Shown here: positions 1 through 64,000 of the stretch, piece after piece | How the letters are laid out: each line of letters opens with the position of its first letter | Position numbering within the stretch: position 1 is the first letter of the stretch | Virus record (IMG/VR): IMGVR_UViG_2695420523_000009 | Location: 12,534-76,533 of that record | DNA: 64,000 nucleotides | From: a virus | Taxonomy: Duplodnaviria; Heunggongvirae; Uroviricota; Caudoviricetes | Reading direction: 5' to 3' (one strand) | The notes under the pieces: generated by a model | The model's database searches: none | What the model was told of the DNA's origin: nothing | What the model saw: only the letters and a program-made list of their open reading frames with translations | Translations under genes and position numbers: made by a program

Positions 1-498
1 GGGTGTAACGAATCTGAAATAGATGAATTAACGTTAATAGGCAAAGATAAAAGTGAACTTGAACAAAATTATAAAGCCCAATTCAAGAAGCTAACACAAA
101 ATGTTGAAGTGTTTATTCTTCAAGATAAAAATAGTCCGACTGAAAAAGAACCGCATACGAATGGCAACCTGATCGACGGAAAAGTCGAAATGTCATTAAC
201 CAGTAATGTTGGTAAGTATACATTCATCCAGATAAGTGAAATGCTGACAAAGGAGTACGGAAAACCCGTTGCTACAAAAGATCGTGTTTTTAACAGAGAA
301 GCAGTATCTGGCATGGACTGTATTGAAACTAAAACTTGTGGAGCTGGTAAATATTATGAAATCTTTCGAGGGAAGGATAGATTGATTATGGTGTCAAACG
401 GTGCCGGTCTTTTACACGAAAAGGAAGGTGTAACACTACTCACCATCACCGATAAACAATTTAAATTTTCTCGTTTAGAAGAAGATAAAATAAAATAA
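1..498 (+). CDS. hypothetical protein, 5'-truncated by window edge
   Basis: Frame 1 is open from base 1 (no stop before the ATG at 109) to the stop at 496-498; AT-rich like the adjacent cargo gene; no recognisable motif. Confidence 0.4.
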   Translation, partial: GCNESEIDELTLIGKDKSELEQNYKAQFKKLTQNVEVFILQDKNSPTEKEPHTNGNLIDGKVEMSLTSNVGKYTFIQISEMLTKEYGKPVATKDRVFNREAVSGMDCIETKTCGAGKYYEIFRGKDRLIMVSNGAGLLHEKEGVTLLTITDKQFKFSRLEEDKIK

Positions 499-502
499 TG
501 AC

Positions 503-530
503 AGGGGCGTATACGCCCCTATCTAAAATT
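503..530. terminator. hairpin between convergent genes (possible bidirectional terminator)
   Basis: GGGGCGTATACGCCCC palindrome flanked by A/T runs, between the convergent ORFs ending at 498 and 750. Confidence 0.45.
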
Positions 531-749
531 TGACATTAAACATATATTGCATCTGGTATCAGCAATTTTTGTGCGCTATGTAAGTCCTTACCTGCAATCA
601 GTCTCATAAATATCGGATTTTACGTAGCGTACCATCGTTACAGCAAGCATCAAATTATTCACTGACATTTATGCGCTGAAAACAGCGTTACTTACCGTAA
701 AATAACAATTTTCAGCGCAAAATTTAAAGAGGCTTCGAATCTGCACAAC

Positions 750-2078
750 CTATTGTGCGTACTCGCCCAATTTTAATGTTTCACGCTTATATTCATCAAC
801 TATCTCACATGATTTAATATAGATATGGCACAATAGGTTATCACTATCATCATTATCGTTTATTGCCATAAGTGCCAACTTTTTCTCATATTCATCGATC
901 GCATCACTCAACTGATCACCTGTAATTACATCTGACTCACTCGAGAAATATAACTGCCCAAGATTTACCGCATTTTTTCCAGTTTTTCTTTGCTCTATGT
1001 AATTTTTAATCATATCCTTCACATCCTTTTCACTACTCAGTATTTCACTTTCGAAATGGACATGCTCTGAAATCGACGCGACTCTGCAACCGATCAAACG
1101 ATGAATATAGTCATCAATAGACGTAACACTATCATTAGCTTTTTTTAGTGCTTCATCAAAAATGCTCTTTACCTCATTTGGCAAATTTTTAAAATAATCA
1201 TCAATTAAACCAGATAATGGTGTTTGGTAGTTCATTAATACCGATGAAGCAACTTGCGGACGACGAGCCACCCAGATTTCTTTGACTTCAACTTGAGAAT
1301 AATATTCCTTAATCACGTTCCAAAAGTATTTTAACATCTTGGTTTTAAATATTTTATCAAATCTATCCTTTATAAATAGCTCTACTTCAGGCATGCTTGA
1401 ATAAGCATCATCAAAGAATATTTCATCTTTGAAAAAATCATATTTATTTAATAAAGCATACAGTTTTTTTGAATCCAGCGGTTCACGAGAATCGATGTCC
1501 AATCCAAAAACTGCAATAACCAACTTCATTTGCGGTGGTATTTTTCCACTCAATTGAATAATATATTCCATTTTTTCATCAAAACAATTTCCATCTATGT
1601 AAAATCGGTTATCTACATAGACTAATATATTGGTAATATGTTTTATGTACTGAATAACCTCATGCTTTCTTACCAATGGATAAAAAAACGAATGCATTTC
1701 ATTTTTATTAAATTGTTTTTTTGTCTGTTCAATGATTGGTATGACATTATTGTACAACTCATCATGCTGATTTAATAAAGTGTCAAACCATTCTTTGAAA
1801 GAATTTTTTCTCATCTCAATCAATGAATCGGTAGTTATCCTAACGGCCTCCAGTGCTGCCTTTGCACTTTTTCTTGCTTCATAGGCGTTCCACGCTGTTG
1901 CACAAAAAGCCGCTGTCGTTATAAAACTACTCAATACAGCAATTTGGTCTGTAACCTTCCAATCTTGAAATGGCTCAAGTAGTAAACCTAAAAACAAAAT
2001 TATTATGGAAAACATTAGAATTGCAACAGAAATAAAAACAGGCATGTATGCTCTCGTACTTACCATTGTTAGTTGCAT
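750..2078 (-). CDS. membrane-anchored hypothetical protein (2 predicted N-terminal TM helices); candidate abortive-infection/defence cargo
   Basis: 442 aa ORF, clearly more AT-rich than the phage backbone; hydrophobic N-terminus (PVFISVAILMFSIIILFLGLLL) then a large soluble Lys/Asp/Glu-rich domain; no catalytic motif recognised. Confidence 0.6.
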   Translation of the reverse strand: MQLTMVSTRAYMPVFISVAILMFSIIILFLGLLLEPFQDWKVTDQIAVLSSFITTAAFCATAWNAYEARKSAKAALEAVRITTDSLIEMRKNSFKEWFDTLLNQHDELYNNVIPIIEQTKKQFNKNEMHSFFYPLVRKHEVIQYIKHITNILVYVDNRFYIDGNCFDEKMEYIIQLSGKIPPQMKLVIAVFGLDIDSREPLDSKKLYALLNKYDFFKDEIFFDDAYSSMPEVELFIKDRFDKIFKTKMLKYFWNVIKEYYSQVEVKEIWVARRPQVASSVLMNYQTPLSGLIDDYFKNLPNEVKSIFDEALKKANDSVTSIDDYIHRLIGCRVASISEHVHFESEILSSEKDVKDMIKNYIEQRKTGKNAVNLGQLYFSSESDVITGDQLSDAIDEYEKKLALMAINDNDDSDNLLCHIYIKSCEIVDEYKRETLKLGEYAQ

Positions 2079-2140
2079 TAAATATTAACTAAATTAAGTT
2101 GTGATTAACAGGCAAGTTTACGATGTATTGCAGACATTAA

Positions 2141-2161
2141 ATAGGTTTTTACTTACCTATC
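2141..2161. promoter_or_regulatory. intergenic palindrome (TAGGTA/TACCTA family) upstream of glutaredoxin gene
   Basis: ATAGGTTTTTACTTACCTATC, arms ATAGGT/ACCTAT; member of a recurrent motif family (see findings). Confidence 0.4.
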
Positions 2162-2217
2162 TTTTATAGTAATATTTATTTTCTGGTTAAGTAACACATA
2201 ATTATTATGAGGTAAAC

Positions 2218-2463
2218 ATGACTATCGTTATCTACGGACGAGATAACTGCTCATATTGCAAACGTGCGGTCGAGCTGGCGAAACAACTAAAGGGACACGG
2301 CTATGGTGATTATGAGTACATCGACATCACCACTGCCGGTATCGATAAGGAAAAACTTAGCGAAATTGTTGGCAAACCGGTAGAGACTATCCCCCAGGTA
2401 CTGATCGATGGCCAACCGATTGGCGGATACACAGAACTGGCTGCATACGTCACCACTCTCTAA
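2218..2463 (+). CDS. glutaredoxin (Grx1/NrdH-like redoxin)
   Basis: 81 aa, CSYC active-site motif, GKPVETIPQVLIDGQPIGGYTEL closely resembles E. coli GrxA; RBS GAGG upstream; hairpin terminator follows. Confidence 0.85.
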   Translation: MTIVIYGRDNCSYCKRAVELAKQLKGHGYGDYEYIDITTAGIDKEKLSEIVGKPVETIPQVLIDGQPIGGYTELAAYVTTL

Positions 2464-2468
2464 TTTTA

Positions 2469-2493
2469 ACGGCTCACAGGAGCCGTTTTTGTT
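2469..2493 (+). terminator. rho-independent terminator
   Basis: ACGGCTCACAGGAGCCGT hairpin followed by TTTTGTT. Confidence 0.7.
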
Positions 2494-2542
2494 CCCACCA
2501 AACTCACGCTTGGTTCCCTTAAAATTCAAAAAACAACGGCTA

Positions 2543-2575
2543 AATGATTCCATACCTACTATGTATGGAATCATT
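2543..2575. repeat. perfect 13-7-13 inverted repeat (AATGATTCCATAC-ctactat-GTATGGAATCATT); candidate recombinase core site
   Basis: Exact 13-bp inverted arms with 7-bp spacer, about 100 bp upstream of the tyrosine recombinase gene; lox/dif-like architecture. Confidence 0.5.
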
Positions 2576-2673
2576 ACTGAAAATGAGTTACTTTTACTCT
2601 TGATCCTATAAGAATCTATGCCTAATATACTGTTTACTTATACAGTGAATCGGCGTAACTCGGTGATTGTCAT

Positions 2674-3777
2674 ATGAAAAATAGCTTTGACAGAGCACGC
2701 GCTGCGGAGAACACCTCAAAAGAGGCGATTGAGTATCTCGAAAGAGCATCTCAAATGCAGGCCGTTATGATCTCGCAGGTTAGCAATGATATGAGATTCT
2801 CGGACGCATTCATGTTATTTACTCGCTTATCTCTGCTGATAACCAGACGTCGGCCAGAGATCGCTGTTCATTGTATTTTGATACATGTTTTGCCGCACAT
2901 TGCCGATGTAAAAGTAAGTGACATTAATAGGTTCATGGTGAACCAACTGGTCAACCCACTAATACTGGATGGCAAAATTGTTATGGGCCGCCGCGTTTTC
3001 TCTCTGATGAAGCAGTTCCTTAGCTGGTGCGCCTTCCAGGGGATGATAGACGTGTCACCGTTAAACGATATGTCACTAAACAAAGTTGCCGGTGGCGCAA
3101 AGCCCACACCTCGCGAGCGGAAGCTGACCGACGCAGAGGTATGGGTGTTCTGGAATATATGGGACTACTTCAATGTGTGCGCTGGTACAAAATGGGCGGC
3201 CAGGCTGTGTCTTGTATCCGCAAGACGACCTGACGAAGTACTGCGGGCTAAAAAAAGTGAGTTCAATCTTAAGCGTGGGGTTTGGAATCAAGGCAAGAGG
3301 AACAAATCTGCCCGTGAGCATTCGCTGCCTTTAAGCACATTAATGCGCACATGTATTGAAGAGTTGTTCGAATACGGTAAAGGCAGCCAGTGGCTCGTGC
3401 CTTCGAATAAAAAAATCGGGAAAGATCTTCCTATGTCTAAAGTGGCAATAGCCCAGGCATTACGTCGTATCCTGGAACGACCAGAACTGATGGAGCTTGA
3501 GCCATTTACACCCCGAGACTTGCGCCGTACTGCGCGTAGTTACTTCCCAGCATTAGGCATAAGCCAGGAGGTATCACGCAAAATCATGAACCACAGTCTT
3601 GAGGGGATAGATCGAGTCTACGACCGGCACGATTATATGGACGAGATGCGAGACGCCTTAGAAAGTTTCTCGACGTACATCGCATCAATCGTAGAGCAAC
3701 CGGATTTAGACGAAATTGACCACAAATTCAAGGGAGATCGTCTATCAACAGAGCTTATTCGTGTAAATTTTTCATAG
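2674..3777 (+). CDS. tyrosine recombinase (phage-integrase family, core-binding + catalytic domains, no arm-binding domain)
   Basis: Catalytic signature ARRPDE ... RDLRRTARS ... NHSLEGIDRVYDRHDY (R-H-R-Y); 367 aa, lacking the N-terminal arm-type DNA-binding domain of P4-like integrases. Confidence 0.85.
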   Translation: MKNSFDRARAAENTSKEAIEYLERASQMQAVMISQVSNDMRFSDAFMLFTRLSLLITRRRPEIAVHCILIHVLPHIADVKVSDINRFMVNQLVNPLILDGKIVMGRRVFSLMKQFLSWCAFQGMIDVSPLNDMSLNKVAGGAKPTPRERKLTDAEVWVFWNIWDYFNVCAGTKWAARLCLVSARRPDEVLRAKKSEFNLKRGVWNQGKRNKSAREHSLPLSTLMRTCIEELFEYGKGSQWLVPSNKKIGKDLPMSKVAIAQALRRILERPELMELEPFTPRDLRRTARSYFPALGISQEVSRKIMNHSLEGIDRVYDRHDYMDEMRDALESFSTYIASIVEQPDLDEIDHKFKGDRLSTELIRVNFS

Positions 3778-4158
3778 AGACTTTATGGCCTCAACAACCT
3801 TTTGTGATGCGCCTTTCTCTTTACCGAATCGCTCGTTATATGCAGCAAGAACCTGTTTTTCGTCCTCGTTAAGAGGAGCGGTGCCTTCTTTGTATAAAAA
3901 TGCTGCGAGTTCAGGTTGGCGTTCTTCCAGCACCATCATCATAAGACGACTTGGCTCAATACCCAGCGCCAGCGCCAACGGACGAACCTTATCGATAGGC
4001 AAAGGAATTTTGCCACTTTTAATTAAAGAAAGGTTGTTGGCATTTTTATAACCAATAAGTCTGGCTATTTGGGCCTGACTCATAGGTGAGGATTCAATCA
4101 GCCCTGCGATAAAAGCAGCATAGCGACTTTCTATAAATTCAATCTTGTTGTCAGACAT
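3772..4158 (-). CDS. XRE-family helix-turn-helix transcriptional regulator
   Basis: SQAQIARLIGYKNANNLSLIKSGK HTH_XRE-like motif; 128 aa; convergent with the recombinase gene. Confidence 0.8.
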   Translation of the reverse strand: MSDNKIEFIESRYAAFIAGLIESSPMSQAQIARLIGYKNANNLSLIKSGKIPLPIDKVRPLALALGIEPSRLMMMVLEERQPELAAFLYKEGTAPLNEDEKQVLAAYNERFGKEKGASQKVVEAIKSL

Positions 4159-4189
4159 TGTTACAACCTTTGCGCGTTCAATTCTCTCT

Positions 4190-4203
4190 GGTAAGTGCTT
4201 ACC
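4190..4203. promoter_or_regulatory. palindrome GGTAAGtgCTTACC in promoter region of the XRE regulator (candidate auto-operator)
   Basis: 6-bp inverted arms with 2-bp spacer, about 35 bp upstream of the regulator start codon; GGTAAG/CTTACC half-sites recur nearby (about 4310 and 4375). Confidence 0.4.
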
Positions 4204-4408
4204 GATATTACATCAAAGGTTAGGGTTGTAAAGCTATTATCATTTTTTCGATAGGCACTTAAAAGACCGGTTAAAGGCCATTGCACGGAGAAAAATTAGC
4301 CCAAAACAGGTAAGAAAATTAACTTGCATATGATATGAATGTATTCAGTATTGATATAAATTTTAGTAGTATTCCTTACCATAGTATAAGTTAGAATGGA
4401 TTGATTGA

Positions 4409-4621
4409 ATGAACACCACTATTTCCAGCCTAATCGCTCTTGAGATCGGACACGTACAGAAATTAGCTGATGAGTGTGTAGCTGACATCCTCACCGATCT
4501 ACCGAATGAGCAGATTCAGGTTGGTGTGAATGACACAACTGGCTTTATATTCGAACTTAACAACAAACGCTTCACGCTTCTCAATATCGGCTCCGGGTCT
4601 TTAGCCGTCAGAATCTGTTAA
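4409..4621 (+). CDS. hypothetical small protein
   Basis: 70 aa ORF divergent from the XRE regulator; weak RBS; no motif. Confidence 0.3.
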   Translation: MNTTISSLIALEIGHVQKLADECVADILTDLPNEQIQVGVNDTTGFIFELNNKRFTLLNIGSGSLAVRIC

Positions 4622-4687
4622 CCCCTCTTCTCCCTGCGCGAATGGCTTAGTTCCCTGTTCGCGCAGTGCTACATTAAACACACTAGT

Positions 4688-4702
4688 AAATAATTTGTTT
4701 TC
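4688..4702. promoter_or_regulatory. AACAA-N-TTGTT-type motif (half-site variant) upstream of CobT-like gene
   Basis: AAATAATTTGTTTTC, 18 bp upstream of the ATG at 4720. Confidence 0.35.
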
Positions 4703-4719
4703 ATAACAAAGGATTAGCC

Positions 4720-6828
4720 ATGTCTAAAAAACGTTCCATCAAAGAGGTTCAGGACTTCCGTGACAGTGTAAAACGAGTAGTCGCTCTCCTTTCAGGTAAA
4801 AACATCCCTGTTGCAGAACGAGGGGACGACGCTTATGTACGCTATAACGATGATGGAGAGCCAATTCTCGTAAACATCCCATCAATCCCGGATAACGCAA
4901 CACCGGCATTGATGAATGCTGTGCGCGGATTTCTCGATCATGAGGTTGCTCACATTTTGTTTACCGATATTCGTGTGTCCAACAAAATGAGAGAAAAAGG
5001 ACGCGTTCCTTCCTGGTCGCTATGGAATGCCTTAGAAGACGTGTTCATCGAGCGAAAAATGGGTCAGGTCTTTAACGGAACAAGACGTAATCTGATGGCA
5101 ACTCAGCGCCTTATAATCGAAAAAGTCTTTAAACCAAAGGCTTCAGAGGCTATTGCTTATTGTGGCAAAGATCAGCGCGCGCTTTTTCTAAACTTCTTTC
5201 TCTGTCCGGTTGTAAGAGCCTGGGATGGCCAAGCACCGTTCGTAGATTTCATGGATGAACATTGGCCTGTCATTGAGAAACCAATTTCATTATTAAAAGA
5301 ACATGGTATCGATGTGGCCGTGCGTAACATGTCTTGCACCGAGGATTGTGTAAAGGTGGCTGCGACCATAGCTAAGATCCTCAAAGACACTGAAAGTGAA
5401 AGCAAAGGTAAGGAGTCAGCTCCGGGAAAAACTTCCGATCCTTCAGACGCTGACCAGACGGATGCCTCTGGAGAAAACAATGAAGACAACGAAGATCATG
5501 AGACTCCCTCAGTGTTAGATAATTACAAATCTATCAAATCAGAATCACATAGTAAGTACAAACATGATAATAACGACAGTGATGATTCAGATAATTCTGA
5601 ATCATCAGAAACAATATTCGATGATACAGAAAATGATAAAGAGGTATCAGATTCTGATGCTTCTGATAACGCGGCGTCAGAATCATTAACCGCTGACCAC
5701 GAAAAAAGAAAAACGACAGAAGACGGCTCTTCAGATATCCCAACTCCGTCAAAAATGAGTCTGGAAGAGGCTTTAGAGGAGTTGGATAGCATGGAAGATG
5801 AAGTCGGAGGCATGACAGAAGATGCGCTATCCGAAACGATTAAAAGCGAGTTAACAGAAAGCTCGAAAAGCGAATACAGGCCATACAATCGCTCATACGA
5901 CTTCATCGGCTCGATTGATCAGGCAGAAGCCCATATCAAACGGCTTATTAAAACATTCTCCGATATTGATTTGGGAGGATATCCAATCAGCCGCTATCGC
6001 ATCGTTCCTGAAGGCAACCAGCTCTTCGACAAATATATTGAAAAGCATCTTTCGTCAGGTGTTTCGTCGACGCTGGCAAAAGACCTGGAGCGAGCAATAG
6101 CAAGCAGAAACAGAGTTCAGTTTATACCGGGCCAGCGTCGGGGGCGCATTCATGGTTCTAGTATCTACAGATTAGCAATGAATGATGCTCGCGTGTTTCG
6201 TAAAAAAGAAGAATCTAAAGCCGTTAACGCCTGTGTTCAACAAGTGATTGATTTATCAGGTTCAATGAGTGGTATAACGATTAAACTGGCTCTTGCAAGT
6301 GCATATACCATCGCCGATGCCCTTGATCGAATAAATGTTCCCAACATTATCACCGGCTTCACTACATTTGGTAGTCATATGGCGGCAGGAGAACTTAAGG
6401 CTGTCAAGTATGAGTTCTCTCGCTTTGAATCTTTAATGCTACCTATCATCAAAAATTGGAATGAAAAGGTAAATTCTCGCGAAGTTCGCTCACGTATGGG
6501 GTGTGTAGGCTACACATTCCCACTTCTTAATAACGTGGATGGTGAAAGCATAGCCAGCCTTGCATCGTTATTTTCCGGTCGCATGGAGGACAGGAAGATC
6601 ATGCTTGTTCTGAGTGATGGCGCGCCGTGGGCTGTTGGGAGAGGTTTTGACGCTCATTTGCGTTCAGTTGCGAAGCAAATTGAAACGCAGACTGATATTG
6701 ATTTGATGGCAATTGGCATCATGACTGACGCACCGGAGAGATTTTACTCAAATCATGCCCTGGTAACGAGCGTTGATAGTCTTGGTTCATCTGTAGTTAC
6801 TGAACTATCTCGTATCATTTTAAAGTGA
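4720..6828 (+). CDS. cobT: CobT-like von Willebrand factor A domain protein
   Basis: 702 aa; long acidic Asp/Glu/Ser linker in the middle; C-terminal vWA with MIDAS motif (VIDLSGSMSG); paired with a downstream CobS-like ATPase. Confidence 0.75.
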   Translation: MSKKRSIKEVQDFRDSVKRVVALLSGKNIPVAERGDDAYVRYNDDGEPILVNIPSIPDNATPALMNAVRGFLDHEVAHILFTDIRVSNKMREKGRVPSWSLWNALEDVFIERKMGQVFNGTRRNLMATQRLIIEKVFKPKASEAIAYCGKDQRALFLNFFLCPVVRAWDGQAPFVDFMDEHWPVIEKPISLLKEHGIDVAVRNMSCTEDCVKVAATIAKILKDTESESKGKESAPGKTSDPSDADQTDASGENNEDNEDHETPSVLDNYKSIKSESHSKYKHDNNDSDDSDNSESSETIFDDTENDKEVSDSDASDNAASESLTADHEKRKTTEDGSSDIPTPSKMSLEEALEELDSMEDEVGGMTEDALSETIKSELTESSKSEYRPYNRSYDFIGSIDQAEAHIKRLIKTFSDIDLGGYPISRYRIVPEGNQLFDKYIEKHLSSGVSSTLAKDLERAIASRNRVQFIPGQRRGRIHGSSIYRLAMNDARVFRKKEESKAVNACVQQVIDLSGSMSGITIKLALASAYTIADALDRINVPNIITGFTTFGSHMAAGELKAVKYEFSRFESLMLPIIKNWNEKVNSREVRSRMGCVGYTFPLLNNVDGESIASLASLFSGRMEDRKIMLVLSDGAPWAVGRGFDAHLRSVAKQIETQTDIDLMAIGIMTDAPERFYSNHALVTSVDSLGSSVVTELSRIILK

Positions 6829-6923
6829 ACAAAACAGCCTTAACGATAAGTAACCACTTACGATATATAATGATATATTTATATAAGAAGTTGAACGCTC
6901 ATTAGAGAACAAAGGAAAAACGC

Positions 6924-8159
6924 ATGACGACTACTGCACTGCAAAATGAAAAAAATCCTTCTGATTACCTTGTTTGCAAGTGGTGCGGCAAATCATTTCA
7001 CTATTTTAAGTCCCATGTAGCCAATGGTAATTGCGAGGGCATTCCTGAGTCAGTAAAAGATGCCGATCCTGACACCGTACTGAAAATGTACACAACGCAG
7101 TTTCCAGATGAACCAACGCTATCGAAAAAGGCACTTGATGCAATTCAAGCTAAACGTGCCGAGCAAAAAAGCGAAATGGCCAAATCTTCTGGCTTGACCA
7201 GTAGCCCTGGCTACACAGGCACAGTTGAGTACAAGACAGATCTGGTCGCAGCTCACGAACTGCTAAACGTAACGGTGGAAGAACTCGGAACAAAACGTGG
7301 GACGCCGCTCATGGTTAGCGTCAACGTCAATACGCCGTATCCAGAGTTCGTTCCCGAAGTGAAGAAAGGCTACGTATATGGCGACTTCGAACTGATCAAA
7401 GATATTTTCATGATGCTTGAACTTGGCATACCTGGCTATTTGTGGGGTCATGCAGGAACAGGCAAATCGTCATTGCCTACACAGCTATGTGCTTTGCTCA
7501 ATCGTCCGTTGATCCGTGCCCAACATACAGCATCAATGGAAGAGGCACATGTTACGGGGCAAATTCTGGCGCGTGATGGCTCTACGTATTTCGAACCTGG
7601 CTTGCTTGCGCTCGCAATGAAGCATGGCTGGGTTTACCTCGCGGATGAATACGACTTTGCGTTTCCACAAATTCTTGGCGTGTATCAGCCAGTGCTGGAA
7701 GGTGAAGCGTTGGTCATCAAAGAGGCAACTCCAGAATGGCGTCGCATTACTCCGCATGAACGGTTTGCTTTCATTGGCACTGGCAACACGAACGGATCTG
7801 GTGATGAAACCGGCTTGTACCAGGGTACAAACATCCAGAACGCCGCGAACTTTTCGCGTTTTGGCATCGTTTCGAATGTGAAATACATGAGCAAAGACGC
7901 AGAGATCAACATGTTGACAAATGCAGGCATCGTGGATGAATACGCTGAAAAGATGGTTAAGTTTGCCGGTATCGTTCGCGATGGATACGAAGAACACCTC
8001 ATTAGTCAGCCAATTGGCCCTCGTGAACTTTTGTTGTCGGCCAAGATTGGAATGATGCGAGGCGACTTTGTGACAGGTATTGAGCGTTCTTTCATTAACA
8101 AACTCCCTTCAGCTTCTGCACAAGCGGCTCGTGAAGTTGTTCAAAAAATATTTGGTTAA
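6924..8159 (+). CDS. cobS: CobS-like AAA+ ATPase (MoxR family)
   Basis: Walker A GHAGTGKSS, Walker B VYLADEYD, N-terminal Cys-rich stretch (CKWCGKSFHYFKSH); RBS AAAGGAAAAACGCATG. Confidence 0.8.
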   Translation: MTTTALQNEKNPSDYLVCKWCGKSFHYFKSHVANGNCEGIPESVKDADPDTVLKMYTTQFPDEPTLSKKALDAIQAKRAEQKSEMAKSSGLTSSPGYTGTVEYKTDLVAAHELLNVTVEELGTKRGTPLMVSVNVNTPYPEFVPEVKKGYVYGDFELIKDIFMMLELGIPGYLWGHAGTGKSSLPTQLCALLNRPLIRAQHTASMEEAHVTGQILARDGSTYFEPGLLALAMKHGWVYLADEYDFAFPQILGVYQPVLEGEALVIKEATPEWRRITPHERFAFIGTGNTNGSGDETGLYQGTNIQNAANFSRFGIVSNVKYMSKDAEINMLTNAGIVDEYAEKMVKFAGIVRDGYEEHLISQPIGPRELLLSAKIGMMRGDFVTGIERSFINKLPSASAQAAREVVQKIFG

Positions 8160-8339
8160 TCGTGCGTAAAGGATGTTTCGGCTCTCTTATCGCTGCTTCT
8201 GAAACTGGTAAGGCTTGTCTGGTGTGTCCAGACAAGCCCGATTGTCACCAATCAGCAAAAGAAGTTGCGATTTCGATGCATGGGAAGTTCGTAGGCTTCC
8301 CCAATGACAAAATCAAAAAAACCAGAAATGTAAAAACAC

Positions 8340-11300
8340 ATGAAGGCACTGATGGTTCGAACTGACTTCTCACTTGGGGAGTCGGCTCTAAAAGCAGAAA
8401 ACGCGGTGAAGATTGCCAGAGAAGCTGGCTACACCGCTGTAATTTCAGCAGATAGCATGAATATTGCGAGCGTTATTCCACTACAACGTGCCGCTGGTGA
8501 CGACATGGCGGTTATTTGTGGTGTGAAACTAAACATTGTTGATGATCCCACATACGAGCACCGGGCTAAACTTGCTAAAGAATCTATGAGATGTATGGAA
8601 TCATTAGAGCGGGGACGTAACTACTCGTTTACCGCTCTAATTAAAAATGAGCAAGGATATCGCGACATCTGCGAACTAATGACGGTGGCCAACACACGAG
8701 AACAGTTCTACTTTGTACCGCGTCTCTCGCTCGAACAGTTGGTTTCTACATATGCCAAAGGCAACATCATCCTGCTCACTTCCGACATCGGTAGCGTGTT
8801 CCAACGCAACGATTTTGCAAAAATCATAAGCTCACTGATTACAGCGGGCGGGAAAGACAACTTCTATAGTGTGGTTTATCCGCACCCTACCCCATTCTAC
8901 GACCAGATTAACGTCCGAGCGATGAAAGTCGCCAGCGCACTGAAAATAGAGCCAGTAGCGTTCTATCCCGCTTATTACGAATCGATCGACGATGCAGACA
9001 TTAAAGACATTGCGCACATGGTTACGAACAACATAAAAATCGACCAGCCGCATCGTCTGCGTATCCCCCACCAGCGAGATAACGCCATCAATGGTCGTCG
9101 CCATCTCCTTGAGGCGCTTAAAGCCTTCTCCGTTCGCATGGATGTGCCGGTAACAGCTGCAATGGCCTCAACAACGCAGGACTCCATTATCGATGCCTGC
9201 ACATGGCGCTGGCATGAATTGCCACCAGCACTGCCCAAGATGGCAGACGACGAACCTGCAACGCTGATGAAACTGGCTGTTGCAGGGCTGCGTAAACGTC
9301 TTACCACAAAAGAGTTTGGATACACACCACCTGCTTCTGAGAACAGGGTTTATGTTGAGCGGCTAAAGTACGAAATGGACACGCTGACTCGCCTGGGATT
9401 CTGTGGTTACTTCCTGATGGTACGCGATCTGATGAATCACAGCCGTGAAACTGGCATTCCTGTCGGGCCTGGTCGTGGTTCCTCTGCCGGTTCTCTGGTG
9501 GCGTGGTGCATAGGCATAACCAACGTCGACCCAATCCGTCACGGTCTTCTGTTTGAGCGTTTCATCAACCCTGAGCGTCTCGACTTGCCGGATGCGGACT
9601 TGGACTTCAGCCAGGCACGTCGCCATGAGGTGATCGAGTATCTGAATGAACGCTACGACGAAGATTACGTTGCAGGCATTCCGAACTTCACCTACCTGGG
9701 CGCAGCCTCTGCACTACGTGACACCGCTCGTATTTATGGTGTGGAGTCCGCAGATATGGCGGTATCAAAAGAACTGAAGAACGTCGAGGATGATAGCCTT
9801 CCATTGGAAGAGCTGCGCGAACAACTGGCAAGTCTCGACAAATACGCAACAAAATATCCTGATGCATTCAATGCAGCCTGCAAGTTACAAAGCCTTATGC
9901 GTGGCTTTGGTAGACATGCGGCAGGGATGATCGTAGCAGGTGTTCCTCTAACAGAACGTACACCGGTTGAGCGCCGTGGTGACGCGCGTTGTATCGCATT
10001 TGACAAGCGTTACTGCGAGGCTATGGGCCTAATTAAGCTGGACGTACTTGGTCTGGCAACTCTCGATTTGCTCGATAGTGCAAAACGCTACATAAAAGAG
10101 AACACAGGTGAAGATATCAATCTTGATGCCATTTCTCTTGAAGATCGCAAGGTGCTGGATGGTTTTGCTGCTGGGTACACTCAAGGTGTTTTCCAGCTTG
10201 AATCAGGCCCAATGCGCAAGCTGCTTAAAGATTTAGGTGGTGGAATTGAGCCAATGAGCTTTAAAACGGTTGTTGCTACGACTGCGCTCTTCCGGCCGGG
10301 GCCAATTCAGTCAGGCATGTTGGATGACTATGTTTCTGTAGCCAAAGGCTTTATGACGCCGGAATCATTACACCCCGTTCTTGATGAACTTACCGCAGAA
10401 ACAAATGGCGTGATTCTCTATCAGGAACAGACGATGAACGCGACTCGATTGCTTGCTGGCTTCACAATGGCTGAAGCTGACGGCGTTCGTAAAGCGATCG
10501 GTAAAAAAGACATGGAAAAAATGAAGAGCATGGGCGAGAAGTTCATCGTTCAGGCTCAAGCTGGCTGGATAGACGTTGAGCTGGAAGATGGCACTACACA
10601 GCGCATTCACCGTGCGGAACATTTTAAATGCGAAGACGGAACTCTGAAAACTGTCGAAGAGGCACTTGAGTACGGCGCAAAACTACCTATAAACGCAGTA
10701 CGCGTTACAGCGTCACATCCAGGGCTATCAGAGATGAAAGCGAAGGAGATCTGGACCGCATTCGAAAAGAATGGTGCCTACCAGTTCAACAAATCACACT
10801 CTGTTGCTTACTCCTTAATCAGTTATCAATCTATGTGGTTGAAAACTCATTATCCCGCGGAGTTCTTCGCTGCTGCTCTCACTATTCTTGGCGAAGATAA
10901 ACACCAGGGGCTGGTTAAAGATGCGCTGACCTATGGTATTCGCGTATTGCCACCAGACGTTAACGTGTCATCTAACCGAATCGAGATCCGCACGCTTGAA
11001 GATGGCAGCCAGGTGCTGTATGCGCCCTTCTCTGCTGTGAAAGGGTGTTCTGAGAATGGCTGCCAAGCCATCATGAGAGCGCGAGAAAAAGTTGGCGGCA
11101 AATTCGAGTCACTGGCGCAATTCGAAGAAGCTGTCGAGAAACGTGCCTGTAATAGTCGAGTGCGCGAATCGCTGCAAAAAGTAGGGGCGTTTGCATCCAT
11201 CGAGCCAGGCAGTCTGCCAGCAACTGATCCAGAGCGCCTACGCGACCAGGCTGAATTGATGGGAAACCTTGTCATAGACGCAGTTAAAGCCTCACGTCCG

Positions 11301-11858
11301 TTTGAGATGAACCCCAAACGTTCGGCTGAAATTAACGTACTCATGACGCGGATGGCGGCTGAAATGGGCTTAGGTGATGAACTAATCCGCCCCAGCATTG
11401 GTATTAAGCCGAAAATCATGATCATTCTGGACAATGCGAACGGCAATGATGCTCGAACCGGTTACTTTATGGAGAACGGATACGACGACTTTAAGGCCAA
11501 GCTATTGACGGCTGGAGATTTACGCATGGGCGATCTCTATGTCACAGGTGTTTGCAAGAAGGTTAAAGACAAAGAAAAAGACTACACCAAAGACGAGATC
11601 GGCCAGTTCACCGACTTTATGCGTGAAGAGATCAATCTGGTGCGTCCGACCTATGTGCTGACGTGTGGCAGCCGGGCAACTTCATTGTTTAACAACAAAA
11701 ACAAGCCATCCGATTTGGTCGGCAGGAAGGAGTATCTTCCAGACCTTGACGTTACTGTCTTTTACGGGTTTAACCCCAACATTCTTTACTTCAGACCTGA
11801 AGAGGGAGAACGACTAGAAGCGATATTAGCCGACGTAGCAGAAACCATTAAGACGTGA
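8340..11858 (+). CDS. dnaE: DNA polymerase III alpha-subunit-like replicative polymerase (DnaE family, PHP + polymerase core)
   Basis: 1172 aa; N-terminal PHP-like region (MVRTDFSLGESALKAENAVKIAREAGYTAVISADSMN) and DnaE-type core; start in conserved context AAAAACACATG. Confidence 0.9.
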   Translation: MKALMVRTDFSLGESALKAENAVKIAREAGYTAVISADSMNIASVIPLQRAAGDDMAVICGVKLNIVDDPTYEHRAKLAKESMRCMESLERGRNYSFTALIKNEQGYRDICELMTVANTREQFYFVPRLSLEQLVSTYAKGNIILLTSDIGSVFQRNDFAKIISSLITAGGKDNFYSVVYPHPTPFYDQINVRAMKVASALKIEPVAFYPAYYESIDDADIKDIAHMVTNNIKIDQPHRLRIPHQRDNAINGRRHLLEALKAFSVRMDVPVTAAMASTTQDSIIDACTWRWHELPPALPKMADDEPATLMKLAVAGLRKRLTTKEFGYTPPASENRVYVERLKYEMDTLTRLGFCGYFLMVRDLMNHSRETGIPVGPGRGSSAGSLVAWCIGITNVDPIRHGLLFERFINPERLDLPDADLDFSQARRHEVIEYLNERYDEDYVAGIPNFTYLGAASALRDTARIYGVESADMAVSKELKNVEDDSLPLEELREQLASLDKYATKYPDAFNAACKLQSLMRGFGRHAAGMIVAGVPLTERTPVERRGDARCIAFDKRYCEAMGLIKLDVLGLATLDLLDSAKRYIKENTGEDINLDAISLEDRKVLDGFAAGYTQGVFQLESGPMRKLLKDLGGGIEPMSFKTVVATTALFRPGPIQSGMLDDYVSVAKGFMTPESLHPVLDELTAETNGVILYQEQTMNATRLLAGFTMAEADGVRKAIGKKDMEKMKSMGEKFIVQAQAGWIDVELEDGTTQRIHRAEHFKCEDGTLKTVEEALEYGAKLPINAVRVTASHPGLSEMKAKEIWTAFEKNGAYQFNKSHSVAYSLISYQSMWLKTHYPAEFFAAALTILGEDKHQGLVKDALTYGIRVLPPDVNVSSNRIEIRTLEDGSQVLYAPFSAVKGCSENGCQAIMRAREKVGGKFESLAQFEEAVEKRACNSRVRESLQKVGAFASIEPGSLPATDPERLRDQAELMGNLVIDAVKASRPFEMNPKRSAEINVLMTRMAAEMGLGDELIRPSIGIKPKIMIILDNANGNDARTGYFMENGYDDFKAKLLTAGDLRMGDLYVTGVCKKVKDKEKDYTKDEIGQFTDFMREEINLVRPTYVLTCGSRATSLFNNKNKPSDLVGRKEYLPDLDVTVFYGFNPNILYFRPEEGERLEAILADVAETIKT

Positions 11859-11865
11859 TCCCATA

Positions 11866-11892
11866 AACATGGCCTCTATGGCCATGTTTTCT
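11866..11892 (+). terminator. rho-independent terminator
   Basis: AACATGGCC-tctat-GGCCATGTT hairpin followed by TT run, just after the dnaE stop. Confidence 0.7.
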
Positions 11893-11983
11893 CTTATCCC
11901 CTCATATCCCCTATCCTCGAACTCCTTGCCTTATCATCACAATGATATAATCAATATAAGATGATAAGTAAAAAGGAAAGCAT

Positions 11984-12415
11984 ATGATCACCGATATTTA
12001 CGAGAAAATAATGTCTGATCTCGAGTTTGACCGAGACAATCTGGAGGAAGTCTGGCGTAGACAACCCCGCCTTTTAATGGAGTATGGCTCAAAACTCGCT
12101 CATGCAGAAAGAAGTGTCGCAGAGGCAAAACTTAACCTTGAAGCTGTTGAAGCAAAGCTATACGACACAGAGCGTAAGAACTTGAGTATGAACGGCATTA
12201 AGTTCAACGAATCTGTACTGGACGCTAAGGTTAAAACAAACCCACAGTATCTGTCTAAACGGCAGAAGTTGGATGAAGCACGGCACATCGCAGACATATA
12301 CAAACATGCTGTCGCCGCCTTTTCGCATCGCCGAGACATGATCGTTCAGGCGTCAAAGATGGCCATCGTTGAATTAGAGCGATTAGGCTCTGAACGCTTT
12401 ATTACTCCCCGTTGA
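11984..12415 (+). CDS. hypothetical protein (coiled-coil)
   Basis: 143 aa ORF with RBS GGAAAG; sits immediately upstream of the gp32-like SSB gene. Confidence 0.55.
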   Translation: MITDIYEKIMSDLEFDRDNLEEVWRRQPRLLMEYGSKLAHAERSVAEAKLNLEAVEAKLYDTERKNLSMNGIKFNESVLDAKVKTNPQYLSKRQKLDEARHIADIYKHAVAAFSHRRDMIVQASKMAIVELERLGSERFITPR

Positions 12416-12532
12416 TTTTTGATAGATAATAAGTAAGTACTGATCTATTATTTAACAGCTCGAAAGAGCCACGAATGAACGAAAGCCCAACGCGCATAGC
12501 GCCATCGGCCAAATCACAACAAGGAGAAACAC

Positions 12533-13561
12533 ATGTCTAAGACATTACTTGATTTGCTTAACAAAACTCGTGAAGACATTGCCGCCAAACGTGGTAACAA
12601 CGTTGATCTGACTCGCTTAAAAGACGGCGTCAACTATATCCGCATCTTCCCGAATAAAGACGACCCAAACGGTAAGTTCTTCCAGACTTTCGGTATGCAC
12701 TACGTTAAGTATCAGAACGAGGAAGGTAAAGAAGCAACCAACGCTTATATTTGTGAGCAACATACTCACGGTCGCGCTTGTCAGCTATGCGAAATGGTGA
12801 TGGAAGGTCGCGCTCGTCACAAGGGTAACAAAGCAATGGAAGAACGCATCGGTCAAATGCGTGCCACTCCTCGCTACCTGGTCAACGGCATTCTTTCTGC
12901 TCGTGAGGATTTCGCAGATGCTGAGAAATGCCAGTTAATCGAGCTGCCGTCTACTGTATTCGATGATATCTGCAAAGCAATCACCGAAGACATCGCTGAT
13001 GATATCGGCAATCCACTGAGCAAAGAGGAAGGCTACGCATTCCTGATTAAACGTACTGGCTCTGGTCGCGATACCAAATATGACGTCTCGCCTAAGCGTA
13101 AAGTCTACAAAGGCGATATCGAAGATAAATTCTGGAATACCCAGCATGATCTGATCGCATACGCAAATCAAGCTGATGAAACTCGTCTTCTGTCGACAGT
13201 TCGCACTATGGGTCGTCTGATTGGCATCGCTGCACCAACTGCCGCAGCATCTGCACCAGCAATTTCCTCAACCGCGAAAACATCGGCTGCGGCACTACCT
13301 GGATTTGGCTCTGTCACTGGTCATACGGAGGGTGCGACTGCTGTAGCTACCGCTCATACCCCAGCTTCTGAACCAACCAGTCTGGTTGATGAAGAAATCC
13401 TCCGTGCCGTTGAAACTGAATTTAAACCAGAAGCAAGTCCCGCTGCCGTTGCAGTATCAGTCAAAGAGTCTGAAGCAGTCGCAGCGACATCTGTAGCAGC
13501 CGCATCTGCGACGGAAGATGAAGGTCTGGATGACCTACTGAGAGAGCTGGACTCTCTGTAA
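12533..13561 (+). CDS. single-stranded DNA-binding protein, T4 gp32-like
   Basis: IRIFPNKDDPNGKFF resembles gp32 IRFLPSKNDE; Zn-site-like C-x2-H-x-H-x3-C-x2-C (CEQHTHGRACQLC); Ala-rich linker and acidic C-terminal tail (EDEGLDDLLRELDSL). Confidence 0.7.
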   Translation: MSKTLLDLLNKTREDIAAKRGNNVDLTRLKDGVNYIRIFPNKDDPNGKFFQTFGMHYVKYQNEEGKEATNAYICEQHTHGRACQLCEMVMEGRARHKGNKAMEERIGQMRATPRYLVNGILSAREDFADAEKCQLIELPSTVFDDICKAITEDIADDIGNPLSKEEGYAFLIKRTGSGRDTKYDVSPKRKVYKGDIEDKFWNTQHDLIAYANQADETRLLSTVRTMGRLIGIAAPTAAASAPAISSTAKTSAAALPGFGSVTGHTEGATAVATAHTPASEPTSLVDEEILRAVETEFKPEASPAAVAVSVKESEAVAATSVAAASATEDEGLDDLLRELDSL

Positions 13562-13578
13562 TCCCATTACGTGACCAG

Positions 13579-13606
13579 TAAGGCGTCTACGGACGCCTTA
13601 CTTTTT
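13579..13606 (+). terminator. rho-independent terminator
   Basis: TAAGGCGTC-tacg-GACGCCTTA hairpin followed by CTTTTT; lies inside the ORF-track version of the next gene, hence the re-assigned start. Confidence 0.65.
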
Positions 13607-13621
13607 GGAAGGAATGTACCG

Positions 13622-14566
13622 GTGAATTATCTCTTCGTAGATGGCAATAGCCTGGGTTATTACCACCAACAATCTGACAAATTGCACAACGGCGAAATGG
13701 AAGTACAGGCTGCTTTCGGCTTTGTTAAGAACGTCCGTCGTTATGCCTCCATCCTCCATGCCCGACCTATGATTCTTTGGGATGGATTTAGTGACAAGCG
13801 TCGCGACTTTTACCCGGACTACAAAGCAAATCGCGACGACGATCCTGATATGAAAAAGATGAAGGAAGGCTTTGCTATCCAGAAGCCATACATCCTCAAA
13901 ATGATGACCGCGCTTGGAGTTACCCAACTCATTGCAAAAGATGCAGAAGCGGATGATCTGGCCGGGCTGCTGGTAGCCAGCATTGCACCGCAGCCAATCG
14001 TTGAACACATCTATCTGTTAACAGGCGATAGCGACTGGCTTCAGTTAGTTCGCGAAAACGTAAGCTGGGTAAGCCTGCGCGAAGACGCCAAAAACAAGCA
14101 GGTTAATTTTGAGCAATTTGCGGAACTGACAGGATTCGCTACTCCTCGCGCATTTTTGGAAGCAAAAGCATTACAAGGCGATAAATCGGACAACATTAGC
14201 GGTGTTGGTGGCATTGGTGCTGGCGGTGCGAAAGAGCTGCTGCATGAATGGGGAAGTGTCGCAACGATGGTACGCGGTATCAACGACGGCTCAATCGTGG
14301 TTGACAAAGGACGCCATAAGACCGCCTTCAACAAACTAGCGAAGAATGCCTTCAACGAGAAAACAGGCTGTCGAATGCTCGAAGCGTTCAAGAGAAACAT
14401 CACGCTAATGAACCTGATTGAGACGAAGTTTCCGCCTACCGAAATCGAAACAATCAAAGGCAATCGTGACGTGAAAGCATTCGAGCAACTGTGCTACGAG
14501 CTGAATTTCCGTTCGTTCCTTGAAGACCTTGAAGTGTTTGTTCTTCCATTCGAAAGGTATTGCTAA
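13622..14566 (+). CDS. 5'-3' exonuclease / flap endonuclease (T4 RNase H / PolA 5'-exo family)
   Basis: FVDGNSLGYYH N-terminal motif, GDSDWLQLV, H3TH-like ALQGDKSDNISGVGGIGAGGAKEL; start set to GTG 13622 (RBS GGAAGGA 6 nt upstream) rather than the ORF-track GTG 13571, which overlaps the terminator. Confidence 0.8.
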   Translation: MNYLFVDGNSLGYYHQQSDKLHNGEMEVQAAFGFVKNVRRYASILHARPMILWDGFSDKRRDFYPDYKANRDDDPDMKKMKEGFAIQKPYILKMMTALGVTQLIAKDAEADDLAGLLVASIAPQPIVEHIYLLTGDSDWLQLVRENVSWVSLREDAKNKQVNFEQFAELTGFATPRAFLEAKALQGDKSDNISGVGGIGAGGAKELLHEWGSVATMVRGINDGSIVVDKGRHKTAFNKLAKNAFNEKTGCRMLEAFKRNITLMNLIETKFPPTEIETIKGNRDVKAFEQLCYELNFRSFLEDLEVFVLPFERYC

Positions 14567-14832
14567 TGCTTAAATCGATTATCAATGGCGCTACAACCAC
14601 CCCTGCCCAACTGGCAAAAGAGATTGTCTTTTATCACGGTGAGTACGCTGTCATCGCACTGCCGTCAATTCTAGGCGCTGCCGGAATGAAAGCGACAGAT
14701 CGCGAGTTTGGATTAGTCAGCGAGCAGGTCGTAAAAATCCTCGCTCGTGTATCCAGACTCCTTAACCACGATGCGATTGTATTCGATGAATCCGCCGCTT
14801 TAAAACGAATCAACGAAACAAAAGGAGCCTGA
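14566..14832 (+). CDS. hypothetical protein
   Basis: 88 aa from ATG 14566 overlapping the upstream stop (TAATG coupling), RBS GAAAGG. Confidence 0.5.
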   Translation: MLKSIINGATTTPAQLAKEIVFYHGEYAVIALPSILGAAGMKATDREFGLVSEQVVKILARVSRLLNHDAIVFDESAALKRINETKGA

Positions 14833-14834
14833 TC

Positions 14835-15908
14835 ATGGCAAAAGGAAAATCCGCACTGGCACTTGCTCTGAAAAAGAAAATCGGTAGCAACGACGAAATT
14901 CAGAAAGTAACTCATTGGATTGATACAGGCTTTCCACCGTTAAACAAAGCTATTTCTGGTCGTTACGATGGCGGCTTCCCATGTGGTCGTATCGTCGAAG
15001 TATTCGGTCCTCCAAGTGCAGGGAAAACGTTCCTTGCAACAGCAGCGATGATCTCCGCTCAAAAACAAGATGGTCTGGCGGTATTCCTCGATCATGAAAA
15101 CAGTTTTGACGTTGGCCTGGCTGTAGCCAATGGCCTGAACGCAGATGAAGATGACGGCCAGTGGGTATACAAGCAGCCAGATACCTTCGAAGACTCTGTG
15201 GAGTTGATCGGCACAATACTTAAATTGGTACGTGATGAAGAGCTTATCCCTGAATCAGCACCTATCTGTATCGTGGCGGACTCACTTGCGTCTATGGTTC
15301 CGAACTCCAAAGCCGAGAAGTTCGAAAAGATGGCTGAAGGCACTGCCAAAGACAAAGATCAGCTAAACATGAATGACAATACGGCGCTGGCTCGTGCGAC
15401 GAGTGCGAACTTCCCCACTCTGGCTTTGTGGGCACGCAAATACAACGCCTGCATCATCTTCTTGAATCAGGTTCGCACAAAAATCGGTGTAATGTTTGGC
15501 GACCCTACGACGTCACCAGGTGGCGATTCGCCGAAGTTTTACGCTTCTGTGCGCATCCGTCTCGGTGCATCGGTGATGAAGGATGGTAAAGAGAAGATCG
15601 GTCAGGACGTAGGCGCAGAGTGCATCAAAAACAAAGTTGCACCACCTTATGGCAAGTGCACCTGGAAATTCTACTTCGATCCTACTCGTGGCCTCGACGT
15701 TATCGAATCGCTCGTCGAGTACATGCTGGATGAAGGATACCTGCCAAAGAACGCAAGCGGTCGAGTAGAAATTGGCGACAAGAAATACACCAAATCACAG
15801 ATCGTCGAGATGTATCGGGAGAAGCCACTAGCTGAAATCATTGCGGCTTTGCAGGCAATCGACGACCGGAGAGCAAAAGACACCCCCACCGAGTCAGTAG
15901 AAGAGTAA
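14835..15908 (+). CDS. RecA/UvsX-family recombinase
   Basis: Walker A GPPSAGKTFLA, RecA-like core (VFLDHENSFD ... IIFLNQVRTKIG); 357 aa. Confidence 0.85.
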   Translation: MAKGKSALALALKKKIGSNDEIQKVTHWIDTGFPPLNKAISGRYDGGFPCGRIVEVFGPPSAGKTFLATAAMISAQKQDGLAVFLDHENSFDVGLAVANGLNADEDDGQWVYKQPDTFEDSVELIGTILKLVRDEELIPESAPICIVADSLASMVPNSKAEKFEKMAEGTAKDKDQLNMNDNTALARATSANFPTLALWARKYNACIIFLNQVRTKIGVMFGDPTTSPGGDSPKFYASVRIRLGASVMKDGKEKIGQDVGAECIKNKVAPPYGKCTWKFYFDPTRGLDVIESLVEYMLDEGYLPKNASGRVEIGDKKYTKSQIVEMYREKPLAEIIAALQAIDDRRAKDTPTESVEE

Positions 15909-15912
15909 ACAC

Positions 15913-15937
15913 AAGGCGTCCACAGGACGCCTTTTTT
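15913..15937 (+). terminator. rho-independent terminator
   Basis: AAGGCGTCC-aca-GGACGCCTT followed by TTTT; stem nearly identical to the terminators at 13579 and 17052. Confidence 0.75.
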
Positions 15938-15952
15938 ATCTCTTGAAAATAT

Positions 15953-15968
15953 ATAAGTACCTACTTAT
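15953..15968. promoter_or_regulatory. palindrome ATAAGTA-cc-TACTTAT
   Basis: Perfect 7-bp inverted arms, 2-bp spacer, about 30 bp upstream of the ATG at 16001. Confidence 0.4.
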
Positions 15969-16000
15969 TATTTTCGCATAACAACCACATAGGAAAACAC

Positions 16001-16201
16001 ATGATCAAAATCTATCTATTGGCAGTAACCACAGGCCTTTCAGTGGCTCTCATCTACGGTTTACTGGTTCCGTCGCTGATTTCTACCAAGAGTGATTTAG
16101 CCGTCATGTTTGGAATTATCGTTGGTTTTGGTGCTCCTGTAATCGGTCTTATTGCTGGTCGTAAATTTATTAACTCATTAATCAAAGCAAAGGGGAAATA
16201 A
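16001..16201 (+). CDS. small membrane protein (2 predicted TM helices)
   Basis: 66 aa, hydrophobic, RBS AGGAAAACACATG; directly upstream of the SPFH lipoprotein gene. Confidence 0.55.
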   Translation: MIKIYLLAVTTGLSVALIYGLLVPSLISTKSDLAVMFGIIVGFGAPVIGLIAGRKFINSLIKAKGK

Positions 16202-16204
16202 GTA

Positions 16205-17035
16205 ATGAAGAAAGGTTTACTTGCAGTTGCTCTGGCGGCTATTTGCACAATGGGTCTTACTGGCTGTGATCGCGTGGAGCCTGGATACGTTGGCATCAAA
16301 GTAAACAAATTAGGTGAAGACAAAGGGGTTGGTGAAGTAGTTGGCGTTGGTCGCCAATGGACAGGTCTTAACACCGAACTTTACGTATTTCCGACCTTCA
16401 AACAAATGAAGACCTACGACGAACCGTTCACATTCCAGATGAGTGACGGTACTGCTATTGGTCACAAAATTGGCGTTGCATATCTGGTTAATCGTGACAA
16501 GGTAACGACGGTGTTCCAGACCTATCGCAAAGGCGTAGACGATATCACCGAATCAGATCTGCGTCAGAAAATTGCCGACTCTCTAAACCGTTTGGCCAGC
16601 CGTATGACCACTGACTCATTTATCGACGGTGGTAAGGCGCAATTGCTGGACAACGCACTGAAAGATATTCAGAAAGAGATGTCTCCGGTTGGTATTGAGG
16701 TACTGAGCCTGTCATGGGTTGGAAAGCCTGATTACCCAAAAACCGTCATTGAATCTATCAACGCCAAAGTAACGGCTAACCAGCGTACTCTGCAACGTCA
16801 GCAGGAAGTTGAACAACGTAAAGCTGAGGCGAATATGCTACGTGAACAGGCTAATGGTGAAGCTGATGCTATCCGTGCTCGTGCGCAAGCAGAAGCAGAC
16901 GCCATTCGTCTGCGCGGTGAAGCTCTGCGTCAAAACCCGAACGTTATGGAACTGGAAGCCATCAATAAATGGAATGGCCAGTTACCGCAGTACATGACTC
17001 AAGGGGCTAACACTCCTTTCATTACAGTGAAATAA
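16205..17035 (+). CDS. SPFH/band-7 (stomatin/prohibitin-like) lipoprotein
   Basis: Lipobox LTGC after signal peptide; band-7-like core followed by Ala/Glu/Arg-rich coiled coil. Confidence 0.7.
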   Translation: MKKGLLAVALAAICTMGLTGCDRVEPGYVGIKVNKLGEDKGVGEVVGVGRQWTGLNTELYVFPTFKQMKTYDEPFTFQMSDGTAIGHKIGVAYLVNRDKVTTVFQTYRKGVDDITESDLRQKIADSLNRLASRMTTDSFIDGGKAQLLDNALKDIQKEMSPVGIEVLSLSWVGKPDYPKTVIESINAKVTANQRTLQRQQEVEQRKAEANMLREQANGEADAIRARAQAEADAIRLRGEALRQNPNVMELEAINKWNGQLPQYMTQGANTPFITVK

Positions 17036-17051
17036 CTCCCCTAAAAAGTTC

Positions 17052-17076
17052 AGGCGTCCAGTTGGACGCCTTTTTT
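17052..17076 (+). terminator. rho-independent terminator
   Basis: AGGCGTCC-agtt-GGACGCCT followed by TTTTTT. Confidence 0.75.
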
Positions 17077-17095
17077 ATCGAAATTATCTTATTAA

Positions 17096-17111
17096 GAAAA
17101 CAATTTGTTTA
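17096..17111. promoter_or_regulatory. GAAAACAA-N-TTGTTT palindromic motif
   Basis: GAAAACAATTTGTTTA, 15 bp upstream of the ATG at 17127. Confidence 0.45.
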
Positions 17112-17126
17112 AAAGGATAAGAAAAC

Positions 17127-17552
17127 ATGACAGTTATTAAGAAACTCTACGATGCCGCAAACGTGGCTCTGGATGTTATTGATGATGAAGTAGCAAAAGG
17201 CTTTCCTGAACCTGATTGGGCGCATCAGCTACGAAACGCTATCGCAGAAATGACCCCACCAGATCCAACCCCCGACGAGACAGACTGGCAGCGATTCATC
17301 CGTATGTACGCTCAGGAAATAGGTCCAACGCCAACGGCAGAGCAGGCAATGCTGCTGAAATACTTCAAAGAGGCGGGAGAGGATTTACCAATTGATGACT
17401 CAGCATATTGGTTCCACTGCGCATGGCGTAAGTATGACGTGATATTCACACAAGGCATGGGAAGCAAAGATATGGTTGTGTGGCATCTACTCCATATAGA
17501 CACAGCCGTTGACAGAGTTATTGAACAGTTTTTCCCTAAACAAGAAGATTGA
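17127..17552 (+). CDS. hypothetical protein
   Basis: 141 aa ORF, RBS AAGGATAAGAAAAC. Confidence 0.55.
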   Translation: MTVIKKLYDAANVALDVIDDEVAKGFPEPDWAHQLRNAIAEMTPPDPTPDETDWQRFIRMYAQEIGPTPTAEQAMLLKYFKEAGEDLPIDDSAYWFHCAWRKYDVIFTQGMGSKDMVVWHLLHIDTAVDRVIEQFFPKQED

Positions 17553-17607
17553 TCGCCTATTCATAACTAACAAAATAAGTAAACACTAACCACAAAAGGA
17601 AAAACAC

Positions 17608-17883
17608 ATGAGAGTTTTAGTTCGAATCGTTACCAGCACTGTCTATGACGTGTTTCCGCTTTTTATGGTCAAAGTCGATGGCCTTAACGATGAAGAAACT
17701 GACGCGCTGATCCAGCGTACTCTTGTTGAATATACAGGTCATGACGCTGATTCAGTGATGGTTGATGATGATGGTGTTTGTTGGCATAACGGCAACTGTT
17801 GGTACGTAGAAGAGACTCAACAAATCAGTAATGAAGATGCTGAACATCTTGAGCGTATTTTAAGCATCAGCACTTTTGAGTGA
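17608..17883 (+). CDS. hypothetical protein
   Basis: 91 aa ORF with conserved initiation context AAAAGGAAAAACACATG. Confidence 0.55.
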   Translation: MRVLVRIVTSTVYDVFPLFMVKVDGLNDEETDALIQRTLVEYTGHDADSVMVDDDGVCWHNGNCWYVEETQQISNEDAEHLERILSISTFE

Positions 17884-17922
17884 GTTTACAGTAAAGTTTA
17901 TATAAGTTAGTATCTACCTATC

Positions 17923-18102
17923 ATGAAGATTTTTATTGAATACTTGTTACTCATCGTTTCAATAGCTTTTGTCATCGACTGCATTTTCACTGGTGTCATT
18001 CGTAAAGTCTTTTCCCCGGTGCACGACGTAGTCATAAACGCTTTGGCTATCGTGCTCGTATTTAATTCAGCATTTGATGTAATCAAAGAGGTGGCAGCAT
18101 GA
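17923..18102 (+). CDS. hypothetical small hydrophobic protein
   Basis: 59 aa ORF (below ORF-track cutoff) whose stop overlaps the next start (ATGA); hydrophobic. Confidence 0.35.
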   Translation: MKIFIEYLLLIVSIAFVIDCIFTGVIRKVFSPVHDVVINALAIVLVFNSAFDVIKEVAA

Positions 18103-18434
18103 AGGCCATCCCATTCGCTCTGTTGTTCCTTTCCTCGATCGTTGTGGCCGACACCACTGTTTATCAGTGTGAAATGTCTGTAGCCGACGTTAAGAATGGC
18201 GCTCTTACCGACGTCATAAAAGCACCATATGGAGCGATGGTCGTAGACAGCGGCGACCAGTTCTATGTTGTGCGTGACGATCGAGTATTGTCATCCCCAT
18301 ATCTCACAAACCGTAATGGCAAATTAACCGGCGTCGGAGAAGACCACTTCGTATACAACAAATACAAGGGCTTCTATGGCGTGCACGCTTCTCAGCAAAG
18401 CTACCTTTTCGATGACTGCAAGGAGGTTGGATAA
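18099..18434 (+). CDS. hypothetical secreted protein (signal peptide)
   Basis: N-terminal MKAIPFALLFLSSIVVA signal-peptide-like segment; RBS AAAGAGG. Confidence 0.55.
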   Translation: MKAIPFALLFLSSIVVADTTVYQCEMSVADVKNGALTDVIKAPYGAMVVDSGDQFYVVRDDRVLSSPYLTNRNGKLTGVGEDHFVYNKYKGFYGVHASQQSYLFDDCKEVG

Positions 18435-18646
18435 TGGCATTAACACTGGCAGGTCTGGAAATCGAGAAAACAAGCGGATACTGGCGTGCTAAGGGTTTCA
18501 AGCAGCCTGGCATTCTTGAGCGTCTGGAACGTGAAGATGGGTATATCGTCCACCAGCGACGTGAATGGCGTATGTACGATCCAGAAACAGGAAAACTGAC
18601 TACAAAAGCCGGAACACTTTGGGGTCTGTTGAAGAAAATACACTAA
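18434..18646 (+). CDS. hypothetical protein
   Basis: 70 aa, start overlaps upstream stop (translational coupling). Confidence 0.45.
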   Translation: MALTLAGLEIEKTSGYWRAKGFKQPGILERLEREDGYIVHQRREWRMYDPETGKLTTKAGTLWGLLKKIH

Positions 18647-18655
18647 TAGCACCAA

Positions 18656-19129
18656 CCACTGCGGTGAGTAGCCAGCTCACCGCATTCGTATCAGCTCATT
18701 ATCCACTGTGGTCTGCAGTCCTCTCTTCCTACATATCTGCTAACCACTGTAGCGAGTAGACAGCCTTTCATTCGCATCAAACAACCACTATGGTGAGTAT
18801 TGGAGTGAGATGTCCAGCGGGTATCCACTATGGTGAGTAAGCCTTTGCTGTTTTCAGTGGATATCCACTCGCCACAGTGGATACGCTCAAAGATGAGGGC
18901 GACAACAACCACTATAGACAGTGAATTTTCCAAGATACCCAGTGACCACTAACCTCGCAGCCCTTGTTTCATCAGTGTTAGTGATCACTAACATTTAATT
19001 CAGTATTTGCATTCTACTGCCTACAGTGGTTATCAACAGATAACGATACTCATTATAGTGGATAGCGAATTACAGATATAAGTAAGGCTCACTACAGTGG
19101 ATAGTGAGCCTTACTACTAACTACAGTGG
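18656..19129. repeat. iteron-like repeat array downstream of repA (incA-like)
   Basis: About 11 copies of CCACT(A/G)T(G/A)G / CTA(C/T)AGTGG cores (e.g. 18703, 18745, 18785, 18825, 18909, 19021, 19053, 19092, 19121) in two orientations at 30-47 bp spacing. Confidence 0.65.
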
Positions 19130-19134
19130 TTGGG

Positions 19135-20190
19135 CTATTTGCGAGTCTTTGCCTTGCGCAACTCTTCGAGAAGCGCCAGTTCTTCTTTACTCAACATGAC
19201 CATTTTGCCTTCTTTTTCGTCAGGCACAACGTCGATAATGTCATCTTGATTCTCATCTGGGAGGCTATATTCCGTCTCATCATTATCGATTTTTGTTGAT
19301 ATTTGTGCCTGGCGTAACTTTGGCCGCCTATAGTGGATGACGAAGTAGACCGAGTTTCCGCGCTTAACTTCCGTGTAATCGAGATATCCTATCTCTCGCA
19401 GCTGTTCCATAGCCTTTCTTACCGTCGCATTCTGAGTAATAGTGCGACTTGTCAGATTAAGTCTGGCGCGTAAACGGGCTAGTGATATTGGTGCCGGATC
19501 AGGCGGCAAACTTTCAATAAAAGTATAAAGCGCCTGAGCGGATTCTTTTCTTGAGAGTTCGTTTATAGCCCGGAGTTGCAGAAGAACCTTTTTGTCGAAC
19601 TGGTAGAGTTCGAAAATCTTGGGATCTGCTTTCAGTTCGACCGTATCGTGCTTGACACTATATTTTGCCGTTTGCACAAGATGCGTTACGTAAAACTCAT
19701 CAGAGCCTTTGCTACGGAACGAGATGGTATTTGTGGCAATACGGCTTAGCGAACTGTCCAGGCGTTTGCGTAACTTCGCTGATGACCTGGCGGTCGGAAT
19801 GCCACACAGTCTTACAAACTCAACGAACGGCAACGTGACAGTATCGCCAACGACCTTGTGTTTGGCAAACGCGTGGATTATTCCCACCCACGTTTTAAAG
19901 TCGTTATCCATATCAAGCCGAAGGCCAGAGATCCTTATGTCTTCGTACCCTTCGGCTTTTGCCAGAGACAGCTGTTTGAGTTCAGCAGAGGCATCCATAG
20001 AGACCATTTGCCCCTTTCTTCCTCTGGATGTCGATTTCAGCGTCGGAACGAAGAGGCCCAGACGCATCAAAGCAACAGGCTGAACAGTGTTATTAGTGTT
20101 AGGAACCAACGTAACAACTTCGCCTGTCTTTTTATCTGTTTCTGAAAATGCTTCAACGATCGCTATGTTTTTATTGCCGTTTTCGCTCAT
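19135..20190 (-). CDS. repA: plasmid-type replication initiator, RepA-like (iteron-binding; RepFIB/P1 RepA family suspected)
   Basis: 351 aa; N-terminal [17 protein letters not shown] motif recalled from RepFIB/P1-type RepA; flanked on both sides by iteron arrays. Confidence 0.75.
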
Positions 20191-20236
20191 TCCAAATGTC
20201 TCTTGTTATTCGACGGCTTTGGTGGCCTTTGCTGAT

Positions 20237-20350
20237 TACAGTGGATAGTAGCACTCATCACAGCGGTTATCCTACCGTCTATAGTGGTTTTTCTCCTCTC
20301 TATAGTGGTTGCTTTGCTCCCTATAGTGGATTATTCGCTCTCTATAGTGG
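20237..20350. repeat. iteron array A (21-bp periodicity)
   Basis: CTATAGTGG cores at 20279, 20300, 20321, 20342 (exactly 21 bp apart) plus two degenerate copies upstream. Confidence 0.75.
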
Positions 20351-20399
20351 ATATCGATCATGTCTGAAGGCAGATGGCACAACGGTTTGAGGTGGGCGG

Positions 20400-20521
20400 G
20401 GATCTTATTGGGTCTTTATGGGTCTCTTTGGTTCTCTTTGTGATCTGAATTACTGGATCGGGCCTGTGGATAAAAATCAGAGGATTTCAAGAACAGGTAA
20501 CTCTACTCTTCTGTGGATATT
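20400..20521. promoter_or_regulatory. origin module A: GATC-containing 13-mer-like repeats plus DnaA boxes
   Basis: GATC at 20401, 20442, 20456; tandem GGTCTTTATG-like 10-mers; DnaA box TGTGGATAA at 20465-20473 and TGTGGATAT at 20512-20520. Confidence 0.65.
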
Positions 20522-20636
20522 TAAGGACATAAGAATCATGACTAAGAGTAGAGTTTAAAATATATCTATGTATATCAGTATGTTAATGAAGAATTAAGTC
20601 ATTAAGTTATCCATAAAAGACAATGTGCTCTACTCT

Positions 20637-20731
20637 CTACAGTGGATATATACAGCTCTCCAGAGTGGTTGTTTTACTCTTCATAGCGGTTATTCAGCTC
20701 TCTACAGAGGTTTCTTTGCTCTCCATAGTGG
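20637..20731. repeat. iteron array B (about 21-bp periodicity)
   Basis: Five copies of CTACAGTGG / CCAGAGTGG / CATAGCGG / CTACAGAGG / CCATAGTGG at 21-23 bp spacing. Confidence 0.7.
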
Positions 20732-20759
20732 ATGGCAACACCCTTTCAGACCAGTAACC

Positions 20760-20846
20760 GCAACGGCTAGAGGCGATCGGGGATCTCTTTGGATCTTCTA
20801 TTTGATCTTACTTGGGATCTCTTATTTGGATCTATCCAGTGGATAA
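20760..20846. promoter_or_regulatory. origin module B: oriC-like 13-mer DNA-unwinding element with 6 GATC sites and a DnaA-box-like site
   Basis: GATC at 20775, 20782, 20792, 20804, 20816, 20829; GATCTCTTATTTG-type repeats match the oriC 13-mer consensus GATCTnTTnTTTT; AGTGGATAA at 20838-20846. Confidence 0.65.
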
Positions 20847-20933
20847 CTGGGATAAGTAAAACAGGCAAATGCAGATTAAGGTATGCCTAATGAGTTATCG
20901 TAGCATCGGCCAATAACTACTGAAAAAACGATT

Positions 20934-21578
20934 ATGGATCTAAAACGCACGCGCTGGGTTCGTCGTCTTGAGGACGGCTCCTACACTATCGAATCAAATT
21001 CCAACCTGAATAAGCAGAAGTTACTTTGTGATATCTGCGGTATAGCGGCGAAGTGCCCGATCTACGAAACCAGAATTAAACTTGATAAGGCTGGTGTGAA
21101 CTTTCATTTGAATAGTTGTATCAGGTACGTTCCATTGCTCGCATTTCGTAAACCGATCATCGGATTGGATGCGCCCTACTTCAACACACTCCGTTCAGGT
21201 GTGACGTGGCGAGATCGTTTATCACCAGACAAGCTGATTTGCCTCGTATCCGCAGACACAGGGAAAATCATCCGTTTTGGGAAAGTAGACAAGGTTTACT
21301 CAGGCCCAGTAGACGAAATGTTGCGGAAACACAGCCGGTTTAATCATCTCTGTATGGGTGGTGAGAAAATCGAGAAGGTAGAAGAAGTGATCCGCAAATC
21401 CTACGGACACTTTCTGACCAAAGATAGCCTGCTCACAGCAATCTACATCAGACATGTAAAACGTGAGTTCGACCTCGAATACCACAGCGAAGAAGAGCTT
21501 AACCTTGTTGACCCACGTCCAAAAGCTGGCGTCATAAGCATAAACGCAGCGCGTAAAAAGCCCACTGACGCGCTGTAA
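20934..21578 (+). CDS. hypothetical protein
   Basis: 214 aa ORF; no motif recognised. Confidence 0.5.
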   Translation: MDLKRTRWVRRLEDGSYTIESNSNLNKQKLLCDICGIAAKCPIYETRIKLDKAGVNFHLNSCIRYVPLLAFRKPIIGLDAPYFNTLRSGVTWRDRLSPDKLICLVSADTGKIIRFGKVDKVYSGPVDEMLRKHSRFNHLCMGGEKIEKVEEVIRKSYGHFLTKDSLLTAIYIRHVKREFDLEYHSEEELNLVDPRPKAGVISINAARKKPTDAL

Positions 21579-21700
21579 CCCTCCAGATCGTATATTGGCG
21601 TAGATAGAATCTACGCCCCCTCAAAATAGCTCTCATAGCGTTCTACAGTGATCCTGTCTTATTTTTAGTCATACAGACAAGCAAAGTTGCGCCACAATAA

Positions 21701-21720
21701 ATAGGTATATACTTACTTAT
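21701..21720. promoter_or_regulatory. intergenic palindrome (TAGGTA/TACTTA family)
   Basis: ATAGGTATATACTTACTTAT. Confidence 0.35.
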
Positions 21721-21832
21721 AAATTTTGTATATTAAGACGCTCGTTTCATTCCTAACATACCGTTATGCATAGTTGTTTACCTTCTCATTGCTCTTAAAA
21801 TTTGTATCAAAATAACCACAAAGGAAAAACAC

Positions 21833-22918
21833 ATGACTTTGCCATACGGCGTCATTTCTGACTGCCACTACCACAAATGGGATGCGTTCTCCACGACGAA
21901 CGCAGAGGGGCTTAACTCCAGACTTGAAATACAGTTGGAAGCAACGAAAGAAGCAGCCATCGCCATGAAGAAGGCCGGTTGTAAGTACATGTTGGTTGCC
22001 GGTGATACATTTCACGTCCGAGGAACTGTGTCCCCTTCTGTTTTGCATTACGTAACTGAAACGTACAAGTGGATTATCAACGAGCTTGATCTGACAGTAG
22101 TAATGCTGGCCGGTAATCACGATCTTGAAACCAACGATTCAGTATATAGCGCCAACGCAGCAGCATCGCTGAGTTCTATCGGCGTGGTAATCGTATGTGG
22201 CAAACGCCCACACTCAATAAAAATTGGTGATGTGACTGTCCACCTGATTAGCTGGCGTAACAATCATGCGGAGCTTATCAGCGATCTGAAAGCATTACGT
22301 AAGAGCGTAGAAGGTGATAATCATGACGTTGTTATCCATACATCCATTAACAAAGCCATTCCAACAATGCCTGACGTCGGTATCGATGCGCAGGAGTTAA
22401 AGGATATCGGCTTTCGTCTCGTGCTTAGTGGGCATTACCACAACCACAAAGAGGTCATTCCTGGAGTTATCAGTGTCGGTGCGCTGACCCATCAAAATTG
22501 GGGAGATGTTGGATCTCTGGCTGGTTACATGATCGTAAACCCGGACGGCAGTTTCAGTCACTACGAAACCAGTGCGCCTAAATTCATTAACCTGGAAGAT
22601 TATGTTGCCGATGACCAAATTCGCGGCAACTACGTGCGTTTCCGCGCCGTAATTGAGAACGATGAAGAAGGCATTAAGTACCAGAACATCCTCAAAACAA
22701 TGGGTGCAAAAGGTGTCGTGTGCAACTTCATCCGTAAGTCATCAATGATGGAAGGGACAGCAAGCACAACGGAAACCAGCAAAATCGATAGCCTGGGAGA
22801 GTCGGTATCTGCTTATTGCAAGATTGTCCACGATACTGACGGCGGATTTGATCTGAGCAAGTTGGATATTTTGTGTCAGGAAATCCTCACCGAAGCGGAG
22901 AGTTCGGAGGCTGTGTGA
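21833..22918 (+). CDS. sbcD: SbcD/Mre11-family nuclease (T4 gp47-like)
   Basis: Calcineurin-like phosphoesterase motifs SDCHYH, GDTFH, GNHD; conserved start context AAAGGAAAAACACATG. Confidence 0.85.
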   Translation: MTLPYGVISDCHYHKWDAFSTTNAEGLNSRLEIQLEATKEAAIAMKKAGCKYMLVAGDTFHVRGTVSPSVLHYVTETYKWIINELDLTVVMLAGNHDLETNDSVYSANAAASLSSIGVVIVCGKRPHSIKIGDVTVHLISWRNNHAELISDLKALRKSVEGDNHDVVIHTSINKAIPTMPDVGIDAQELKDIGFRLVLSGHYHNHKEVIPGVISVGALTHQNWGDVGSLAGYMIVNPDGSFSHYETSAPKFINLEDYVADDQIRGNYVRFRAVIENDEEGIKYQNILKTMGAKGVVCNFIRKSSMMEGTASTTETSKIDSLGESVSAYCKIVHDTDGGFDLSKLDILCQEILTEAESSEAV

Positions 22919-23151
22919 GGCAAAGTCGTTATGGGAGCTTTCGAGACTTTGCCATCACGATGAAAAGACTTGAACGAGGCCAGACGGTGATGTTTCACAA
23001 GCCCTACCCGCCACAAGGAAATCCCGTAGCGTTTTATCTTGGAAGGTTAACCAGAAAAGGCGTATTGAGGCGCAGATCCTTCCCGGCGCATACGGAGTTC
23101 AGATTGAAAGAAGGTCAAAAGCTAACACACGGTATCAAAGGTGTTATATGA
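22873..23151 (+). CDS. possible small basic protein (doubtful)
   Basis: 92 aa ORF spanning the 229-bp gap between sbcD and sbcC; no RBS; may be non-coding. Confidence 0.2.
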   Translation: MSGNPHRSGEFGGCVRQSRYGSFRDFAITMKRLERGQTVMFHKPYPPQGNPVAFYLGRLTRKGVLRRRSFPAHTEFRLKEGQKLTHGIKGVI

Positions 23152-25064
23152 AGTTTTTAAAGCTCCAGGTTGAGAATTTTATGGCTATCGCCAGCGCGGA
23201 GGTCGAGTTAGATCAGCGTGGTTTAGTGCTCATTCAGGGTGTTAATAGTGATGATAGTTCCGCATCAAGTAATGGCTCTGGAAAGTCAACGCTAATGAAT
23301 AGCCTGATGTGGTGTCTTTATGGCGAAACAGCTCATGGTGTGAAGGGTGACGATGTGTTGTCTACCGACCATGAAAAGAACTGTCGTGTTGCAGTAACCA
23401 TCGAGGATGAAGGCAAGAGATATGCGATCATTCGTCACCGTAAACACAAAGAGTTCAAAAATCGGCTTATCGTTCGTGGTGAAGACGGCGATATGACGAA
23501 AGGCAAAGATGCGCTGACGCAAGAGTTCGTCGAGCGTCTGATCGGTGCATCTAAAGAGGTTTTCATGGCTTCCATCTATGCGAGCCAAGAAGCTATGCCA
23601 GATTTACCTGGAATGTCCGACAAAAACCTCAAAACCATCGTAGAAGAAGCCGCTGGCGTTGACAGACTGACACGCGCCTACGCTATTGCTCGTGAGCGAG
23701 CTAATGCAGCTGCCGCACGTATGGATGTGGTTAAAACCAAATTGGAGTCGACAATCTCGACCATTGAGGCAACACAGTCAGAAATTGAGTCAGCGAAAGC
23801 CTCCTCTGAATCATGGGAGCAAGAGCGTTCTAAACGTTATGACGATGCCCTGGCTGGGCTGGCCAGTGCCGAAGTTGAGTTAACGGAAGTTGAACTTGAG
23901 ATCCGCACTCTTCCCGAACAGATCCGTGATGCCGAGAAGGCAATCGAAAGTGAGCGCAAAAAGTTAGCCTCAAAAGAAGAACATGACGCCAAGTTGCTCA
24001 AAGTTCGTGGTGCGATAACTGATATTCGGGCAAGCATCAAAGCTACAGAAAATAGTCAGGCTGATGCAATGAACCGTGCGCGTAATTTTAAGACCAAAGC
24101 AGAAGAGGTTGGTACTAAAGTGGGATCACCATGCCCTACTTGTGGCAAAGCCTACTGCGAAGAAGATCTATCAACGGTGAAGGAGAATTTCATTGAACAA
24201 GCACGTCAGGAAATTGGTCAGGCGAAGACACTTGCAGAGGCAATGGCTAAACACAAAACGAATCTTGAGAAAGCGTTAAGCATTGAGTCTGCCCTTGTTA
24301 AAACGACACCTGATGTAACGGCTATCATTGCCCGGATTGAAGAGCTTACGAAACAACTCTCATCTTTGCGTCATCGTGAGAAGGAGGTTGTTGCTATTGA
24401 GTCTCTTGTGACTCGTGCTCGTACTGAGGTCGATCGTATATCAAAAGAGATTAATCCGTTTATTGCTCTTATCGCCAGACACGAAGATAACCTGGTATCC
24501 AGTAAGTCTACCTTCAAGTCCTTAAAAGATGAGTTGAAGGCTATTCAGGAACAAACGTTGCTATTGGAAAAAGCTCGTCAGGTCTACTCTCCTGCCGGGG
24601 TGCGTTCTCATATTTTGACGTCTGTTACGCCTTTCCTGAATACACGCACTGCCGAGTATCTCAATACGTTGTCTGACGGGAATATTACTGCTGAGTGGTC
24701 GACGATGGATGTCACTAAAAAAGGTGAGTATCGCGACAAATTCAACATTAGTGTGCAGAAGAAAGGTTCAAGTAAGTCGTTCCAGACCCTCTCTGGTGGT
24801 GAGAAGCGGAAGGTTCGCATTGCGTGTTCTTTGGCATTGCAGGATCTGGTTAGTAACCGGGCGAGTAAAAACATCGATTTGTTTATCGGCGACGAAATTG
24901 ACGATGCACTCGATACAGCCGGTCTTGAACGCCTCATGGGTATTCTGGAGTCCAAAGCTCGCGAGCGAGGTACTGTGCTGATTATCTCCCATAAAGAGAT
25001 GAAGTCATGGTTCCGGGAAACTATTACGCTGGAAGTTAAAGAGGGGCGCAGCTATGTCGTTTAA
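23148..25064 (+). CDS. sbcC: SbcC/Rad50-family ATPase (T4 gp46-like)
   Basis: Walker A NGSGKST, long coiled coil with CPTCGKAYCE zinc hook, signature LSGGEKRK and Walker B LFIGDEIDDALD. Confidence 0.85.
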   Translation: MKFLKLQVENFMAIASAEVELDQRGLVLIQGVNSDDSSASSNGSGKSTLMNSLMWCLYGETAHGVKGDDVLSTDHEKNCRVAVTIEDEGKRYAIIRHRKHKEFKNRLIVRGEDGDMTKGKDALTQEFVERLIGASKEVFMASIYASQEAMPDLPGMSDKNLKTIVEEAAGVDRLTRAYAIARERANAAAARMDVVKTKLESTISTIEATQSEIESAKASSESWEQERSKRYDDALAGLASAEVELTEVELEIRTLPEQIRDAEKAIESERKKLASKEEHDAKLLKVRGAITDIRASIKATENSQADAMNRARNFKTKAEEVGTKVGSPCPTCGKAYCEEDLSTVKENFIEQARQEIGQAKTLAEAMAKHKTNLEKALSIESALVKTTPDVTAIIARIEELTKQLSSLRHREKEVVAIESLVTRARTEVDRISKEINPFIALIARHEDNLVSSKSTFKSLKDELKAIQEQTLLLEKARQVYSPAGVRSHILTSVTPFLNTRTAEYLNTLSDGNITAEWSTMDVTKKGEYRDKFNISVQKKGSSKSFQTLSGGEKRKVRIACSLALQDLVSNRASKNIDLFIGDEIDDALDTAGLERLMGILESKARERGTVLIISHKEMKSWFRETITLEVKEGRSYVV

Positions 25065-25797
25065 ATTAAGCCGCTCGCAGTTTTTGCAGGTATTTGCAGT
25101 GATGCAGTCGATAAAACTGATCAATGGGCATACTTCCAATGGTGCGGCTCCACGTATTCTGTGGGGCAGCAACAATATTGACGGAGTACAATTCGCCGCG
25201 TTGCTTGGTCTAATATCCGAGACGCCATTGATGCAAAGTTTGAAATCACTACCACCTGGATGTATTGCGCCGATCCTGATTAATCCTTTTGTTGAGGGGG
25301 GATATCTTCCCAACGTCGGGCCTGGGTTTATTGCATCCCATGAAAATGAAGATCTTAACATTAATAGCGAAGGGTTCTTTGGGGGAATGGGTGCGCATCA
25401 CTGTATGGCTTTCACGAACCTTATTCGACTTGCCAATAAGCGGGTGGATAGTTTGGCATCGCCAGGTGATGCTTTTACTGGTTTCCTTATCCAAAGGAGG
25501 GATAAAAAGTACAGTGTGGACAAACTACAGTTTGTTGGTAAGTATGGAGAAATGGTAGAAATCGAACTTCAGCTCCCTCATGTTTTAGCAAACGATAGTG
25601 CAGACAGTCGGAGGCTGTTGGGCATCATGCGTCATTTCATAGCAAGTGGTGTTAAACATGCCGCAGATAAACGTGTCACGCAGGAAAATGAGTATTCAGA
25701 CTTTGCAAACTCTCCCCAACCAACGTTGCAAACGGCAATAGTAACCAATTCGTTGGAGGCGAGATTATTGGAAAACCCTATATGGGGAACATGGTAA
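25054..25797 (+). CDS. hypothetical protein
   Basis: 247 aa, RBS GAGGGG, start overlaps sbcC stop. Confidence 0.55.
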   Translation: MSFKLSRSQFLQVFAVMQSIKLINGHTSNGAAPRILWGSNNIDGVQFAALLGLISETPLMQSLKSLPPGCIAPILINPFVEGGYLPNVGPGFIASHENEDLNINSEGFFGGMGAHHCMAFTNLIRLANKRVDSLASPGDAFTGFLIQRRDKKYSVDKLQFVGKYGEMVEIELQLPHVLANDSADSRRLLGIMRHFIASGVKHAADKRVTQENEYSDFANSPQPTLQTAIVTNSLEARLLENPIWGTW

Positions 25798-25806
25798 GGA
25801 GACTAT

Positions 25807-26376
25807 ATGAGTAAAAAAATCAGCGTAGTTGGTGTTGATCCCTCTATGAGCAACTTTGGGCTTGCTGTGGGCACTTTAGACCTTGAAACGGACGAACTTG
25901 AGATTCACGGCCTTACTCTTGTTGAGACTAAGGCGGGGAGTAACAAAAAGACCGTTCGTGTGAACAGTGACGATCTGCGTCGTGCCAGTGAAATATGGCG
26001 TGTTGCGAAGCCAATCATTGATAAGGCAAATATGGTTTTTTGTGAGCTACCGGTTGGGAGCCAAAGCTCTCGTTCGCAGACGTCTTACGGTATTTGTATC
26101 GGTGTACTTGCGTGTGTGGATAAGCCATTGATCCAGGTTACTCCAAACGAAATTAAGCATTTTGTCGGCAATAAACTTACTACATCGAAAGAAGAGATTA
26201 TCCAGTGGGCTACGAAAAAACACCCTAAAGCACCGTGGCTGCGTCGTAAGCAATCTGGACAGGATGTTCTCGTGAACAAAAACGAACATTTGGCTGATGC
26301 GGTGGCTGCCATCCATACCGGTATGCAAACAGATCAGTTCCGCCAGGTGCGCGATGTTCTTAAGTCTCTCATTTGA
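25807..26376 (+). CDS. RuvC-like Holliday-junction resolvase
   Basis: N-terminal ISVVGVDPSMSNFGLAV (RuvC IILGIDPG-like) and C-terminal HLADAVAAIHTG (RuvC DAADALAIA-like); RBS AAGGAG. Confidence 0.65.
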   Translation: MSKKISVVGVDPSMSNFGLAVGTLDLETDELEIHGLTLVETKAGSNKKTVRVNSDDLRRASEIWRVAKPIIDKANMVFCELPVGSQSSRSQTSYGICIGVLACVDKPLIQVTPNEIKHFVGNKLTTSKEEIIQWATKKHPKAPWLRRKQSGQDVLVNKNEHLADAVAAIHTGMQTDQFRQVRDVLKSLI

Positions 26377-26383
26377 TTTCATT

Positions 26384-26401
26384 GATAGGTAGGTACTTAT
26401 C
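26384..26401. promoter_or_regulatory. intergenic palindrome GATAGGTA-gg-TACTTATC
   Basis: 8-bp arms with one mismatch, upstream of nrdA. Confidence 0.4.
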
Positions 26402-26410
26402 TATTAACAT

Positions 26411-26441
26411 GGGCCACTATATTTAGTGGCCCTCTTTATTT
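26411..26441 (+). terminator. rho-independent terminator
   Basis: GGGCCACTA-tattt-TAGTGGCCC followed by TCTTTATTT. Confidence 0.6.
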
Positions 26442-26449
26442 GGTGATAC

Positions 26450-28765
26450 ATGATAAGCATCGTAAAACGTAACGGCCAAACAGAGCCGTTATCCGAAGAA
26501 AAATATAACCGCGTCGTAATGTATGGCGTAGAAGGCATTCGTGGTGTAAGCGCATCCGCTGTAGCAATGGGAGCTGCGGCCAGCATTTTTGATGGGATGA
26601 CCACCAGCCAGTTGCATGAGGCTTTGGTTAAATCTGCCGCTGATTTGATCTCACCAGAAGCACCAAATTACTCACAGGTGGCTGCCCGCCTGAACATTTT
26701 TAAAATCCGCAAAGATGCCTTCGGTCGTTACGACTATCCGAACTTCTACCAACACATTGTCAAGAACGTTAACAAGGGCGTTTATGACAAGGATTTGCTG
26801 ACACATTATTCGTTTGAAGAGATCGAAGAACTCGGCAATTACATTAAGCCGAAACGTGACGATCTTTTTGGCTATGCAGCTACGGTGCAGTTGCAAAGCA
26901 AATACCTCGTTCAAAACCGTGTTACTGGTGAGATTCATGAGGGGCCGCAACATATCTATATGCTGGTAGGCATGTGTCTGTTCCAGAATTGGGAAGACGA
27001 CTGCGCTGGCAAAACACGTATGGAGATGGTCAAAGGTTTCTATGACGTTACAAGTACGTTCAAACTGTCTCTGCCCACACCAATCATGGCCGGCGTCCGT
27101 ACTCCAACCCGTCAGTTCTCCAGTTGTGTGCTGATTGAGTCTGGCGATAGTCTGAAAGGGATTAGTGCAGCTTCAGCCGCAATTATCGACTACGTTTCAC
27201 GTCGTGCTGGAATTGGTATTGGTTTTGGCCGTATCCGTGCGCTGGGCAGCGAGATCCGCAATGGTGAAGCCACCCATACCGGAGTTATTCCATTCCTGAA
27301 GCATTTCCAGACGGCTGTTAAATCTTGTTCGCAAGGTGGTGTTCGTGGTGGCGCAGCAACAGCGTTTTACCCGATCTGGCATCTTGAAGTTGAAAGTCTG
27401 CTGGTGGTGAAAAATAACCGTGGTATTGATGAAAACCGCGTTCGCCATCTTGATTACGGCGTCATGAGTAACCGTCTAATGTACCGTCGACTCGTCAGAA
27501 GCGAGAACATCACTCTGTTCAGCCCGCATGATGTGCCTGATATGTACGAAGCCTTCTTCACAGACCAGGAGCTGTTTGAAAAGCTGTACCATAAATACGA
27601 AGCCGATGATTTAATTCGCAAGAAGTCAGTACCTGCCATTGAGCTGTTCTCATCTCTGATGCAGGAACGAGCGTCCACGGGCCGAATTTATATTGCGAAC
27701 GTCGATCATATTAATGAGCATGGCGCTTTCATTCCTGCTCTTGCACCTGTCCGCCAGTCAAACCTGTGTATGGAGATCACCCTACCCACCCGTCCACTGG
27801 CATTTACCGACGACCCGAACGGTGAGATCGCGCTATGCACTTTATCCGCTTTTAACCTCGGAGCCATCCGTTCACTGGAGTCTCTTAAAGAGGTGGCGTT
27901 CTATGCCGTTGCTGCACTGGATTCGTTACTGGATTATCAAGACTATCCGATGGAGGCAGCCGAAGTGCCTGCCAAAGCTCGTCGTAGCTTGGGAATTGGT
28001 GTAACCAACTTTGCTTATTACCTGGCAAAGAATGGCGTTCGTTATTCTGATACCGCTGGCAATAAACTGGTGCATGAAACATTCGAAGCTATCCAGTATT
28101 ACCTTCTTGATGCCAGCTGCCGACTTGCTGAAGCAAAAGGTGAGTGTGACTGGTTTGAGCAGACCAAATACGCAATTGGTCAGTTGCCGATCGACCATTA
28201 CCGTTCTTCATTAGACGAAAGTGGCGAAACCAACTTTGAGTTAAAGATGCCGTGGGAAGAACTGCGTGAACGTATTGCAAAATACGGCCTTCGCAACTCC
28301 ACACTGACGGCACAAATGCCATGCGAGACTTCCAGCCAGATCACTAATTCCACCAACGGCATCGAACCGCCTCGTGGCCCGGTGTCGGTGAAATCTTCTA
28401 AGGACGGCATCGTTAAGATGGTCGTGCCTGAGTTTGAAAAACTGAAGGAACAGTATGAATACCTGTGGGATATGCCGGACAACCGCGGCTATCTGACAAA
28501 GGTGGCGATCATCCAGAAGTTCTTTGACCAGGCTATTTCAGCCAATACCAACTATGACCCTTCTCGCTTTGAAGGCGATAAAGTCCCAATGATGACGCTA
28601 CTGTCAGATTTGCTTCTCGCCTACAAGATGGGAGTTAAAACGCTTTACTACCACAACACCAGAGATGGTGCAGGAAAGCGTGATGACGACGAACCGCAGA
28701 ATCCACTGGCGCAAGCTGTAGCCGTCGAGCCAGAAGATGAGTGCGACGGAGCCTGCAAAATCTGA
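26450..28765 (+). CDS. nrdA: ribonucleoside-diphosphate reductase class Ia, alpha subunit
   Basis: 771 aa, near-collinear with E. coli NrdA including ATP cone, catalytic core (SNLCLEI, PSETSS) and C-terminal CxxC tail. Confidence 0.95.
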   Translation: MISIVKRNGQTEPLSEEKYNRVVMYGVEGIRGVSASAVAMGAAASIFDGMTTSQLHEALVKSAADLISPEAPNYSQVAARLNIFKIRKDAFGRYDYPNFYQHIVKNVNKGVYDKDLLTHYSFEEIEELGNYIKPKRDDLFGYAATVQLQSKYLVQNRVTGEIHEGPQHIYMLVGMCLFQNWEDDCAGKTRMEMVKGFYDVTSTFKLSLPTPIMAGVRTPTRQFSSCVLIESGDSLKGISAASAAIIDYVSRRAGIGIGFGRIRALGSEIRNGEATHTGVIPFLKHFQTAVKSCSQGGVRGGAATAFYPIWHLEVESLLVVKNNRGIDENRVRHLDYGVMSNRLMYRRLVRSENITLFSPHDVPDMYEAFFTDQELFEKLYHKYEADDLIRKKSVPAIELFSSLMQERASTGRIYIANVDHINEHGAFIPALAPVRQSNLCMEITLPTRPLAFTDDPNGEIALCTLSAFNLGAIRSLESLKEVAFYAVAALDSLLDYQDYPMEAAEVPAKARRSLGIGVTNFAYYLAKNGVRYSDTAGNKLVHETFEAIQYYLLDASCRLAEAKGECDWFEQTKYAIGQLPIDHYRSSLDESGETNFELKMPWEELRERIAKYGLRNSTLTAQMPCETSSQITNSTNGIEPPRGPVSVKSSKDGIVKMVVPEFEKLKEQYEYLWDMPDNRGYLTKVAIIQKFFDQAISANTNYDPSRFEGDKVPMMTLLSDLLLAYKMGVKTLYYHNTRDGAGKRDDDEPQNPLAQAVAVEPEDECDGACKI

Positions 28766-28770
28766 CATAT

Positions 28771-28800
28771 GGTGGGGGATATCCCCACCTTCTCTTTGAT
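28771..28800 (+). terminator. rho-independent terminator
   Basis: GGTGGGGGATATCCCCACC perfect hairpin followed by T-rich run. Confidence 0.7.
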
Positions 28801-28826
28801 TTGTAAGCCTTGTTTAAACACATAAG

Positions 28827-28844
28827 ATAACAACTTGTTTAAAC
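28827..28844. promoter_or_regulatory. AACAA-N-TTGTT palindromic motif (two TTGTTTAAAC half-sites in this spacer)
   Basis: ATAACAACTTGTTTAAAC, upstream of nrdB; second TTGTTTAAAC at 28811-28820. Confidence 0.45.
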
Positions 28845-28871
28845 GCACCAAAAAAGAAAAAGGAAAAACAC

Positions 28872-30014
28872 ATGTCATATTCAACGTTCCGTTTGGGTGC
28901 TAATGATGCAACCAAAGAGCCTATGTTCCTCGGACAATCTGTCAACGTGGCACGTTACGATCAGCAAAAATACCGTGATTTTGAAAAGTTGATTGAACGT
29001 CAATTGTCTTTCTTCTGGCGGCCGGAAGAAGTTGATATTTCGAGCGATCGTATCGACTTCAACACGAAGCTGCGGGACCACGAACGTCACATTTTTCTGA
29101 GCAATCTCCGTTATCAAACGTTACTCGATTCAGTTCAGGGACGTAGTCCAAATGCAACGCTGCTGCCGCTTATCTCTATTCCTGAACTGGAAACGTGGGT
29201 TGAAACATGGTCTTTCTCTGAGACTATCCATAGCCGCAGCTACACCCACATTATTCGTGGCATGGTGGACGATCCGAGCATTGTTTTTGACGGTATTGTT
29301 ACGGATGAAGAAATCATCAACCGAGCGATCAGTATCTCTGCTGAATATGACAGGCTTTATGGGATGACCTGCGAGCGCCAGTCGTTAGGTGAGAAGGAAT
29401 TTGAGCGTCTGTACGTAAATGAATATGGCTGGAAGCCATACCCTTTGCATCGTCAGCTTTTCCGCACGTTGGTGTCCATTAATGCGCTTGAGGCGATCCG
29501 TTTCTACGTAAGTTTTGCATGTACGTTTGCCTTTGGTGAACGGAAGTTGCTTGAGGGTAACACCAAAATTATGCGCTTTATTGCCCGTGATGAAGCTCTG
29601 CATTGCGAAGGAACTGAACGCATGATCCGCTTCATGCGTACCGGTCGCGAAGGTTTATTGTGGAAAGAGATTGCTGCTGATGAAGAAAACGTCATTTACG
29701 ACACCATGAAATCAGTCGCCGAACAAGAAATGAACTGGGCAGACTATCTCTTCAAAGACGGTTCGATGATTGGTTTAAACGCGGATATTCTCAAAACCTA
29801 TGTAAAATACCGCACCAATCTGGCTATGAATCGTCTTGGCCTGAAGGCTTTATTTCCAGAAGTTACCACTGATCCGCTGGTCTGGATGAACAAGTGGTTG
29901 TTAACCGACACACTGCAAATTGCACCACAAGAGGCAGAGCAAAGCACATATCTGGTAGGTCAGATCGATTCTACCGTGGATAAGGCTTCTCTAAGCCAGT
30001 TTGCAGACCTGTAA
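28872..30014 (+). CDS. nrdB: ribonucleoside-diphosphate reductase class Ia, beta subunit
   Basis: 380 aa, collinear with E. coli NrdB (di-iron/tyrosyl radical region), conserved start context AAAGGAAAAACACATG. Confidence 0.95.
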
Positions 30015-30091
30015 ACCGATACAAAGCATTATGTGGCCTGGCAACGCTGGGCCACAATGGATCACAAGAATTAAGAAGGAGCAAAACTAGC

Positions 30092-30961
30092 ATGAACTTT
30101 ACCAAACTGACTGACCACCTGAAACTTGCCACCGATCGACTCATTGGATTTAAGCCAGAACCATATGAGTTGCATGAAGGCCATGGTGTAGCCACTGAAA
30201 GTATTTACAAGATGGTCGATCAGTTTCATGAACTCTTCCAGCATCCGAGACGCGTTATGCCGACACCAGAGCTGCTTCGTCTCCGTGCAAGCCTGATTCA
30301 TGAAGAAGCTGTAGTGGAAGGTATTCCAGCCGCAATGAATGGGGATATTGAGCAACTGCTGGATGCAATGGCCGACTTTTTATACGTTGGTGTTGGTACG
30401 ATGGTCGCCATCAAAGGTGGTATTTCTACCGGCATGACTTATTACACGCAGGAACAGAGCATTGATCGCTTTATGCAGACAATTTTTGTGCCTGGTAACA
30501 CTGTTTTCGATGATATGGCAATGCCATTTCAGGAAGCTCGTGAGGCGTCATGTATGCTCGAAGAGCTGGCAGATAAACTTGAGAAGAAGACTGTTAAGGA
30601 TTCTGAGCTGATTCAGGAACTGCGCCGTGTAATGAACAAAATCTATGTGGCGTGCATGATGACTTATCGACTGGCTGATTTTCTCGGTATCAATGTCGTC
30701 GAGCTGGTTGGCGAAATTCATCGGTCCAACATGACAAAATTATGGCCTGCAGATGCCGAAGAGCGTCGCCATGCTGTGGCCAACTGCAAATACGACTCTT
30801 CTGACCTGGGATTTCGCCATGCTGATGGCACCGATAAGATGATCGGTTTTCGAATTTCCGATGGAAAGATTCTGAAGTCTCCAACCTATAGTGATGTCGA
30901 TTTATCCTCCTTTGTTGAGCAAGCTAAAGCCTCAGCAATGTACGGAATGATCAAAAAATAA
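30092..30961 (+). CDS. putative all-alpha NTP pyrophosphohydrolase (MazG-like, tandem domains)
   Basis: Two EExxE...D-type repeats (IHEEAVVEGI ... DAMADFLYV; EEAREASCMLEELADKL ... RLADFLGI); function inferred, not certain. Confidence 0.45.
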   Translation: MNFTKLTDHLKLATDRLIGFKPEPYELHEGHGVATESIYKMVDQFHELFQHPRRVMPTPELLRLRASLIHEEAVVEGIPAAMNGDIEQLLDAMADFLYVGVGTMVAIKGGISTGMTYYTQEQSIDRFMQTIFVPGNTVFDDMAMPFQEAREASCMLEELADKLEKKTVKDSELIQELRRVMNKIYVACMMTYRLADFLGINVVELVGEIHRSNMTKLWPADAEERRHAVANCKYDSSDLGFRHADGTDKMIGFRISDGKILKSPTYSDVDLSSFVEQAKASAMYGMIKK

Positions 30962-31105
30962 TTGTAGGTAGTTATCTATCTGTGTATATTGCGCTGGCGC
31001 GTTAAATTTCTGAAACAACTATTCGTTTTTGGTGGCCTATGGCCACCATTTTTTTATCTGTCTGGTCTTGTTCTCTCAATAAATGTAAACTCACGCAATG
31101 AATAA

Positions 31106-32236
31106 GTGGTTACTTATCTTTGTGAGGTTTTTGTGTCACTCCTTTTGAATCGTGAGCATACGAACGGTCAGGTAACAAACGCATCGTATGCAAAAGTTAT
31201 TGAGACGGTGCTTAAAAGCGGCGTGCAGGCTGATGATCGCACAGGCACTGGTACTTTAAGCACCTGCTACGTTCCCTCTTACTACATGCTTACTGGTGGG
31301 ACTGTGCCGCTTATTTCTGGAAAGGCGGTAAATCTTAAGCCACTGCTTGTCGAACTTGAGTGGTATCTGAAAGGCACGGGCAACATCCAATTTCTCAAGG
31401 ATAACGGCGTTAAGATTTGGGATGCATGGGCCGATGAGAATGGCGATTTGGGGCCGGTTTACGGTAAGCAGTGGCGTCGATGGGAAGATACCCGCATCGT
31501 GAGCCATAGTGAATATCTGAGCAAGATCGCTACTTTCCGTGAACGCGGGTACAAAGTCGAGGGATACCTGGGTATCAGTGAAGATCGCGTAGTGCTGTCC
31601 CGTGAAATCGATCAGCTACAGCGTATTGTCGATACACTGCGCACGAACCCTACCGATCGTCGCATCATGCTTAACGCATGGAACGTAGGCGAGCTTGAGG
31701 ATATGAAACTGCCACCTTGCCACTTTGTCTTCTCTTTGTGGAGTCGTGAACTGGATTTTGAAACCCGTTTAACGATGGCAACTGACATTGGTCTTCAACA
31801 CAGTCGCCTCGGTTACGAGTCTATCTACACCAAGATGCTATACGATCTGGAGATGGACGGCAGTGTTACTGAAGCTGAACTGGATGAACTTGGAATCCCC
31901 AAACGCATCCTCAACTCCTGCCTCGTACAGCGTAGCGTAGACACTTTTGTTGGTATGCCATTCAATATTGCTGGCTATGGCATTCTCACTCATTTTCTCG
32001 CGAAGATTACGGGTCACATGGCCGGTGCATTTGTGCATTTTGGCTTTGACGTGCATTTGTACAACAACCACATGGAAGGTGTGTGTGAGCTAATGCAACG
32101 ACAGGCTCCAGAGCATTCAGATCCGGTCGTTATATTCCCTAATGAATGGTCTGAGCTGGATGATTTCAAATGGGACGAGATTCTTATTCTTGGCTATGCC
32201 CCTCTACCGTGGATCAAGGTTCCAGTGGCGGTGTGA
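31106..32236 (+). CDS. thyA: thymidylate synthase (ThyA family, with insertions; start uncertain)
   Basis: DRTGTGTLS, WADENGDLGPVYGKQWR, catalytic LPPCH, uracil-type PFNIAGY; about 100 extra residues relative to E. coli ThyA; possible starts GTG 31106 or GTG 31133 (GAGG 5 nt upstream). Confidence 0.8.
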   Translation: MVTYLCEVFVSLLLNREHTNGQVTNASYAKVIETVLKSGVQADDRTGTGTLSTCYVPSYYMLTGGTVPLISGKAVNLKPLLVELEWYLKGTGNIQFLKDNGVKIWDAWADENGDLGPVYGKQWRRWEDTRIVSHSEYLSKIATFRERGYKVEGYLGISEDRVVLSREIDQLQRIVDTLRTNPTDRRIMLNAWNVGELEDMKLPPCHFVFSLWSRELDFETRLTMATDIGLQHSRLGYESIYTKMLYDLEMDGSVTEAELDELGIPKRILNSCLVQRSVDTFVGMPFNIAGYGILTHFLAKITGHMAGAFVHFGFDVHLYNNHMEGVCELMQRQAPEHSDPVVIFPNEWSELDDFKWDEILILGYAPLPWIKVPVAV

Positions 32237-32237
32237 T

Positions 32238-32651
32238 ATGGCAAGAGGTATGTATGTCTTATGCGAAATTGAAGGTGTGCTGGCAAATACCAGCCATCGT
32301 AAATCTGTATCTGACTCGGATGCAGGCCAATTCATTGCCGGTGATGAACTCATTTTCCCCACCAGCCGTATGTTGCGTGGTTTTGCTCGCTCAGGGGCTG
32401 AAGTGGTGCTTATCAGTAGCCGCTCTGAAACTCTTGAAGCGCCCACTAAACGATGGCTGAAAGATTTTGGTGTTGATTACGACTGGCTTCACCTCGTACC
32501 GAATAGCACCAGTTATGAGAAGCATATTAAGCGCACATTAGCGGAGCATAAAGGCGATCTGCTTATCGCTGCGCTGGTGCACGATCCTCGACTCCGTGCC
32601 GCTTTAGCTGACTCTCATCATAGACCGGTCATCTATGAGGTGAGCAAATGA
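32238..32651 (+). CDS. hypothetical protein
   Basis: 137 aa from ATG 32238 directly after thyA stop; the upstream part of the ORF-track ORF overlaps thyA. Confidence 0.45.
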   Translation: MARGMYVLCEIEGVLANTSHRKSVSDSDAGQFIAGDELIFPTSRMLRGFARSGAEVVLISSRSETLEAPTKRWLKDFGVDYDWLHLVPNSTSYEKHIKRTLAEHKGDLLIAALVHDPRLRAALADSHHRPVIYEVSK

Positions 32652-33124
32652 AGATGATAGCTGCTGTTGGCCGTAACTATGAGATCGGCATAGCGAACGA
32701 ACTGCCCTGGCGTTGTTCTACCGATCTGAAGCTATTTAAGAGACTCACCAAAAACGCCACTGTCGTTATGGGGCGTAAAACGATGGAAAGTCTCAAACGC
32801 CCTCTTCCAGAGCGTCATAACCTCGTTTTGACGCGCTCTCATGGCTTTGTACCAAATGGATTCTACCCTGCTGGTGTGGATGATGTGTTGCGATTACCAG
32901 AGCCTGTGTGGGTGATTGGCGGGGAACAAATTTACTCGCTATTCATGCCGCATGTTGAAGAGATTTGGCTCTCCCACATCGGCGTTGATGTGCCAAACGC
33001 CGATGCATTCTTCCCGGCAAGCATGATGCGTAATTTAGGCTTTGTGCCTGTTGAAACAGCTTATACCCAACGAGCCAGCGAGGAAGAGCCTGGCTTTTCG
33101 CAGATCGTATACAGAAGGTCGTAA
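32648..33124 (+). CDS. folA: dihydrofolate reductase
   Basis: MIAAVGRNYEIG ... LPW ... VMGRKTMESL ... VIGGEQIY pattern typical of DHFR; 158 aa; start overlaps upstream stop. Confidence 0.85.
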   Translation: MKMIAAVGRNYEIGIANELPWRCSTDLKLFKRLTKNATVVMGRKTMESLKRPLPERHNLVLTRSHGFVPNGFYPAGVDDVLRLPEPVWVIGGEQIYSLFMPHVEEIWLSHIGVDVPNADAFFPASMMRNLGFVPVETAYTQRASEEEPGFSQIVYRRS

Positions 33125-33768
33125 TGGATTACCGGATTGGGATCACTGGTGCTCAGGGCAGTGGGAAAACAACCCTGGCTAAATATATCGACAAACATTA
33201 CGGAATCCCTTACGTGGATGCTGGTGTCGGAAGTTTGATGAGCCGCCTCGGTGTTCGAGTAGGTGATTCTATGCCTCTATATGAGCGGCTTCAGATTCAA
33301 ATGGAAATAGCAAAGCATATAGAGCTACTTACGCGTGGTGCTGAAGGCTTTGTTATCGATCGCACACCTGCTGATGTTATGGCCTACACGTTGGATTTGG
33401 TCGGCCATACAAATGAAGATCGGTGTATTGAGTTAGCCCTCGATATCGAAAAGTTTTGCCACAAAACTGCTATTTCAAACTTTAACGCCATTGCTGGCCT
33501 ACGCCCGGGGGTCGCTCTCTCAGAGCGAGATTACTTGCGGTCACAACGAGCATCATTAGACCGTCTGTATGTCGCTCGTATTGATGCGTTGATGTGCGGG
33601 GAACTGACAAAAATTCACCTGCATCCGCAAAGGGGAGATCTGCAAACCTTCGTCGTTTCCAACCGGTATCGCACAGTTGAAGCAAGAGCCAGATCAGTGA
33701 TGAGAATGCTAGATAACGCTGTAGAAAAGATAGAAAACCGGTTCTGTGGCCGAGTGACCGTTCATTAG
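33124..33768 (+). CDS. P-loop nucleotide kinase (putative dNMP/thymidylate-kinase-like)
   Basis: Walker A GAQGSGKTT and DR-type motif FVIDRTPADVMAYT. Confidence 0.55.
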   Translation: MDYRIGITGAQGSGKTTLAKYIDKHYGIPYVDAGVGSLMSRLGVRVGDSMPLYERLQIQMEIAKHIELLTRGAEGFVIDRTPADVMAYTLDLVGHTNEDRCIELALDIEKFCHKTAISNFNAIAGLRPGVALSERDYLRSQRASLDRLYVARIDALMCGELTKIHLHPQRGDLQTFVVSNRYRTVEARARSVMRMLDNAVEKIENRFCGRVTVH

Positions 33769-33829
33769 AAATTGTTCGCCTCTTCGACATTGCGACAATA
33801 AAACTCTCAAAATGGGTTAAGGATAAAAA

Positions 33830-34249
33830 ATGTTTAGTGAAATGTTGCTTGAAGATGAACTGGATCGGAAAACAACAGAGGCTTTGATTCGTGTAGCGGA
33901 CGAACATTCCCGGTCGCTTATGAGCGATCGAGAGGCTCGTCTGGCTATTCGTGCCATATTCGAAACTGCGCAGGGGCTTGTTGGTACACAAGTGGGTGAA
34001 GCCATTAACATCGCCATGTCTCAGTTCAGTGAAGGCAGTAAAAAGCCTCTGTTTCCTATGCATTTGATGCTGGCTGGTGGCACGGTGCTTTATATCTCTG
34101 TTTGTCTGGATAGCAACCAAATCAATATTCTCAACACTGTGTCAGGTAAGTGGAAAGATCCGATTGTCTGTGAAACCAGTGAAGAAACTTTGAAAAAAGC
34201 GGCTCAATTTGTACGTAGCGCACTACTTAAGGGCGCTAAGAAGTTGTAA
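33830..34249 (+). CDS. hypothetical protein
   Basis: 139 aa, RBS AAGGA. Confidence 0.5.
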   Translation: MFSEMLLEDELDRKTTEALIRVADEHSRSLMSDREARLAIRAIFETAQGLVGTQVGEAINIAMSQFSEGSKKPLFPMHLMLAGGTVLYISVCLDSNQINILNTVSGKWKDPIVCETSEETLKKAAQFVRSALLKGAKKL

Positions 34250-34258
34250 GGAGTTCTG

Positions 34259-34816
34259 ATGACAACGATTGTTGCAGGCATCGATATCGAGTCTACGGGA
34301 CTGGATTTCCTTGCTGGTCATAAAATTATTGAAATCGCAATTACCCGCTATGAACTGGAGACACAGAGACATATTGATAGTCTGGAGATGCGTTTTAACC
34401 CTCGCAGAAACATAGATCCGAAAGCTCAAGCCGTTCATGGCATTTCATTGGAACAGCTCGCAGCTGAACCTTTGTTGTCAAATCATGCCAGCGAAATTGG
34501 CGCTTATATGGGGGCATGTAGTGTGTGGGTTGCTCATAACGGCGAAGCATTTGATATACCATTTATTCGACACGAGTTTTCAGGGTATGGAGTAAGACTG
34601 CCAGAAGTTCCTGTTATAGATACTATGTTATCGGGATTGTGGGCCACAGAAGACGGTAAACGTCCCCGCCTTGAAGAGTTGGCCTTCTCTCTTGGCTTTA
34701 TATACGATCATGCCAAAGCACATAGTGCCTTATATGACACAAACTTAATGATGCAATGCTTCTTTAAGGCACGTAATAAGTACGGATTTTTTAAATTACC
34801 CTCTGAAATTGTGTAA
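34259..34816 (+). CDS. DnaQ-like DEDDh 3'-5' exonuclease (candidate proofreading subunit)
   Basis: Exo I GIDIESTGL, Exo II HNGEAFDIPFI, Exo III HSALYDT. Confidence 0.8.
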   Translation: MTTIVAGIDIESTGLDFLAGHKIIEIAITRYELETQRHIDSLEMRFNPRRNIDPKAQAVHGISLEQLAAEPLLSNHASEIGAYMGACSVWVAHNGEAFDIPFIRHEFSGYGVRLPEVPVIDTMLSGLWATEDGKRPRLEELAFSLGFIYDHAKAHSALYDTNLMMQCFFKARNKYGFFKLPSEIV

Positions 34817-34822
34817 AACAAA

Positions 34823-34858
34823 AGCCTACTTTAAAAAGTTTAAAGTAGGCTTTCTTTT
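34823..34858 (+). terminator. rho-independent terminator
   Basis: AGCCTACTTTA ... TAAAGTAGGCT hairpin followed by TTTCTTTT. Confidence 0.65.
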
Positions 34859-34974
34859 AAAGAACAGTCGCCTTTCAATCATTTCCTGCCTGTATTTAAT
34901 ACTTTTCCGCCTGATAGGTTTAGTCAAAATGCAGCCATCGAAACGCAAATGTAACCAAACAGAAGGAGACTTAC

Positions 34975-35784
34975 ATGAGTTCGGTTGAAAATGTAATGAC
35001 AAATGATGATCTGGACGAGCTGACAGCCATGTTGCAATCACTTGATGAACCAGTAAAAAAAGCTGCACAGGTTGAAAATACTGATGATATTGACGATCTG
35101 CTGCTCGGCCTAGATGCTGGCGTAGCCATGAGTTCTGATGATGTTGCCGAAGAGCTGTTCAATGAAGAAAAAGCAGGTGATTTCAGCTCTGCTTTAAATG
35201 AGTTGGAGTTAGCGCATGAGCCTATAAACGTAATTAACGCTGAAAGTGTTGAAGCTGCCGAAAACGAGCCAGAACAATTGGGATTTATTGAGGTTGAAGA
35301 GTGTGTTGAGGTTAATGATGAATTAAAAGTTCAACAGTCAAATGATAGCAATACAAATAAAAAAGCTCGTACTGCAAGAGGTCCTCGTTTTACTTTAAGT
35401 GATAAAGATGATTCGTTTTTCAATAAAGCGGGCTTAGAAAAAGATATTTTCTTAGACGCTTACGATAACGCGCCTGTCAAAGCAAAGGATAAGATATTAA
35501 ACCTTCTTAATTGGTTTAGCGGAGGTCCAGATATTAGTGTTTACACGGTAATTTCCATGAGACACCTTCTCACAGAAAAGAAGGCTACAAGTAATAGTAT
35601 TAAGATTGCTTTAATGAGCAATCCAGAAAAACCGTATCCGCTTAACACTGCGTCAACTCAGGCTGGGCAAATGATGGCTGTATTTCCAGCGACAGGAATT
35701 GCCGTTAGAGACGGTGGAAATCTAACATTGAACGAAGAATCACCGATCGTTAAGAAGTTTGTCGCGGAGTACACTATTGGATGA
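34975..35784 (+). CDS. hypothetical acidic protein
   Basis: 269 aa; N-terminal half strongly Asp/Glu-rich; RBS GGAGA. Confidence 0.55.
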   Translation: MSSVENVMTNDDLDELTAMLQSLDEPVKKAAQVENTDDIDDLLLGLDAGVAMSSDDVAEELFNEEKAGDFSSALNELELAHEPINVINAESVEAAENEPEQLGFIEVEECVEVNDELKVQQSNDSNTNKKARTARGPRFTLSDKDDSFFNKAGLEKDIFLDAYDNAPVKAKDKILNLLNWFSGGPDISVYTVISMRHLLTEKKATSNSIKIALMSNPEKPYPLNTASTQAGQMMAVFPATGIAVRDGGNLTLNEESPIVKKFVAEYTIG

Positions 35785-35863
35785 CGTTCCCCTACTTAAA
35801 ATAAAGCCCATAGAGAGCTTTATAGTACTGGGTAAGCCAATCACATACCCAGCACCACAAAAA

Positions 35864-35906
35864 CGCGCCAGAGAGCTTCTCGTTTGCATTTCTGGCGCGT
35901 TTTATT
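35864..35906 (+). terminator. rho-independent terminator (long loop)
   Basis: CGCGCCAGA ... TCTGGCGCG stem followed by TTTTATTT. Confidence 0.55.
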
Positions 35907-35937
35907 TGATTGCCAGACATAAAATCAAATGCAAAAA

Positions 35938-35957
35938 TAGGTATATACTTACCTATC
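35938..35957. promoter_or_regulatory. palindrome ATAGGTA-tatact-TACCTAT
   Basis: Perfect 7-bp inverted arms around a TATACT (-10-like) hexamer, 10 bp upstream of the ATG at 35968. Confidence 0.45.
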
Positions 35958-35967
35958 GAGAAAGAAG

Positions 35968-36561
35968 ATGATTGCAGCCGAAAAAATCAAACAGCGAAAG
36001 CGCGACAACTCTCTTCGTGACCTCTGGAGAACACCTGACTGGCTGTTTTCTGCCATTCAACGTTATCTTGGAGTGACATTTGATGTTGACGTTGCCTGCA
36101 ACAAGGACAATGCAAAGCTGCCTAATTTCATAGGCGTTGAGCGTGATGCTTTGAAATCTGAATGGGGACAGCCAGGTACAATTGCCTTCCTCAATCCACC
36201 CTACTCCAAAATCTACCCATGGATTGATGCGGCTATACGTGAGCAGGCTCGCGGAGTTACAACAGTGATGCTAATTCCTCAATCCCTAGATACAAAGTGG
36301 TATGAGCGTGCAACAGAGTGTGCGAATGAGACGATTATTCTGTCTGGTGGCCGCGTAGCGTTTGTCGAGCCTGACGTAAATCTGGGTCAGGTAGAAGTAA
36401 ACATCAACCCAGGTGGCAGTATGCTCGTTGTTTTTCGAGGATTCTGTAAGGACGCTGGGCACTCTATAAGCAAGATCCCTTTGGACGTCATGAAAAGTCT
36501 GGGAGGGTATGATCCTGCGAATGTGATCAGGAAAAAAAGACCATCAAAGAAGGCTGCTTAG
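35968..36561 (+). CDS. DNA N6-adenine methyltransferase (phage Dam-like, orphan)
   Basis: FLNPPYS catalytic motif (NPPY); about 197 aa, typical size of phage orphan Dam-family MTases. Confidence 0.75.
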   Translation: MIAAEKIKQRKRDNSLRDLWRTPDWLFSAIQRYLGVTFDVDVACNKDNAKLPNFIGVERDALKSEWGQPGTIAFLNPPYSKIYPWIDAAIREQARGVTTVMLIPQSLDTKWYERATECANETIILSGGRVAFVEPDVNLGQVEVNINPGGSMLVVFRGFCKDAGHSISKIPLDVMKSLGGYDPANVIRKKRPSKKAA

Positions 36562-36746
36562 TTTGTTCTGGCGTCTGTAATTAGCCTGCTTCTGTATATA
36601 TAAATAACTACATATTAATTATTAATATACGGAAGCAGGCTGTTTTGTATCAGAGACTCCAGACCTGAACATCACTACAGAATCCACTAGAACCCCTTCC
36701 CAGACGCTTTAAAATCGATTTTATGAACCACTTTAAGGAAACCAAC

Positions 36747-36977
36747 ATGTCATACCCGACTAATGTCGTTGCGCTCGTAGAGAGCGATTTTCTGGCCCAG
36801 GCTCGTGAAATGATGAAAGATCGTGAGCAGGCTTTCAACTTGTACGAATGGGCAATTAAGTGCTTGCATCTTGGCGAGCATCGCGAACTTGTTGAACAGC
36901 TTTTAGGTGAGTTGATCAATGAGGTGTTTGCCTTGAATGTTCAACTACATGGTAGAGAAAATAATCAATCACAATGA
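36747..36977 (+). CDS. hypothetical protein
   Basis: 76 aa from ATG 36747 with RBS AAGGAAACC. Confidence 0.45.
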   Translation: MSYPTNVVALVESDFLAQAREMMKDREQAFNLYEWAIKCLHLGEHRELVEQLLGELINEVFALNVQLHGRENNQSQ

Positions 36978-36989
36978 TAGATAAGTACA

Positions 36990-37480
36990 AACTATTCATA
37001 AAGTGAATTGTAAGTGCTAAGATCTGATAGTTTCCAGTCGTAGACTGGAGACTCGACCTGATGGGTGGGGGTAAGCGTCACTGGCGTCAGGTTTAAAAAA
37101 GCTCACTACCAGCGTAGAACTGGTGCCGTTTAGGTGTCGGGGAAGGGGGAACCAAAGTGAGCAGAGACAAGGGTCACTTTATGATTGTCGAGTCTGGGGG
37201 TGTTTCGAGAGGTTGAATCCAGTACTCCCCTTCATAAAGTGTGGGAAGATCTCGGTTCTGGGGTGCTGTCATCCATAACTTCCCAAGTCTAAGCTGGCAG
37301 TAGACTTAGACCATAACTTTTCAGGTTATGAAACGACCAGGTTGGTGAGAGATTTTTATACTCACCTCCCTGGGAGAGTATTACCTGAAAAGACAACCTC
37401 TCACTTCGTTCGAGGTGAACTTCACTCACTTCGTTCGTTCAGTTCAGGTTTATAAAAACCTGTTCTGGGAAGTAATTTGT
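36990..37480. other. ORF-free region, candidate structured non-coding RNA or origin element
   Basis: About 490 bp without ORFs of 60 aa or more on either strand; G-rich blocks (GGGTGGGGGTAAG, CGGGGAAGGGGGAAC), short direct repeats (CACTTCGTTCG x2). Confidence 0.3.
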
Positions 37481-37499
37481 TTATTTTAATAATTATTAA

Positions 37500-37523
37500 C
37501 ACGCACGCGTGTGCGCACGCGCG
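37500..37523. repeat. alternating purine-pyrimidine GC tract (adjacent 8-bp palindromes CACGCGTG and GTGCGCAC)
   Basis: CACGCACGCGTGTGCGCACGCGCG in the rnhA leader; Z-DNA/cruciform-prone. Confidence 0.45.
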
Positions 37524-37560
37524 AGGAAAAATCGGCGCGGCGCTTGATTCAGGAGTTTAT

Positions 37561-38151
37561 ATGACGACGAAGACACCAGCCCGATCGCAAGCAAAAACTC
37601 GCAAAAAAGACAAAAACAAAAATTCTCCCCGCACCAATCCCACAACGCCTGTCGTAGAGTTCAATCCCCAGCTTAAAACCGTGAAAATCTTTAGTGATGG
37701 CTCTTGCCTTAAAAATCCGGGCGGCCCGGGCGGTTACGGTATCGTTCTCCAGTATCGTGGTGAGGAACGCGAGTTCTCAGATGGTTTTCATAGCACCACC
37801 AATAACCGCATGGAGATGATGGGGGCACTTATCGGGCTGGAGCGTTTGAAATATCCATGCAACGTTATTTTGCACTCTGATAGCCAGTATCTGAAAAACG
37901 GCATGACACAGTGGATGAAATGGTGGAAACGCAATGGATGGATGACTTCTGACAAAAAACCGGTAAAGAATGTTGATCTGTGGAAGCGTCTGGATGAGGC
38001 CGCAAGTCGACATAATGTTCGCTGGAAGTGGGTTAAAGGTCACGCCGGGCATCGTGAAAATGAAATATGTGATCGACTCGCGAAGATCGCAGCTTTTTCA
38101 GCAGCAGATATGCCTCACAAGAAAGATATTGGTTTTGTTTATAACAAATAG
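37561..38151 (+). CDS. rnhA: ribonuclease HI
   Basis: [20 protein letters not shown] ... [11 protein letters not shown] ... HSDSQY ... [18 protein letters not shown] near-collinear with E. coli RnhA; basic 40-aa N-terminal extension; start at ATG 37561 (RBS AGGAG). Confidence 0.9.
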
Positions 38152-38252
38152 TAAGTAAGTGTTTACCTATCATTTTAAATCATGTATCTTATCGGCGTCA
38201 GGATGACAATGTGTCGGTAAGACACAGTTCCAGGATGGAACGAGAAAGGCGG

Positions 38253-38290
38253 NNNNNNNNNNNNNNNNNNNNNNNNNNNNNNNNNNNNNN
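38253..38290. other. assembly gap (run of 38 N)
   Basis: Literal N characters in the sequence. Confidence 1.
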
Positions 38291-38325
38291 CCCGCAACTC
38301 TTTCTGACACTGGATGGAGTCCACA

Positions 38326-38819
38326 TGGCACGTCAAACCTATTTCACTTCTGTAACTAAACGTCCTCGTTCTTTACGTCAAATTTTGGCCGAATTATTTA
38401 GCGGTCGTGTTATGTCACGTCTTGATGAACTAGAGACTACCGTTCGGTTGCTGAATGAACGTTTAGATAATCAAGCGTCAGTTGTTGCGAACGTGGGGGC
38501 GATTGTTGCCTCTGGTTCTTCACGCGAAGCGAAAAGTACACGGCCTTTAGTGAAGGAGAAAAACAACAAGGACAGTTCGAATGGAAAATTTTCAAAGAAA
38601 GAGGCTGAAACCAATGGCCTACGTTCTCATTATAGTTTCACTGGCGACGGTAGCCGTTCCAGCCGGCCAGAGCCTTTTGATGCCGGGTTCATCCATCACC
38701 ACACCTCCGTCGACGACAATTACCACCACTCCAGTAGAGCGTCCTGTCACTCTGGATGGGATGACGGTGGATGCGATACCTCAAGTTCATCCGGTTACTC
38801 AGGATCATGCTGTGACTAA
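38326..38819 (+). CDS. hypothetical protein (frame conflict with 38581..38832; uncertain)
   Basis: ORF continuing from the gap-spanning frame; N-terminal part looks coiled-coil-like, C-terminal part is low complexity (Ser/His/Gly/Cys). Confidence 0.3.
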
Positions 38820-38832
38820 GGCGGTTGTATGA
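38581..38832 (+). CDS. hypothetical membrane protein (alternative frame; uncertain)
   Basis: 83 aa with one TM segment; RBS AAGGA; stop overlaps next start (ATGA). Confidence 0.3.
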   Translation: MENFQRKRLKPMAYVLIIVSLATVAVPAGQSLLMPGSSITTPPSTTITTTPVERPVTLDGMTVDAIPQVHPVTQDHAVTKAVV

Positions 38833-39017
38833 ACTGGTTTTCAAATCACTTTGGAAAAATTTGGCTGGCAATTCTTGCCTTCATGGCCGCCGGTTGGGTA
38901 TCGAACATTATAAAACTTGTTTGCTCTGGCGATCTCCAGTTTCAGGCTGGCATGACCTTGGCTCGTGTAGTTGGGATTTTTGTTTTTCCAGTCGGTTCGG
39001 TACTTGGTTATTTCTGA
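38829..39017 (+). CDS. hypothetical small membrane protein
   Basis: 62 aa, two hydrophobic segments, translationally coupled to the upstream ORF. Confidence 0.4.
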   Translation: MNWFSNHFGKIWLAILAFMAAGWVSNIIKLVCSGDLQFQAGMTLARVVGIFVFPVGSVLGYF

Positions 39018-39073
39018 CGGCTGTTAGTGCATATGCATTGACCATCTTTGCGTAAGCAATTTATGAAACTATA

Positions 39074-39089
39074 AAACAACTTGTTTTGA
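39074..39089. promoter_or_regulatory. AAAACAA-N-TTGTTTT palindromic motif
   Basis: AAAACAACTTGTTTTG, 22 bp upstream of the ATG at 39111. Confidence 0.5.
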
Positions 39090-39110
39090 CAAATAACAAA
39101 AGGAAAACAC

Positions 39111-39536
39111 ATGTTAGGTTTCTTCAAAAAGAAAACTCGTAAAGCAGTTATCGAAGTCAAAAAAATGGAGAACCGTGATGCGGTTGAGGCCACCGTGTGG
39201 GGCGCGTACATGATCTCCTATGCCGACGGCACATGTGACGCAAAAGAAATTGCCATTCTTGAGAAGACAATTGCAGCTCTGCCTGCGTTTTCTCCGTTTG
39301 CTGGTGAAATTGCCCAAATGAGCGCCAATATCCGTGCTCGTTACGAAGCGTCCCCTCGTTCTGCGAATGCGCAGGCTATGCGTGAGCTGGCTGATATTGC
39401 GGGCACTCCAGAGGCGGTCGATGTTCTGTGTCTGTGCCTTGATATTGCCGACCAAGACGGTATTGGAGAACAAGAAGAGCAGGCACTGAAAAAGATAGCC
39501 CAGGCGCTTCAGTTGTCACTGGATGCTTATCTCTAA
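39111..39536 (+). CDS. TerB-like domain protein
   Basis: Helical ADG-containing repeats (AYMISYADGTCDAKEIAILEK ... LCLCLDIADQDGIGEQEEQAL) resembling the TerB fold. Confidence 0.55.
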   Translation: MLGFFKKKTRKAVIEVKKMENRDAVEATVWGAYMISYADGTCDAKEIAILEKTIAALPAFSPFAGEIAQMSANIRARYEASPRSANAQAMRELADIAGTPEAVDVLCLCLDIADQDGIGEQEEQALKKIAQALQLSLDAYL

Positions 39537-39694
39537 TGCTTGAGAGATTCCGGCTTGTGATCGTCATTGCTCTTCTGGTGATGGCGGTGTTGGTGGATTT
39601 TACGGGAAAGATGATGTCTGTCATTTCTGATGGCGTCCTCATTGGTTTGGCGATCTACTTCGCTTATCCGTTAGTTCGTAAAGCAAAGTGTTAA
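39536..39694 (+). CDS. hypothetical small membrane protein
   Basis: 52 aa ORF (below ORF-track cutoff), start overlaps TerB-like stop (TAATG); two hydrophobic segments; terminator follows. Confidence 0.4.
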   Translation: MLERFRLVIVIALLVMAVLVDFTGKMMSVISDGVLIGLAIYFAYPLVRKAKC

Positions 39695-39698
39695 TGAC

Positions 39699-39724
39699 AA
39701 GGGCCATTTGGCCCTTGTGTTTCG
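39699..39724 (+). terminator. rho-independent terminator
   Basis: AAGGGCCATTTGGCCCTT hairpin followed by GTGTTT. Confidence 0.6.
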
Positions 39725-39800
39725 TTGACCGAAATAGAGAGTTTGCACCTTTACGTTTAGCTTGCTCCCCTTATATGCCACATCACAATAAAGCCAATAA

Positions 39801-39818
39801 GAAAACAACTTGTTTAAG
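39801..39818. promoter_or_regulatory. GAAAACAA-N-TTGTTT palindromic motif
   Basis: GAAAACAACTTGTTTAAG, 16 bp upstream of the ATG at 39834. Confidence 0.5.
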
Positions 39819-39833
39819 CATTAAGGAAAACAC

Positions 39834-40400
39834 ATGTGCGAGAAATGCAAAGCAATAGCTGATGAACAAAACGCCCTATTCGAAGAAATGGATGCTAATG
39901 AACTTGTCAAAATGTTAGCCATTCTTCGAGGAATAGAAGACGTTTCCATATTTGAGAGACTGTTTACAATACTTAATTTTAATTCCACCTTTGAAGAGCC
40001 AACTCAGATTGTAGCTTTGGCACACCATTTCGGTGTTCATTACCTTGCTGAAAAAGAGAGAGCTGATAAGTTGCAAGCGACTTTGGATATGGTGAGCGAG
40101 ACTCAAGGAACTGATGACGGCAACAAAAGTGAGACGATTATTGCCAGCAAACATCGTGAAATTGCCGGGCTTAAATCCTCTCTAACGATGTTGATGTCTG
40201 CAATCAACCTTATGTCTTCTAAAGCAGGTTATAAAATGCCATCACTAAACAGCGACGATCCGATGGCCGTTCGCCAGCTTTTAGGTGCAATGGCCGACCA
40301 GCTCGACGACACAAAGAGTCGCCTTGAAGACATGATGCGGGAGCTCACGCATCGCCATGACTTGAATAAGCAGCCGCACAAAACGCAATACGCACTCTAA
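39834..40400 (+). CDS. hypothetical protein
   Basis: 188 aa, conserved start context AAGGAAAACACATG. Confidence 0.55.
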   Translation: MCEKCKAIADEQNALFEEMDANELVKMLAILRGIEDVSIFERLFTILNFNSTFEEPTQIVALAHHFGVHYLAEKERADKLQATLDMVSETQGTDDGNKSETIIASKHREIAGLKSSLTMLMSAINLMSSKAGYKMPSLNSDDPMAVRQLLGAMADQLDDTKSRLEDMMRELTHRHDLNKQPHKTQYAL

Positions 40401-40417
40401 TACAGCACCAGTCGACA

Positions 40418-40439
40418 GGGGGCGACAGCCCCCATTTTT
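40418..40439 (+). terminator. rho-independent terminator
   Basis: GGGGGCGACAGCCCCC hairpin followed by ATTTTT. Confidence 0.7.
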
Positions 40440-40541
40440 ACGCCTTAAATCTGCTGTAACGCCTATGAATGCAGCTTTTATGCCTTTTCAAGTTTGCGAT
40501 AATTACACCAATCAGAAAACAAATTATTTAATGGTGTAATT

Positions 40542-42227
40542 ATGAATACAGCCCTTTCCATCATCGACGATGCCAGCTCAAACACGGCTATCGACTATCG
40601 TCAGGAAATGAATGTCATCCACGAAATCGTGGCCGAGTGCGAGAAAGAGATCGCCTTCATGTATCAGGTACACGACTTCGTTTATGGCGACGAACGCCAC
40701 AACATGATTAATCGCCTGCTGAGACTAAACCATCGACCAGATGAAGATCGCTCGCGTTTAAATCGAGGTTGGTTGGATAAAGTCGATCTGGAATGGGTGA
40801 AACAGAATATTTGGGCCGAGTACTGGAGGAAGGTCACGGACATGACTAACGTTTTGCTGATCATGCCAGCTTCCCGTCGAGATGAGTGGCGCGAGCAGTT
40901 TATAGAGGGCAAACAGGAAGTCATCAAAACTGACAGAACCGGCTACCAGATGAAGGTTAAAGAGTTCGTTGGTGTACCGGAGTTCAAAGCAGAAACGGTC
41001 ATACCCACGATGCTTAATTTACTGAATGACAGGCACAAATATCTCTCTGAGCGCGTGTATGGCTTGTTTAAGGCGCTGAGTCCTGCGCACAAGACAAATA
41101 AGACAAACGGTTTCAGCGAGCGGCTGATAATCGCTGACTGCATTTCTGATTTCTGGCGGGACAGCGTTAGCGTGAACTATCGCAAAGAGGACTACATCGA
41201 CGATCTACGTGTCTTGCTTCATTTCTTCGCGCACAAAGAATTTATTACCATCAACCGCACTGCTGAGGTGCTATCAGCTGCGTATAGGGCAAACGACTGC
41301 CAGACCGGTGACTGGATGAACGTCGATGGAAATCTGATGCGCGTGAAGATGTTCAAGAACGGCAACGTTCACTTTGAAATACATCCTGACGTGGCCTGGA
41401 AGTTGAATGAGGTGCTGGCTTACAGTATGCCTGCTGCAATCCCCGCGCCATGCCGAACTGCGCCAAAAACACGGGCACCAAAGCAGTTCGGGTTAATCCA
41501 GAAGACGATCTCCGTGCCGGTTCGCACTGCGCTTCGTGACGGGCGATTGAGCAAAGACAAAGGCGTATGGTACTTCTCTGATTCAGCTCTCCAGAAGTCG
41601 CAGGTGGAAGAGCTTGAGCGCACACTGAGCTTCATTGGCGGCGTGCAGGAGAAAAAGCACTGGCAGTTCCCGTATAACATCGGCCATACGCTAAATACGA
41701 TTGTGGCTACCGGTTTAATACCGGATACAAAATCACACCAGTTCTACCCTACCCCACGCTTGATTGCTGAGTACGTTGCAAGAGCCACTGAATTGAAGCC
41801 TGGTGAGAAGCTGTTGGAGCCTCAAGCCGGACGTGGGGATCTTCTGGCCTATATAAACGCCGATCTGGAAGATGTTACCTGCATAGAAATCGCACCTCTC
41901 TTCGCTGATATCCTGCGTGGAAAAGGGTATACGAACACGATTTGCTGCGACTTCATAAAGTGGTCTGAGGACAACGCAGGTTATCAGTTCGACAAAATCG
42001 TTATGAACCCGCCGTACTCGCTTGGTCGTCATAGAGAGCACACGCTGGCTGCGCTGGGGCATCTGAAAGTCGGCGGGCGTCTTGTAGCAGTATTGCCAGG
42101 CACTGCGCCAATACTGGACTGGATGACGATGGATAATTACGTTTATGCCAGAGGGAAGTCGTTTACCAACGAGTTTGAAGACACAGGGATCACAGTCAGC
42201 GTATACGTTTTCAAACGCGTTAAATGA
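40542..42227 (+). CDS. DNA methyltransferase (N6-adenine type) with about 380-aa N-terminal domain of unknown function
   Basis: C-terminal FYPTP, LEPQAGRGD (SAM-binding motif I-like) and IVMNPPYS (motif IV). Confidence 0.7.
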   Translation: MNTALSIIDDASSNTAIDYRQEMNVIHEIVAECEKEIAFMYQVHDFVYGDERHNMINRLLRLNHRPDEDRSRLNRGWLDKVDLEWVKQNIWAEYWRKVTDMTNVLLIMPASRRDEWREQFIEGKQEVIKTDRTGYQMKVKEFVGVPEFKAETVIPTMLNLLNDRHKYLSERVYGLFKALSPAHKTNKTNGFSERLIIADCISDFWRDSVSVNYRKEDYIDDLRVLLHFFAHKEFITINRTAEVLSAAYRANDCQTGDWMNVDGNLMRVKMFKNGNVHFEIHPDVAWKLNEVLAYSMPAAIPAPCRTAPKTRAPKQFGLIQKTISVPVRTALRDGRLSKDKGVWYFSDSALQKSQVEELERTLSFIGGVQEKKHWQFPYNIGHTLNTIVATGLIPDTKSHQFYPTPRLIAEYVARATELKPGEKLLEPQAGRGDLLAYINADLEDVTCIEIAPLFADILRGKGYTNTICCDFIKWSEDNAGYQFDKIVMNPPYSLGRHREHTLAALGHLKVGGRLVAVLPGTAPILDWMTMDNYVYARGKSFTNEFEDTGITVSVYVFKRVK

Positions 42228-42247
42228 TAGGTAAATACTTACTTAAT
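42227..42247. promoter_or_regulatory. intergenic palindrome (TAGGTA/TACTTA family)
   Basis: GATAGGTAAATACTTACTTAA. Confidence 0.35.
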
Positions 42248-42288
42248 TTGTGTAAGAATTTAGTGACTAAACGATAAGAGAAAAACAC

Positions 42289-42993
42289 ATGAACAACCTC
42301 CAGTTAGAGCATTTTAACGTCACAGGCCATTCTGATTTTCCTTTCAAGTTTACATTGAAAGGTTATGCAGAGGATGCGGTAGGCCAGATCATTATTGATA
42401 AAGGCATCGTTAAGTTTGAGGGGAATTTTGATGAATCCGCGAAAACATTCATAGACTTCGTTGCCAAACGTTGGAGCGAGCAATGGAAAGACATGGAAAA
42501 GCGCGCTAGTGAGTTTGATCGGTTCATGGATGCAATGGATACAGCAAAAGAGGCTCTTGCTGCCGGGACTCCGTTAGATCTTGAGTCACTTTTCAACGGC
42601 GAAGTGGCCTCTGCGATGTTCGCCACCATGTTCGCGGGTGAGTTCGTCCGCAGCGGTGCCAAAAACTACCTTGAGCTGGATTACAACGTCCCTGCAATTG
42701 GCGATTTCGTCGTTACCATCCAACGCAAAGAAGGTAAGACGCCAGGTGAATGCGTCGCAGAGCTTGAGGCCGTTGTGGATCAGCGTAACGGAGAGTGTGA
42801 CCGTTTGATCAACGAGCTTCATGCACTTCGGGAAGAAAGAATATGTGCGGGTAGCAATACACGTAATGCAGCGGATATCTACTTCCAGTTAGTTGAGGAA
42901 TGCCAGATTCCACCAGGTGGCTCTCTTGTCGATTACGTCAGACATTTAATGGCGGAAGTTAACTCCAGCCATAAAGATGGTGAGGTGCGCTGA
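42289..42993 (+). CDS. hypothetical protein
   Basis: 234 aa, start context AGAGAAAAACACATG. Confidence 0.55.
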   Translation: MNNLQLEHFNVTGHSDFPFKFTLKGYAEDAVGQIIIDKGIVKFEGNFDESAKTFIDFVAKRWSEQWKDMEKRASEFDRFMDAMDTAKEALAAGTPLDLESLFNGEVASAMFATMFAGEFVRSGAKNYLELDYNVPAIGDFVVTIQRKEGKTPGECVAELEAVVDQRNGECDRLINELHALREERICAGSNTRNAADIYFQLVEECQIPPGGSLVDYVRHLMAEVNSSHKDGEVR

Positions 42994-43373
42994 TGTTTGG
43001 CATTGACGCACAGCGTATAGCTGCTTTTGCAAAAAGCCCTCTTGATAATCCCTTGTCTCGTAGTGAGCAAATGGAGCTGGCAAGGCTTTTTATTCACATT
43101 CAAAAACAGGCAGACGTTTTCAATAACATGCCTAATCAACCTATTCTGGATGGTCACATCCAGATGGTCATTAACAGTCATGAGAAAGGCTGGGCTGCAA
43201 TCGTCCCCTGCACAATTACATACAGGTTGGCGAAAGAGGTTCAAGAGTTTCGAAAAGCCAGTGTCGAATCGGAGTCTACCAAAGCCGCAATAAACACTCT
43301 TATTCGCATGGGGTTCACATGGACCGGTGGAGCCTACTGGCAAGCACCTCACCCCATTTTATCCGGCAATTAG
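42993..43373 (+). CDS. hypothetical protein
   Basis: 126 aa, start overlaps upstream stop (TGATG). Confidence 0.5.
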   Translation: MFGIDAQRIAAFAKSPLDNPLSRSEQMELARLFIHIQKQADVFNNMPNQPILDGHIQMVINSHEKGWAAIVPCTITYRLAKEVQEFRKASVESESTKAAINTLIRMGFTWTGGAYWQAPHPILSGN

Positions 43374-43511
43374 ACGCTACAAATCCTTCGGCATGAATAA
43401 ATAAAGGCCATAAGTTGTGGCCTTAAATAAATTGTTTTCTACCTTTTCTTATTTGTGAAAATAAACCAGCACTTGGTAGTGCTTATGTAACAGCAAAGAA
43501 GAGAAAAACAC

Positions 43512-44012
43512 ATGAGTAACAAAATCGAAAACCCCGTAGTTCTCATTCACAAGCGTGAGAACCACGACTCCTATGCGGTGGCGATCACCAATGGGAGTCA
43601 CGATTATTACGATGGTCTGCTAATGGCCTCAGTGTCGCCTGATGAGGCAGACAACTCTTTTGCCGTCTTCGCTATGGTTGGTTACTACATGGCTGCCGAA
43701 ATTGAGAAGTTGCGGGCGCAGAGAGACGCATTAGCGGCGGAGAATGCAGCCCTGAAAGAATCTGAGCGAGCATTCGATGAGATGTGTGCCGACGAACACG
43801 GAGATAATTGGGTTAGCGAATTAACGGAGACTCCAGCCACCGATGCTTTTCTGGCTGAAGTACGTGCGCAAGGCGTGGATATGGCTCGTAACGCGATGAT
43901 TGATTTTGTTGATGGTGAAGTTGGGCCAAACAAGAACGTTCCGGGGCTGATTAGAGGCGCAGAGATATGCGTAAGTATTGCTGAACAGCTTCGTAAAGGA
44001 GTCGAAGAGTGA
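43512..44012 (+). CDS. hypothetical protein
   Basis: 166 aa, start context AGAGAAAAACACATG. Confidence 0.55.
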   Translation: MSNKIENPVVLIHKRENHDSYAVAITNGSHDYYDGLLMASVSPDEADNSFAVFAMVGYYMAAEIEKLRAQRDALAAENAALKESERAFDEMCADEHGDNWVSELTETPATDAFLAEVRAQGVDMARNAMIDFVDGEVGPNKNVPGLIRGAEICVSIAEQLRKGVEE

Positions 44013-44230
44013 ATAAAGCAGAGTTATTTCAGAAAATATCGGCTCTCGCGACTGAATGCCACGCTATAGCATCTGAGTTTGATGTTGGCGATGAACGAAC
44101 CGAGATGTTCGAAATATACAGTGTGCTGCGCAATCTCTGTCGGCGTGGCTACGCCACTCAAGTAGGGCGAATGACTAACCCACTACTCTCATCCTGTGAT
44201 GAGGATGACTCGGATGAGGATGACGAATGA
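44009..44230 (+). CDS. hypothetical protein (acidic C-terminus)
   Basis: 73 aa, GTG start overlapping upstream stop. Confidence 0.4.
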   Translation: MNKAELFQKISALATECHAIASEFDVGDERTEMFEIYSVLRNLCRRGYATQVGRMTNPLLSSCDEDDSDEDDE

Positions 44231-44898
44231 TGCATAAATCAGTAGCCGGTGAGTTTCAGAAGGAAGTCGATAATACCACTGATCTATTGGACGATATTTT
44301 AAGCATTCTCGCGCTGCTTGAGGCTGGCGATTGGTCAGAACATTGCACTAAAACAGAGCTAGGCGGTCGGCTTGAAAGAGAGATTACACGACTTATTGGT
44401 GATGCGCAGGAAGCTACAGTCACTAGTTATGAGTTAATCGCTGAAGCCTGGCGTTTGATGGATGGACAAGATCCTAAAACCAGCGATTGGCATAGCAAGG
44501 CTTCGAAGTATTTAAATTCCGATAGGGTAGAAAAAGTTGATGATGTGAAACCGAAGCCAGTAGACCACGGTTTCCGCGATAACTGCGAATGCTCTAGTTG
44601 CCAGACCACGGCCCGTATTTGTTCCGAATTGACAGATAAGTCCAGCCTAATCTACGAAGTTAATGTAGGCGGTAATACATGGGTCGAATGCACAAGAGCT
44701 GCATACGTAAGAGCAAAAGACAAGGGTGAATTAACCAGAGTTGTTGCCCATCACCCAAATAATGAGCTTAAAGATCACCAGATTAGAGAACTGGTGAATG
44801 AGTTGCGGGATATTGCGGTTCAGTACCACGGAACGCAGCAATTGCGGGAGAAAATTGCCAGAGCAGTGAACAACTCAATTAGATCAGAAAGTATGTAG
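44227..44898 (+). CDS. hypothetical protein
   Basis: 223 aa, overlapping start/stop with upstream gene. Confidence 0.5.
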   Translation: MMHKSVAGEFQKEVDNTTDLLDDILSILALLEAGDWSEHCTKTELGGRLEREITRLIGDAQEATVTSYELIAEAWRLMDGQDPKTSDWHSKASKYLNSDRVEKVDDVKPKPVDHGFRDNCECSSCQTTARICSELTDKSSLIYEVNVGGNTWVECTRAAYVRAKDKGELTRVVAHHPNNELKDHQIRELVNELRDIAVQYHGTQQLREKIARAVNNSIRSESM

Positions 44899-45334
44899 TC
44901 AATACAATAAAATGGCCCCATTTGGATGGGGCCGGTAACAACTAGCATTATGGGCGCTGGTTGACGTACTCAATGATCGCTTCGATGATTGCGAACATAG
45001 GCGGCACGATTTTGAAAAGTAAGTTAAGCACTATAGGCCTCACTTAGTTTTATCGCACCTAGCTGCAAATACCTTTGAGCTTGCCTTTGCAGTTGCAATA
45101 TCTGTAGTCGCCAGATACTTACGGCACGATTTCGAGTTAAGGTAAGGTTTTAGAGTCACCAAAAACCTGGACTTAAATCTTCTTTGAGAACAACGATGTT
45201 TGGTAAATGGTCATTATTACCTAGCATGACGGCTCAACGTTTCTTGATGAATCCAGTACATTCGGTTAATCTTAGCTCAGTCGCCAGATACTTATGGCTC
45301 AGGAACAGAGGCGCAAACTCTGTTTCCTTTTAAA

Positions 45335-45363
45335 AAGCCCAGCCTAGTCAACTGGGCTTTTTT
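45335..45363. terminator. bidirectional rho-independent terminator
   Basis: AGCCCAG ... CTGGGCT stem flanked by AAAAA on the left and TTTTTT on the right. Confidence 0.6.
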
Positions 45364-45658
45364 AATGTCCGTTTTTAACCAAATGTACCCACAATACCGC
45401 AACATCAGTGTCTTGCGAATTAAGATAGGATTTATAGAGACTATGTGCAAGTGCATAACTTTGTGGATAACTCGTAAAGGAAAAAGTGGTTTCCGCGGAC
45501 ATTAGTTCAGACAAGGAGTCTGGGAAAGTCAATGGGAAGTAAAAATTTGTTAAAAATAACGTTTGTTGGAATTGTATATATTTATGCCTTTCAATAGTTA
45601 GCATCTTATTAACATCTTTTTTAAGAGATAGAGTTCAAAAATATATAGCTTCAACATA

Positions 45659-45678
45659 TACTGTATGCATATACAGTA
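45659..45678 (+). promoter_or_regulatory. LexA (SOS) box
   Basis: TACTGTATGCATATACAGTA matches the CTGT-N8-ACAG consensus; 17 bp upstream of the UmuD'-like start. Confidence 0.8.
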
Positions 45679-45694
45679 TTAAGAGGCGAGTATT

Positions 45695-46084
45695 ATGGGC
45701 TTCCCTTCTCCTGCGGCGGATTATGCTGAGAGCCGTATTTCTCTTGATCAGCAGATAATTAGACATCCTTCAGCGACCTACTTCATGAGGGCGGCTGATA
45801 GTCATCATCGTGAGGGAATATTGCAGGGTGCATTGCTGGTGGTCGATTCCTCACTGACTCCTGTTGATGGATCTCTTCTTGTATGTGCTCTGGATGGGGA
45901 ATATCGCGTAAAAAGATACCGGAAGTATCCACGTCAGCATCTGGAGGATTTAAGAACTGGTAAGAAGGAAGCATTGCCAAAGGATGATGATGGATGCACG
46001 GGCAGCAATGCCGTGTTTGGTGTGATCACTCACATTATCAACGACGCAAGAAGTGGCGAGTTTGATGATTGTCCTGTGATGTAG
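45695..46084 (+). CDS. UmuD'-like protein (S24 peptidase family; pre-processed UmuD analogue, HumD-like)
   Basis: Starts MGFPSPAADY, equivalent to UmuD just after its Cys24/Gly25 cleavage site; HPSATYF, DS (Ser) and VK (Lys) catalytic positions retained; RBS AAGAGG; SOS box upstream. Confidence 0.75.
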   Translation: MGFPSPAADYAESRISLDQQIIRHPSATYFMRAADSHHREGILQGALLVVDSSLTPVDGSLLVCALDGEYRVKRYRKYPRQHLEDLRTGKKEALPKDDDGCTGSNAVFGVITHIINDARSGEFDDCPVM

Positions 46085-46096
46085 GAGAACTGTTTA

Positions 46097-46121
46097 GGTG
46101 GTGCATTGCACCACCTTTTTA
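46097..46121 (+). terminator. rho-independent terminator
   Basis: GGTGGTGCATTGCACCACC hairpin followed by TTTTTA, abutting the mrp stop codon. Confidence 0.65.
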
Positions 46122-47222
46122 TCACACTGCGCGGAATGCGATTTCGCCAGGTATTACTTCACCTTGCCAATACATTTGGGCAGCAACGCGATCTGCGAGG
46201 TCACGATAAATAGCCGTAAATTCGCTATCTGGACGACTAATAACGGTTGGTGTTCCGTTATCCAGATCTTCACGAAGAGAGATATGAAGTGGCATTTGGC
46301 CTAACAACTGCGTGTTGTATTTCTCGGCCAGTTTCTGTGCGCCACCGGTGCCAAAAATTGGCTCGTGATGACCGCAGTTACTGCAAATATGCACACTCAT
46401 GTTTTCGACGATACCTAGTACCGGCACTTCGACTTTTTCGAACATCACAATGCCTTTCTTCGCATCGATCAGCGCGATGTCTTGCGGCGTAGTTACCACA
46501 ACCGCACCAGTTACAGGAATGTTCTGCGCCAGCGTCAACTGAATATCACCAGTGCCCGGCGGCATATCGAGAACGAGATAGTCCAGATCAGGCCATAGAG
46601 TTTCCTGCAACATCTGCATCAGCGCCTTGCTGGCCATCGGTCCACGCCACACCATTGCATTGTCGTCGGTGACCAGATAACCAATAGAGTTGGTTGCCAG
46701 GCCATGAGACATGATAGGTGCCATGTGAGTACCGTCAGGTGAGGTTGGACGTTGGTTTTCCGCGCCCAGCATGGTTGGAATTGATGGACCATAGATATCG
46801 GCATCCAAAATACCAACTTTCGCACCTTCAGCAGCCAAAGCCAGTGCCAAGTTTACTGCTGTGGACGATTTGCCTACACCGCCCTTGCCTGAGCTTACGG
46901 CGATAATATTCTTAACACCATTAATGCCTGGTTGGTTTTTGACGCGCTTAAGCGTGGCAATGTTGTACGACAGCTTCCAGTCAATAGCCTTTGCGCCAGT
47001 GATACGGAGCAGATCACCACTACATTGCTCTTTCAGGTCTTCAAAAGGCTTATTCCACACGAAAGGCATGATTAGTTCGACATGCAGTGTGTCATCCATC
47101 AACGCAACATGGTGTAACGCTTTAAGCGTAGTCAGGTTGTGTTTCAGGGTTGGGTGCTGAAAATTAGCCAGCGTACCGGCTACCATTGCTCTCAGGGCAT
47201 CCGGCGATTTGGACTCGCTCAT
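46122..47222 (-). CDS. mrp: Fe-S cluster carrier ATPase Mrp/ApbC
   Basis: Protein essentially identical to E. coli Mrp as recalled (GKGGVGKSSTAVNLALALA, CSNCGHHEPIFG); RBS AAGGAG. Confidence 0.95.
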   Translation of the reverse strand: MSESKSPDALRAMVAGTLANFQHPTLKHNLTTLKALHHVALMDDTLHVELIMPFVWNKPFEDLKEQCSGDLLRITGAKAIDWKLSYNIATLKRVKNQPGINGVKNIIAVSSGKGGVGKSSTAVNLALALAAEGAKVGILDADIYGPSIPTMLGAENQRPTSPDGTHMAPIMSHGLATNSIGYLVTDDNAMVWRGPMASKALMQMLQETLWPDLDYLVLDMPPGTGDIQLTLAQNIPVTGAVVVTTPQDIALIDAKKGIVMFEKVEVPVLGIVENMSVHICSNCGHHEPIFGTGGAQKLAEKYNTQLLGQMPLHISLREDLDNGTPTVISRPDSEFTAIYRDLADRVAAQMYWQGEVIPGEIAFRAV

Positions 47223-47379
47223 CCCGTCTCCTTTATTTTAATTTGCGCAATTGTCGCCTTGTAGTGTACTCCAGCTGCGACATTTAATCATTTATGAGAA
47301 ATGCTGTTATCACATGGCAGACATAAGGCCATTTTGTTACTATCAAGCCCCTTTTCACTACAAAGAAGTAATGCCTACT

Positions 47380-49413
47380 ATGACCCAAGTCGCGAAGAAA
47401 ATTCTGGTGACGTGCGCGCTGCCGTACGCTAACGGCTCAATCCACCTCGGCCATATGCTGGAGCACATCCAGGCTGATGTCTGGGTTCGTTACCAGCGAA
47501 TGCGCGGCCACGAGGTTAATTTCATCTGTGCCGACGATGCCCACGGTACGCCGATCATGCTGAAAGCACAGCAACTTGGTATCACACCGGAGCAGATGAT
47601 TGGCGAAATGAGTCAGGAACACCAGACTGATTTCGCAGGCTTTAACATCAGCTATGACAACTATCACTCGACGCACAGCGAAGAGAACCGTCAGTTGTCT
47701 GAGCTTATCTATACTCGCCTGAAAGAGAACGGTTTTATTAAAAATCGCACTATCTCTCAGTTGTACGACCCGGAAAAAGGCATGTTCCTGCCGGATCGTT
47801 TTGTGAAAGGCACCTGCCCGAAATGTAAAGCGCCAGATCAATACGGCGATAACTGTGAAGTTTGCGGCGCGACCTACAGCCCGACTGAACTGATCGAGCC
47901 GAAATCGGTGGTTTCTGGTGCTACCCCGGTAATGCGTGATTCTGAACACTTCTTCTTTGATCTGCCCTCTTTCAGCGAAATGTTGCAGGCATGGACCCGC
48001 AGCGGTGCGTTGCAGGAGCAGGTGGCAAACAAAATGCAGGAGTGGTTTGAATCTGGTCTGCAACAGTGGGATATCTCCCGCGACGCACCTTACTTCGGTT
48101 TTGAAATTCCGAACGCGCCGGGCAAATATTTCTACGTCTGGCTGGACGCACCGATTGGCTACATGGGTTCCTTCAAGAATCTGTGCGACAAACGCGGCGA
48201 CACTACCAGCTTCGACGAATACTGGAAGAAAGACTCCACCGCCGAGCTGTACCACTTCATCGGTAAAGATATCGTTTACTTCCACAGCCTGTTCTGGCCT
48301 GCCATGCTGGAAGGCAGCAACTTCCGCAAGCCGACCAACCTGTTTGTTCATGGCTATGTGACGGTGAACGGCGCGAAGATGTCTAAGTCTCGCGGTACCT
48401 TTATTAAAGCCAGCACCTGGCTGAATCATTTTGACGCTGACAGCCTGCGTTACTACTACACTGCGAAACTCTCTTCGCGCATTGATGATATCGATCTCAA
48501 CCTGGAGGATTTCGTTCAGCGCGTGAATGCCGATATCGTGAACAAAGTGGTGAATCTGGCGTCCCGTAACGCGGGCTTTATCAATAAGCGTTTTGACGGT
48601 GTGCTGGCAGGCGAACTGGCTGACCCGCAACTGTACAAAACCTTTACTGATGCCGCTGAAGTGATTGGTGAAGCATGGGAAAGCCGCGAATTTGGTAAAG
48701 CGATTCGTGAAATCATGGCGCTGGCTGATCTGGCTAACCGCTATGTCGATGAACAGGCTCCGTGGGTGGTGGCGAAGCAGGAAGGACGCGATGCCGATCT
48801 GCAGGCGATTTGCTCTATGGGCATTAACCTGTTCCGCGTGCTGATGACGTACCTGAAACCGGTACTGCCGAAACTGACTGAACGTGCAGAAGCATTCCTG
48901 AATACAGAACTGACCTGGGATGGTATCCAGCAACCGCTGCTGGGCCATAAAGTGAATCCGTTCAAGGCACTGTATAACCGTATCGATATGAAACAGGTGG
49001 AAGCACTGGTGGAAGCATCCAAAGAAGAAGTGAAAGCCACAGCTGCACCGGTAACTGGCCCACTGGCTGACGACCCGATTCAGGAAACCATCACCTTTGA
49101 CGACTTCGCCAAAGTTGACCTGCGTGTGGCGCTGATTGAAAACGCGGAGTTTGTCGAAGGTTCTGACAAACTGCTGCGCCTGACGCTGGATCTCGGTGGT
49201 GAAAAGCGTAATGTCTTCTCAGGCATCCGTTCCGCTTATCCAGATCCACAGGCACTGATTGGTCGTCACACCATTATGGTGGCTAACCTGGCTCCGCGTA
49301 AAATGCGCTTCGGTATCTCTGAAGGCATGGTGATGGCTGCTGGCCCCGGCGGGAAAGATATCTTCCTGTTAAGCCCGGATGCCGGTGCTAAACCAGGCCA
49401 TCAGGTTAAGTAA
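47380..49413 (+). CDS. metG: methionyl-tRNA synthetase
   Basis: From [26 protein letters not shown] (HIGH motif) through KMSKS and the C-terminal tRNA-binding domain, collinear and near-identical to E. coli MetG (677 aa); start set to the internal ATG 47380. Confidence 0.97.
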
Positions 49414-49432
49414 TTAAACAACCTCTCTTCGC

Positions 49433-49461
49433 AATGCCCGGCAACACGCTGGGCATTTTCA
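49433..49461 (+). terminator. rho-independent terminator (metG)
   Basis: AATGCCC ... GGGCATT stem followed by TTTC. Confidence 0.6.
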
Positions 49462-49496
49462 TATAGACACAATCCCTCCTGATTTACACAAGCCCT

Positions 49497-49512
49497 AAAA
49501 CAATTTGTTTTC
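49497..49512. promoter_or_regulatory. AAAACAA-N-TTGTTTTC palindromic motif (copy 1)
   Basis: AAAACAATTTGTTTTC, near-perfect palindrome. Confidence 0.5.
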
Positions 49513-49546
49513 TACCTTTTGTTGATTGAGATAATAAGCCACATAA

Positions 49547-49563
49547 GAAAACAAATTGTTTTG
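49547..49563. promoter_or_regulatory. GAAAACAA-N-TTGTTTT palindromic motif (copy 2)
   Basis: GAAAACAAATTGTTTTG, 12 bp upstream of the ATG at 49575. Confidence 0.5.
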
Positions 49564-49574
49564 GAGTGGTTGAA

Positions 49575-49874
49575 ATGTTGAACATTACCCAAGCCTACCA
49601 GGTGGCATTGATCAGTTCATCTCATACATCAGAGGAAGATGCTCGCCGATTCATGATCGCAAGCAATGAGCTGGATTGGGTTTCACAAATTGACGGCGGT
49701 TGTATTGTCCACGCCGGGTTACAGGATGATGTCTGGAAAGAGGACTTGCGTCGATATGGTATATCCGAAGGCGCGATTGCTAACATTCAGAAAGTACTTG
49801 ATGTAGGCTTTGACTCTGTACATTTTGATTGTGGTGCACCGGTCGTTGAAGGGCTAGAGTGCTGGCAATGGTAA
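49575..49874 (+). CDS. hypothetical protein
   Basis: 99 aa from ATG 49575 (RBS GGAGTGG); ORF-track start 49566 is a GTG inside the RBS. Confidence 0.5.
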   Translation: MLNITQAYQVALISSSHTSEEDARRFMIASNELDWVSQIDGGCIVHAGLQDDVWKEDLRRYGISEGAIANIQKVLDVGFDSVHFDCGAPVVEGLECWQW

Positions 49875-49910
49875 TCCGGCAATCGCTTCATACTAGACAA
49901 CGGAGAATTT

Positions 49911-50096
49911 ATGCTTAAAGAAGACTCATATCTACTAAAGGCGCTTGAAATGCGTGGCGTTGAACCTACAGTGAAAAACGCTCACGATATCTACCTTCAG
50001 TTTTCACCGGAGCTGAAACGGTTCATAAATCAATACGGGGTTAATGACTCAAGTGTTAAAGCAATGATAGATGATGAATTAGACCATCTCATCTAA
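49911..50096 (+). CDS. hypothetical protein
   Basis: 61 aa, RBS GGAG. Confidence 0.4.
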   Translation: MLKEDSYLLKALEMRGVEPTVKNAHDIYLQFSPELKRFINQYGVNDSSVKAMIDDELDHLI

Positions 50097-50248
50097 TCGT
50101 TTCCTATGATAATGGTTTTCACTTTGAGATTGTTATTTTTCATAGCTAAAGCTGATGTTTGTGGAAGGTGAATTGATAAACGGATGCGTATTTAGGTTAT
50201 ACAAGTGAGAAAATTGATAATATATAAACGCGATTTTTATGTGATGGA

Positions 50249-50818
50249 ATGGATGTGATGGAAACCCAGAACCAACAAACAAAACCTCTGAATAACATTT
50301 ATGCGTGGATTCTAGCGTTCATGCCTTTCTTCTTTGGAGTATCGCCGGAAGAGTATACCAATTACGCTATTATAATTGGGGGTGTAACTACCATCGGTTT
50401 GTTAGTAGCTGACAGAATGGCTCTATCGGAGTCTGGCTGTGAACCACCTTCAATTCTATGGGGGGTATTCCTCCTGCCTGTCTATCTCTGGAAGCGCGCG
50501 ACTATTACAAAAGGCAGCAGAGTGCCATTTATCATAATCGTTGCGTCGCTGGCTTGGATTATCTTCATCGGCATCCCACACAAGGACGAGGTTGCTCTTG
50601 AAGAAGCAGCCTGCCCTCTCGTGACAACTATTCTGAAAGAGAATAACGGTTCGACTGCACCAAAATGTATGAAGGTGACAATAGAGGACAAGGTGACGGA
50701 TAAGTTCTATAGAGCAACGGCTACACTAGACAATGGTAATGACATTAACATTACTCTGGAACTTACCGGCGACAGGAACTTCTACGTCCGTGTTCCAAAT
50801 GTTTATCTGAACAACTAA
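50249..50818 (+). CDS. hypothetical membrane protein
   Basis: 189 aa with 3-4 hydrophobic segments; preceded by an AT-rich spacer. Confidence 0.5.
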   Translation: MDVMETQNQQTKPLNNIYAWILAFMPFFFGVSPEEYTNYAIIIGGVTTIGLLVADRMALSESGCEPPSILWGVFLLPVYLWKRATITKGSRVPFIIIVASLAWIIFIGIPHKDEVALEEAACPLVTTILKENNGSTAPKCMKVTIEDKVTDKFYRATATLDNGNDINITLELTGDRNFYVRVPNVYLNN

Positions 50819-50939
50819 CGGTTGCAACTCATTGATAATGGCGGTCACAATTTGATTCTTTTCTATAAGAATCCGTTGATCGCCACTACTCCCTTTCCAT
50901 ACCCGCAATCACATCCTTAAATATCAATAAGTTATAGTT

Positions 50940-51700
50940 TTTATACAATCAAGAAAACAACTGAATAACAGATCAACGAAACATCAACGCTTTCACCCGA
51001 TTTGGTCTAAAAAATTGACGTTTTCACACATCACTTCTTATACCCGTAATTCTACGCAGCAGACAGCGCCACAGCGTCCAATTTTCACCACAGACGACCC
51101 AACACACTACCAACAAAAACACACGCTCAAAATCGCTCCCGTTGCGTTACACAACCATATAAACAACTTATTTTCAGGCATAACAAAACAACTAAATAAC
51201 ACACATGCCATTCCCAAAAACAACCAACCTCTTTATGGCAGGCTACCGAAAAGACCCACCTCTTCTCCCCAGGCTACCGGACAGCCAACCTAACTTTCAC
51301 AGGCAATCCGAAAACATTCATACGCGCAATACCCACGACACGCCATTACCCAAACAGCGAAGAAACACCAGAATCACTGAAACCCCAACGAAGCCTGTAA
51401 CCACAAGGATTCTCTCAATCCCAAAAGACACGAAACATAACAATCACGGGAAACGCCATTACCCAATACACGAATAACTACAAAAGCCCTTCACGCACTC
51501 CAGACAAACAACTCAAACACAACAACGAAAGGAATCGCCCACCTGCCATTACTCCATACATGGAGAAGAACAATCACCAAAACGACGAGAACACCCCATA
51601 GAAGAACCACCGCAAAACGAACGAAACCACATACACCGACAGAGAAACAACACACCCAATTCACCAACAGAAATAGTCGCCGTATAGAACATTCTGGAAG
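50940..51700 (+). other. A+C-rich, G/T-poor non-coding tract (strand-asymmetric)
   Basis: Top strand dominated by A and C with few G (e.g. CAACACACTACCAACAAAAACACACGC); the ORFs called here are composition artefacts with no RBS. Confidence 0.6.
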
Positions 51701-51875
51701 GAGTGAGCATTAACGCCTATAGAGAGGTTGAGACAGAAAAACACAACATGTATAGCGAAGAAGCCAGGTATGTATAAGTGGGGAGGGAAGGAGGGGTGTC
51801 GCCTCCTTTTTCGTATTTATTCAACTCCTGATTTTATCCCCCCGTAACACCCCTACGGTCAGTCTTCGGTCCATA

Positions 51876-52009
51876 CAGGGAAAAGGTTGCATCCCGCTAC
51901 AGAAACGGCTGGGTTGCCTTCGGGGAACGGCTGGGGATTTTCAGGGAAACGGTCGAGTTGCCTGTGTGGATTTCGGGAAAAGGCTCGATGCCGGTTCAGG
52001 AACGGCGGC
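51876..52009. repeat. direct-repeat array, GGGAAACGG family, about 22-bp periodicity (array 1)
   Basis: Six copies (CAGGGAAAAGG, CAGAAACGGCTGG, CGGGGAACGGCTGG, CAGGGAAACGG, TCGGGAAAAGG, CAGGAACGG) at 21-22 bp spacing (one 31 bp); TGTGGAT DnaA-box-like core at about 51965. Confidence 0.6.
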
Positions 52010-52343
52010 GTACCGGTATAGCGAGAGGGAGAGTTGCGGCTACCCACCTGTAATGTGCGGGAAGAAGAGAGGCGCTCACGTGCAGGCGAACTTACTTACC
52101 GCTGGATTCCCTCTGAATGCCCAACTACAGCGTAATTGTGCCAGACAGCCAGCGGGTCACAATCGATTTCAGTAGGTTTTCGGGGAGAGGATTATTCTGC
52201 CTACCAGCCACTTTCGGCCACTAAATCAGAATAATGTAAAAAGTGTACTCGGTACTGAACCTGAAAACTCACTGCCAAAACCACATTCACCGGAATAAAA
52301 TCCTTTTCCGCCTTTGTCTTATTGCGATAATAACACCAACAAG

Positions 52344-52359
52344 TAAACAACATGTTTAG
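52344..52359. promoter_or_regulatory. AAACAA-N-TGTTTA palindromic motif
   Basis: TAAACAACATGTTTAG, upstream of the ATG at 52390. Confidence 0.45.
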
Positions 52360-52389
52360 ACGTTATATAAACGAAGTGAGGATGAAGAG

Positions 52390-52608
52390 ATGATTAAGAT
52401 GCCTGTGACGGTTGAGGTGTGGGGCGTGGATTCCCTGGCTGAGTGTCTGGATGCAGTGGGGCCGGAGTTGTACCGCAAGTTGTGGTCGTTCGTCCCGGCA
52501 GAAGGGGAATCGCCCAAAGGGAAGGATATCTGGCACCTGCTGAGTGAAGATGAAAAGCGAGAGCTGGTGGACGCGGTACACAGCGAGTTCCCGGGCGACG
52601 AAGATTAA
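52390..52608 (+). CDS. hypothetical protein
   Basis: 72 aa, RBS GAGGATGAAGAG. Confidence 0.5.
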   Translation: MIKMPVTVEVWGVDSLAECLDAVGPELYRKLWSFVPAEGESPKGKDIWHLLSEDEKRELVDAVHSEFPGDED

Positions 52609-52617
52609 GAGTGAGGC

Positions 52618-52640
52618 CACCAGCACGGTGGCTTTTGTCG
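52618..52640 (+). terminator. rho-independent terminator
   Basis: GCCACCAGCACGGTGGC hairpin followed by TTTTGT. Confidence 0.7.
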
Positions 52641-52682
52641 CTATTAACCTCCGGGCAGCGCAGCACCGTAACGATATACTTT

Positions 52683-52740
52683 GTGGCCGTTTTCTTACTG
52701 GTATTATTTACGCAATTCAGAAAACAACATGTTTAAGGAT
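52683..52740. repeat. about 57-bp promoter-region cassette, copy 1 of 2
   Basis: GTGGCCGTTTTCTTACTGGTATTATTTACGCAATTCAGAAAACAACATGTTTAAGGA; near-identical copy at 53167..53222. Confidence 0.7.
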
Positions 52741-52746
52741 TGCGTT

Positions 52747-53076
52747 ATGTTTGCAAATATCGACATCAACCAAATCAAGAAAATGACTCAAAAAGAGTTT
52801 GACCAGTTTTATGAGTTAGAAGGTTGGTCTTCCACGCTGATCAATTCGCGCTGGGTGCTTGAGCTGATGACTCGTGATGATGCTCCTGCTTTGATTATTT
52901 GCGACCTGGGTGAAGATGCTGACTTTATGGATATGAGCGAATTTTGTGTGGACACATACAACCGCAGCCAGAAGTACTACTTCACATGCGATAGCGAGAA
53001 TGACGTTATTTCTAAGGTCTATCTTCACCTCGTCCAGCATTGGGACGTTCAGGAGTTTCTTGAAGTATTCGAGTAA
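52747..53076 (+). CDS. hypothetical protein
   Basis: 109 aa from ATG 52747 (RBS AAGGA 8 nt upstream). Confidence 0.5.
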   Translation: MFANIDINQIKKMTQKEFDQFYELEGWSSTLINSRWVLELMTRDDAPALIICDLGEDADFMDMSEFCVDTYNRSQKYYFTCDSENDVISKVYLHLVQHWDVQEFLEVFE

Positions 53077-53086
53077 CCCCAACCAA

Positions 53087-53110
53087 AGCCAGCAATGCTG
53101 GCTTAATTTC
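53087..53110 (+). terminator. rho-independent terminator
   Basis: AGCCAGCAATGCTGGCT palindrome followed by TAATTT. Confidence 0.6.
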
Positions 53111-53166
53111 TCTATAGCCGCAGGGAAGAACCTGCATATCGCTCATGCACCTGATCAATATGCTTT

Positions 53167-53222
53167 GTAGCCGTTTTCTTACTGGTATTATTTACGCCAT
53201 TGAGAAAACAAGTTGTTTACGG
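53167..53222. repeat. about 57-bp promoter-region cassette, copy 2 of 2
   Basis: GTAGCCGTTTTCTTACTGGTATTATTTACGCCATTGAGAAAACAAGTTGTTTACGGA. Confidence 0.7.
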
Positions 53223-53229
53223 AGTTGTA

Positions 53230-53541
53230 ATGAAAAAATCATTGGTTCTTGGTCTGGACAAAGACCAGAAGAGAAAAGAGAAGCCTGCGCTGGTTGCTCA
53301 ATTAACTTTGCTGGACATCGTTGCCAATGGGACCTCTATTCGTCTGTTCCGTGAAACAGCGGTGTCTTTCGATAAAAACACCTTTACTCGTTATGTAATG
53401 AATGTTCGTCGCCAGCGTGGAAAAGGCTGGGTGGCATTTCAAAGAATGTGGCCGGAACATCAGCTCGAACTGGCTTTGATGGAAGTTAACCGCGTGGCCC
53501 AGCAAGAGATTCAGAGAGCATCAGTGATGGCAATAGCCTGA
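53230..53541 (+). CDS. hypothetical protein
   Basis: 103 aa from ATG 53230 (RBS ACGGAG). Confidence 0.5.
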   Translation: MKKSLVLGLDKDQKRKEKPALVAQLTLLDIVANGTSIRLFRETAVSFDKNTFTRYVMNVRRQRGKGWVAFQRMWPEHQLELALMEVNRVAQQEIQRASVMAIA

Positions 53542-53575
53542 TAATGTGCAAGTGGCAATTAGTCGACAGTACGAC

Positions 53576-53604
53576 AGCCCCGCCATCCTTACGGGGCTTT
53601 TTTG
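53576..53604 (+). terminator. rho-independent terminator
   Basis: AGCCCCG ... CGGGGCT stem followed by TTTTTTG. Confidence 0.75.
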
Positions 53605-53608
53605 TATT

Positions 53609-53624
53609 GTAAGTACATACTTAC
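53609..53624. promoter_or_regulatory. palindrome GTAAGTA-ca-TACTTAC
   Basis: Perfect 7-bp inverted arms, 2-bp spacer; same architecture as 15953..15968. Confidence 0.45.
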
Positions 53625-53667
53625 GATCATAGAATATAAAAATAATCAAAACACTACGGAGAGTGAA

Positions 53668-54063
53668 ATGACCGTTAAACGCGAAAAACTGACAGTTGAT
53701 GTTTACTATGCCTCTGAAACCGCCGAAGGTAAGAATGTGGCAAAAATTACCGTTGTTACGTACAACACCGAAACTGGTGCCGAAGTCCAGGCCAGTACGA
53801 TCGTGCGTAAAGGTGATGCCTCCGGCGGCGAGTACGCGACTCAATACCAGTCCATTCTCGATGCAACTGACCCGCTGCTGCTGAAAATCGAGAACTACTT
53901 CCGCCAGGTTGATGAAGAGGTGTTTGAAACCATGATGAATATGGTTAACACCGTATTCGCCTCCAGCCTGAATACCAACACTACCTGGATTGGTCAGTAC
54001 GGCCTGCGCATTACCTCTGGCATTCCTGCCGACACCTTAATCCCTGAAAGCGTATTCGCTTAA
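53668..54063 (+). CDS. hypothetical protein
   Basis: 131 aa from ATG 53668 (RBS GGAGAG). Confidence 0.5.
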   Translation: MTVKREKLTVDVYYASETAEGKNVAKITVVTYNTETGAEVQASTIVRKGDASGGEYATQYQSILDATDPLLLKIENYFRQVDEEVFETMMNMVNTVFASSLNTNTTWIGQYGLRITSGIPADTLIPESVFA

Positions 54064-54072
54064 TCCTCTTTA

Positions 54073-54100
54073 AATGGCGCGTAAACCGCGCCATTTTATT
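54073..54100 (+). terminator. rho-independent terminator
   Basis: AATGGCGCG-taaac-CGCGCCATT followed by TTATT. Confidence 0.7.
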
Positions 54101-54107
54101 AAGCCCG

Positions 54108-54123
54108 ATAACAATTTGTTTTC
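54108..54123. promoter_or_regulatory. AACAA-N-TTGTTTTC palindromic motif
   Basis: ATAACAATTTGTTTTC. Confidence 0.5.
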
Positions 54124-54180
54124 TGCCTTATCTGATTTGTGAAAATGATTTCACTGAAGCAACTTAATAAGGAAACCATC

Positions 54181-54555
54181 ATGGGACTTGATATCTATAT
54201 CGAGACACAGCCTAAAAACGATCTGAATAACGAGGCATCCAGAAAGCAGGTTGCTTACTTCCGTAAGTTCAATGCGCTCGTTGGGTGGATGGAGCGCAAC
54301 GTAGGTGAAGTCGAAAATTGTGAGCTTTTAGAATTAACGATGAATGACATTTGTTTTCTGAAGGCTCATTTGATGCACATAAACGAAAGTAATTGCGAAG
54401 AGTACTTGCCTACCCGGGAAGGTTTTTTCTTCGGCAGTCAGGAGTACGATGAAGGTTACTGGCATGATGTGGGGCAGTTGAAAGAGCTTGTGGAAGACCT
54501 GATTAAGAACCACGACTTTCACAATAACAGACTGACCTTCTGCGCCTGGTGGTAA
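54181..54555 (+). CDS. hypothetical protein
   Basis: 124 aa from ATG 54181 (RBS AAGGAAACC). Confidence 0.5.
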   Translation: MGLDIYIETQPKNDLNNEASRKQVAYFRKFNALVGWMERNVGEVENCELLELTMNDICFLKAHLMHINESNCEEYLPTREGFFFGSQEYDEGYWHDVGQLKELVEDLIKNHDFHNNRLTFCAWW

Positions 54556-54557
54556 AT

Positions 54558-54701
54558 ATGGGCGATTTCAAGAAACGCCTGAAGGAAAGAGCCGAGATGG
54601 TCAGAAAGCAAAACGCCTCTTCTGTCATCAGATACGCAAGGCAGTTTAGTCGCAACAACAAATCAGTTGAGGAAAAGATCCTTAGCGTAATCGTGCGATA
54701 A
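54558..54701 (+). CDS. hypothetical small basic protein
   Basis: 47 aa ORF (below ORF-track cutoff) starting 2 nt after the upstream stop. Confidence 0.3.
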   Translation: MGDFKKRLKERAEMVRKQNASSVIRYARQFSRNNKSVEEKILSVIVR

Positions 54702-54870
54702 TTATTAAGGCCATCAGCATTGGTGGCCTTAAATGACCATCTTGTTTCCCGCAGGCTAAAAACACCAACCTCTTACCTCCAGGCAACCGACAAACCCACC
54801 TGTTCCCGTCCGGCTACCGCAACTTTCCACTTTGACGCCTTATTCGTACAACGATAATTAACGCCAACAA

Positions 54871-54886
54871 GAAAACAATTTGTTAT
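54871..54886. promoter_or_regulatory. GAAAACAA-N-TTGTT palindromic motif
   Basis: GAAAACAATTTGTTAT, 19 bp upstream of the ATG at 54906. Confidence 0.5.
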
Positions 54887-54905
54887 TTACGATAAGGAAT
54901 TAATC

Positions 54906-55388
54906 ATGAATTTTATCGCTACTGTAAACGCACCCGCACATGGCAATATCGCTGTAACGTTCTCTGACATTGAAAAACGAGTACTTGGTGCATGGCGCGA
55001 CAATGAGACGGTAGAACTGTCAGCACAAGAAAAATGCATTATTGCACGCGACATCATTGGCAATCGTCGTTACTCGCGGGTATTTGAGAAAGCGTATGTG
55101 GTAAATTCTGGATTCGGAACGTTCGTCTTTCCGGTGCGCTCCGGGCGATTCTGCCAGTCCAAGCTGATTGAGTTCGCTACGCAGATTTCTGTCTGGATTA
55201 AAACTCAATCGTCGTTCAAATTTTCCGACGATGAAGCAGTATCGCAGGGGATGCGGATCGCCAACAATGCGATTAAATGCAAAAACATTACGTATACCGC
55301 TGGCGTTGATACATGGAAACTGTTTTGCGCTAACTTTATGCTGAATGTATACGCAAGCAACCGCATCCACATCCTTGATGGCGTGTAA
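54906..55388 (+). CDS. hypothetical protein
   Basis: 160 aa, RBS AAGGAA. Confidence 0.55.
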   Translation: MNFIATVNAPAHGNIAVTFSDIEKRVLGAWRDNETVELSAQEKCIIARDIIGNRRYSRVFEKAYVVNSGFGTFVFPVRSGRFCQSKLIEFATQISVWIKTQSSFKFSDDEAVSQGMRIANNAIKCKNITYTAGVDTWKLFCANFMLNVYASNRIHILDGV

Positions 55389-55392
55389 CTGA

Positions 55393-55420
55393 GAAGAGGG
55401 CCAGAAACGGCCCTTTCTCT
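55393..55420 (+). terminator. rho-independent terminator
   Basis: GAGGGCC-agaaac-GGCCCTT followed by TCTCT. Confidence 0.6.
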
Positions 55421-55438
55421 ATAGCCACCAGCTGCCGC

Positions 55439-55550
55439 AGGGAAATTTTCAGAAGCGGCGAGGAACGTATTCATGAGCCGACGGGGAACGGCCAGGATTT
55501 TTTCGGGAAACGGCTGCATTTGCCTTTGTGTAGAAAAAACATCGGGAAGC
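55439..55550. repeat. direct-repeat array, GGGAAACGG family, about 22-bp periodicity (array 2)
   Basis: CAGGGAAAT, GAGGAACG, GGGGAACGGCC, CGGGAAACGGCTG, CGGGAAGCTGG; same family as array 1 at 51876..52009. Confidence 0.55.
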
Positions 55551-55963
55551 TGGTGGAATCCAACCAGCGGTTGTCGGACAGGTGAGCGGGGAAAATTATG
55601 ATGACTTTCGTCACCTGAGACATCCAGATTTCTTTCGTAGCATAATCACATACGTGATTAAGTGGTGTGATTATGTGAAAAATCACGCGCACATAATACG
55701 CGAGCGGATACGGAACAAAACAAAATGCCGATCCGCGCCGACAAATAAACGCGGATCATAAAGCAAGACTAAAAGCCAATGATTAACTATGCGCTATAAC
55801 GCGTTTTAAGCGCGTTAATGTGTTAAGTAATGGGTATGTACTGGCAAGGATATAAAAGCGCGTCTATGGCGTTATTTTGGCGCTTATTTTTATGTTGTTG
55901 GAGTGAGTTAAAGACAATAAAAAACGCGCCATCAATGGCGCGTTATTGTGGAAGTATTGGAAA

Positions 55964-56000
55964 CGAAAAAAGCGCCCATAGTGGGCGCTCGATTTTATTT
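55964..56000. terminator. bidirectional terminator; GCGC-rich hairpin family member
   Basis: AAAAAAGCGCCCATAGTGGGCGCTCGATTTTATTT; serves the minus-strand operon ending at 55995. Confidence 0.7.
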
Positions 56001-56225
56001 ATGTAAACTGATTTCAAATCCCATTTCTACAAACGCTTTTAACATTAAAAATAGATCAGCGTCGTTCACGTCTGCTTTTTTTCGCTCCTGGTCGCTCAAT
56101 AAGTCAATTTTGCGCGTCGTTTCATCTATAAGCTCGACTGCGCGCCCAGCGTAACCAGCGATCCCAGCGATGCGATTAACATAATATTCATTATGGACGT
56201 TAACGCCAGCGATAAGAACAAACAT
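55995..56225 (-). CDS. hypothetical protein
   Basis: 76 aa, last gene of a 3-gene minus-strand operon in an AT-rich islet. Confidence 0.45.
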   Translation of the reverse strand: MFVLIAGVNVHNEYYVNRIAGIAGYAGRAVELIDETTRKIDLLSDQERKKADVNDADLFLMLKAFVEMGFEISLHK

Positions 56226-56246
56226 GATTAAGCTCCTTAAAAAAAA

Positions 56247-56495
56247 TTAAATAGAATTTTGAAGTTTTCCGATTAATGCGCTTAAGCGTAAGTATTCACG
56301 TTTGCGCTTGCAATCTCGCTTGCTGTTAAGCAAATCAGAAAACGTAAAATTTAATTGGTCGCGTTGCGCGATCAAATCGTCGATTAATTCCAGTTTATAA
56401 GCGCGATAATTTGCGCGATATTCTGCGCGGATCTTGTCATAGCTGACCATCTTTAAAGCTCCTTTAAAGCGCCCATTGTGGGCGCTTGATTCCAT
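56247..56495 (-). CDS. hypothetical protein (start possibly internal, at about 56450)
   Basis: 82 aa ORF; a GCGC hairpin at 56467..56487 lies in its 5' end. Confidence 0.4.
   Translation of the reverse strand: MESSAHNGRFKGALKMVSYDKIRAEYRANYRAYKLELIDDLIAQRDQLNFTFSDLLNSKRDCKRKREYLRLSALIGKLQNSI
56467..56487. repeat. GCGC-rich palindromic hairpin AAGCGCCCATTGTGGGCGCTT
   Basis: Near-identical to the 55971..55989 palindrome; related palindromes at 55924..55945 and 55797..55815. Confidence 0.6.
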
Positions 56496-56498
56496 TAA

Positions 56499-57149
56499 TT
56501 ACGCTTTAAAAGCATCAGCTAAATAATTGTAGAAATCATTCTTGATAAAGCGATATTGCTGTGTACCAGCTTTGGCGCTCCCAGCTCCTTTGACTTTTTC
56601 AACAAGTCCGAGACGTTCGCAAAGATTGATCAACTGGTTGGCTTGAGTATAGCCAGCGTCCAATTTAATTTCACACGCTTTTTTAGCTTCATTCATTAAA
56701 TCGAAAACAGCGCCATTGGTGAACGTGTCGATCTCGTCGTTAATCATATCGATTAAAGCGAATACACGAGATCCAGACATATCAGCGATGGAATAAATGC
56801 ATTTACCAGATTTAATTGATTTAACCAGATAAACCAGTTTTTCCAGAGAATAACTATTAGTCATTGCATCACGAAAAAATACTTCTGGCGCTTGTTTGCT
56901 TGCTTTAATCGCATAGTAGAAAACAGAGCACAATTTTTCGTCTTCTACAGCGTTTACAACGTTGTTGATGAAGTAAGCTAGTTTAGTGGTCGCAGCTTGC
57001 ATATTTGCTTTGTCTGCTTTAGTGTGCGTACCATTTTTATAATGTTCGTTGTATGTTTGAGTTGCCAGATCTGCTTTTTCGCGCAGTTCATCGGATACAA
57101 TGGAAGCAGCTTCAACGATGGATTTTTTAGAAATGATAATGTTAGCCAT
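56499..57149 (-). CDS. hypothetical protein (C-terminal winged-helix-like segment)
   Basis: 216 aa; C-terminal QLINLCERLGLVEKVKG resembles a wHTH recognition region; preceded by a 280-bp AT-rich promoter region. Confidence 0.55.
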   Translation of the reverse strand: MANIIISKKSIVEAASIVSDELREKADLATQTYNEHYKNGTHTKADKANMQAATTKLAYFINNVVNAVEDEKLCSVFYYAIKASKQAPEVFFRDAMTNSYSLEKLVYLVKSIKSGKCIYSIADMSGSRVFALIDMINDEIDTFTNGAVFDLMNEAKKACEIKLDAGYTQANQLINLCERLGLVEKVKGAGSAKAGTQQYRFIKNDFYNYLADAFKA

Positions 57150-57433
57150 GATGATTTTTCCTTATGTAAATTTAAAATTTATTGTCGTTAGCGTCTTCGC
57201 TTTCGACGAGTTCAATCATCGATATACGAAAAAAGATTGCAAGTGTTTTTTTTAAAATTTTTTGCAGGGATGAAAGTCCTAGAAATAAAAGCGAGATCGT
57301 CGAAGGTGTTCCCTAAATAAATAATCGATTCCGGCTTTAGACCTTATATATATTTAGGTTATTTGATTTATAGATATAAAGAAGTGATGTGAAAAATAAT
57401 AACCGGACTTAGCCGGTTATTAACCTTATAGAT

Positions 57434-57742
57434 TTATTGAACAGACTCTACAGCCTTACGATTGGTGTCAAATAGCGCATCAACGAACTGTGCCGATGAC
57501 TCGCTAGATTCGCAATCCAACATTGCCCGTTCTTCATTTGCCACTTTCTTACACAGTTCCACATTCTCGCCTATCGCTTTTCCTGCTTTTACGGCTGCCG
57601 AAAATTGATACATGCAAACTGATACATTCTGAGACGTTGAGCACACGTCATTCATCAGCGACTGAATGACAGGCTTATAGTCCATTGCATTTGCTGCAAC
57701 TGAGCAAAGTAAAAATAATGGTGGTAACAATATCGATTTCAT
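57434..57742 (-). CDS. hypothetical secreted Cys-containing protein
   Basis: Signal-peptide-like MKSILLPPLFLLCSVAANA; 102 aa; 3 nt after the upstream gene. Confidence 0.5.
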   Translation of the reverse strand: MKSILLPPLFLLCSVAANAMDYKPVIQSLMNDVCSTSQNVSVCMYQFSAAVKAGKAIGENVELCKKVANEERAMLDCESSESSAQFVDALFDTNRKAVESVQ

Positions 57743-57745
57743 AAC

Positions 57746-58270
57746 TCAAAAAGGCAAAATTCGTTCAACCCAATCGAACAAAACAACTATTTTTCTACCG
57801 TTCTCGACACGTAGTGTAACCTGACAAGCATCTGCACCTGCTGACACCCCCTCAATTTCACGGCCATCCGCCATGTACACCCTTATAGATTTGTTTGCTT
57901 TGTAGGCTTGGTTGCAAATTGCAAAAAAATCGCGGCGTGATGGCCGATTATCGACATAATCAGGGTGAACTGTTAGTCGACCTTTGAAATCGTGAGCGAT
58001 ACTGTCAACCACACCTGATTCAATTGTACTAATGCGTTCAAGTGGGAGCCTTATACGATTTTCTTTGTCAAAAGGGGCTGGGCAAAGGTCAACTTTGTTA
58101 CGAGATGGCATGAGGCCATAAACGTACATGCAAAACGCCTGGCCATCTTCGAGAGTGACCCTTACAGGAATTTGTTCTCTGCGCCAGAACATCAGTAGTT
58201 TTTCAACGTTAGTGTAATCTCGCGGCCAGAGTTCAGCTTGGATACCGTAGGTAATATCTTTGGTTGTCAT
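57746..58270 (-). CDS. hypothetical protein
   Basis: 175 aa from the internal ATG at 58270; the ORF-track start 58348 would overlap the upstream lipoprotein gene by 74 nt. Confidence 0.45.
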   Translation of the reverse strand: MTTKDITYGIQAELWPRDYTNVEKLLMFWRREQIPVRVTLEDGQAFCMYVYGLMPSRNKVDLCPAPFDKENRIRLPLERISTIESGVVDSIAHDFKGRLTVHPDYVDNRPSRRDFFAICNQAYKANKSIRVYMADGREIEGVSAGADACQVTLRVENGRKIVVLFDWVERILPF

Positions 58271-58274
58271 GTCA

Positions 58275-58739
58275 TCACAGAGTTGTTGGCAGAATGTCGA
58301 TGTCACCAGAATTGCTGGTGAACACCCTGAACGCTTTTGTGTCTCCATTCTTCAGAGTCGTTTCTCGCTCTTGACGAGCGGGGTTTAGAGCACATAAACC
58401 TGCACCTTCAAGAGATGCACCCACAATTAATTCTCCGGCATTTAAATGGAAAGTCGCTTTTTCGCCTGTAGCCAGTTTTGCGACAGTTTCGCCGTTGATG
58501 AAAATGGAAGCATCACATCCAGCTCCTACAAAACCTGTGTCTCTCATTACCACCAACGTAGCTGGCGCTGCGCTTTGATACTTGAACACTTTGGCCTGCG
58601 GTGCTGGTTTGGCGTCATGGATTGATATTGGGCGTGATTGGCACGCGGTAAGCATCAACACTGGTAACGTTAGTAGAGGGAGAAGCGAGTATTTCATGAT
58701 AGTTTTAGAACAGAAAGTGAACAGTATGGGAGACTTCAT
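58275..58739 (-). CDS. putative lipoprotein
   Basis: Lipobox LTAC; the internal Met (58697) gives a canonical 19-aa lipoprotein signal peptide (MKYSLLPLLTLPVLMLTAC); RBS AGGGAG before the 58739 start. Confidence 0.6.
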   Translation of the reverse strand: MKSPILFTFCSKTIMKYSLLPLLTLPVLMLTACQSRPISIHDAKPAPQAKVFKYQSAAPATLVVMRDTGFVGAGCDASIFINGETVAKLATGEKATFHLNAGELIVGASLEGAGLCALNPARQERETTLKNGDTKAFRVFTSNSGDIDILPTTL

Positions 58740-58765
58740 CTTTGTCTCCCTAATTGATAGCGTGA

Positions 58766-59044
58766 TTATTTTAATCTGCTTAATAGCGTTTCGAGATCTT
58801 CCTTTGTCATATTAGAGTTCTCATAGATACGCATGATTTTCTCACGAGTCTTAGCGGAAGCCCCGACAGAAGATATAACCTTGTCAAAGTCGGCCATTGT
58901 CAATTGTTCCAGAATGGTATTTATGACTTCAGCCTTAGACATTTTGATATTTTTTTCTTTTAGTTTCACTTGAAACTTTCCAAGTTTGTCATTGGCCTTA
59001 TCAGACAATGCTACCTGACAGTAAGTTGTTTTCTTTTCACTCAT
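58766..59044 (-). CDS. hypothetical protein
   Basis: 92 aa, starts 2 nt after the helicase stop (coupled). Confidence 0.5.
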   Translation of the reverse strand: MSEKKTTYCQVALSDKANDKLGKFQVKLKEKNIKMSKAEVINTILEQLTMADFDKVISSVGASAKTREKIMRIYENSNMTKEDLETLLSRLK

Positions 59045-59046
59045 AA

Positions 59047-60606
59047 CTAATCTCGTTTCAGAACTCCAAAATCGAATGCTCCATCAATAGGCAATACACC
59101 TTCTGCAAAGCCAGGTGTGGTGTCGATGATGTGTTTTCGCTCATAAGAGTGAGACAACAGGTATTTGTTGCTAATGTCAATGAAATCAGTGATAAAACAC
59201 ACGTTTGCCTGATTTTTTTTGGCTCGTAAGCCACGACCGACACGCTGTCTCATTTCAACTTCTGCTTTCCCACCACCAGCAAGAATGACCGCACCAACGC
59301 TTGGCACATCAACACCAACATCCAGAATAGTCGAGCCTATTAAAACATCTATTTCACCAGACGCTAAACTATTCAGCTTTGCTTGCCTTGTCGTCTGGTT
59401 AGATTCCCCATAGATGAAATCAACTTTAAGACCTGACTCCTTCATCATCTCCATCAGGATTTGCCCGTGGCGTTTAAGACGAACCAGAGTCATGCAGTTG
59501 AGTGAATGTTGCTTATAAAGCAATGCCTCGCGCACTATGGCCTCGTTACGTCCCAAATTATACACGATCCCCAACTGATAAGCCTTTTGGTAGGCGGTGC
59601 TCATACCAACTCTAAAATTGAGGTGTTTGTTGGCAAGTTCGGCCTTGATTCTGGCCTCGTCTGGCTTGTAGGCAACTTTATGATAAAGGAAGTACGGCTT
59701 TGCCAGAATGCCTCGATCAATCAGGTACTTTTCTGTGACTTTAATTTCAATTCGCCCGGCCACCGCCATCAGGCGCATGTTGGCTTCCGTCGAATCCTTC
59801 ATGAACGGCGTGGCTGTAAGCGCCAGACGATAGTCTGCGTTCACACATAATCTGGCAATGTCATAGAAATTAGAGCCTGAAGACTCATGCGCTTCTTCCA
59901 GAATAAGCAGAGACACACTTGAAAGGAAGCGTTTCACCAACTCCCGACGTTTGAGATGGTAGCTCTTTTTATCTGGTGTTGCATCGCGTGGTGGTTCTTC
60001 AAGGAAACTTGCCAGAGTTTGAACTGTAGCGACGTTGATATGTCGTGATACCTGGAACTCACCCGAGCCAATGACTCCAACCTTTTGGCCCTTTAACCAC
60101 GGTTCGCCATTTTCGGCGCGGTAGTCGATGGATCTCTGGAAGTTTTCGGCCATTTGAAACATCAGAACAGAGCGGGTTGTTAAAAATAATGTCATTCGAC
60201 CGATACGTGCAGCTGCTTTGCAGGCAACGTTAGATTTCCCGCCACCAGTAGCGATCTGCGCAATCATCATTCCCTCTCGAACCAGTGTTTCCACAGTCTG
60301 ATCCTGATACGCATAATCAGGATTGTATGGGAATGGGTTAACCGCCGGATTTGGTTTACCAAGCGCCGGGGCTTTGTCTTTGCGGATATGAACACATTTG
60401 ATGCCCGCCTTGTTCAAGTTCGCCGCTACAGGCTTGGCAAAGCCAGCAGGGAACGAGTTTTTACTCCAGTTGAACATCGTGCTTGTGCCCTTCCAGTCGC
60501 CAGTCTCGACTTCGTAGCTCAACATTTGCTGCACCAGTTGCTTTACCTTGTCATCTGCGCCAGAAATAAGCGCATTTACTGCGTTAGATACAATCCGAAC
60601 AGTCAT
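59047..60606 (-). CDS. superfamily-2 DNA/RNA helicase (DEAD/DEAH-like, ResIII-type)
   Basis: Walker A IATGGGKS, DEAH-like LILEEAHE, motif III LTATP, motif VI QRVGRGLR. Confidence 0.85.
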   Translation of the reverse strand: MTVRIVSNAVNALISGADDKVKQLVQQMLSYEVETGDWKGTSTMFNWSKNSFPAGFAKPVAANLNKAGIKCVHIRKDKAPALGKPNPAVNPFPYNPDYAYQDQTVETLVREGMMIAQIATGGGKSNVACKAAARIGRMTLFLTTRSVLMFQMAENFQRSIDYRAENGEPWLKGQKVGVIGSGEFQVSRHINVATVQTLASFLEEPPRDATPDKKSYHLKRRELVKRFLSSVSLLILEEAHESSGSNFYDIARLCVNADYRLALTATPFMKDSTEANMRLMAVAGRIEIKVTEKYLIDRGILAKPYFLYHKVAYKPDEARIKAELANKHLNFRVGMSTAYQKAYQLGIVYNLGRNEAIVREALLYKQHSLNCMTLVRLKRHGQILMEMMKESGLKVDFIYGESNQTTRQAKLNSLASGEIDVLIGSTILDVGVDVPSVGAVILAGGGKAEVEMRQRVGRGLRAKKNQANVCFITDFIDISNKYLLSHSYERKHIIDTTPGFAEGVLPIDGAFDFGVLKRD

Positions 60607-60652
60607 AAACCTCTTTCCTTAGTGCCTTTTGTATGTTATTTGGCTATTATAA

Positions 60653-60668
60653 TAAGTAAGTGATTACT
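60653..60668. promoter_or_regulatory. palindrome AAGTAA-gtga-TTACTT in divergent promoter region
   Basis: Between the helicase (minus) and ParB-like (plus) genes. Confidence 0.4.
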
Positions 60669-60670
60669 TA

Positions 60671-61369
60671 GTGGATTGTAGCAATAAAATGGATGTAAAA
60701 ATCACGATTTTGCAGGTTGATGTTGCCAACCTTCGCCCGAATACCTGGAACACCAATTCGGTTGGTGCGCAGAATTTTGAAAAACTGAAAGGTTCTATCG
60801 AAAAATTGGGCTTTTTTAAGCCAATTTTGGCTCGTGAACTTGAAGATGGATTTTTTGAAATCCTCGGCGGTGAACATCGCTGGCGTGCTGCTATTGAGCA
60901 AGGAATTTCAACGGTTCCGGTGCTTTCTGTGGGCAAAATTAGCGATGTCGTAGCTAAACAGATGTCACTGGTGGACAACGAGCGATACGGTGAAGACGAC
61001 CAAATCGCATTGCAACGCTTCATTGAAGAAATTCAGTCAGAACTTGACTATCAACTGTCTGAAATCGCCCCGTATGACGACGAAATCTCGATGGTTTTAG
61101 CAAAAGAGGCGGCAATCGACCTTGAAGCACTGGAGGCGTTGTCTCGTGGTAGTGATGAGCCTGTCGATACCGACAAACGAGAGAAAACCGAACGTGTGGG
61201 TGCGGAACATCAGACCATGCGCTTCAAAGTAACTTTCGATGCGTCAGATCGTGTTGCAGAAACCATAAAAAACATCATCAAAGAGCAGGCTATTAACACC
61301 GGTAATGAAATGGAGAACGCTGGTGAGGCTCTGGTGTGGCTGGTTGACTACTACAAGGAGCGTATGTAA
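60671..61369 (+). CDS. ParB-like N-terminal (ParB/Srx) domain protein 1
   Basis: ParB/Srx core ILGGEHRWRAAIEQG; start uncertain (GTG 60671 or ATG 60689); stop overlaps next start. Confidence 0.7.
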   Translation: MDCSNKMDVKITILQVDVANLRPNTWNTNSVGAQNFEKLKGSIEKLGFFKPILARELEDGFFEILGGEHRWRAAIEQGISTVPVLSVGKISDVVAKQMSLVDNERYGEDDQIALQRFIEEIQSELDYQLSEIAPYDDEISMVLAKEAAIDLEALEALSRGSDEPVDTDKREKTERVGAEHQTMRFKVTFDASDRVAETIKNIIKEQAINTGNEMENAGEALVWLVDYYKERM

Positions 61370-62037
61370 TGACCAAAAAGTTTGAAATCGTATATCGCGA
61401 CCCGGCAGATCTTATTCCCTATGAGATGAATGCCAAAAAGCATGATGAACAGCAGATCCGAGATCTAGCCGCAGCCATTAAAAAGCGCGGATTTGACCAG
61501 CCAATTACGGTCGATAAGAACGACGTAATTATTACTGGCCACGGCCGCCGTGAGGCTGCAATTTTTGCTGGACTTGAGCGCGTACCGGTTATTGTTCGCG
61601 ATGATCTCAGTGATGACGAGGTTCGTGCGAAGCGCCTTGAAGATAACCGACTTGCCAGCATTGATTACGATGCAATTAAGCTACAGAAAGAGCTTGAGTC
61701 GCTTGTTCTGGACGATATCGAGGTTTTCGGCTTTGAAGAGCGTGAGTTGAATGTTCTCGTTGGCAGTATGACAGAAGAAATGGACACCGACTCGCTAGTT
61801 ATCGATCTTGGCGAAGAAACTAAACGACAGAAGGATGAACACACCGAGATCAGTCGTGAAGTTGCAGCGGAGGAAGTACGTGTTGTCGACGTATTGGGCT
61901 TTAAAACGCTCCCTGCTGGCTCTGCCATTGTTGTTGGTGATTTGCTTGCCCACATGGAAGAAATGACGGGAGAAAGCGGGGTAGACGCATTTGTGGCATA
62001 TGCGGAGAAGATCTCTTCCGGGGAGATGGCTGCATGA
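61369..62037 (+). CDS. ParB-like N-terminal (ParB/Srx) domain protein 2
   Basis: IITGHGRREAAIFAG ParB-box-like motif; acidic C-terminal half; 4-nt overlap with next gene. Confidence 0.7.
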   Translation: MTKKFEIVYRDPADLIPYEMNAKKHDEQQIRDLAAAIKKRGFDQPITVDKNDVIITGHGRREAAIFAGLERVPVIVRDDLSDDEVRAKRLEDNRLASIDYDAIKLQKELESLVLDDIEVFGFEERELNVLVGSMTEEMDTDSLVIDLGEETKRQKDEHTEISREVAAEEVRVVDVLGFKTLPAGSAIVVGDLLAHMEEMTGESGVDAFVAYAEKISSGEMAA

Positions 62038-62699
62038 GCAAATACATCATCAACGTATCGTTTCAGACACGCGTAAATAAAACCACGCGCACGTTGGAAA
62101 TCGCTGAGTCGTTCGGGCTTGGCCTGGACGAAAAAGAGTGGACGCTTTACGACAATCTGGAGCTGGAAGTGAAGCAGGGCGATGTGGTGTACATTACCGG
62201 CCAATCCGGTTCCGGCAAATCCGTTGTGCTGCGCGAGCTGCAACACCAGATGAAGGATGAAGGGCTATCTGTGGCCTCCATCGATGATTTTACCTTCGAT
62301 AATGAGGTTAACGTCATTGACCAACTGGGCAAAACTACCAGTGATGCGCTTGGGTTGTTATCTATGGCTGGTCTGAACGATGCATATCTGTTTGTTCGCA
62401 AGCCTTCTGAAATGTCAGACGGTCAGAAATATCGTCTCAAGATTGCCAAACTGATTGAGTCAGGCGCTAAAGTGTGGGCTGCTGACGAGTTCGGCGCTGT
62501 TCTCGACCGTGTAACCGCTCAGGTTGTGGCGTCTAACCTCCAGCGTGCCGCTCGAAAGGTTGGTGCGACGGTAATGGTGGCGACGACTCACGAAGACCTG
62601 AAGAACGCGCTGCGCCCGGATATGCAGATCACCAAGCACTACAAAGAACGCGTGAAGGTGGAATATCACAATGGTAGTCATGATGAGGTCCATTCATGA
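62034..62699 (+). CDS. ABC-type ATPase (stand-alone nucleotide-binding domain)
   Basis: Walker A GQSGSGKS, ABC signature-like MSDGQKYRL, Walker B/D-loop VWAADEFGAVLD, H-loop ATTHED. Confidence 0.75.
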   Translation: MSKYIINVSFQTRVNKTTRTLEIAESFGLGLDEKEWTLYDNLELEVKQGDVVYITGQSGSGKSVVLRELQHQMKDEGLSVASIDDFTFDNEVNVIDQLGKTTSDALGLLSMAGLNDAYLFVRKPSEMSDGQKYRLKIAKLIESGAKVWAADEFGAVLDRVTAQVVASNLQRAARKVGATVMVATTHEDLKNALRPDMQITKHYKERVKVEYHNGSHDEVHS

Positions 62700-63586
62700 C
62701 GGACATCATCATTAAACGCTACCGCCCTGAAGAGTTTCCGCGTCATCTGGACTTTCTGGAGCGAATGACTGTTACAAAGGGAACTGTAGAGGACTGGCAC
62801 GCTCTTAAGTCGCTTCACTACAAAACAGACGGCAAACCTTTCGCGCCAACTTACTATCGCTGCGAACTTGATGACCGTCTGGTGGGCGTCGTGGTTATGG
62901 CTTACCCGAAACTACTGTTGGCACCTCGCCACCGCATGTTTCCTAAGTTGAAACCAACCACTAATACCACCGTGGCTAACCAGTACTGGGGTCGGTACGT
63001 GAATAACAACTTTGCGGTGATCAGTCGCTCAGTTGTGGATACTCAGTATCGTGGCGTAGGCGTCTCTTATCGAATGATTAACCTGGTTAGCAGGATGCAT
63101 GACCGGCCAATCATTGAGATCCAGTCCTCGATGAGCAAATACAATCCCTTCGCCATGAAAGCAGGGTTTAAGTTCATCCGCCCTGAGCGACCGAAGAGCT
63201 ATGAAAGTGCACTGCGTGTATTCCAGCGCCATTTCCGTTCCGACCCGGGTGATAACGAGGCGATCGTCAAAGAGTTGTTCGCAATGAGCGAGTCTCGTCG
63301 TCGCCGTGCACTGCGTGATCTGGTGGCGGACTACCACAAGAACAGTTCCCTGGCAAAAGCTGGGCGGAATCGTGGCACGACGATTCAGGACATTGCCGAC
63401 AGTCTGGTGGACGAGGCCAGCATTGTGAAGCTGCTCAAGGACATTCACAACCTGAGCTTTACGTCTCCGTTGTATGGTGTGTACCGAAACCCTGACTTTG
63501 GTCGTCGACTGCCTGACACGCTGCCACTGCTGGCATTCGACAAACAATCTTTGGATAAACCGTTAGAAATTGCTTTACCGGCATAA
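62696..63586 (+). CDS. GNAT-family acyl/acetyltransferase domain protein with C-terminal extension
   Basis: Motif A-like VVDTQYRGVGVSYRMINLV and motif B-like NPFAMKAGFKFI; 4-nt overlap with upstream ATPase gene. Confidence 0.6.
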   Translation: MTDIIIKRYRPEEFPRHLDFLERMTVTKGTVEDWHALKSLHYKTDGKPFAPTYYRCELDDRLVGVVVMAYPKLLLAPRHRMFPKLKPTTNTTVANQYWGRYVNNNFAVISRSVVDTQYRGVGVSYRMINLVSRMHDRPIIEIQSSMSKYNPFAMKAGFKFIRPERPKSYESALRVFQRHFRSDPGDNEAIVKELFAMSESRRRRALRDLVADYHKNSSLAKAGRNRGTTIQDIADSLVDEASIVKLLKDIHNLSFTSPLYGVYRNPDFGRRLPDTLPLLAFDKQSLDKPLEIALPA

Positions 63587-63595
63587 GGATTTGCC

Positions 63596-63862
63596 ATGAC
63601 GTTAACCGATAAACAAAAGGACATCATCAAAACGCTCAATCTCGGTTATGAGCGAGGTCATCTACTTGACCTGGACGAATTGCTTGAAGTTTTGCCGTAC
63701 AAGACAACCAAGCAAAGTATCCAGTTCTCAATTCGCGCTCTGATAAAAAAAGGGCTGGTGGAGAAAGGGCATACGCGCCAACGCAGTGACAATCGCTATC
63801 ACCGCCGAACTCTTGGGTTAACTACTTTAGGTCGAGCCAAAGCGAAGTTACTGGTGATGTAA
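63596..63862 (+). CDS. putative winged-helix DNA-binding protein
   Basis: 88 aa; IRALIKKGLVEKGHTRQRSDNRYHRRTL resembles a wHTH recognition helix and wing. Confidence 0.45.
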   Translation: MTLTDKQKDIIKTLNLGYERGHLLDLDELLEVLPYKTTKQSIQFSIRALIKKGLVEKGHTRQRSDNRYHRRTLGLTTLGRAKAKLLVM

Positions 63863-64000
63863 TCGGTCTGGGAGCTTATTTAAAGACCTGCTTCTGGGTG
63901 ATGCTGCCAACTTACTGATTTAGTGTATGATGGTGTTTTTGAGGTGCTCCAGTGGCTTCTGTTTCTATCAGCTGTCCCTCCTGTTCAGCTACTGACGGGG

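Follow-up and report, generated by a model that had tools for sequence, protein, structure and literature searches.

The first 2.2 kb of the window, by which we mean the whole 64,000-nucleotide stretch of DNA analyzed here, hold the 3′ part of a lipoprotein gene and, convergent with it, a gene encoding a 431-residue membrane protein (Table 1). The glutaredoxin gene grxA, which follows, is the first conserved backbone gene of the right flank. Beyond it are an integrase gene (2674..3777) and an HTH repressor gene (3772..4158), confirming the recombinase and regulator that a preliminary description of this DNA had placed nearby. The window begins with codon 20 of the lipoprotein gene, within the lipobox of MKKCHLNIFASLIIALTLTGC, with 57 nt (19 codons) preceding it; the 5′-truncated ORF recorded there earlier is real and represents the 3′ part of this gene.

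Table 1. Features of the islet at the left end of the window (window coordinates)
Feature	Position	Strand	Remarks
Lipoprotein gene, 3′ 166 codons of 184 aa	1..498	+	full gene L002:9944-10498
G+C-rich hairpin GACAGGGGCGTA/TACGCCCCTATC	500..523		10 pairs, then T-rich tail on minus strand (terminator scan)
Noncoding spacer of this cassette type only	524..708		similarity to P0005-type cassette starts at 709
Imperfect inverted repeat	arms 669-682 / 709-722		left arm within spacer 524..708
Second, degenerate copy (93%) of the last 29 nt of the conserved tRNA-cluster flank/terminator	709..737		direct repeat D3
Putative AbiC/AbiP-like (putAbiC-superfamily) inner-membrane protein gene, 431 aa	750..2045	-	mechanical ORF to 2078 (442 aa)
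Hypervariable C-terminal half, aa 221-431	753..1385	-	column entropy 3.2-3.5 bits
Putative putAbiC core, aa 128-187	1485..1664	-	only stretch alignable with lactococcal AbiC
Predicted TM helix 2, aa 35-52	1890..1943	-	small-residue rich (TTAAFCATAW); Kyte-Doolittle 17-mer mean 1.79
Predicted TM helix 1, aa 2-23	1977..2042	-	Kyte-Doolittle 17-mer mean 3.12; model helix 2-22
AT-rich divergent spacer, part of cassette	2046..2205		27% GC
grxA glutaredoxin (context, not cargo)	2218..2463	+	Pfam Glutaredoxin 6.5e-11; conserved in all relatives

The region is compositionally distinct, as had been claimed. The GC fraction of positions 1-2200 is 0.334 (z = −5.4), the lowest of all 597 overlapping 2.2-kb segments; the other 596 have a mean of 0.459, an SD of 0.023 and a minimum of 0.386. 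Measured over positions 1-2205, GC content is 33%, compared to 46% for the backbone. Specifically, the membrane-protein gene has a GC fraction of 0.326 (GC3 0.296), the lipoprotein part 0.351 and the spacer at 2046-2217 0.267, compared to 0.48 for grxA and 0.47 for the integrase gene. AT-richness is common to the whole family of AbiC-like genes described below (GC 0.30-0.32 on every mobile element examined) and is by itself no proof of recent import.

Alignment with relatives places the islet between −171 and 2205 of the window (L002 9829-12205). Homology to sister phage-plasmids, whose flanks are 95-98% identical, ends 171 nt before the window and at 2205/2206, the latter 12 nt ahead of the grxA start codon, and homology with Cyrano, CMS-2020a and other plasmids restarts at 2206-2218. 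The cassette reaches from the tRNA-cluster terminator to the ribosome-binding site of grxA, and the neighboring integrase and repressor therefore have no evident role in its mobility. Within the islet, the hairpin, which the repeat search also returned as inverted repeat I10, looks like a terminator for both strands. The convergent terminators described previously are only partly upheld: this single hairpin can serve both strands, but no T-run accompanies the inverted repeat at 669-722. The two copies of direct repeat D3 lie at L002 9788-9816 and 10709-10737. The first, ending in ...AAAGGGGCTTCGGCCCCTTTTTT, is the last conserved sequence ahead of the variable slot in relatives, and the second marks where the lipoprotein module joins the AbiC-like one. 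An Rfam scan of the islet spacers gave nothing above gathering score in 524..708 and nothing credible elsewhere. No ORF of at least 27 residues was found in that spacer and no notable small ORFs in 499-749, and no canonical σ70 promoter was matched upstream of the membrane-protein gene (minus strand, 2046..2205).

Positions 2218-6000 share 95-99% DNA identity with the Escherichia phages Cyrano, CMS-2020a and PhiR41_1, and the same identity with ~110-kb nonmobilizable plasmids. To judge from its sequence, the element is an SSU5/pHCM2-type E. coli phage-plasmid, and the window opens inside a plasticity slot bounded by the tRNA-cluster (Asn-Tyr-Thr-Ser) terminator on one side and grxA on the other. 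Cassettes in this slot are swapped between near-identical backbones: one type has a 1.44-kb cassette with a 56%-identical allele of the membrane protein, in another relative the slot holds a 34%-identical allele, and in Cyrano it consists of 376 bp with a Gp49-family gene. Alleles 30-56% identical occupy the same slot in other phage-plasmids, and the genera whose phage-plasmids have a family member there are Escherichia, Klebsiella, Enterobacter, Salmonella and Citrobacter. In 337 E. coli genomes, the slot has at least six alternative contents or lengths (~899, 1575, 1950, 2060, 2247 and 2900 bp), the type seen in the window being present in only five. The interval thus behaves as a hotspot in that alternative or highly diverged cassettes lie between conserved flanks in near-identical elements. 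Its other occupants encode PhoH, Gp49-family proteins, the lipoprotein and hypothetical proteins, none of them an established or validated defense gene. A homolog of the membrane protein is encoded on only 139 PLSDB plasmids, compared to 999 with the CobT-like protein that we used as a marker of the SSU5 backbone (786 at ≥60% identity). Therefore, conservation of the gene as a core component of related phages, an outcome that would have spoken against the cargo reading, was not seen. The AbiC-like gene is also absent from phages Cyrano, CMS-2020a and PhiR41_1 and from the whole INPHARED set.

The lipoprotein contains a signal peptide with a basic n-region and hydrophobic core, and a lipobox LTG/C (MKKCHLNIFASLIIALTLTG/C), read from the translation with the pattern [LVI][ASTVI][GAS]C. 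It matches phrog_15156, which has no assigned function, and had no match in Pfam, the PDB or the phage collection. A 77%-identical copy is present in Citrobacter and E. coli I3 phage-plasmids, where it adjoins PhoH/Gp49 and no AbiC-like gene accompanies it; the lipoprotein is a module independent of the AbiC-like gene. Like the superinfection-exclusion lipoproteins Llp of T5 and Cor of phi80/N15, it is small, is encoded by an accessory gene of a temperate element and has a classical lipobox. However, it has no sequence relationship to them: the Cor PHROG, phrog_1119, was matched at E 0.041 over residues 1-50, that is, over the signal peptide only.

The convergent gene had been described as encoding 442 residues. 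That ORF exists (750..2078, minus strand), but the start is M12, which gives a protein of 431 residues. This assignment is based on three observations: all homologs begin at the residue equivalent to M12 (MPxL...), the sole Shine-Dalgarno–like motif (GAGAG) stands upstream of M12, and RefSeq annotates 431 residues. Two N-terminal TM helices followed by a large charged soluble domain had also been proposed, and the hydropathy means bear this out. TM helix 2 continues into the best-conserved juxtamembrane helix (a continuous helix, 31-107, in the model). The loop between the TM helices has a net charge of −2 and the 20 residues after TM2 a net charge of +2, a pattern repeated in 50 of 63 family members; by the positive-inside rule, the soluble domain is predicted to be on the cytoplasmic face. 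This soluble part is a 372-residue helical domain, ~30% charged, and its net charge of −14 is unlike that of a typical nucleic-acid binder. No catalytic motif is visible in the protein, in agreement with the earlier reading, and no nucleic-acid–binding motif. The AlphaFold model is all-alpha (pLDDT 90.7), and a structure search with it against the PDB and BFVD gave no relative. Across the 63 members, column entropy is 1.5-2.5 bits for residues 41-220, compared to 3.2-3.5 bits for residues 221-431, a segment that is a candidate specificity or sensor region.

Searches with the protein placed it in a large family. The membrane protein matches phrog_18168 (4.7e-204), and the family profile, compared with 1.84 billion representatives, retrieved 85 clusters, the full-length members of which are all 360-500 residues long. 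Of the 63 full-length members, 49 match PF16872 (putAbiC) at E ≤ 0.01, the best at 1.4e-11. Two members, P0026 with 32.7 bits and P0008 with 22.0 bits (over the stretch equivalent to residues 128-187), reach the PF16872 gathering threshold of 22 bits, and the family profile retrieves these proteins at 6e-45 and 6.6e-174, respectively. The window protein, whether taken as 750-2078 or 750-2045, gave no match to PF16872 even at E ≤ 0.1 and so did not reach that threshold. Nor did it match the PADLOC AbiC and AbiP models or NCBIfam at permissive E-values. With the window protein and its 15 nearest relatives left out, an HMM built from 47 distant members scored 145.7 bits on the window protein over nearly its full length and matched no other ORF of the window. 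In tblastn, the protein matched a Pantoea gene with the RefSeq name “putative phage abortive infection protein” (E 2e-9), a name that RefSeq gives to relatives of the protein. Full-length homology to proteins that pass the threshold thus indicates, by transitivity, that the window protein belongs to the putAbiC superfamily. A second, word-indexed homolog search with the 63-member alignment gave nothing further. Subthreshold hits of the direct domain searches (DUF1796, 12.9 bits; MG319/MPN454, 17.5 bits; tape-measure PHROGs) were set aside as chance matches of coiled-coil and helical sequence.

AbiC has two N-terminal TM helices and AbiP one, and both act after phage DNA entry, as the “AbiC/P group” (FEMS Microbiol Rev 2026, PMC13064643). 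PADLOC's AbiC model matches 8 and its AbiP model 5 of the 63 relatives; of the comparisons suggested earlier, that with PADLOC was empty for the protein itself and positive for some relatives, and the structure search with the protein was empty. In hhalign, the 63-member family and 23 lactococcal AbiC homologs aligned moderately over 60 columns (69.8% probability, E 4.1e-5), pairing the putative putAbiC core, residues 128-187, with AbiC 190-249. The same comparison with the close family alone was not significant, and an HMM of lactococcal AbiC reached only 16.8 bits, on a single relative. In the window protein, Asn stands in place of the His of the AbiC “FHRILK” motif. The protein has the N-terminal TM anchor of the AbiC/AbiP group (residues 2-23 and 35-52), and its two TM helices and all-helical, predicted cytoplasmic domain fit the architecture of AbiC (Prf). 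However, it is ~90 residues longer than AbiC (431 compared to 338-344) and ~180 longer than the AbiP model, has an extra hypervariable C-terminal half, is enterobacterial and not from Bacillota, and stays under every curated HMM threshold, with only the core alignable (~70%). The comparison with AbiC is weak and points to a probable distant relationship to lactococcal AbiC/AbiP. In a published test, a lactococcal AbiC-like protein sharing 38% identity with AbiC conferred no resistance (PMC11381338). AbiJ/SadR has a domain named “Abi_C” (PMC13590631), but this is a HEPN domain that resembles AbiC in name alone.

Several relatives sit beside or near known defense genes. One is in the P2 gpA-gpQ hotspot (described in PMC9122126), adjoining bSEFIR (2.1e-112), which is a separate single-gene system. 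A Lelliottia member adjoins PARIS (AriA 6.6e-40, AriB 6.6e-23) together with ParE and an integrase, an IncFII plasmid member has PD-T4-5 (8.6e-23) 4 kb away, and IncF plasmid members are IS-flanked and near VapBC/CcdAB. Two further relatives stand alone in the chromosome, surrounded by metabolic genes and with no defense association. A scan of GTDB genomes with the narrow family alignment gave a single locus. Colocalization with defense genes was thus found in a small sample of seven contexts, two of them lacking it and with no statistical control. We also considered whether the Enterobacter P2-prophage cassette of TIR/SEFIR plus TM protein is the validated “AC1” (Rousset et al.) and found no link: P0013 has no homolog in the phage collection, and matches in E. 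coli genomes are confined to the SEFIR gene of that cassette or its P2 flanks and do not include the AbiC-like gene.

The preliminary description had taken the islet for horizontally acquired defense cargo (abortive-infection or exclusion proteins). The replaceable cassette, the putAbiC family and AbiC-like architecture, and the defense-adjacent relatives together support that guess. A structural or housekeeping membrane protein was looked for among homologs, and none was found. We consider it reasonably probable that the slot holds two unrelated convergent cargo modules, of which the main one is a 431-residue single-gene anti-phage system of the AbiC/AbiP kind. We found no published phenotype for an enterobacterial family member in the literature.

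Among other explanations, the protein might mediate superinfection exclusion, blocking entry at the inner membrane on DNA injection as do P22 SieA or T4 Imm. Anchoring in the inner membrane through two TM helices would suit such a role, exclusion genes are common on temperate elements, and the adjoining lipoprotein could also act at the envelope. However, nearly all of the protein is predicted to lie in the cytoplasm, with a periplasmic loop of ~11 residues, its large variable cytoplasmic half suggests intracellular recognition, and its remote homology is to proteins acting after DNA entry (PMC13064643), which makes exclusion unlikely. That the protein serves the life cycle of the phage-plasmid itself, for example by timing lysis, by attaching replication or partition to the membrane, or through a conversion function that has nothing to do with phages, appears a little less likely still. 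The gene does lie in the early/replication region, between the ligase/tRNA genes and grxA-int-repressor-CobT/CobS-dnaE, family members fill this slot in phage-plasmids of five genera, and there is no recognizable effector domain. Yet the gene is far rarer than the CobT-like marker (~139 compared to 999 plasmid records) and missing from the three phages and INPHARED. In addition, the family occurs on IncF plasmids, P2-like prophages and chromosomes that share no SSU5 life-cycle genes, and its alleles differ by 44-70% while the backbones differ by 2-5%.

Selfish or inert cargo, whether a toxin-like addiction module, an anti-defense gene or a decaying hitchhiker, would explain the AT-richness shared with many horizontally moving genes, the lack of a known phenotype and the frequent toxin–antitoxin neighbors (YafO, HicAB, VapBC, CcdAB and ParE). 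We regard it as very improbable given the preservation of a full-length ORF and architecture from 100% down to ~15% identity over 85 clusters, the confident structural model, and the fact that no antitoxin-like partner is conserved alongside. Hardly credible is a single two-gene system, for example, an envelope sensor with an inner-membrane effector, even though both genes are adjacent in one AT-rich islet and both encode envelope proteins. The genes are convergent and separated by a hairpin and a 226-nt spacer, the second copy of the 29-nt flank end marks a junction where the two meet, and each occurs without the other: the lipoprotein in Citrobacter and E. coli I3, and the AbiC-like gene in all other contexts examined.

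On the reading of the membrane protein as a single-gene AbiC/AbiP-kind system, we infer an anti-phage phenotype and a division into sensor and effector by analogy. The hairpin of two N-terminal TM helices would anchor the all-helical domain at the cytoplasmic face of the inner membrane. The conserved membrane-proximal half, comprising TM2, the long stalk helix and the putAbiC core, would be the effector, and the hypervariable C-terminal half may recognize some component of a competitor phage during infection. Upon activation, the protein would halt development of the competitor, as for AbiC, which reduces capsid-protein production, and AbiP, which binds nucleic acid, is triggered by a tail protein and requires its TM anchor. 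The result would be protection of the lysogen and hence of the resident phage-plasmid.

With rather less confidence, we propose as a possibility that the tRNA-terminator/grxA interval is a previously undescribed antiviral hotspot in which alleles of a Gram-negative AbiC/P lineage, each with a conserved two-TM membrane effector and a hypervariable cytoplasmic sensor, are exchanged and diversified, such that swapping changes the phages targeted. AbiC is not among the systems named in a DefenseFinder survey of SSU5 phage-plasmids. The slot resembles the P2 gpA-gpQ and P4-like satellite hotspots (Rousset et al. 2022, PMC9122126), which likewise are fixed positions in temperate elements with alternative AT-rich cassettes between conserved genes. 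It differs from them in its setting, an SSU5-type phage-plasmid with the slot between a tRNA-cluster terminator and grxA, and in that its occupants, apart from the AbiC-like alleles, are not validated defense systems.

Few abortive-infection genes are as old as AbiC (1992) and AbiP, yet how they work is a long-standing question, and predicted structures have offered no hint of function (PMC13064643). Our data indicate that a divergent enterobacterial branch of the putAbiC superfamily exists as single-gene cargo, carried by SSU5/pHCM2-type phage-plasmids, which are clinically widespread, in Escherichia, Klebsiella, Enterobacter and Salmonella, by IncF plasmids and by P2-like prophages. If inactive, the gene would be merely one more AT-rich accessory gene without assigned function. 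If active, it would be an unrecognized defense gene on SSU5-type elements, and the cargo hotspot would be useful for mining further systems. The AbiC/P problem would then move into E. coli genetics, providing a tractable system for a 30-year-old question.

The preliminary description had set apart the first 2.2 kb of the window as AT-rich, and the composition bears this out: GC content at positions 1–2200 is 0.334, vs. a mean of 0.459 ± 0.023 (minimum 0.386) in the 596 other overlapping 2.2-kb windows (z = −5.4). The convergent 442-aa ORF described in this islet is present (750..2078, minus strand), but its length required correction. All 10 database homologs start at the equivalent of M12 (MPxL...), the only Shine-Dalgarno-like sequence upstream, GAGAG, belongs to M12, and the RefSeq annotation of the membrane protein is 431 aa; thus, we assigned the gene the shorter coordinates in the table. 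The 5′-truncated ORF is likewise genuine and represents the end of a lipoprotein gene, whose N terminus missing from the window (MKKCHLNIFASLIIALTLTG, then C) carries a classical lipoprotein signal and lipobox. Of the convergent terminators proposed, one hairpin looks usable by both strands, while the other element, an imperfect inverted repeat, lacks a T-run.

Features of the islet, types of the tRNA-Ser–grxA slot and genomic settings of family members
Feature	Position, length or setting	Strand	Remarks
Membrane-protein gene	750..2045	-	start M12, 431 aa
Lipoprotein gene, 3′ 166 codons of 184-aa gene	1..498	+	rest upstream of window
G+C-rich hairpin	500-523		terminator-like for both strands
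Slot type	about 899 bp		Gp49-family gene
Slot type	about 1575 bp		
Slot type	about 1950 bp		56% allele
Slot type	about 2060 bp		
Slot type	about 2247 bp		PhoH-containing
Slot type of the window	2900 bp		only 5 of 337 genomes
Family member	IncF plasmids		between IS elements, near VapBC/CcdAB
Family member	IncFII plasmid		PD-T4-5 4 kb off
Family member	Enterobacter P2-like prophages		gpA-gpQ hotspot, adjoining bSEFIR (2.1e-112)
Family member	Lelliottia		0.5 kb from PARIS AriA/AriB pair; ParE and integrase nearby
Family member	Erwinia, Pectobacterium chromosomes		solitary genes

Alone, the window protein matched no model in Pfam, PADLOC or NCBIfam, its sole match being phrog_18168, to which no function is assigned. 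A word-indexed search recovered no more than ten clusters (29–56% identical), each of them from E. coli; a profile of these ten, run against 1.84 billion representatives, yielded 85 clusters with full-length members of 360–500 aa. When 63 full-length members were scanned individually against Pfam and PADLOC models, 49 matched PF16872 ("putAbiC, putative phage abortive infection protein") at E ≤ 0.01 (best, 1.4e-11). In PADLOC, the AbiC model matched eight members and the AbiP model five. Two relatives of the window protein, P0026 and P0008 (the latter 30% identical to it), scored 32.7 and 22.0 bits with PF16872, for which the cut-off is 22, and RefSeq labels some relatives "putative phage abortive infection protein". 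In the reciprocal test, an HMM built from only the 47 most distant members gave the window protein 145.7 bits across almost its full length, with no match to any other ORF of the window. Therefore, membership of the protein in this enterobacterial putAbiC-positive family is secure.

The tie to the experimentally studied lactococcal proteins is much thinner. The reference set consisted of a bona fide AbiC-family gene carried by p275A, a plasmid of L. lactis (PADLOC AbiC, 4.3e-133), plus 22 homologs. Profile–profile comparison of the 63-member family with this set aligned only 60 columns (69.8% probability, E = 4e-5), pairing window aa 128–187 with AbiC 190–249, and the close family alone gave no significant similarity to it. 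The TM anchor is essential to AbiP, which binds RNA and ssDNA and whose toxicity is triggered by a major tail protein; AbiC lowers capsid-protein production (PMC13064643).

Hydropathy analysis located N-terminal hydrophobic segments at aa 2–23 and 35–52, in agreement with the two TM helices originally proposed. The TM1–TM2 loop is short and acidic and the post-TM2 stretch basic, a pattern found in 50 of the 63 members, and thus by the positive-inside rule the bulk of the protein is predicted to be cytoplasmic. AlphaFold with a deep alignment produced a confident all-alpha model (pLDDT 90.7, pTM 0.79), in which TM2 runs on into a 77-residue helix. Residues 41–220, comprising TM2, the stalk and the putAbiC core, are conserved (column entropy 1.5–2.5 bits), whereas residues 221–431 are near random (3.2–3.5 bits). 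Only Tyr133 and Phe205 are invariant family-wide, with His94 nearly so; as first noted, no catalytic motif is apparent.

The window backbone is that of an SSU5/pHCM2-type phage-plasmid, an element type known from the literature. Window 2218–6000 shares 95–99% identity with three Escherichia phages of about 108 kb (Cyrano, CMS-2020a and PhiR41_1), and a handful of ∼110-kb nonmobilizable E. coli plasmids match window 1–2250 at 100% identity. The gene order in annotated relatives is helicase, primase, ligase, tRNA-Asn/Tyr/Thr/Ser, a variable segment, grxA, integrase, HTH repressor, CobT-like, AAA/CobS-like and dnaE. L002, which extends the window by 10 kb upstream, was compared by BLASTN with three relatives. 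Identity of 95–98% in the flanks ends at L002 9828 (window −172) and resumes at L002 12206 (window 2206); the 2,377 bp between them are replaced in the relatives. On the left, conservation runs through the intrinsic terminator downstream of the tRNA cluster (AAAGGGGCTTCGGCCCCTTTTTT) and stops there; the right border lies 12 nt upstream of the grxA start codon.

A 29-nt direct repeat, TTTTCAGCGCAAAATTYAAAGRGGCTTCG, is present at L002 9788–9816 (112–84 nt before the flank border), where it ends the left flank as part of that terminator. Its degenerate (93%) second copy, with the hairpin destroyed, is at window 709–737, directly 3′ of the membrane-protein gene, and in the sister cassette with the 56% allele (identity to the window protein) the gene directly abuts the terminator. 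Therefore, the islet is a two-part mosaic, in which a lipoprotein module of 880 bp was inserted between the terminator and the 1.5-kb module with the membrane-protein gene. The repeat pair looks like either the scar left when the lipoprotein module inserted or a site at which cassettes repeatedly recombine and are exchanged.

The slot between tRNA-Ser and grxA is a site of plasticity, with at least six discrete lengths in the 337 complete E. coli genomes that match the flanks. Three alleles of the membrane-protein gene (100%, 56% and 34% identical) share it, while the backbones differ by only 2–5%. In window 2046–2217, the conserved backbone resumes so close to grxA that the grxA promoter is expected inside whichever cassette fills the slot, and grxA expression should shift upon cargo exchange; in Cyrano-type elements, a Gp49-family gene lies upstream of grxA on the same strand and overlaps it. 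The grxA–integrase interval (window 2464–2673) is a second variable slot, "empty" here at 210 bp and holding the grxA terminator (2468–2487). It contains a YafO-family toxin and a 202-aa protein in relatives L015–L020 and a 185-aa hypothetical protein in Cyrano. Elsewhere, window 55300–58000, the second most AT-rich stretch (GC 0.386–0.40; minus-strand ORFs of 102–216 aa), may be another cargo region. Window 51040–51700 and 51870–52010 belong to about 1.8 kb without an ORF ≥100 aa. There, a ∼650-nt stretch is nearly all A + C on the plus strand (GC skew −0.235, AT skew +0.32) with several GCCATTAC[CT]C-like motifs, followed by about five TTCRGGGAAAMGG-like repeats at ∼30-nt spacing. No TRF array or Rfam match was found; the region may be an iteron/origin region or a noncoding RNA gene.

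tBLASTN found homologs in 139 of 72,556 PLSDB plasmids (Escherichia 72, Klebsiella 37, Enterobacter 18, Salmonella 6 and others), mostly 105–115 kb and nonmobilizable, while the CobT-like backbone marker occurs in 999 plasmids (786 at ≥60% identity). No homolog was found in a sequenced phage. Thus, the gene is accessory and present in only a minority of the elements. On mobile elements and in Pectobacterium its GC content is 30–32% whatever the flanks (44–54%), so AT-richness is a family trait, with the Erwinia copy (47%) the exception. In the gpA-gpQ hotspot (PMC9122126) of an Enterobacter P2-like prophage, L026 8050–11535 encodes bSEFIR (478 aa), the AbiC-like protein (428 aa) and a 62-aa ORF. 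In E. coli (H191), SEFIR occurs without the AbiC-like gene, and thus the pair looks like two single-gene systems stacked together. In IncF loci L009–L013, a 115-aa DUF6404 gene (PF19942, 3.7e-37) always lies ∼550 bp upstream of P0008 on the same strand (e.g., L009 7098–7445); it may be a partner or merely share an IS-bounded fragment.

Taken together, putAbiC family membership and the exchangeable slot support the defense-cargo interpretation at the level computation allows, and we consider it rather probable that the protein acts against phages as a single-gene system of the AbiC/AbiP kind, anchored in the membrane and carried as exchangeable cargo. A mechanism can be proposed from published AbiP/AbiC work and the conservation pattern: the conserved membrane module would be the effector and the variable cytoplasmic half would sense a component of a competitor phage. 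Weighing against this reading are the failure of the window protein alone in every curated HMM, AbiC similarity limited to 60 residues, an acidic soluble domain and a lactococcal AbiC-like protein that was inactive on testing (PMC11381338). The other slot occupants, not known as defense genes, also count against it, and we found no published phenotype for enterobacterial members.

A function in the life cycle of the element itself is less likely for a gene restricted to a minority of the elements, with family members also on IncF plasmids, in P2-like prophages and in chromosomes. We judge inert or selfish cargo less likely as well, since the full-length ORF and its architecture persist over the 85 clusters. 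An entry-blocking exclusion protein would share the membrane anchor and is also less likely; the bulk of the protein is predicted to face the cytoplasm. Adjacency in the islet suggests a two-gene system with the lipoprotein, again less likely, as the two genes are mutually independent: in phage-plasmids of Citrobacter and E. coli I3, which lack the membrane-protein gene, the lipoprotein gene (77% nt identity) has PhoH and a Gp49-family gene as neighbors, and the membrane-protein gene occurs without the lipoprotein gene in every other context examined. The 431-aa protein is a divergent member of the known putAbiC/AbiC-AbiP superfamily, and the cargo slot that holds it belongs to an element of known type; the finding would carry greater weight if the slot were shown to be a genuine antiviral hotspot and allele swapping to retarget specificity.

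Follow-up and report, generated by a model that had tools for sequence, protein, structure and literature searches.

Dispersed intergenic palindromes of an SSU5-type phage-plasmid as candidate operators of its own XRE-family repressor

The window, the whole stretch of 64,000 nucleotides analysed here, belongs to an SSU5/pSLy3-type phage-plasmid with 98% identity to Escherichia phage Cyrano. A palindrome of 20 bases with the ideal form ATAGGTAAGT|ACTTACCTAT recurs between genes across the window. At least 15 strong and three weak copies (4187, 30960 and 36600) were found in the window, with about 27 or more per genome. Copies also lie between late genes elsewhere in the Cyrano genome, beyond the window. 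Sites were scored with a position-weight matrix (PWM), whose seed set excluded 17902 and 38151, and with an independent symmetric PWM trained only on SSU5 and one Klebsiella relative. The sites and the gene of the candidate repressor are as follows.

2141..2160: site ATAGGTTTTTACTTACCTAT, divergent intergenic region between orf442 (minus strand) and a glutaredoxin-like gene (plus strand); PWM 26.7 bits, independent PWM 20.9 bits
3772..4158, minus strand: XRE-type helix-turn-helix protein of 128 aa, candidate repressor, homologue of Cyrano CYRAN_45
4187..4206: weak member, core GGTAAGTGCTTACC, over the predicted promoter and start site of the XRE gene itself; independent PWM 12.7 bits
6842..6861: site with core ATAAGTAACCACTTAC at 6846-6861, between CobT-like and CobS-like genes; 22.9 bits; conserved in SSU5 and Klebsiella
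12425..12448: site ATAAGTAAGTACTGATCTAT, between uvsY and a gp32-like SSB gene; independent PWM 24.6 bits; conserved
15953..15972: site ATAAGTA-CC-TACTTAT, after the recA/uvsX terminator (15913-15933); zero core mismatches
17571..17590: site CAAAATAAGTAAACACTAAC, in a 55-nt gap separating two small genes; 21.0 bits
17902..17921: site ATAAGTTAGTATCTACCTAT, overlapped by promoter-like matches; 20.4 bits, independent PWM 19.7 bits
21701..21720: site ATAGGTATATACTTACTTAT, upstream of sbcD; independent PWM 26.5 bits
26385..26404: site ATAGGTAGGTACTTATCTAT, between ruvC and nrdA; independent PWM 25.1 bits; conserved
30960..30979: weak copy AATTGTAGGTAGTTATCTAT, at the mazG stop codon; independent PWM 13.9 bits, two core mismatches
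31102..31121: site ATAAGTGGTTACTTATCTTT, 11 nt upstream of the thyX start codon; 27.1 bits; conserved
35937..35956: site ATAGGTATATACTTACCTAT, 11 nt upstream of the dam start codon; independent PWM 26.4 bits
36600..36619: doubtful degenerate copy ATAAATAACTACATATTAAT; independent PWM 18.0 bits, but two core mismatches
36977..36996: site ATAGATAAGTACAAACTATT, overlapping the hyp80 stop codon; 20.0 bits, independent PWM 14.5 bits; present in Cyrano
38151..38170: site GTAAGTAAGTGTTTACCTAT, overlapping the RNase H stop codon; 21.2 bits, independent PWM 24.4 bits
42227..42246: site ATAGGTAAATACTTACTTAA, overlapping the stop codon of a DUF4942 gene; independent PWM 26.1 bits
53609..53628: site GTAAGTA-CA-TACTTAC, after a terminator and upstream of a gene starting at 53668; zero core mismatches
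60652..60671: site ATAAGTAAGTGATTACTTAG, 64-nt divergent region between uvsW (minus strand) and a parB-like gene (plus strand); 21.4 bits; conserved

Matches to the pattern TARGTANNTACTTAY with up to two mismatches numbered 51 in the window compared to 3.0 ± 2.2 in dinucleotide shuffles (maximum 11), an enrichment of about 17-fold. At 12 bits or more the independent PWM returned 16 window loci compared to 0.17 in first-order Markov simulations, an enrichment of about 90-fold. A sequence-only reading of this DNA had listed nine palindromes. The nine were all present, one starting at 35937 rather than 35938, and the family as such was confirmed. Seven further sites (6842, 12425, 17571, 17902, 31102, 36977 and 38151) and the weak copies at 30960 and 36600 were missing from that list. 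Variable spacers had also been read as a possible sign of more than one site class. All copies can be aligned without gaps to the one 20-bp palindrome and form a single class. The half-site is periodic by 4 nt (TAGG-TAAG-TA), so that two 14-bp units of TARGTA-NN-TACTTA, the minimal core, overlap with an offset of 4 bp; the apparent spacers of 2-8 bp are an artefact of this periodicity. The consensus is ATARGTAnnTACTTAYYTAT and perfect 20-bp palindromes are present in relatives. The embedded -10-like TATACT of the sequence-only reading occurs in only two copies, within the non-conserved centre, and is probably incidental. The sites are inverted repeats of about 14-20 bp whose centre tolerates variation, the form of Cro/CI-type operators.

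Eighteen of 20 core loci are intergenic, compared to an intergenic share of only 15.8% of the window (p = 5e-13). The sites are scattered, one per region, and about 17 of the 49 intergenic regions hold one. In E. coli-type, SSU5 and Klebsiella genomes 78% of the columns within sites are invariant compared to 55% in the flanks (p = 8e-8). In SSU5 and the Klebsiella relatives they stand out as conserved islands amid diverged intergenic DNA. At 21701 18 of 20 columns are invariant and the surrounding intergenic region is diverged; 18 of 20 are also invariant at 38151.

A plus-strand sigma-70-like match is overlapped by six of the 15 strong sites. The consensus promoter scan of the window, taken whole, was not above shuffles. 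The site at 15953 lies within the spacer of the best promoter match of the window (TTGAAA-17-TATTAT, 15943-15971) and that at 53609 lies inside TTGTAA-17-TAGAAT (53607-53635). Promoter-like sequences overlap the sites at 12425 (TAGATA-17-TATTAT) and 26385 (TTGATA-17-TAACAT), the latter followed by a conserved GC hairpin at 26411-26432. The 4187 copy adjoins a minus-strand match, TTTACA-16-TAATAT, at 4232-4205. A conserved extended -10 is located 8-9 nt downstream of the 21701 site and another, TGTAAGAAT, 7 nt downstream of the 42227 site; a TATAAT read from the sequence is located 4 nt downstream of the 6842 site. In an alignment read by eye the right arm of the 38151 site forms the -35 of a conserved TTTACC-17-TATCTT. 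A conserved promoter-like TTGCCA-17-(TG)AAAAAT ends at the 35937 site, hence the predicted start is inside the site. Overall, with conserved -10 elements read by eye from the alignments, site centres fall between about -37 and +2; operators typically show such scattered offsets and activator sites do not. No promoter can fit at the thyX and dam sites, each 11 nt from the start codon, or in the 27-32 nt gap between the TerL and portal genes of relatives, which contains a site. Simple promoter occlusion therefore cannot account for every copy. For the same reason the earlier description of the family as operators at operon boundaries is incomplete; the copies are not confined to such boundaries.

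The XRE protein was assigned to PHROG 8, transcriptional regulator (E = 6.6e-12), and its Pfam match to HTH_19 was below the gathering cut-off. The AlphaFold model is of moderate confidence (pLDDT 73) and has a five-helix HTH with a predicted recognition helix at residues 41-47. Foldseek matches were all Cro/CI-XRE repressors, with weak E-values. On this basis the protein is predicted to be Cro/CI-like. No peptidase domain for RecA-mediated cleavage was found in the Pfam search. In the Cyrano lysogen the homologue CYRAN_45 is expressed (PMC9928086). A family member had been proposed in the promoter of the XRE gene itself, and the 4187 copy does overlap the predicted promoter in an arrangement that is conserved across lineages. 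It is conserved in Klebsiella, as a perfect GGTAAGTACTTACC, and in Yersinia pestis pMT1. The XRE upstream region carries one to three family members in all six lineages examined, E. coli, Klebsiella and pMT1 among them. The window has a single weak copy there; two to three copies occur only in the Klebsiella quasipneumoniae (two) and Acinetobacter relatives (three in type 1, two in type 2).

The motif varies with the predicted recognition helix of the XRE protein. In enterobacterial lineages the helix (K/E)N(A/P)N(N/I)(L/I)SLIK accompanies GTAAGT|ACTTAC. Acinetobacter type 2 has NQNMVSFIV with GTAAGC|GCTTAC and Acinetobacter type 1 has KRPNVLSMIK with GTCAGT|ACTGAC. The K. quasipneumoniae XRE protein is only 39% identical overall, yet it has the enterobacterial helix and GTAAGT|ACTTAC. 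The three motif variants, which amount to only three specificity classes, track the predicted helix and not overall XRE divergence. Where T[A/C]AG has C in place of A, Asn39 is replaced by Arg, a pairing that would agree with the usual Asn-adenine and Arg-guanine contacts. A. baumannii is host to both Acinetobacter phage-plasmid types, whose motifs differ, and this argues for specificity encoded by the element. Other regulators also diverge between these lineages, for example a conserved 70-aa gene at 4409-4621, divergent from the XRE gene.

The reading preferred here, with a probability of roughly 0.6, is that the palindromes are operators of the element's own XRE-family HTH repressor (3772-4158, minus strand). 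We infer from sequence comparison that the XRE protein is the binder and that binding represses. A repressor dimer would recognize the inverted repeat, with TARGTA-NN-TACTTA as the minimal unit, at about 15-18 intergenic sites of the window located ahead of lytic transcription units. Most sites would overlap the -35, spacer, -10 or start site of a sigma-70-like promoter, and bound repressor would occlude RNA polymerase. The few in tight gene junctions lacking promoters may act as elongation roadblocks, and the weaker copy over the XRE promoter may provide negative autoregulation. Roughly 100 kb, including replication, recombination, nucleotide-metabolism and virion genes, would be silenced during plasmid maintenance. 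Scattered operators of a master repressor had already been suggested from the sequence; with the XRE-promoter copy and the helix covariation this is the best-supported reading, and the accompanying analogy to P1 extends to architecture only.

It is unlikely that the palindromes are instead binding sites of a lytic-cycle activator or part of a phage-specific promoter replacing the -35, after the manner of the Lpa-dependent late promoters of P1, in which a palindrome at about -22 takes the place of the -35. A -10-like TATnAT closes over half of the sites, fixed at site positions 18-23, and early-type and late genes alike are preceded by sites, as such a role would suggest. However, this flank is mirrored, with TATnAT-like sequences about equally frequent on the sense and antisense sides (15 vs 12 and 13 vs 16), and therefore belongs to the palindrome rather than being a directional -10. 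Over four genome sets the better-conserved arm was the downstream one at 35 sites and the upstream one at 43, without significant bias. Distances to conserved -10 elements vary by about 40 bp in alignments read by eye, several sites are too near to start codons to sit upstream of a promoter, and a candidate activator was not found. In favor of an activator or promoter role, SSU5 retains all of the sites without the XRE gene, which is compatible with recent deletion and equally compatible with another binder or a lytic-cycle function. SSU5 is described as virulent (PMC5427195) and the integrase-XRE module is missing from its genome, a combination that speaks for the repressor reading. Less likely again are intercistronic mRNA hairpins in processing, stability or translation control, possibly bound by a FljA-like or other RNA-binding protein. 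In co-directional operons many copies lie within 0-18 nt of the preceding stop codon or 10-17 nt ahead of a start codon. The element also encodes a FljA-family protein (PF03614, E = 2.5e-84), and FljA acts on fliC mRNA (cited in PMC2652032). Against this, mismatches compatible with G.U pairing show no sense-strand bias (G.T 66 vs A.C 55), and the lack of strand or orientation bias argues against an RNA hairpin as it does against a directional promoter element. At every locus conservation extends beyond pairing to the sequence itself. The centre is variable and does not pair, the AU-rich stems are short, and an Rfam search gave no match. The XRE promoter and divergent promoter regions hold copies too.

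Binding by a host regulator of the NarL/NarP or RcsB type is very unlikely. The half-sites TACTTAT and TACCTAT match the NarL/NarP heptamer consensus TACYYMT, and RcsB boxes resemble TAAG..CTTA. The heptamers are arranged tail-to-tail here, the opposite of the NarL 7-2-7 arrangement, and the two A. baumannii phage-plasmid types have different motifs in one host. The motif also follows the XRE helix of the element itself, whose promoter holds a conserved copy. Equally improbable is a role as centromere-like sites, or as sites that organise DNA, for the ParB-like proteins of 60671-62037, in which Pfam found a ParB_N domain. Sites of the parS type are usually palindromes of 16-20 bp, and one copy is immediately upstream of the parB-like gene. 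But the copies, about 27 or more, are dispersed over the genome and almost exclusively intergenic, no copy occurs in the intergenic region upstream of the Cyrano ParA operon (Cyrano 29024-29307), and the ParB-like genes adjoin the terminase cluster rather than a partition operon. Least probable of all is that the sites have no function and reflect compositional chance, stop-codon-rich filler or recombination boundaries spread by module exchange. TAG and TAA fall in two frames of the motif on each strand; it is therefore disfavoured within genes, and it often provides the stop codon of the upstream gene. This does not fit with the enrichment under both the core pattern and the independent PWM, with sites better conserved across genera than the surrounding intergenic DNA, or with the concerted change of the Acinetobacter half-sites in both arms and both registers.

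As operators of the XRE protein the palindromes would constitute a multi-operator prophage repressor regulon, a known kind of system; the palindrome control circuit appears not to have been described before in this plasmid family, which includes Y. pestis pMT1. P1 operators are asymmetric 17-mers (consensus ATTGCTCTAATAAATTT) bound by the C1 protein, which is larger and not of the XRE type. Like the present element, P1 is a plasmid prophage with one repressor specificity and many operators dispersed over about 100 kb, located before separate lytic units and not in one immunity region, one of them at a regulatory gene. The element studied here has palindromes of 14-20 bp, which differ in sequence from the C1 operator, and its candidate binder, an XRE-type protein of 128 aa, matches only HTH/XRE families. 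P1 late genes use Lpa-dependent promoters whereas the same site also lies between late genes here. Lambdoid, 434 and P22 Cro-CI systems share operators that are inverted repeats of 14-20 bp, not conserved in the centre, a dimeric XRE/Cro-CI-type HTH that reads them (the candidate binder here), a divergent repressor and small-gene arrangement and an operator over the repressor promoter. Their OL and OR are tandem arrays, in contrast to the single scattered sites here, and cleavage through a peptidase domain would not apply to this XRE protein. N15 has about four dispersed centromere palindromes, some in promoter regions, and clustered operators of its CB repressor. It is likewise a phage-plasmid with dispersed palindromic protein-binding sites (SopB centromere), predicted ones in the present case, but has no sequence or protein relationship to the sites described here.

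Cluster A stoperators of mycobacteriophages are asymmetric 13-mers with an orientation-dependent effect. Those of L5/L1, bound by gp71, resemble the present sites in numbering tens, in lying in short intergenic gaps and in serving early and late operons. Some are without promoters, which by analogy suggests a block of elongation as well as initiation. The sites here differ in being symmetric and without orientation bias, and the host and protein family are unrelated. Multiple operators are known for L5/L1-type repressors (PMC1934351). A broader reading, possible and clearly less probable than the repressor reading above, is that the approximately 30 palindromes are symmetric equivalents of stoperators, present at nearly all junctions between gene clusters. 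A single small XRE repressor would then block both initiation and read-through, including at promoter-less late-operon junctions, and the 4-nt periodic half-site may offer two alternative binding registers. If true, SSU5-type phage-plasmids silence their whole lytic genome with symmetric stoperator-like sites. The switch would be thrown by SOS, with a conserved LexA-controlled promoter (LexA box 2630-2645) driving the integrase gene, and induction would proceed via transcriptional interference or antisense RNA and not repressor cleavage. The integrase gene is convergent with the repressor gene and overlaps its 3' end.

The window covers that half of an SSU5/pSLy3-type phage-plasmid which encodes replication, recombination and nucleotide metabolism, and almost all of its lytic-type genes lie on the plus strand. 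It is 98% identical to Escherichia phage Cyrano (pLF82) across 24 kb and is also matched by hundreds of plasmids of about 110 kb from Escherichia, Klebsiella, Enterobacter, Yersinia and Salmonella. Gene names follow the Cyrano annotation and the ORF list of the window. Phage-plasmids of the SSU5/pHCM2/pMT1/pKpn/pSLy3 type are common. Resistance genes can be part of their cargo (PMC9600943).

The nine palindromes listed by the sequence-only reading are all present in the window. Gap-free alignment of these and several more sites gave the consensus ATARGTAnnTACTTAYYTAT, with ATAGGTAAGTACTTACCTAT as the perfect 20-mer form. A perfect 20-bp palindrome is possible in relatives (for example ATAGGTAAGT-ACTTACCTAT in Klebsiella pJN2-26). 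The half-site has a period of 4 nt (TAGG-TAAG-TA), so a 14-bp unit, TARGTA-NN-TACTTA, fits twice within the 20-mer, the two overlapping at an offset of 4 bp. Every copy in the window contains one unit or both, the site at 15953 being a single-unit copy. What had been read as possibly more than one site class, with spacers of 2-8 bp, is therefore one class, and the two registers explain the apparent spacers. The two central positions are unconstrained. An embedded TATACT is indeed present in two copies, and falls in this free centre.

The core pattern occurred above chance, with 51 matches to TARGTANNTACTTAY at up to two mismatches compared to 3.0 ± 2.2 in dinucleotide shuffles. The position-weight-matrix scan suggested earlier was run on the window using a symmetric matrix trained on SSU5 and one Klebsiella relative only, the window being excluded to avoid circularity. 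Sixteen loci scored at least 12 bits compared to 0.17 in Markov simulations. Eighteen of 20 core loci are intergenic while the intergenic share of the window is 15.8% (p = 5e-13), and a copy is present in 17 of the 49 intergenic regions of at least 25 nt. Copies at 6842, 12425, 17571, 17902, 31102, 36977 and 38151 had been overlooked.

Orthologous intergenic positions share the site in Cyrano, Salmonella phage SSU5 and Klebsiella phage pJN2-26 (approximately 77-78% DNA identity). Across eight aligned orthologous regions 78% of site columns were invariant compared to 55% in flanks that include coding sequence (p = 8e-8). In the region preceding sbcD, little is conserved other than the palindrome and a -10 downstream of it. 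Late genes outside the window also have sites, located after the major capsid gene, before tail genes and before the holin gene.

The candidate repressor of these sites is encoded by the element itself:
3772-4158, minus strand, XRE-type protein of 128 aa, convergent with the tyrosine recombinase gene and overlapping its end

The gene is divergent from a conserved 70-aa gene, and its predicted promoter TTTACA-16-TAATAT is directly followed by a weak site copy (4187-4206). Promoter and adjoining site are also kept in Klebsiella (perfect GGTAAGTACTTACC) and Y. pestis pMT1, and one to three site copies lie just upstream of the XRE gene in each lineage. The structure model is a five-helix HTH with the recognition helix at 41-47 (pLDDT 73). 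Its leading Foldseek matches were all Cro/CI-XRE repressors, with weak E-values. No matches were found among PDB chains by sequence and no cleavage domain was found by domain search. The list of genes that the LF82 lysogen expresses includes CYRAN_45, the Cyrano homologue (PMC9928086). The XRE-integrase module occurs in approximately 1000 PLSDB plasmids (E. coli, Klebsiella, Salmonella, Enterobacter, Yersinia pestis and Acinetobacter). SSU5 has no such module, and is described as virulent (PMC5427195).

Syntenic phage-plasmids with a more distant XRE protein contain similar intergenic palindromes with changed half-sites. The XRE protein of K. quasipneumoniae pKqq_SB1124_3 is 39% identical overall, with a nearly identical helix (NANNISLIKSG), and the TAAGTA motif is kept. 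A. baumannii type 2 pairs the helix NQNMVSFIV with the site ATTAGTAAGC-GCTTACTAAT, and type 1 pairs KRPNVLSMIK with ATCAGTCAGT-ACTGACTGAT. The type 1 site had 15 matches compared to 1.7 in shuffles, 13 of them intergenic. Where TAAG becomes TCAG, in both arms and both registers, the recognition helix has at its start Arg in place of Asn39, a substitution that would fit the common Asn-adenine and Arg-guanine contacts. An XRE protein with N39R or the Acinetobacter type 1 recognition helix is predicted to move its preference to ATCAGTCAGTACTGACTGAT. The E. coli plasmid p1585m1_B was considered as a heteroimmune variant and ruled out, as it has a Yersinia/Salmonella-type XRE protein and the same motif. 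An IMG/VR scan with the XRE alignment returned close relatives only (at least 57% identity) and thus no new specificity class.

Three tests favour a site that is read symmetrically, as double-stranded DNA. Mismatches on the sense strand were 66 G.T compared to 55 A.C, the G.U-compatible type not being favoured. The better-conserved arm showed no upstream or downstream preference. TATnAT hexamers resembling a -10 peak sharply at site positions 18-23, and this peak is mirrored on the antisense side (15 compared to 12 and 13 compared to 16). The mirror peak ruled out a fixed directional promoter geometry and indicates an AT-rich extension of the palindrome.

A plus-strand sigma-70-like match overlaps 6 of the 15 strong sites, including the best match of the window, TTGAAA-17-TATTAT (15943-15971), and further sites are adjoined by conserved -10 or extended -10 elements. 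The promoter scan of the window overall was not enriched over shuffles, so single promoter calls are no more than suggestive. The copies at 15953, 31102, 35937 and 53609 have a terminator before and the next gene after them, and other copies start at the stop codon of the upstream gene or no more than 18 nt from it. There is no room for a downstream promoter at the copies that precede the start codons of thyX and dam by 11 nt or within the terminase-portal gap of relatives (27-32 nt, outside the window). Promoter occlusion is therefore not the whole explanation, and an elongation roadblock at promoter-less sites is a reasonable addition.

The sites are probably the many operators of one regulon under the XRE repressor of the element, which would silence the lytic genome in the plasmid state (probability about 0.6). 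Bound at scattered sites, XRE would block promoters and possibly also elongating polymerase at promoter-less junctions. Binding by an activator is possible and disfavoured. The -10-like flank is mirrored on both sides, and site centres are scattered from about -37 to +2 relative to predicted starts (conserved -10 elements read by eye from alignments), which is the behaviour of operators, unlike activator sites. A host regulator is likewise a possible but disfavoured binder, as two motif types occur in one host species, A. baumannii. The NarL/NarP heptamer is TACYYMT, and such heptamers in the sites are arranged tail-to-tail, which speaks against these regulators. ParB sites are another possible, disfavoured reading. 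Non-functional repeats could also be considered, but the excess of matches over shuffles and the greater invariance of site columns than flanks disfavour them.

An mRNA hairpin is possible, but the lack of a sense-strand G.U preference argues against it and Rfam gave no match in the window. A second candidate at the RNA level was a FljA-like protein:
57746-58348, minus strand, FljA-family protein ('repressor of phase-1 flagellin') of 200 aa (PF03614, E = 2.5e-84)

The absent strand bias makes an RNA-level role unlikely, and the protein was set aside as the site binder. No FljA binding site is given in PMC2652032. The protein has a faint Hfq-like C-terminal match and is 65-80% identical in SSU5 and Klebsiella relatives. 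Both it and the XRE protein are 100% identical in Escherichia phage CMS-2020a. In L009, an Acinetobacter relative, an Hfq gene (31399-31938) takes its place. The phage-plasmid could use the protein to switch off flagellin of its host.

The P1-like scattered master-repressor operators of the sequence-only reading are best supported, through covariation with the XRE helix, while site symmetry and protein differ from P1. Scattered operators are shared with C1 of P1, and placement in short gaps, in early as well as late operons, with cluster A mycobacteriophage stoperators. The sites belong to neither family since those sites are asymmetric and their proteins unrelated. Cro/CI systems share the protein fold and site symmetry, but the clustered OL/OR arrays are absent here. 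A 2024 review of phage-plasmid regulation covers P1, N15, VP882 and GIL01 and not the SSU5 group (PMC11652158). No description of the motif or of SSU5-group immunity control was found in the literature searched. The operator sequence, candidate repressor and predicted specificity residue (Asn39/Arg) would make SSU5-group lysis-lysogeny control directly testable. With them, immunity groups could be predicted from sequence, and a compact collection of orthogonal repressor-operator pairs would become available.

Two LexA boxes were found:
2630-2645, LexA box CTGTTTACTTATACAG, overlapping the -10 (TAATAT) of the promoter just upstream of the tyrosine recombinase ('integrase') gene (2674-3777)
45661-45676, second LexA box CTGTATGCATATACAG, overlapping the -10 of the promoter-like TTCAAA-17-TATACT, upstream of 45695-46084

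The first is kept in Cyrano, Klebsiella pJN2-26, Y. pestis pMT1 and K. quasipneumoniae. The recombinase gene runs towards the XRE gene, whose 3' end it overlaps, and the XRE protein lacks a cleavage domain. A possible induction route is therefore SOS-driven transcription, antisense or convergent to XRE. Ciprofloxacin induces Cyrano (PMC9928086). The product of the gene at 45695-46084 is a Peptidase_S24 protein of 129 aa that lacks a DNA-binding domain and is UmuD/HumD-like in appearance. A conserved block, GTATGGAATCAT (2560-2580), lies approximately 60 nt upstream of the recombinase promoter, and in the K. quasipneumoniae plasmid (L010 around 21400) it takes the form of an inverted repeat. 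It may be a recombinase target or resolution site.

Between the palindrome and the start codon of nrdA there is a GC-rich hairpin, GGGCCACTA-TATT-TAGTGGCCC (26411-26432), with a T-run after it, and this hairpin is kept in four of four genomes compared. In Cyrano, several gaps of the late region also have a similar hairpin after the palindrome. Candidate roles of the nrdA-upstream hairpin are terminator, attenuator or 5' stabiliser. A. baumannii pCMCVTAb1-Ab66 (type 2) encodes a sigma-70-family sigma factor between a MoxR/CobS-like gene and dnaE (L091 15110-15775), and no counterpart was seen at this position of the window. A HicAB toxin-antitoxin pair lies between dnaE and uvsY in Cyrano and is absent from the window (11859-11983 compared). 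No tRNA genes were predicted in the window, and a full-length methionyl-tRNA synthetase gene is located at 47251-49413 (Cyrano annotation). The gene that follows RNase H is interrupted by a run of 38 N (38253-38290), either a gap in the assembly or masking. The RecA/UvsX-like gene (14835-15908) encodes 357 aa, and its length of 779 aa in Cyrano points to an insertion there, for example an intein. Many plus-strand genes have in front of them a strongly conserved leader for translation initiation, (ACC)ACAAAGGAAAAACACATG (21810-21835, 17590-17610, 15985-16003, 42270-42291 and 6905-6926, for example), which is also the top intergenic k-mer of the K. quasipneumoniae relative.

Follow-up and report, generated by a model that had tools for sequence, protein, structure and literature searches.

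A 33-bp inverted repeat as the probable site of an arm-less tyrosine recombinase in SSU5/pMT1-type phage-plasmids

Why should a phage-plasmid carry a perfect inverted repeat in front of a gene that public annotations label 'integrase'? The window analysed here, a stretch of 64,000 nucleotides (64 kb), is an SSU5/pMT1-type E. coli phage-plasmid sequence with terminase, portal and tail genes, and it also holds the plasmid-type replicon that an earlier, sequence-only reading had recognised, represented by a Rep3 initiator gene and a ParB-like gene (Table 1). We consider it probable that the 33-bp repeat is the site of the recombinase encoded downstream and that the two together form a self-contained system for dimer resolution, similar to Cre/lox; what we infer, from comparative evidence, is that the recombinase binds the site, catalyses recombination there and has been selected for resolving dimers.

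The repeat, AATGATTCCATAC-ctactat-GTATGGAATCATT, consists of two perfect 13-bp arms around a 7-bp spacer, exactly the 13-7-13 geometry that had been read from the sequence. It ends at 13-bp arms because positions 2542 and 2576 are both A, and the inner 11 bp, TGATTCCATAC, are the best-conserved portion of each arm. The gap between the site and the ATG of the recombinase gene is 98 bp, close to the earlier estimate of about 100. By chance, ~0.02 perfect 13/13 repeats with spacers of at most 20 nt would be expected per 64 kb (64000 x 21 x 4^-13). As the window contains ~8 perfect repeats of at least 11 bp, most of them terminator-like, our argument is built on comparative evidence and not on perfection alone. 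A single full site is present in the window, and a second one was sought in a complete 111,656-bp relative, which likewise contains one, giving one full site per replicon. When a Cre/loxP-type minimal site is defined as inverted arms of 11-13 bp with an asymmetric spacer of 6-8 bp, occurring once per replicon, the 13-7-13 site is of this type, and the recombinase has the composition of a simple system, with core-binding and catalytic domains only.

Table 1. Coordinates of the site, the recombinase gene and other features of the window
Feature	Position	Strand	Remarks
Terminator of glutaredoxin gene	2468-2487		canonical
A/T-rich left-flank motif	2521-2533	.	aaaattcaaaaaa; 10-22 bp left of site
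Predicted full recombination core site	2543-2575	.	exact in sequence
Left arm	2543-2555		13 bp
Spacer	2556-2562		ctactat, 7 bp
Right arm	2563-2575		13 bp
Putative recombinase promoter	2600-2628	+	TTGATC (2600-2605), 17 nt, TAATAT (2623-2628); inferred
Arm-less tyrosine recombinase	2674-3777	+	367 aa; Pfam, AF2 model, fold match, alignment
Adjacent HTH repressor gene	3772-4158	-
Promoter region of HTH repressor gene	4159-4408		without arm motif
Solitary half-site inside dnaE	8586-8605	-	AATGATTCCATAC + ATCTCAT; exact 13-mer, codons ~83-89
Rep3 initiator gene	19135-20190	-	plasmid-type replicon
ParB-like gene	61369-62037

Both profile and catalytic fold place the protein in the tyrosine recombinase superfamily. 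Pfam Phage_integrase (PF00589) matched with E = 6.8e-10 (39.4 bits, cutoff 27.1), and Phage_int_M (PF22022), which is recorded in many clade members, gave a weak match of 22.7 bits, under its cutoff of 27. Residues ~1-45 form a helical extension, followed by the core-binding domain (~46-135) and the catalytic domain (~150-340). The sequence-only reading had described the protein as lacking the arm-binding N-terminus of P4-type integrases, and three lines of evidence agree: PF13356 was found neither in the query nor in ~110 clade members, while relatives P0114-P0120 carry it; the domain is missing in the alignment with arm-bearing P4-type relatives; and the AF2 model (pLDDT 81) has an all-helical N-terminal half without an N-terminal beta-sheet. 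The further statement that the protein starts directly at the core-binding domain needs amending, as that domain is preceded by ~45 residues of short helices. R185, K211, R281, R284, H307 and Y316 make up the catalytic set. Of these, R185, K211, R284 and Y316 are invariant in the clade and in its P4-type relatives, and H307 is nearly so. Box II reads R-D-L-R and not H-x-L-R, with R281, invariant across the clade, replacing the His, which is unusual for the superfamily; the catalytic set is therefore not the full textbook R-H-R-Y that had been claimed, although its other members are conserved. Taken together, residue conservation and fold suggest that the recombinase is an active enzyme.

Foldseek gave a probability of 1.00 to lambda Int, Tn1549 Int and Xer proteins, with the best match to lambda Int residues 75-356 (1z19, TMt 0.69-0.70, E 1e-6 to 1e-7), followed by Tn1549 Int residues 82-397 (6en0, TMt 0.64). 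Sequence identity to these two integrases is 14-17%. The overlap region of lambda att is 7 bp, matching the spacer length seen here. In contrast, lambda and Tn1549 integrases depend on arm-binding domains and accessory proteins and carry out integration and excision, whereas the present locus has no arm sites and no chromosomal target. The comparison with Xer that the sequence-only reading had proposed gave a divided answer. The fold is similar (5jk0, 4a8e, 5hxy), but the NCBIfam search matched no Xer model, its sole match, of 33 bits where 434 are required, being to the generic integrase domain PRK09692. A profile search of PDB sequences returned nothing useful, with XerH marginal at E = 0.019 and Cre not returned at E <= 10.

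By sequence, the closest relatives are the P4-type integrases (CP4-57/SXT-like; PF13356 + PF22022 + PF00589), at 26-34% identity and E 1e-21 to 1e-37; a full-length alignment gives 24-32% identity. The recombinase shares with them homologous core-binding and catalytic domains and the motifs DLRRT and VYDRHDY. This kinship to chromosomal integrases, the 'integrase' label in public annotations and the presence of some distant homologs on 500-900 kb contigs without an established replicon type would all fit a conventional integrase with the palindrome as its attP core, which integrates into the chromosome or another replicon under some conditions. We regard such an enzyme as very unlikely at this locus. 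The recombinase lacks the ~60-90 aa N-terminal arm-binding domain of its P4-type relatives, and its site is a symmetric palindrome and not an att site with arm-type sites. On large enterobacterial plasmids, the plague plasmid pMT1 among them, the module was counted at 938 places (932 plasmids), and in E. coli all 254 places (in 251 of 5,426 complete genomes) are on plasmids, with none on a chromosome. A search for an attB-like chromosomal match to the site gave none, even at E <= 10, and chromosomal integration was therefore rejected, in keeping with the earlier view that this is not a chromosomal integrase. Nor is there a tRNA target: no tRNA genes were found in the 64-kb window, so the earlier remark that no tRNA-like attachment site was visible holds. 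Furthermore, a fixed attB would be incompatible with the perfect symmetry of the arms and with a spacer that exists in at least 20 natural types and flips its orientation.

If the repeat is the substrate of this recombinase, absence of the repeat from related elements that carry the enzyme would count against the pairing. It is not absent. One such site lies upstream of the recombinase gene in 145 of 145 related loci. These comprise 83 close loci, each with one full site 95-99 bp upstream of the gene (43-47 bp in a group of ~59% identity), and 62 distant loci found through the protein alone, each with one full site 47-254 bp upstream. The arms are frozen amid diverging flanks, and across 45-100% protein identity their sequence takes only two types. 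Type-1 arms contain TGATTCCATAC, whereas type-2 arms contain TGACTCCAGAC, with the same two positions changed in both arms. The type-2 arms, TGACTCCAGAC/GTCTGGAGTCA, pair with recombinases that are 45-52% identical and keep the same 7-bp spacer geometry. Both types occur in each of two strains, Chimaeribacter californicus 2015-Iso6 and C. arupi 2016-Iso3, with every site beside its own recombinase, which makes it unlikely that a host factor reads the arms. In Pantoea pPANA1 the neighbours of the module are unrelated (GGDEF, M24 peptidase, H-NS, TonB receptor), and the recombinase is the sole protein consistently co-inherited with the site. These observations support the repeat as the conserved partner of the recombinase. 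The adjacent HTH repressor was considered as an alternative binder and rejected, since its own promoter region has no such motif and the gene is absent beside the Pantoea module.

The compensatory differences between the two arm types keep the palindrome intact, and the region lies between two genes of the same direction, glutaredoxin and recombinase, so that the repeat might be a structural element, either a terminator or an RNA or DNA hairpin, in which compensatory changes preserve pairing. This we find extremely unlikely. A canonical terminator is already present for the glutaredoxin gene, no T-run comes after the palindrome, and an Rfam search gave no family (best E = 0.85), which led us to reject a known RNA family or terminator. 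The arms are also frozen in two types instead of drifting with pairing kept, natural asymmetric sites (L110, L135, L137 and L141) would break the stem, solitary arms without a partner are conserved, and the supposed loop is able to flip (L002 versus L038).

Two further signals flank the site. On the left, the A/T-rich motif, with a family consensus of ~cAGAtTTcAAAaa and low information content, is found at a constant distance from the site in most of 79 left-flank types that are non-redundant and otherwise unrelated; it is possibly an accessory or DNA-bending element. On the right, the hexamers of the putative recombinase promoter and the block tgcctaatatactg are kept across otherwise diverged flanks. 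The putative promoter fits 8 of 12 consensus positions, and a consensus promoter scan gave nothing at its threshold, so that the promoter is proposed from conservation only. Because of its proximity to this promoter, part of the conservation of the site could reflect autoregulation.

One may go further and regard the palindrome as mainly an operator, through which the recombinase or another regulator controls the recombinase promoter and the genes with half-sites, recombination not being the main role. Besides the position of the site just upstream of the putative promoter, the type-2 lineage has a TAnAAT element 16-21 bp right of the site, so that the right arm overlaps the -35 region there, and three other places have a conserved solitary half-site, one of them before the TATAAA element of a tRNA cluster. 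P1 C1 is a phage-plasmid repressor with dispersed asymmetric operators, which the half-site pattern resembles. Even so, we judge an operator as the main role to be unlikely. A deep clade has kept the catalytic residues without change, which implies selection for catalysis and hence for a DNA substrate, and the replicon offers no other full site. The type-2 lineage, without half-sites in ~1.1 Mb, still keeps both site and gene, and no such motif occurs in the promoter region of the HTH repressor gene itself. One site can, moreover, serve both autoregulation and recombination, as in Tn3 res.

If recombination does take place at the repeat, the surrounding DNA may bear its footprints. Homology with relatives stops at 2525-2543, and relatedness breaks exactly at the repeat: the 1.5 kb to the right are 97-99.4% identical in 22 loci, whereas identity on the left ranges from 0 to 100%. 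The identity rankings of the two sides are discordant, with L003 at 99.4% on the right and 91.5%, partial, on the left, and L057 at 98.1% on the right and 100% on the left. Flank types number 28 on the left versus 11 on the right. In addition, a comparison of L002 with L038 over 1,833 positions shows 5 differences; three of them, at spacer positions 1, 4 and 7, amount to an exact flip of the spacer. Other origins can be given for both patterns, as the sharp left-edge boundary could perhaps be the end of a conserved gene-plus-regulatory block beside variable cargo, and template switching during replication of a palindrome can flip a spacer even when no recombinase acts. A four-gamete test for reciprocal reassortment of the flank types gave no complete violation because the flank clusters are too fine, and the identity-discordance test was the more informative of the two. 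Integron-like cassette insertion at the site was rejected: the inserts of L001 and L003, between the glutaredoxin gene and the site, have neither a half-site nor a degenerate site at their far junctions, where the best matches have 3 mismatches.

The left side of the site is a replacement hotspot with discordant relatedness across the site, and terminase, portal and tail genes mark the element as a phage-plasmid. Both features would suit a pair that serves the phage cycle, by cyclising terminally redundant virion DNA, or cointegration and module swapping among related phage-plasmids, with dimer resolution secondary. Cre is able to cyclise P1 virion DNA after infection. We nevertheless consider such a primary role improbable. 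In the complete relative ~47 kb separate the site from the terminase genes, so that it would rarely be included in a terminal redundancy. Plasmids of Y. pestis retain the module, as do Pantoea and Rahnella plasmids of 300-600 kb, where its neighbours are non-phage, which indicates that its role is plasmid-related and not phage-specific. Roles in the phage cycle or in exchange would, moreover, be compatible with dimer resolution.

In the proposed dimer resolution, replication or homologous recombination would generate a head-to-tail dimer of the low-copy phage-plasmid, giving two directly repeated sites per molecule. Each 13-bp arm would be bound by one recombinase monomer, and synapsis of two sites would form a tetramer in which Y316 would cut at either edge of the 7-bp spacer, with exchange of two strand pairs via a Holliday junction. 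The dimer would thereby be converted to monomers, to be segregated by the partition system. The same reaction between co-resident related plasmids would make the site an evolutionary breakpoint. That the recombinase-site system acts in this manner, on two copies of the same site, seems to us likely. Of the two functions offered by the sequence-only reading, multimer resolution fits, as a function deduced from these comparisons, whereas inversion does not, since there is only one full site and no inversion junction was found in 189 genomes.

Among known systems, P1 Cre/loxP is similar in its phage-plasmid host, its single recombinase without an arm-binding domain, and its one site per genome, located upstream of the recombinase gene, with perfect 13-bp inverted arms and a short asymmetric spacer; there, too, the site behaves as a recombination breakpoint. 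Cre keeps the low-copy P1 prophage-plasmid monomeric (PMC7969092, PMC2409434), which is the role expected here. The two systems differ in spacer length (7 bp here versus 8 bp), in box II (Arg here versus His in Cre), in the extra conserved solitary half-sites of the present system and in origin, as the recombinase described here is within the P4-type integrase lineage. It has no sequence similarity to Cre, and the structural comparison proposed earlier did not yield close homology, with Foldseek E values of 0.3-0.6 to Cre chains. Xer systems (XerH/difH, XerS/difSL, archaeal XerA/dif, and XerCD at cer/psi) share with the present one a short palindromic site, one per replicon, and a dimer-resolution function, here presumed. 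The recombinase is, however, not of the Xer family by sequence and is plasmid-encoded, with its site adjacent, and nothing points to control by FtsK or accessory proteins.

In the literature searched, the 13-mer arms occurred in no paper and neither the site nor a function of the recombinase was described, and the pair appears to be undescribed and uncharacterised. If our reading holds, the SSU5/pMT1/pHCM2 phage-plasmids, a group of more than 900 sequenced plasmids in Klebsiella, E. coli, Enterobacter, Yersinia pestis and Salmonella, would rely on one and the same maintenance module as the big plasmids of Pantoea, Rahnella and Erwinia. It was loss of the arm-binding domain that turned a P4-type integrase into this module, which would be a natural example of an integrase becoming a simple resolvase. 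It would also provide new compact recombinase/site pairs orthogonal to Cre/lox and Flp/FRT, for which the two natural arm specificities and the many natural spacers are candidates for heterospecificity, and a target for destabilising plasmids that bear resistance or virulence genes.

The solitary half-sites are neither required nor explained by simple dimer resolution. Three are conserved: one inside dnaE, one on the start codon of a small membrane-protein (MIPY) gene, and one in a tRNA-cluster promoter, directly upstream of the TATAAA element that precedes the cluster. Read on the + strand, the arm in dnaE encodes C-M-E-S-L; none of the 26 covering loci (16 haplotypes) departs from it, with 0 of 13 variable columns versus 32 of 53 in its flanks (p = 6e-5). 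It is absent from dnaE of type-2 phage-plasmids. It is tempting to speculate that the recombinase of the phage-plasmid lineage has a second job at the three half-sites, although we hold this to be rather doubtful. In one version, the protein may be a sequence-specific regulator or roadblock that couples monomerisation to the expression of the element's DNA polymerase and tRNAs. In another, the half-sites in dnaE and MIPY, which share 20 identical bp in inverted orientation 10.8 kb apart, may form a rare switch that inverts the 10.8-kb segment between them and splits dnaE. Such a switch would resemble the Rci/sfx shufflon of IncI plasmids, in which a tyrosine recombinase acts with a 7-bp spacer on sites with one conserved arm, and which the half-sites recall in their geometry. 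As a fixed state, inversion between the dnaE and MIPY half-sites was rejected, as the predicted junction (TACAGC...AATGATTCCATACATCTCAT joined to AGATTC...) was covered to at least 80% in 0 of 189 genomes; unlike Rci/sfx, moreover, the main site is fully symmetric, and inversion would truncate dnaE. A further parallel is TnpI/IRS of Tn4430, where one tyrosine recombinase binds a palindromic core and extra single motifs as accessory sites. There the additional motifs are no more than ~100 bp from the core, whereas the solitary motifs of the phage-plasmid are 4-6 kb away, inside genes.

The repeat at 2543–2575, AATGATTCCATAC-ctactat-GTATGGAATCATT, was seen on sequence inspection to consist of perfect 13-bp arms around a 7-bp spacer, with no further extension. 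A perfect 13/13 repeat is expected by chance about 0.02 times per 64 kb; approximately eight perfect repeats of at least 11 bp, mostly terminator-like, occur within the window, and perfection alone therefore does not set this one apart. Positions 38253–38290 are 38 consecutive N (masked or unresolved), which a naive scan misreads as perfect inverted repeats. We scanned IMG/VR for both arms with any spacer and obtained 79 loci. Wherever these contained the recombinase gene, the site lay 95–99 bp upstream of it, or 43–44 bp in a group of only 59% identity; the arms were exact, and both flanks had diverged past recognition. Because this sample had been chosen by its arms, loci were also gathered through the protein alone. 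Exactly one full site, 47–254 bp upstream of the gene, was present in 62 of 62 clade members collected in this way, so that the repeat is kept in related elements carrying the recombinase. The six closest (Yersinia pestis, Kluyvera, Buttiauxella, Chimaeribacter; 57–86% identity) have the same arms (type 1). The 56 distant loci (Pantoea, Rahnella, Erwinia, Xenorhabdus, Photorhabdus, Morganella, Hafnia, Ewingella and others; 45–52% identity) carry TGACTCCAGAC-N7-GTCTGGAGTCA (type 2), in which the geometry is unchanged and two positions are altered in both arms in a compensatory manner.

Both specificities occur together in Chimaeribacter californicus 2015-Iso6 (loci L088 and L135) and C. arupi 2016-Iso3 (L089 and L137). 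In these two strains the type-1 arms go with a recombinase of 57% identity, and the asymmetric, type-2-like arms (TGACGCCAGAC / GTATGGAGTCA) with one of 46%; two arm types in one strain, each beside its own recombinase type, argue against a host protein as the reader of the site. On Pantoea pPANA1 the module sits among genes that bear no relation to its neighbours in the window, leaving the recombinase as the sole protein inherited along with the site. On this comparative evidence, the repeat is the partner of the recombinase. Two other readings of the repeat were rejected: as an RNA element it had no Rfam match, and the glutaredoxin gene has its actual terminator at 2468–2487. Recognition by a protein, and not a hairpin, is also favoured by naturally asymmetric sites and by solitary arms.

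The 367-aa recombinase matches Pfam Phage_integrase (E = 6.8e-10), with a weak match to the central domain Phage_int_M, and belongs to a clade of 340–380 aa proteins on contigs of approximately 100–110 kb or megaplasmids. The arm-binding domain PF13356 was not found in this clade and is present in its next relatives, the P4-type integrases (26–34% identity). The N-terminal half is all-helical in the AlphaFold model (pLDDT 81), which bears out the sequence-only reading of an arm-less protein. Its further statement that the protein starts directly at the core-binding domain is slightly off, as alignment with P4-type integrases shows approximately 45 residues of different sequence in place of the missing domain. 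The claimed full R-H-R-Y signature needs a similar correction: R185, K211, R284 and Y316 do not vary and H307 hardly does, but the box II histidine is replaced by an invariant arginine (RDLR versus HxLR). Structural comparison, which had been suggested for Cre and Xer, returned residues 75–356 of lambda integrase (core-binding and catalytic domains) as the top matches (TMt 0.70, E ~1e-6), followed by Tn1549 integrase and Xer proteins, with Cre far weaker (E ~0.3).

Of 5,426 complete E. coli genomes, 251 carry the module, and each of its 254 places is on a plasmid. Querying with the 43-nt site region at high sensitivity gave matches in 252 genomes, again on plasmids only, and no chromosomal match at E ≤ 10; the window contains no tRNA gene. 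Chromosomal integration is thus unsupported, as had been supposed from the sequence, where no tRNA-like attachment site was seen. PLSDB holds the module at 938 places on 932 plasmids, and it is retained on Y. pestis plasmids and on 300–600 kb Pantoea and Rahnella plasmids; its role is plasmid-related, not phage-specific.

A complete relative of 111,656 bp contains one full site; the second copy sought in such an element did not appear, but half-sites exist. Given a single symmetric-armed site, an arm-less recombinase with catalytic residues and no external partner, the reaction left is one between two copies of the site, which would resolve dimers. The spacer is rich in A/T and built on a common core, predominantly TTAATAG or its complement CTATTAA. 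It occurs in at least 20 variants and in both orientations relative to the gene, and such variety can be tolerated only when a site's partner is its own copy. By analogy with Cre/loxP of P1, which serves dimer resolution (PMC7969092, PMC2409434), we consider it fairly probable that the module is a dimer-resolution system. Inversion, the other function initially proposed, found no support: the junction predicted for inversion between the dnaE and MIPY half-sites was present in 0 of 189 genomes. Cassette insertion was likewise rejected, as the far junctions of inserted segments bear no scars.

Alignments with relatives end at 2525–2543, the left edge of the site. Across 22 loci compared with the window, the right 1.5 kb is 97–99.4% identical, whereas the left 1.5 kb is 100% identical, partially matched (75–94%) or without match. 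Left flanks fall into 28 types and right flanks into 11. The rankings are discordant: related locus L003 is closest on the right (99.4%) with a partial left match of 91.5%, and L057 is identical on the left and 98.1% on the right. Loci L002 and L038 differ at five of 1,833 positions, three of which are spacer positions 1, 4 and 7, an exact reverse-complement flip. Such patterns agree with an active recombinase working at a site whose arms are symmetric. Similar ones could arise where a variable region borders a conserved block, or through template switching within a palindrome, and we therefore count them as support, not proof.

Solitary arm copies, always followed by AT(C/T), occupy three conserved places in the type-1 (phage-plasmid) lineage. 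Those in dnaE and at the small membrane-protein (MIPY) gene are inverted, 10.8 kb apart and have 20 identical bp in common. The exact dnaE 13-mer is present in 26 of 26 covering loci, gathered without reference to the half-site, with 0 of 13 variable columns versus 32 of 53 in flanking codons (p = 6e-5). Type-2 phage-plasmids of the same gene order have neither half-site nor CMESL peptide at the dnaE position, and approximately 1.1 Mb of type-2 loci held no solitary arm. Conservation in dnaE and absence from type 2 indicate a lineage-specific addition selected at the DNA level, which could serve regulation, as a roadblock, architecture or rare recombination.

Coordinates of genes and solitary arms (window positions unless another locus is named)
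Feature	Position	Strand	Remarks
442-aa ORF	750-2078	-	no Pfam match; variable region left of glutaredoxin gene
Recombinase ORF	2674-3777	+	starts 98 bp past site
HTH regulator, 128 aa	3772-4158	-	convergent with recombinase gene, overlaps its last 6 bp
CobT-like VWA protein (long acidic low-complexity middle), AAA_5 ATPase, full-length DnaE	4720-8159 and 8340-11858
Solitary half-site	8586-8605 (arm 8593-8605)	-	inside dnaE
Solitary half-site	just outside window		on start codon of small MIPY... gene
Solitary half-site	just outside window		upstream of tRNA cluster
Rep3 initiator	19135-20190	-
ParB-like gene	61369-62037
Solitary arms, related locus L001	1977, 2989
Solitary arms, related locus L003	964, 1976
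Solitary arms, related loci L150-L152 (NZ_CP083480.1)	43572, 53355, 54367

The window region shares 95–99% identity with the Escherichia phages Cyrano, PhiR41_1 and CMS-2020a. Further matches are to 238 plasmids of E. coli and Shigella, non-mobilizable and approximately 110 kb in size; terminase, portal and tail genes are present in the complete relative. The host element is an SSU5/pMT1-type phage-plasmid. Downstream of the recombinase follow the convergent HTH regulator, the CobT-like protein, the AAA ATPase, DnaE and a gp32-like protein; the CobT-like/AAA_5/DnaE block is found there in all phage-plasmid relatives and is missing beside the module in Pantoea megaplasmids. The HTH regulator is annotated as a 'putative repressor' in phage Cyrano; the 13-mer was not found upstream of it (4159–4408), where several imperfect inverted repeats occur. 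The 442-aa ORF, common only to a few relatives (L057, L062, L068), may be cargo.

Tyrosine recombinases are among the persistent genes of the SSU5/pMT1 supergroup, for which no site was described (Pfeifer et al., PMC7969092). The literature searched, whose reach fell short of many subscription journals and of the original sequence papers on pMT1 and pHCM2, contained no description of the 13-mer arms, the site or the function of the recombinase. The module resembles Cre/loxP in its presumed working, but its recombinase is no Cre relative; it shares a presumed role with single-recombinase Xer systems, which belong to a different family. Its ancestry lies with P4-type integrases, although it has neither the arm-binding domain nor the chromosomal or tRNA target that help to define them. 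The module is useful and widespread but in principle unsurprising, the half-sites being its single strange feature.

Several minor observations concern the surroundings of the site. A weak A/T-rich motif (2521–2533; consensus about cAGAtTTcAAAaa) lies 10–25 bp to its left at a fixed distance and is retained in most related loci of both lineages despite otherwise unrelated left flanks, suggesting that these originate from left flanks of other family members and not from random DNA. An accessory or DNA-bending function is possible, e.g., as a binding site for IHF or Fis; neither consensus was clearly matched. Inside the recombinase gene, GTTTGGAATCA at 3280–3290 is an arm copy with one mismatch, and its equivalent in the 86%-identical lineage (L084–L086) is exact; the stretch encodes the invariant V-W-N-Q and is thus probably a coding coincidence. 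Three loci of one sublineage, with recombinases 98% identical to that of the window (L004, L007, L042; spacers TCTTTAG/TCCTTAG), have approximately 45 bp on either side of the site unlike the usual flanks, forming an extended imperfect palindrome (gaatcaa...site...ttgattc), which could reflect divergent promoters or a rearrangement confined to this stretch. On a single E. coli plasmid (L149, NZ_CP061531.1), an inserted ISKox3 (ISL3 family) at 4752–5972 separates the site and promoter region from the recombinase start codon, a natural uncoupling of gene from site.
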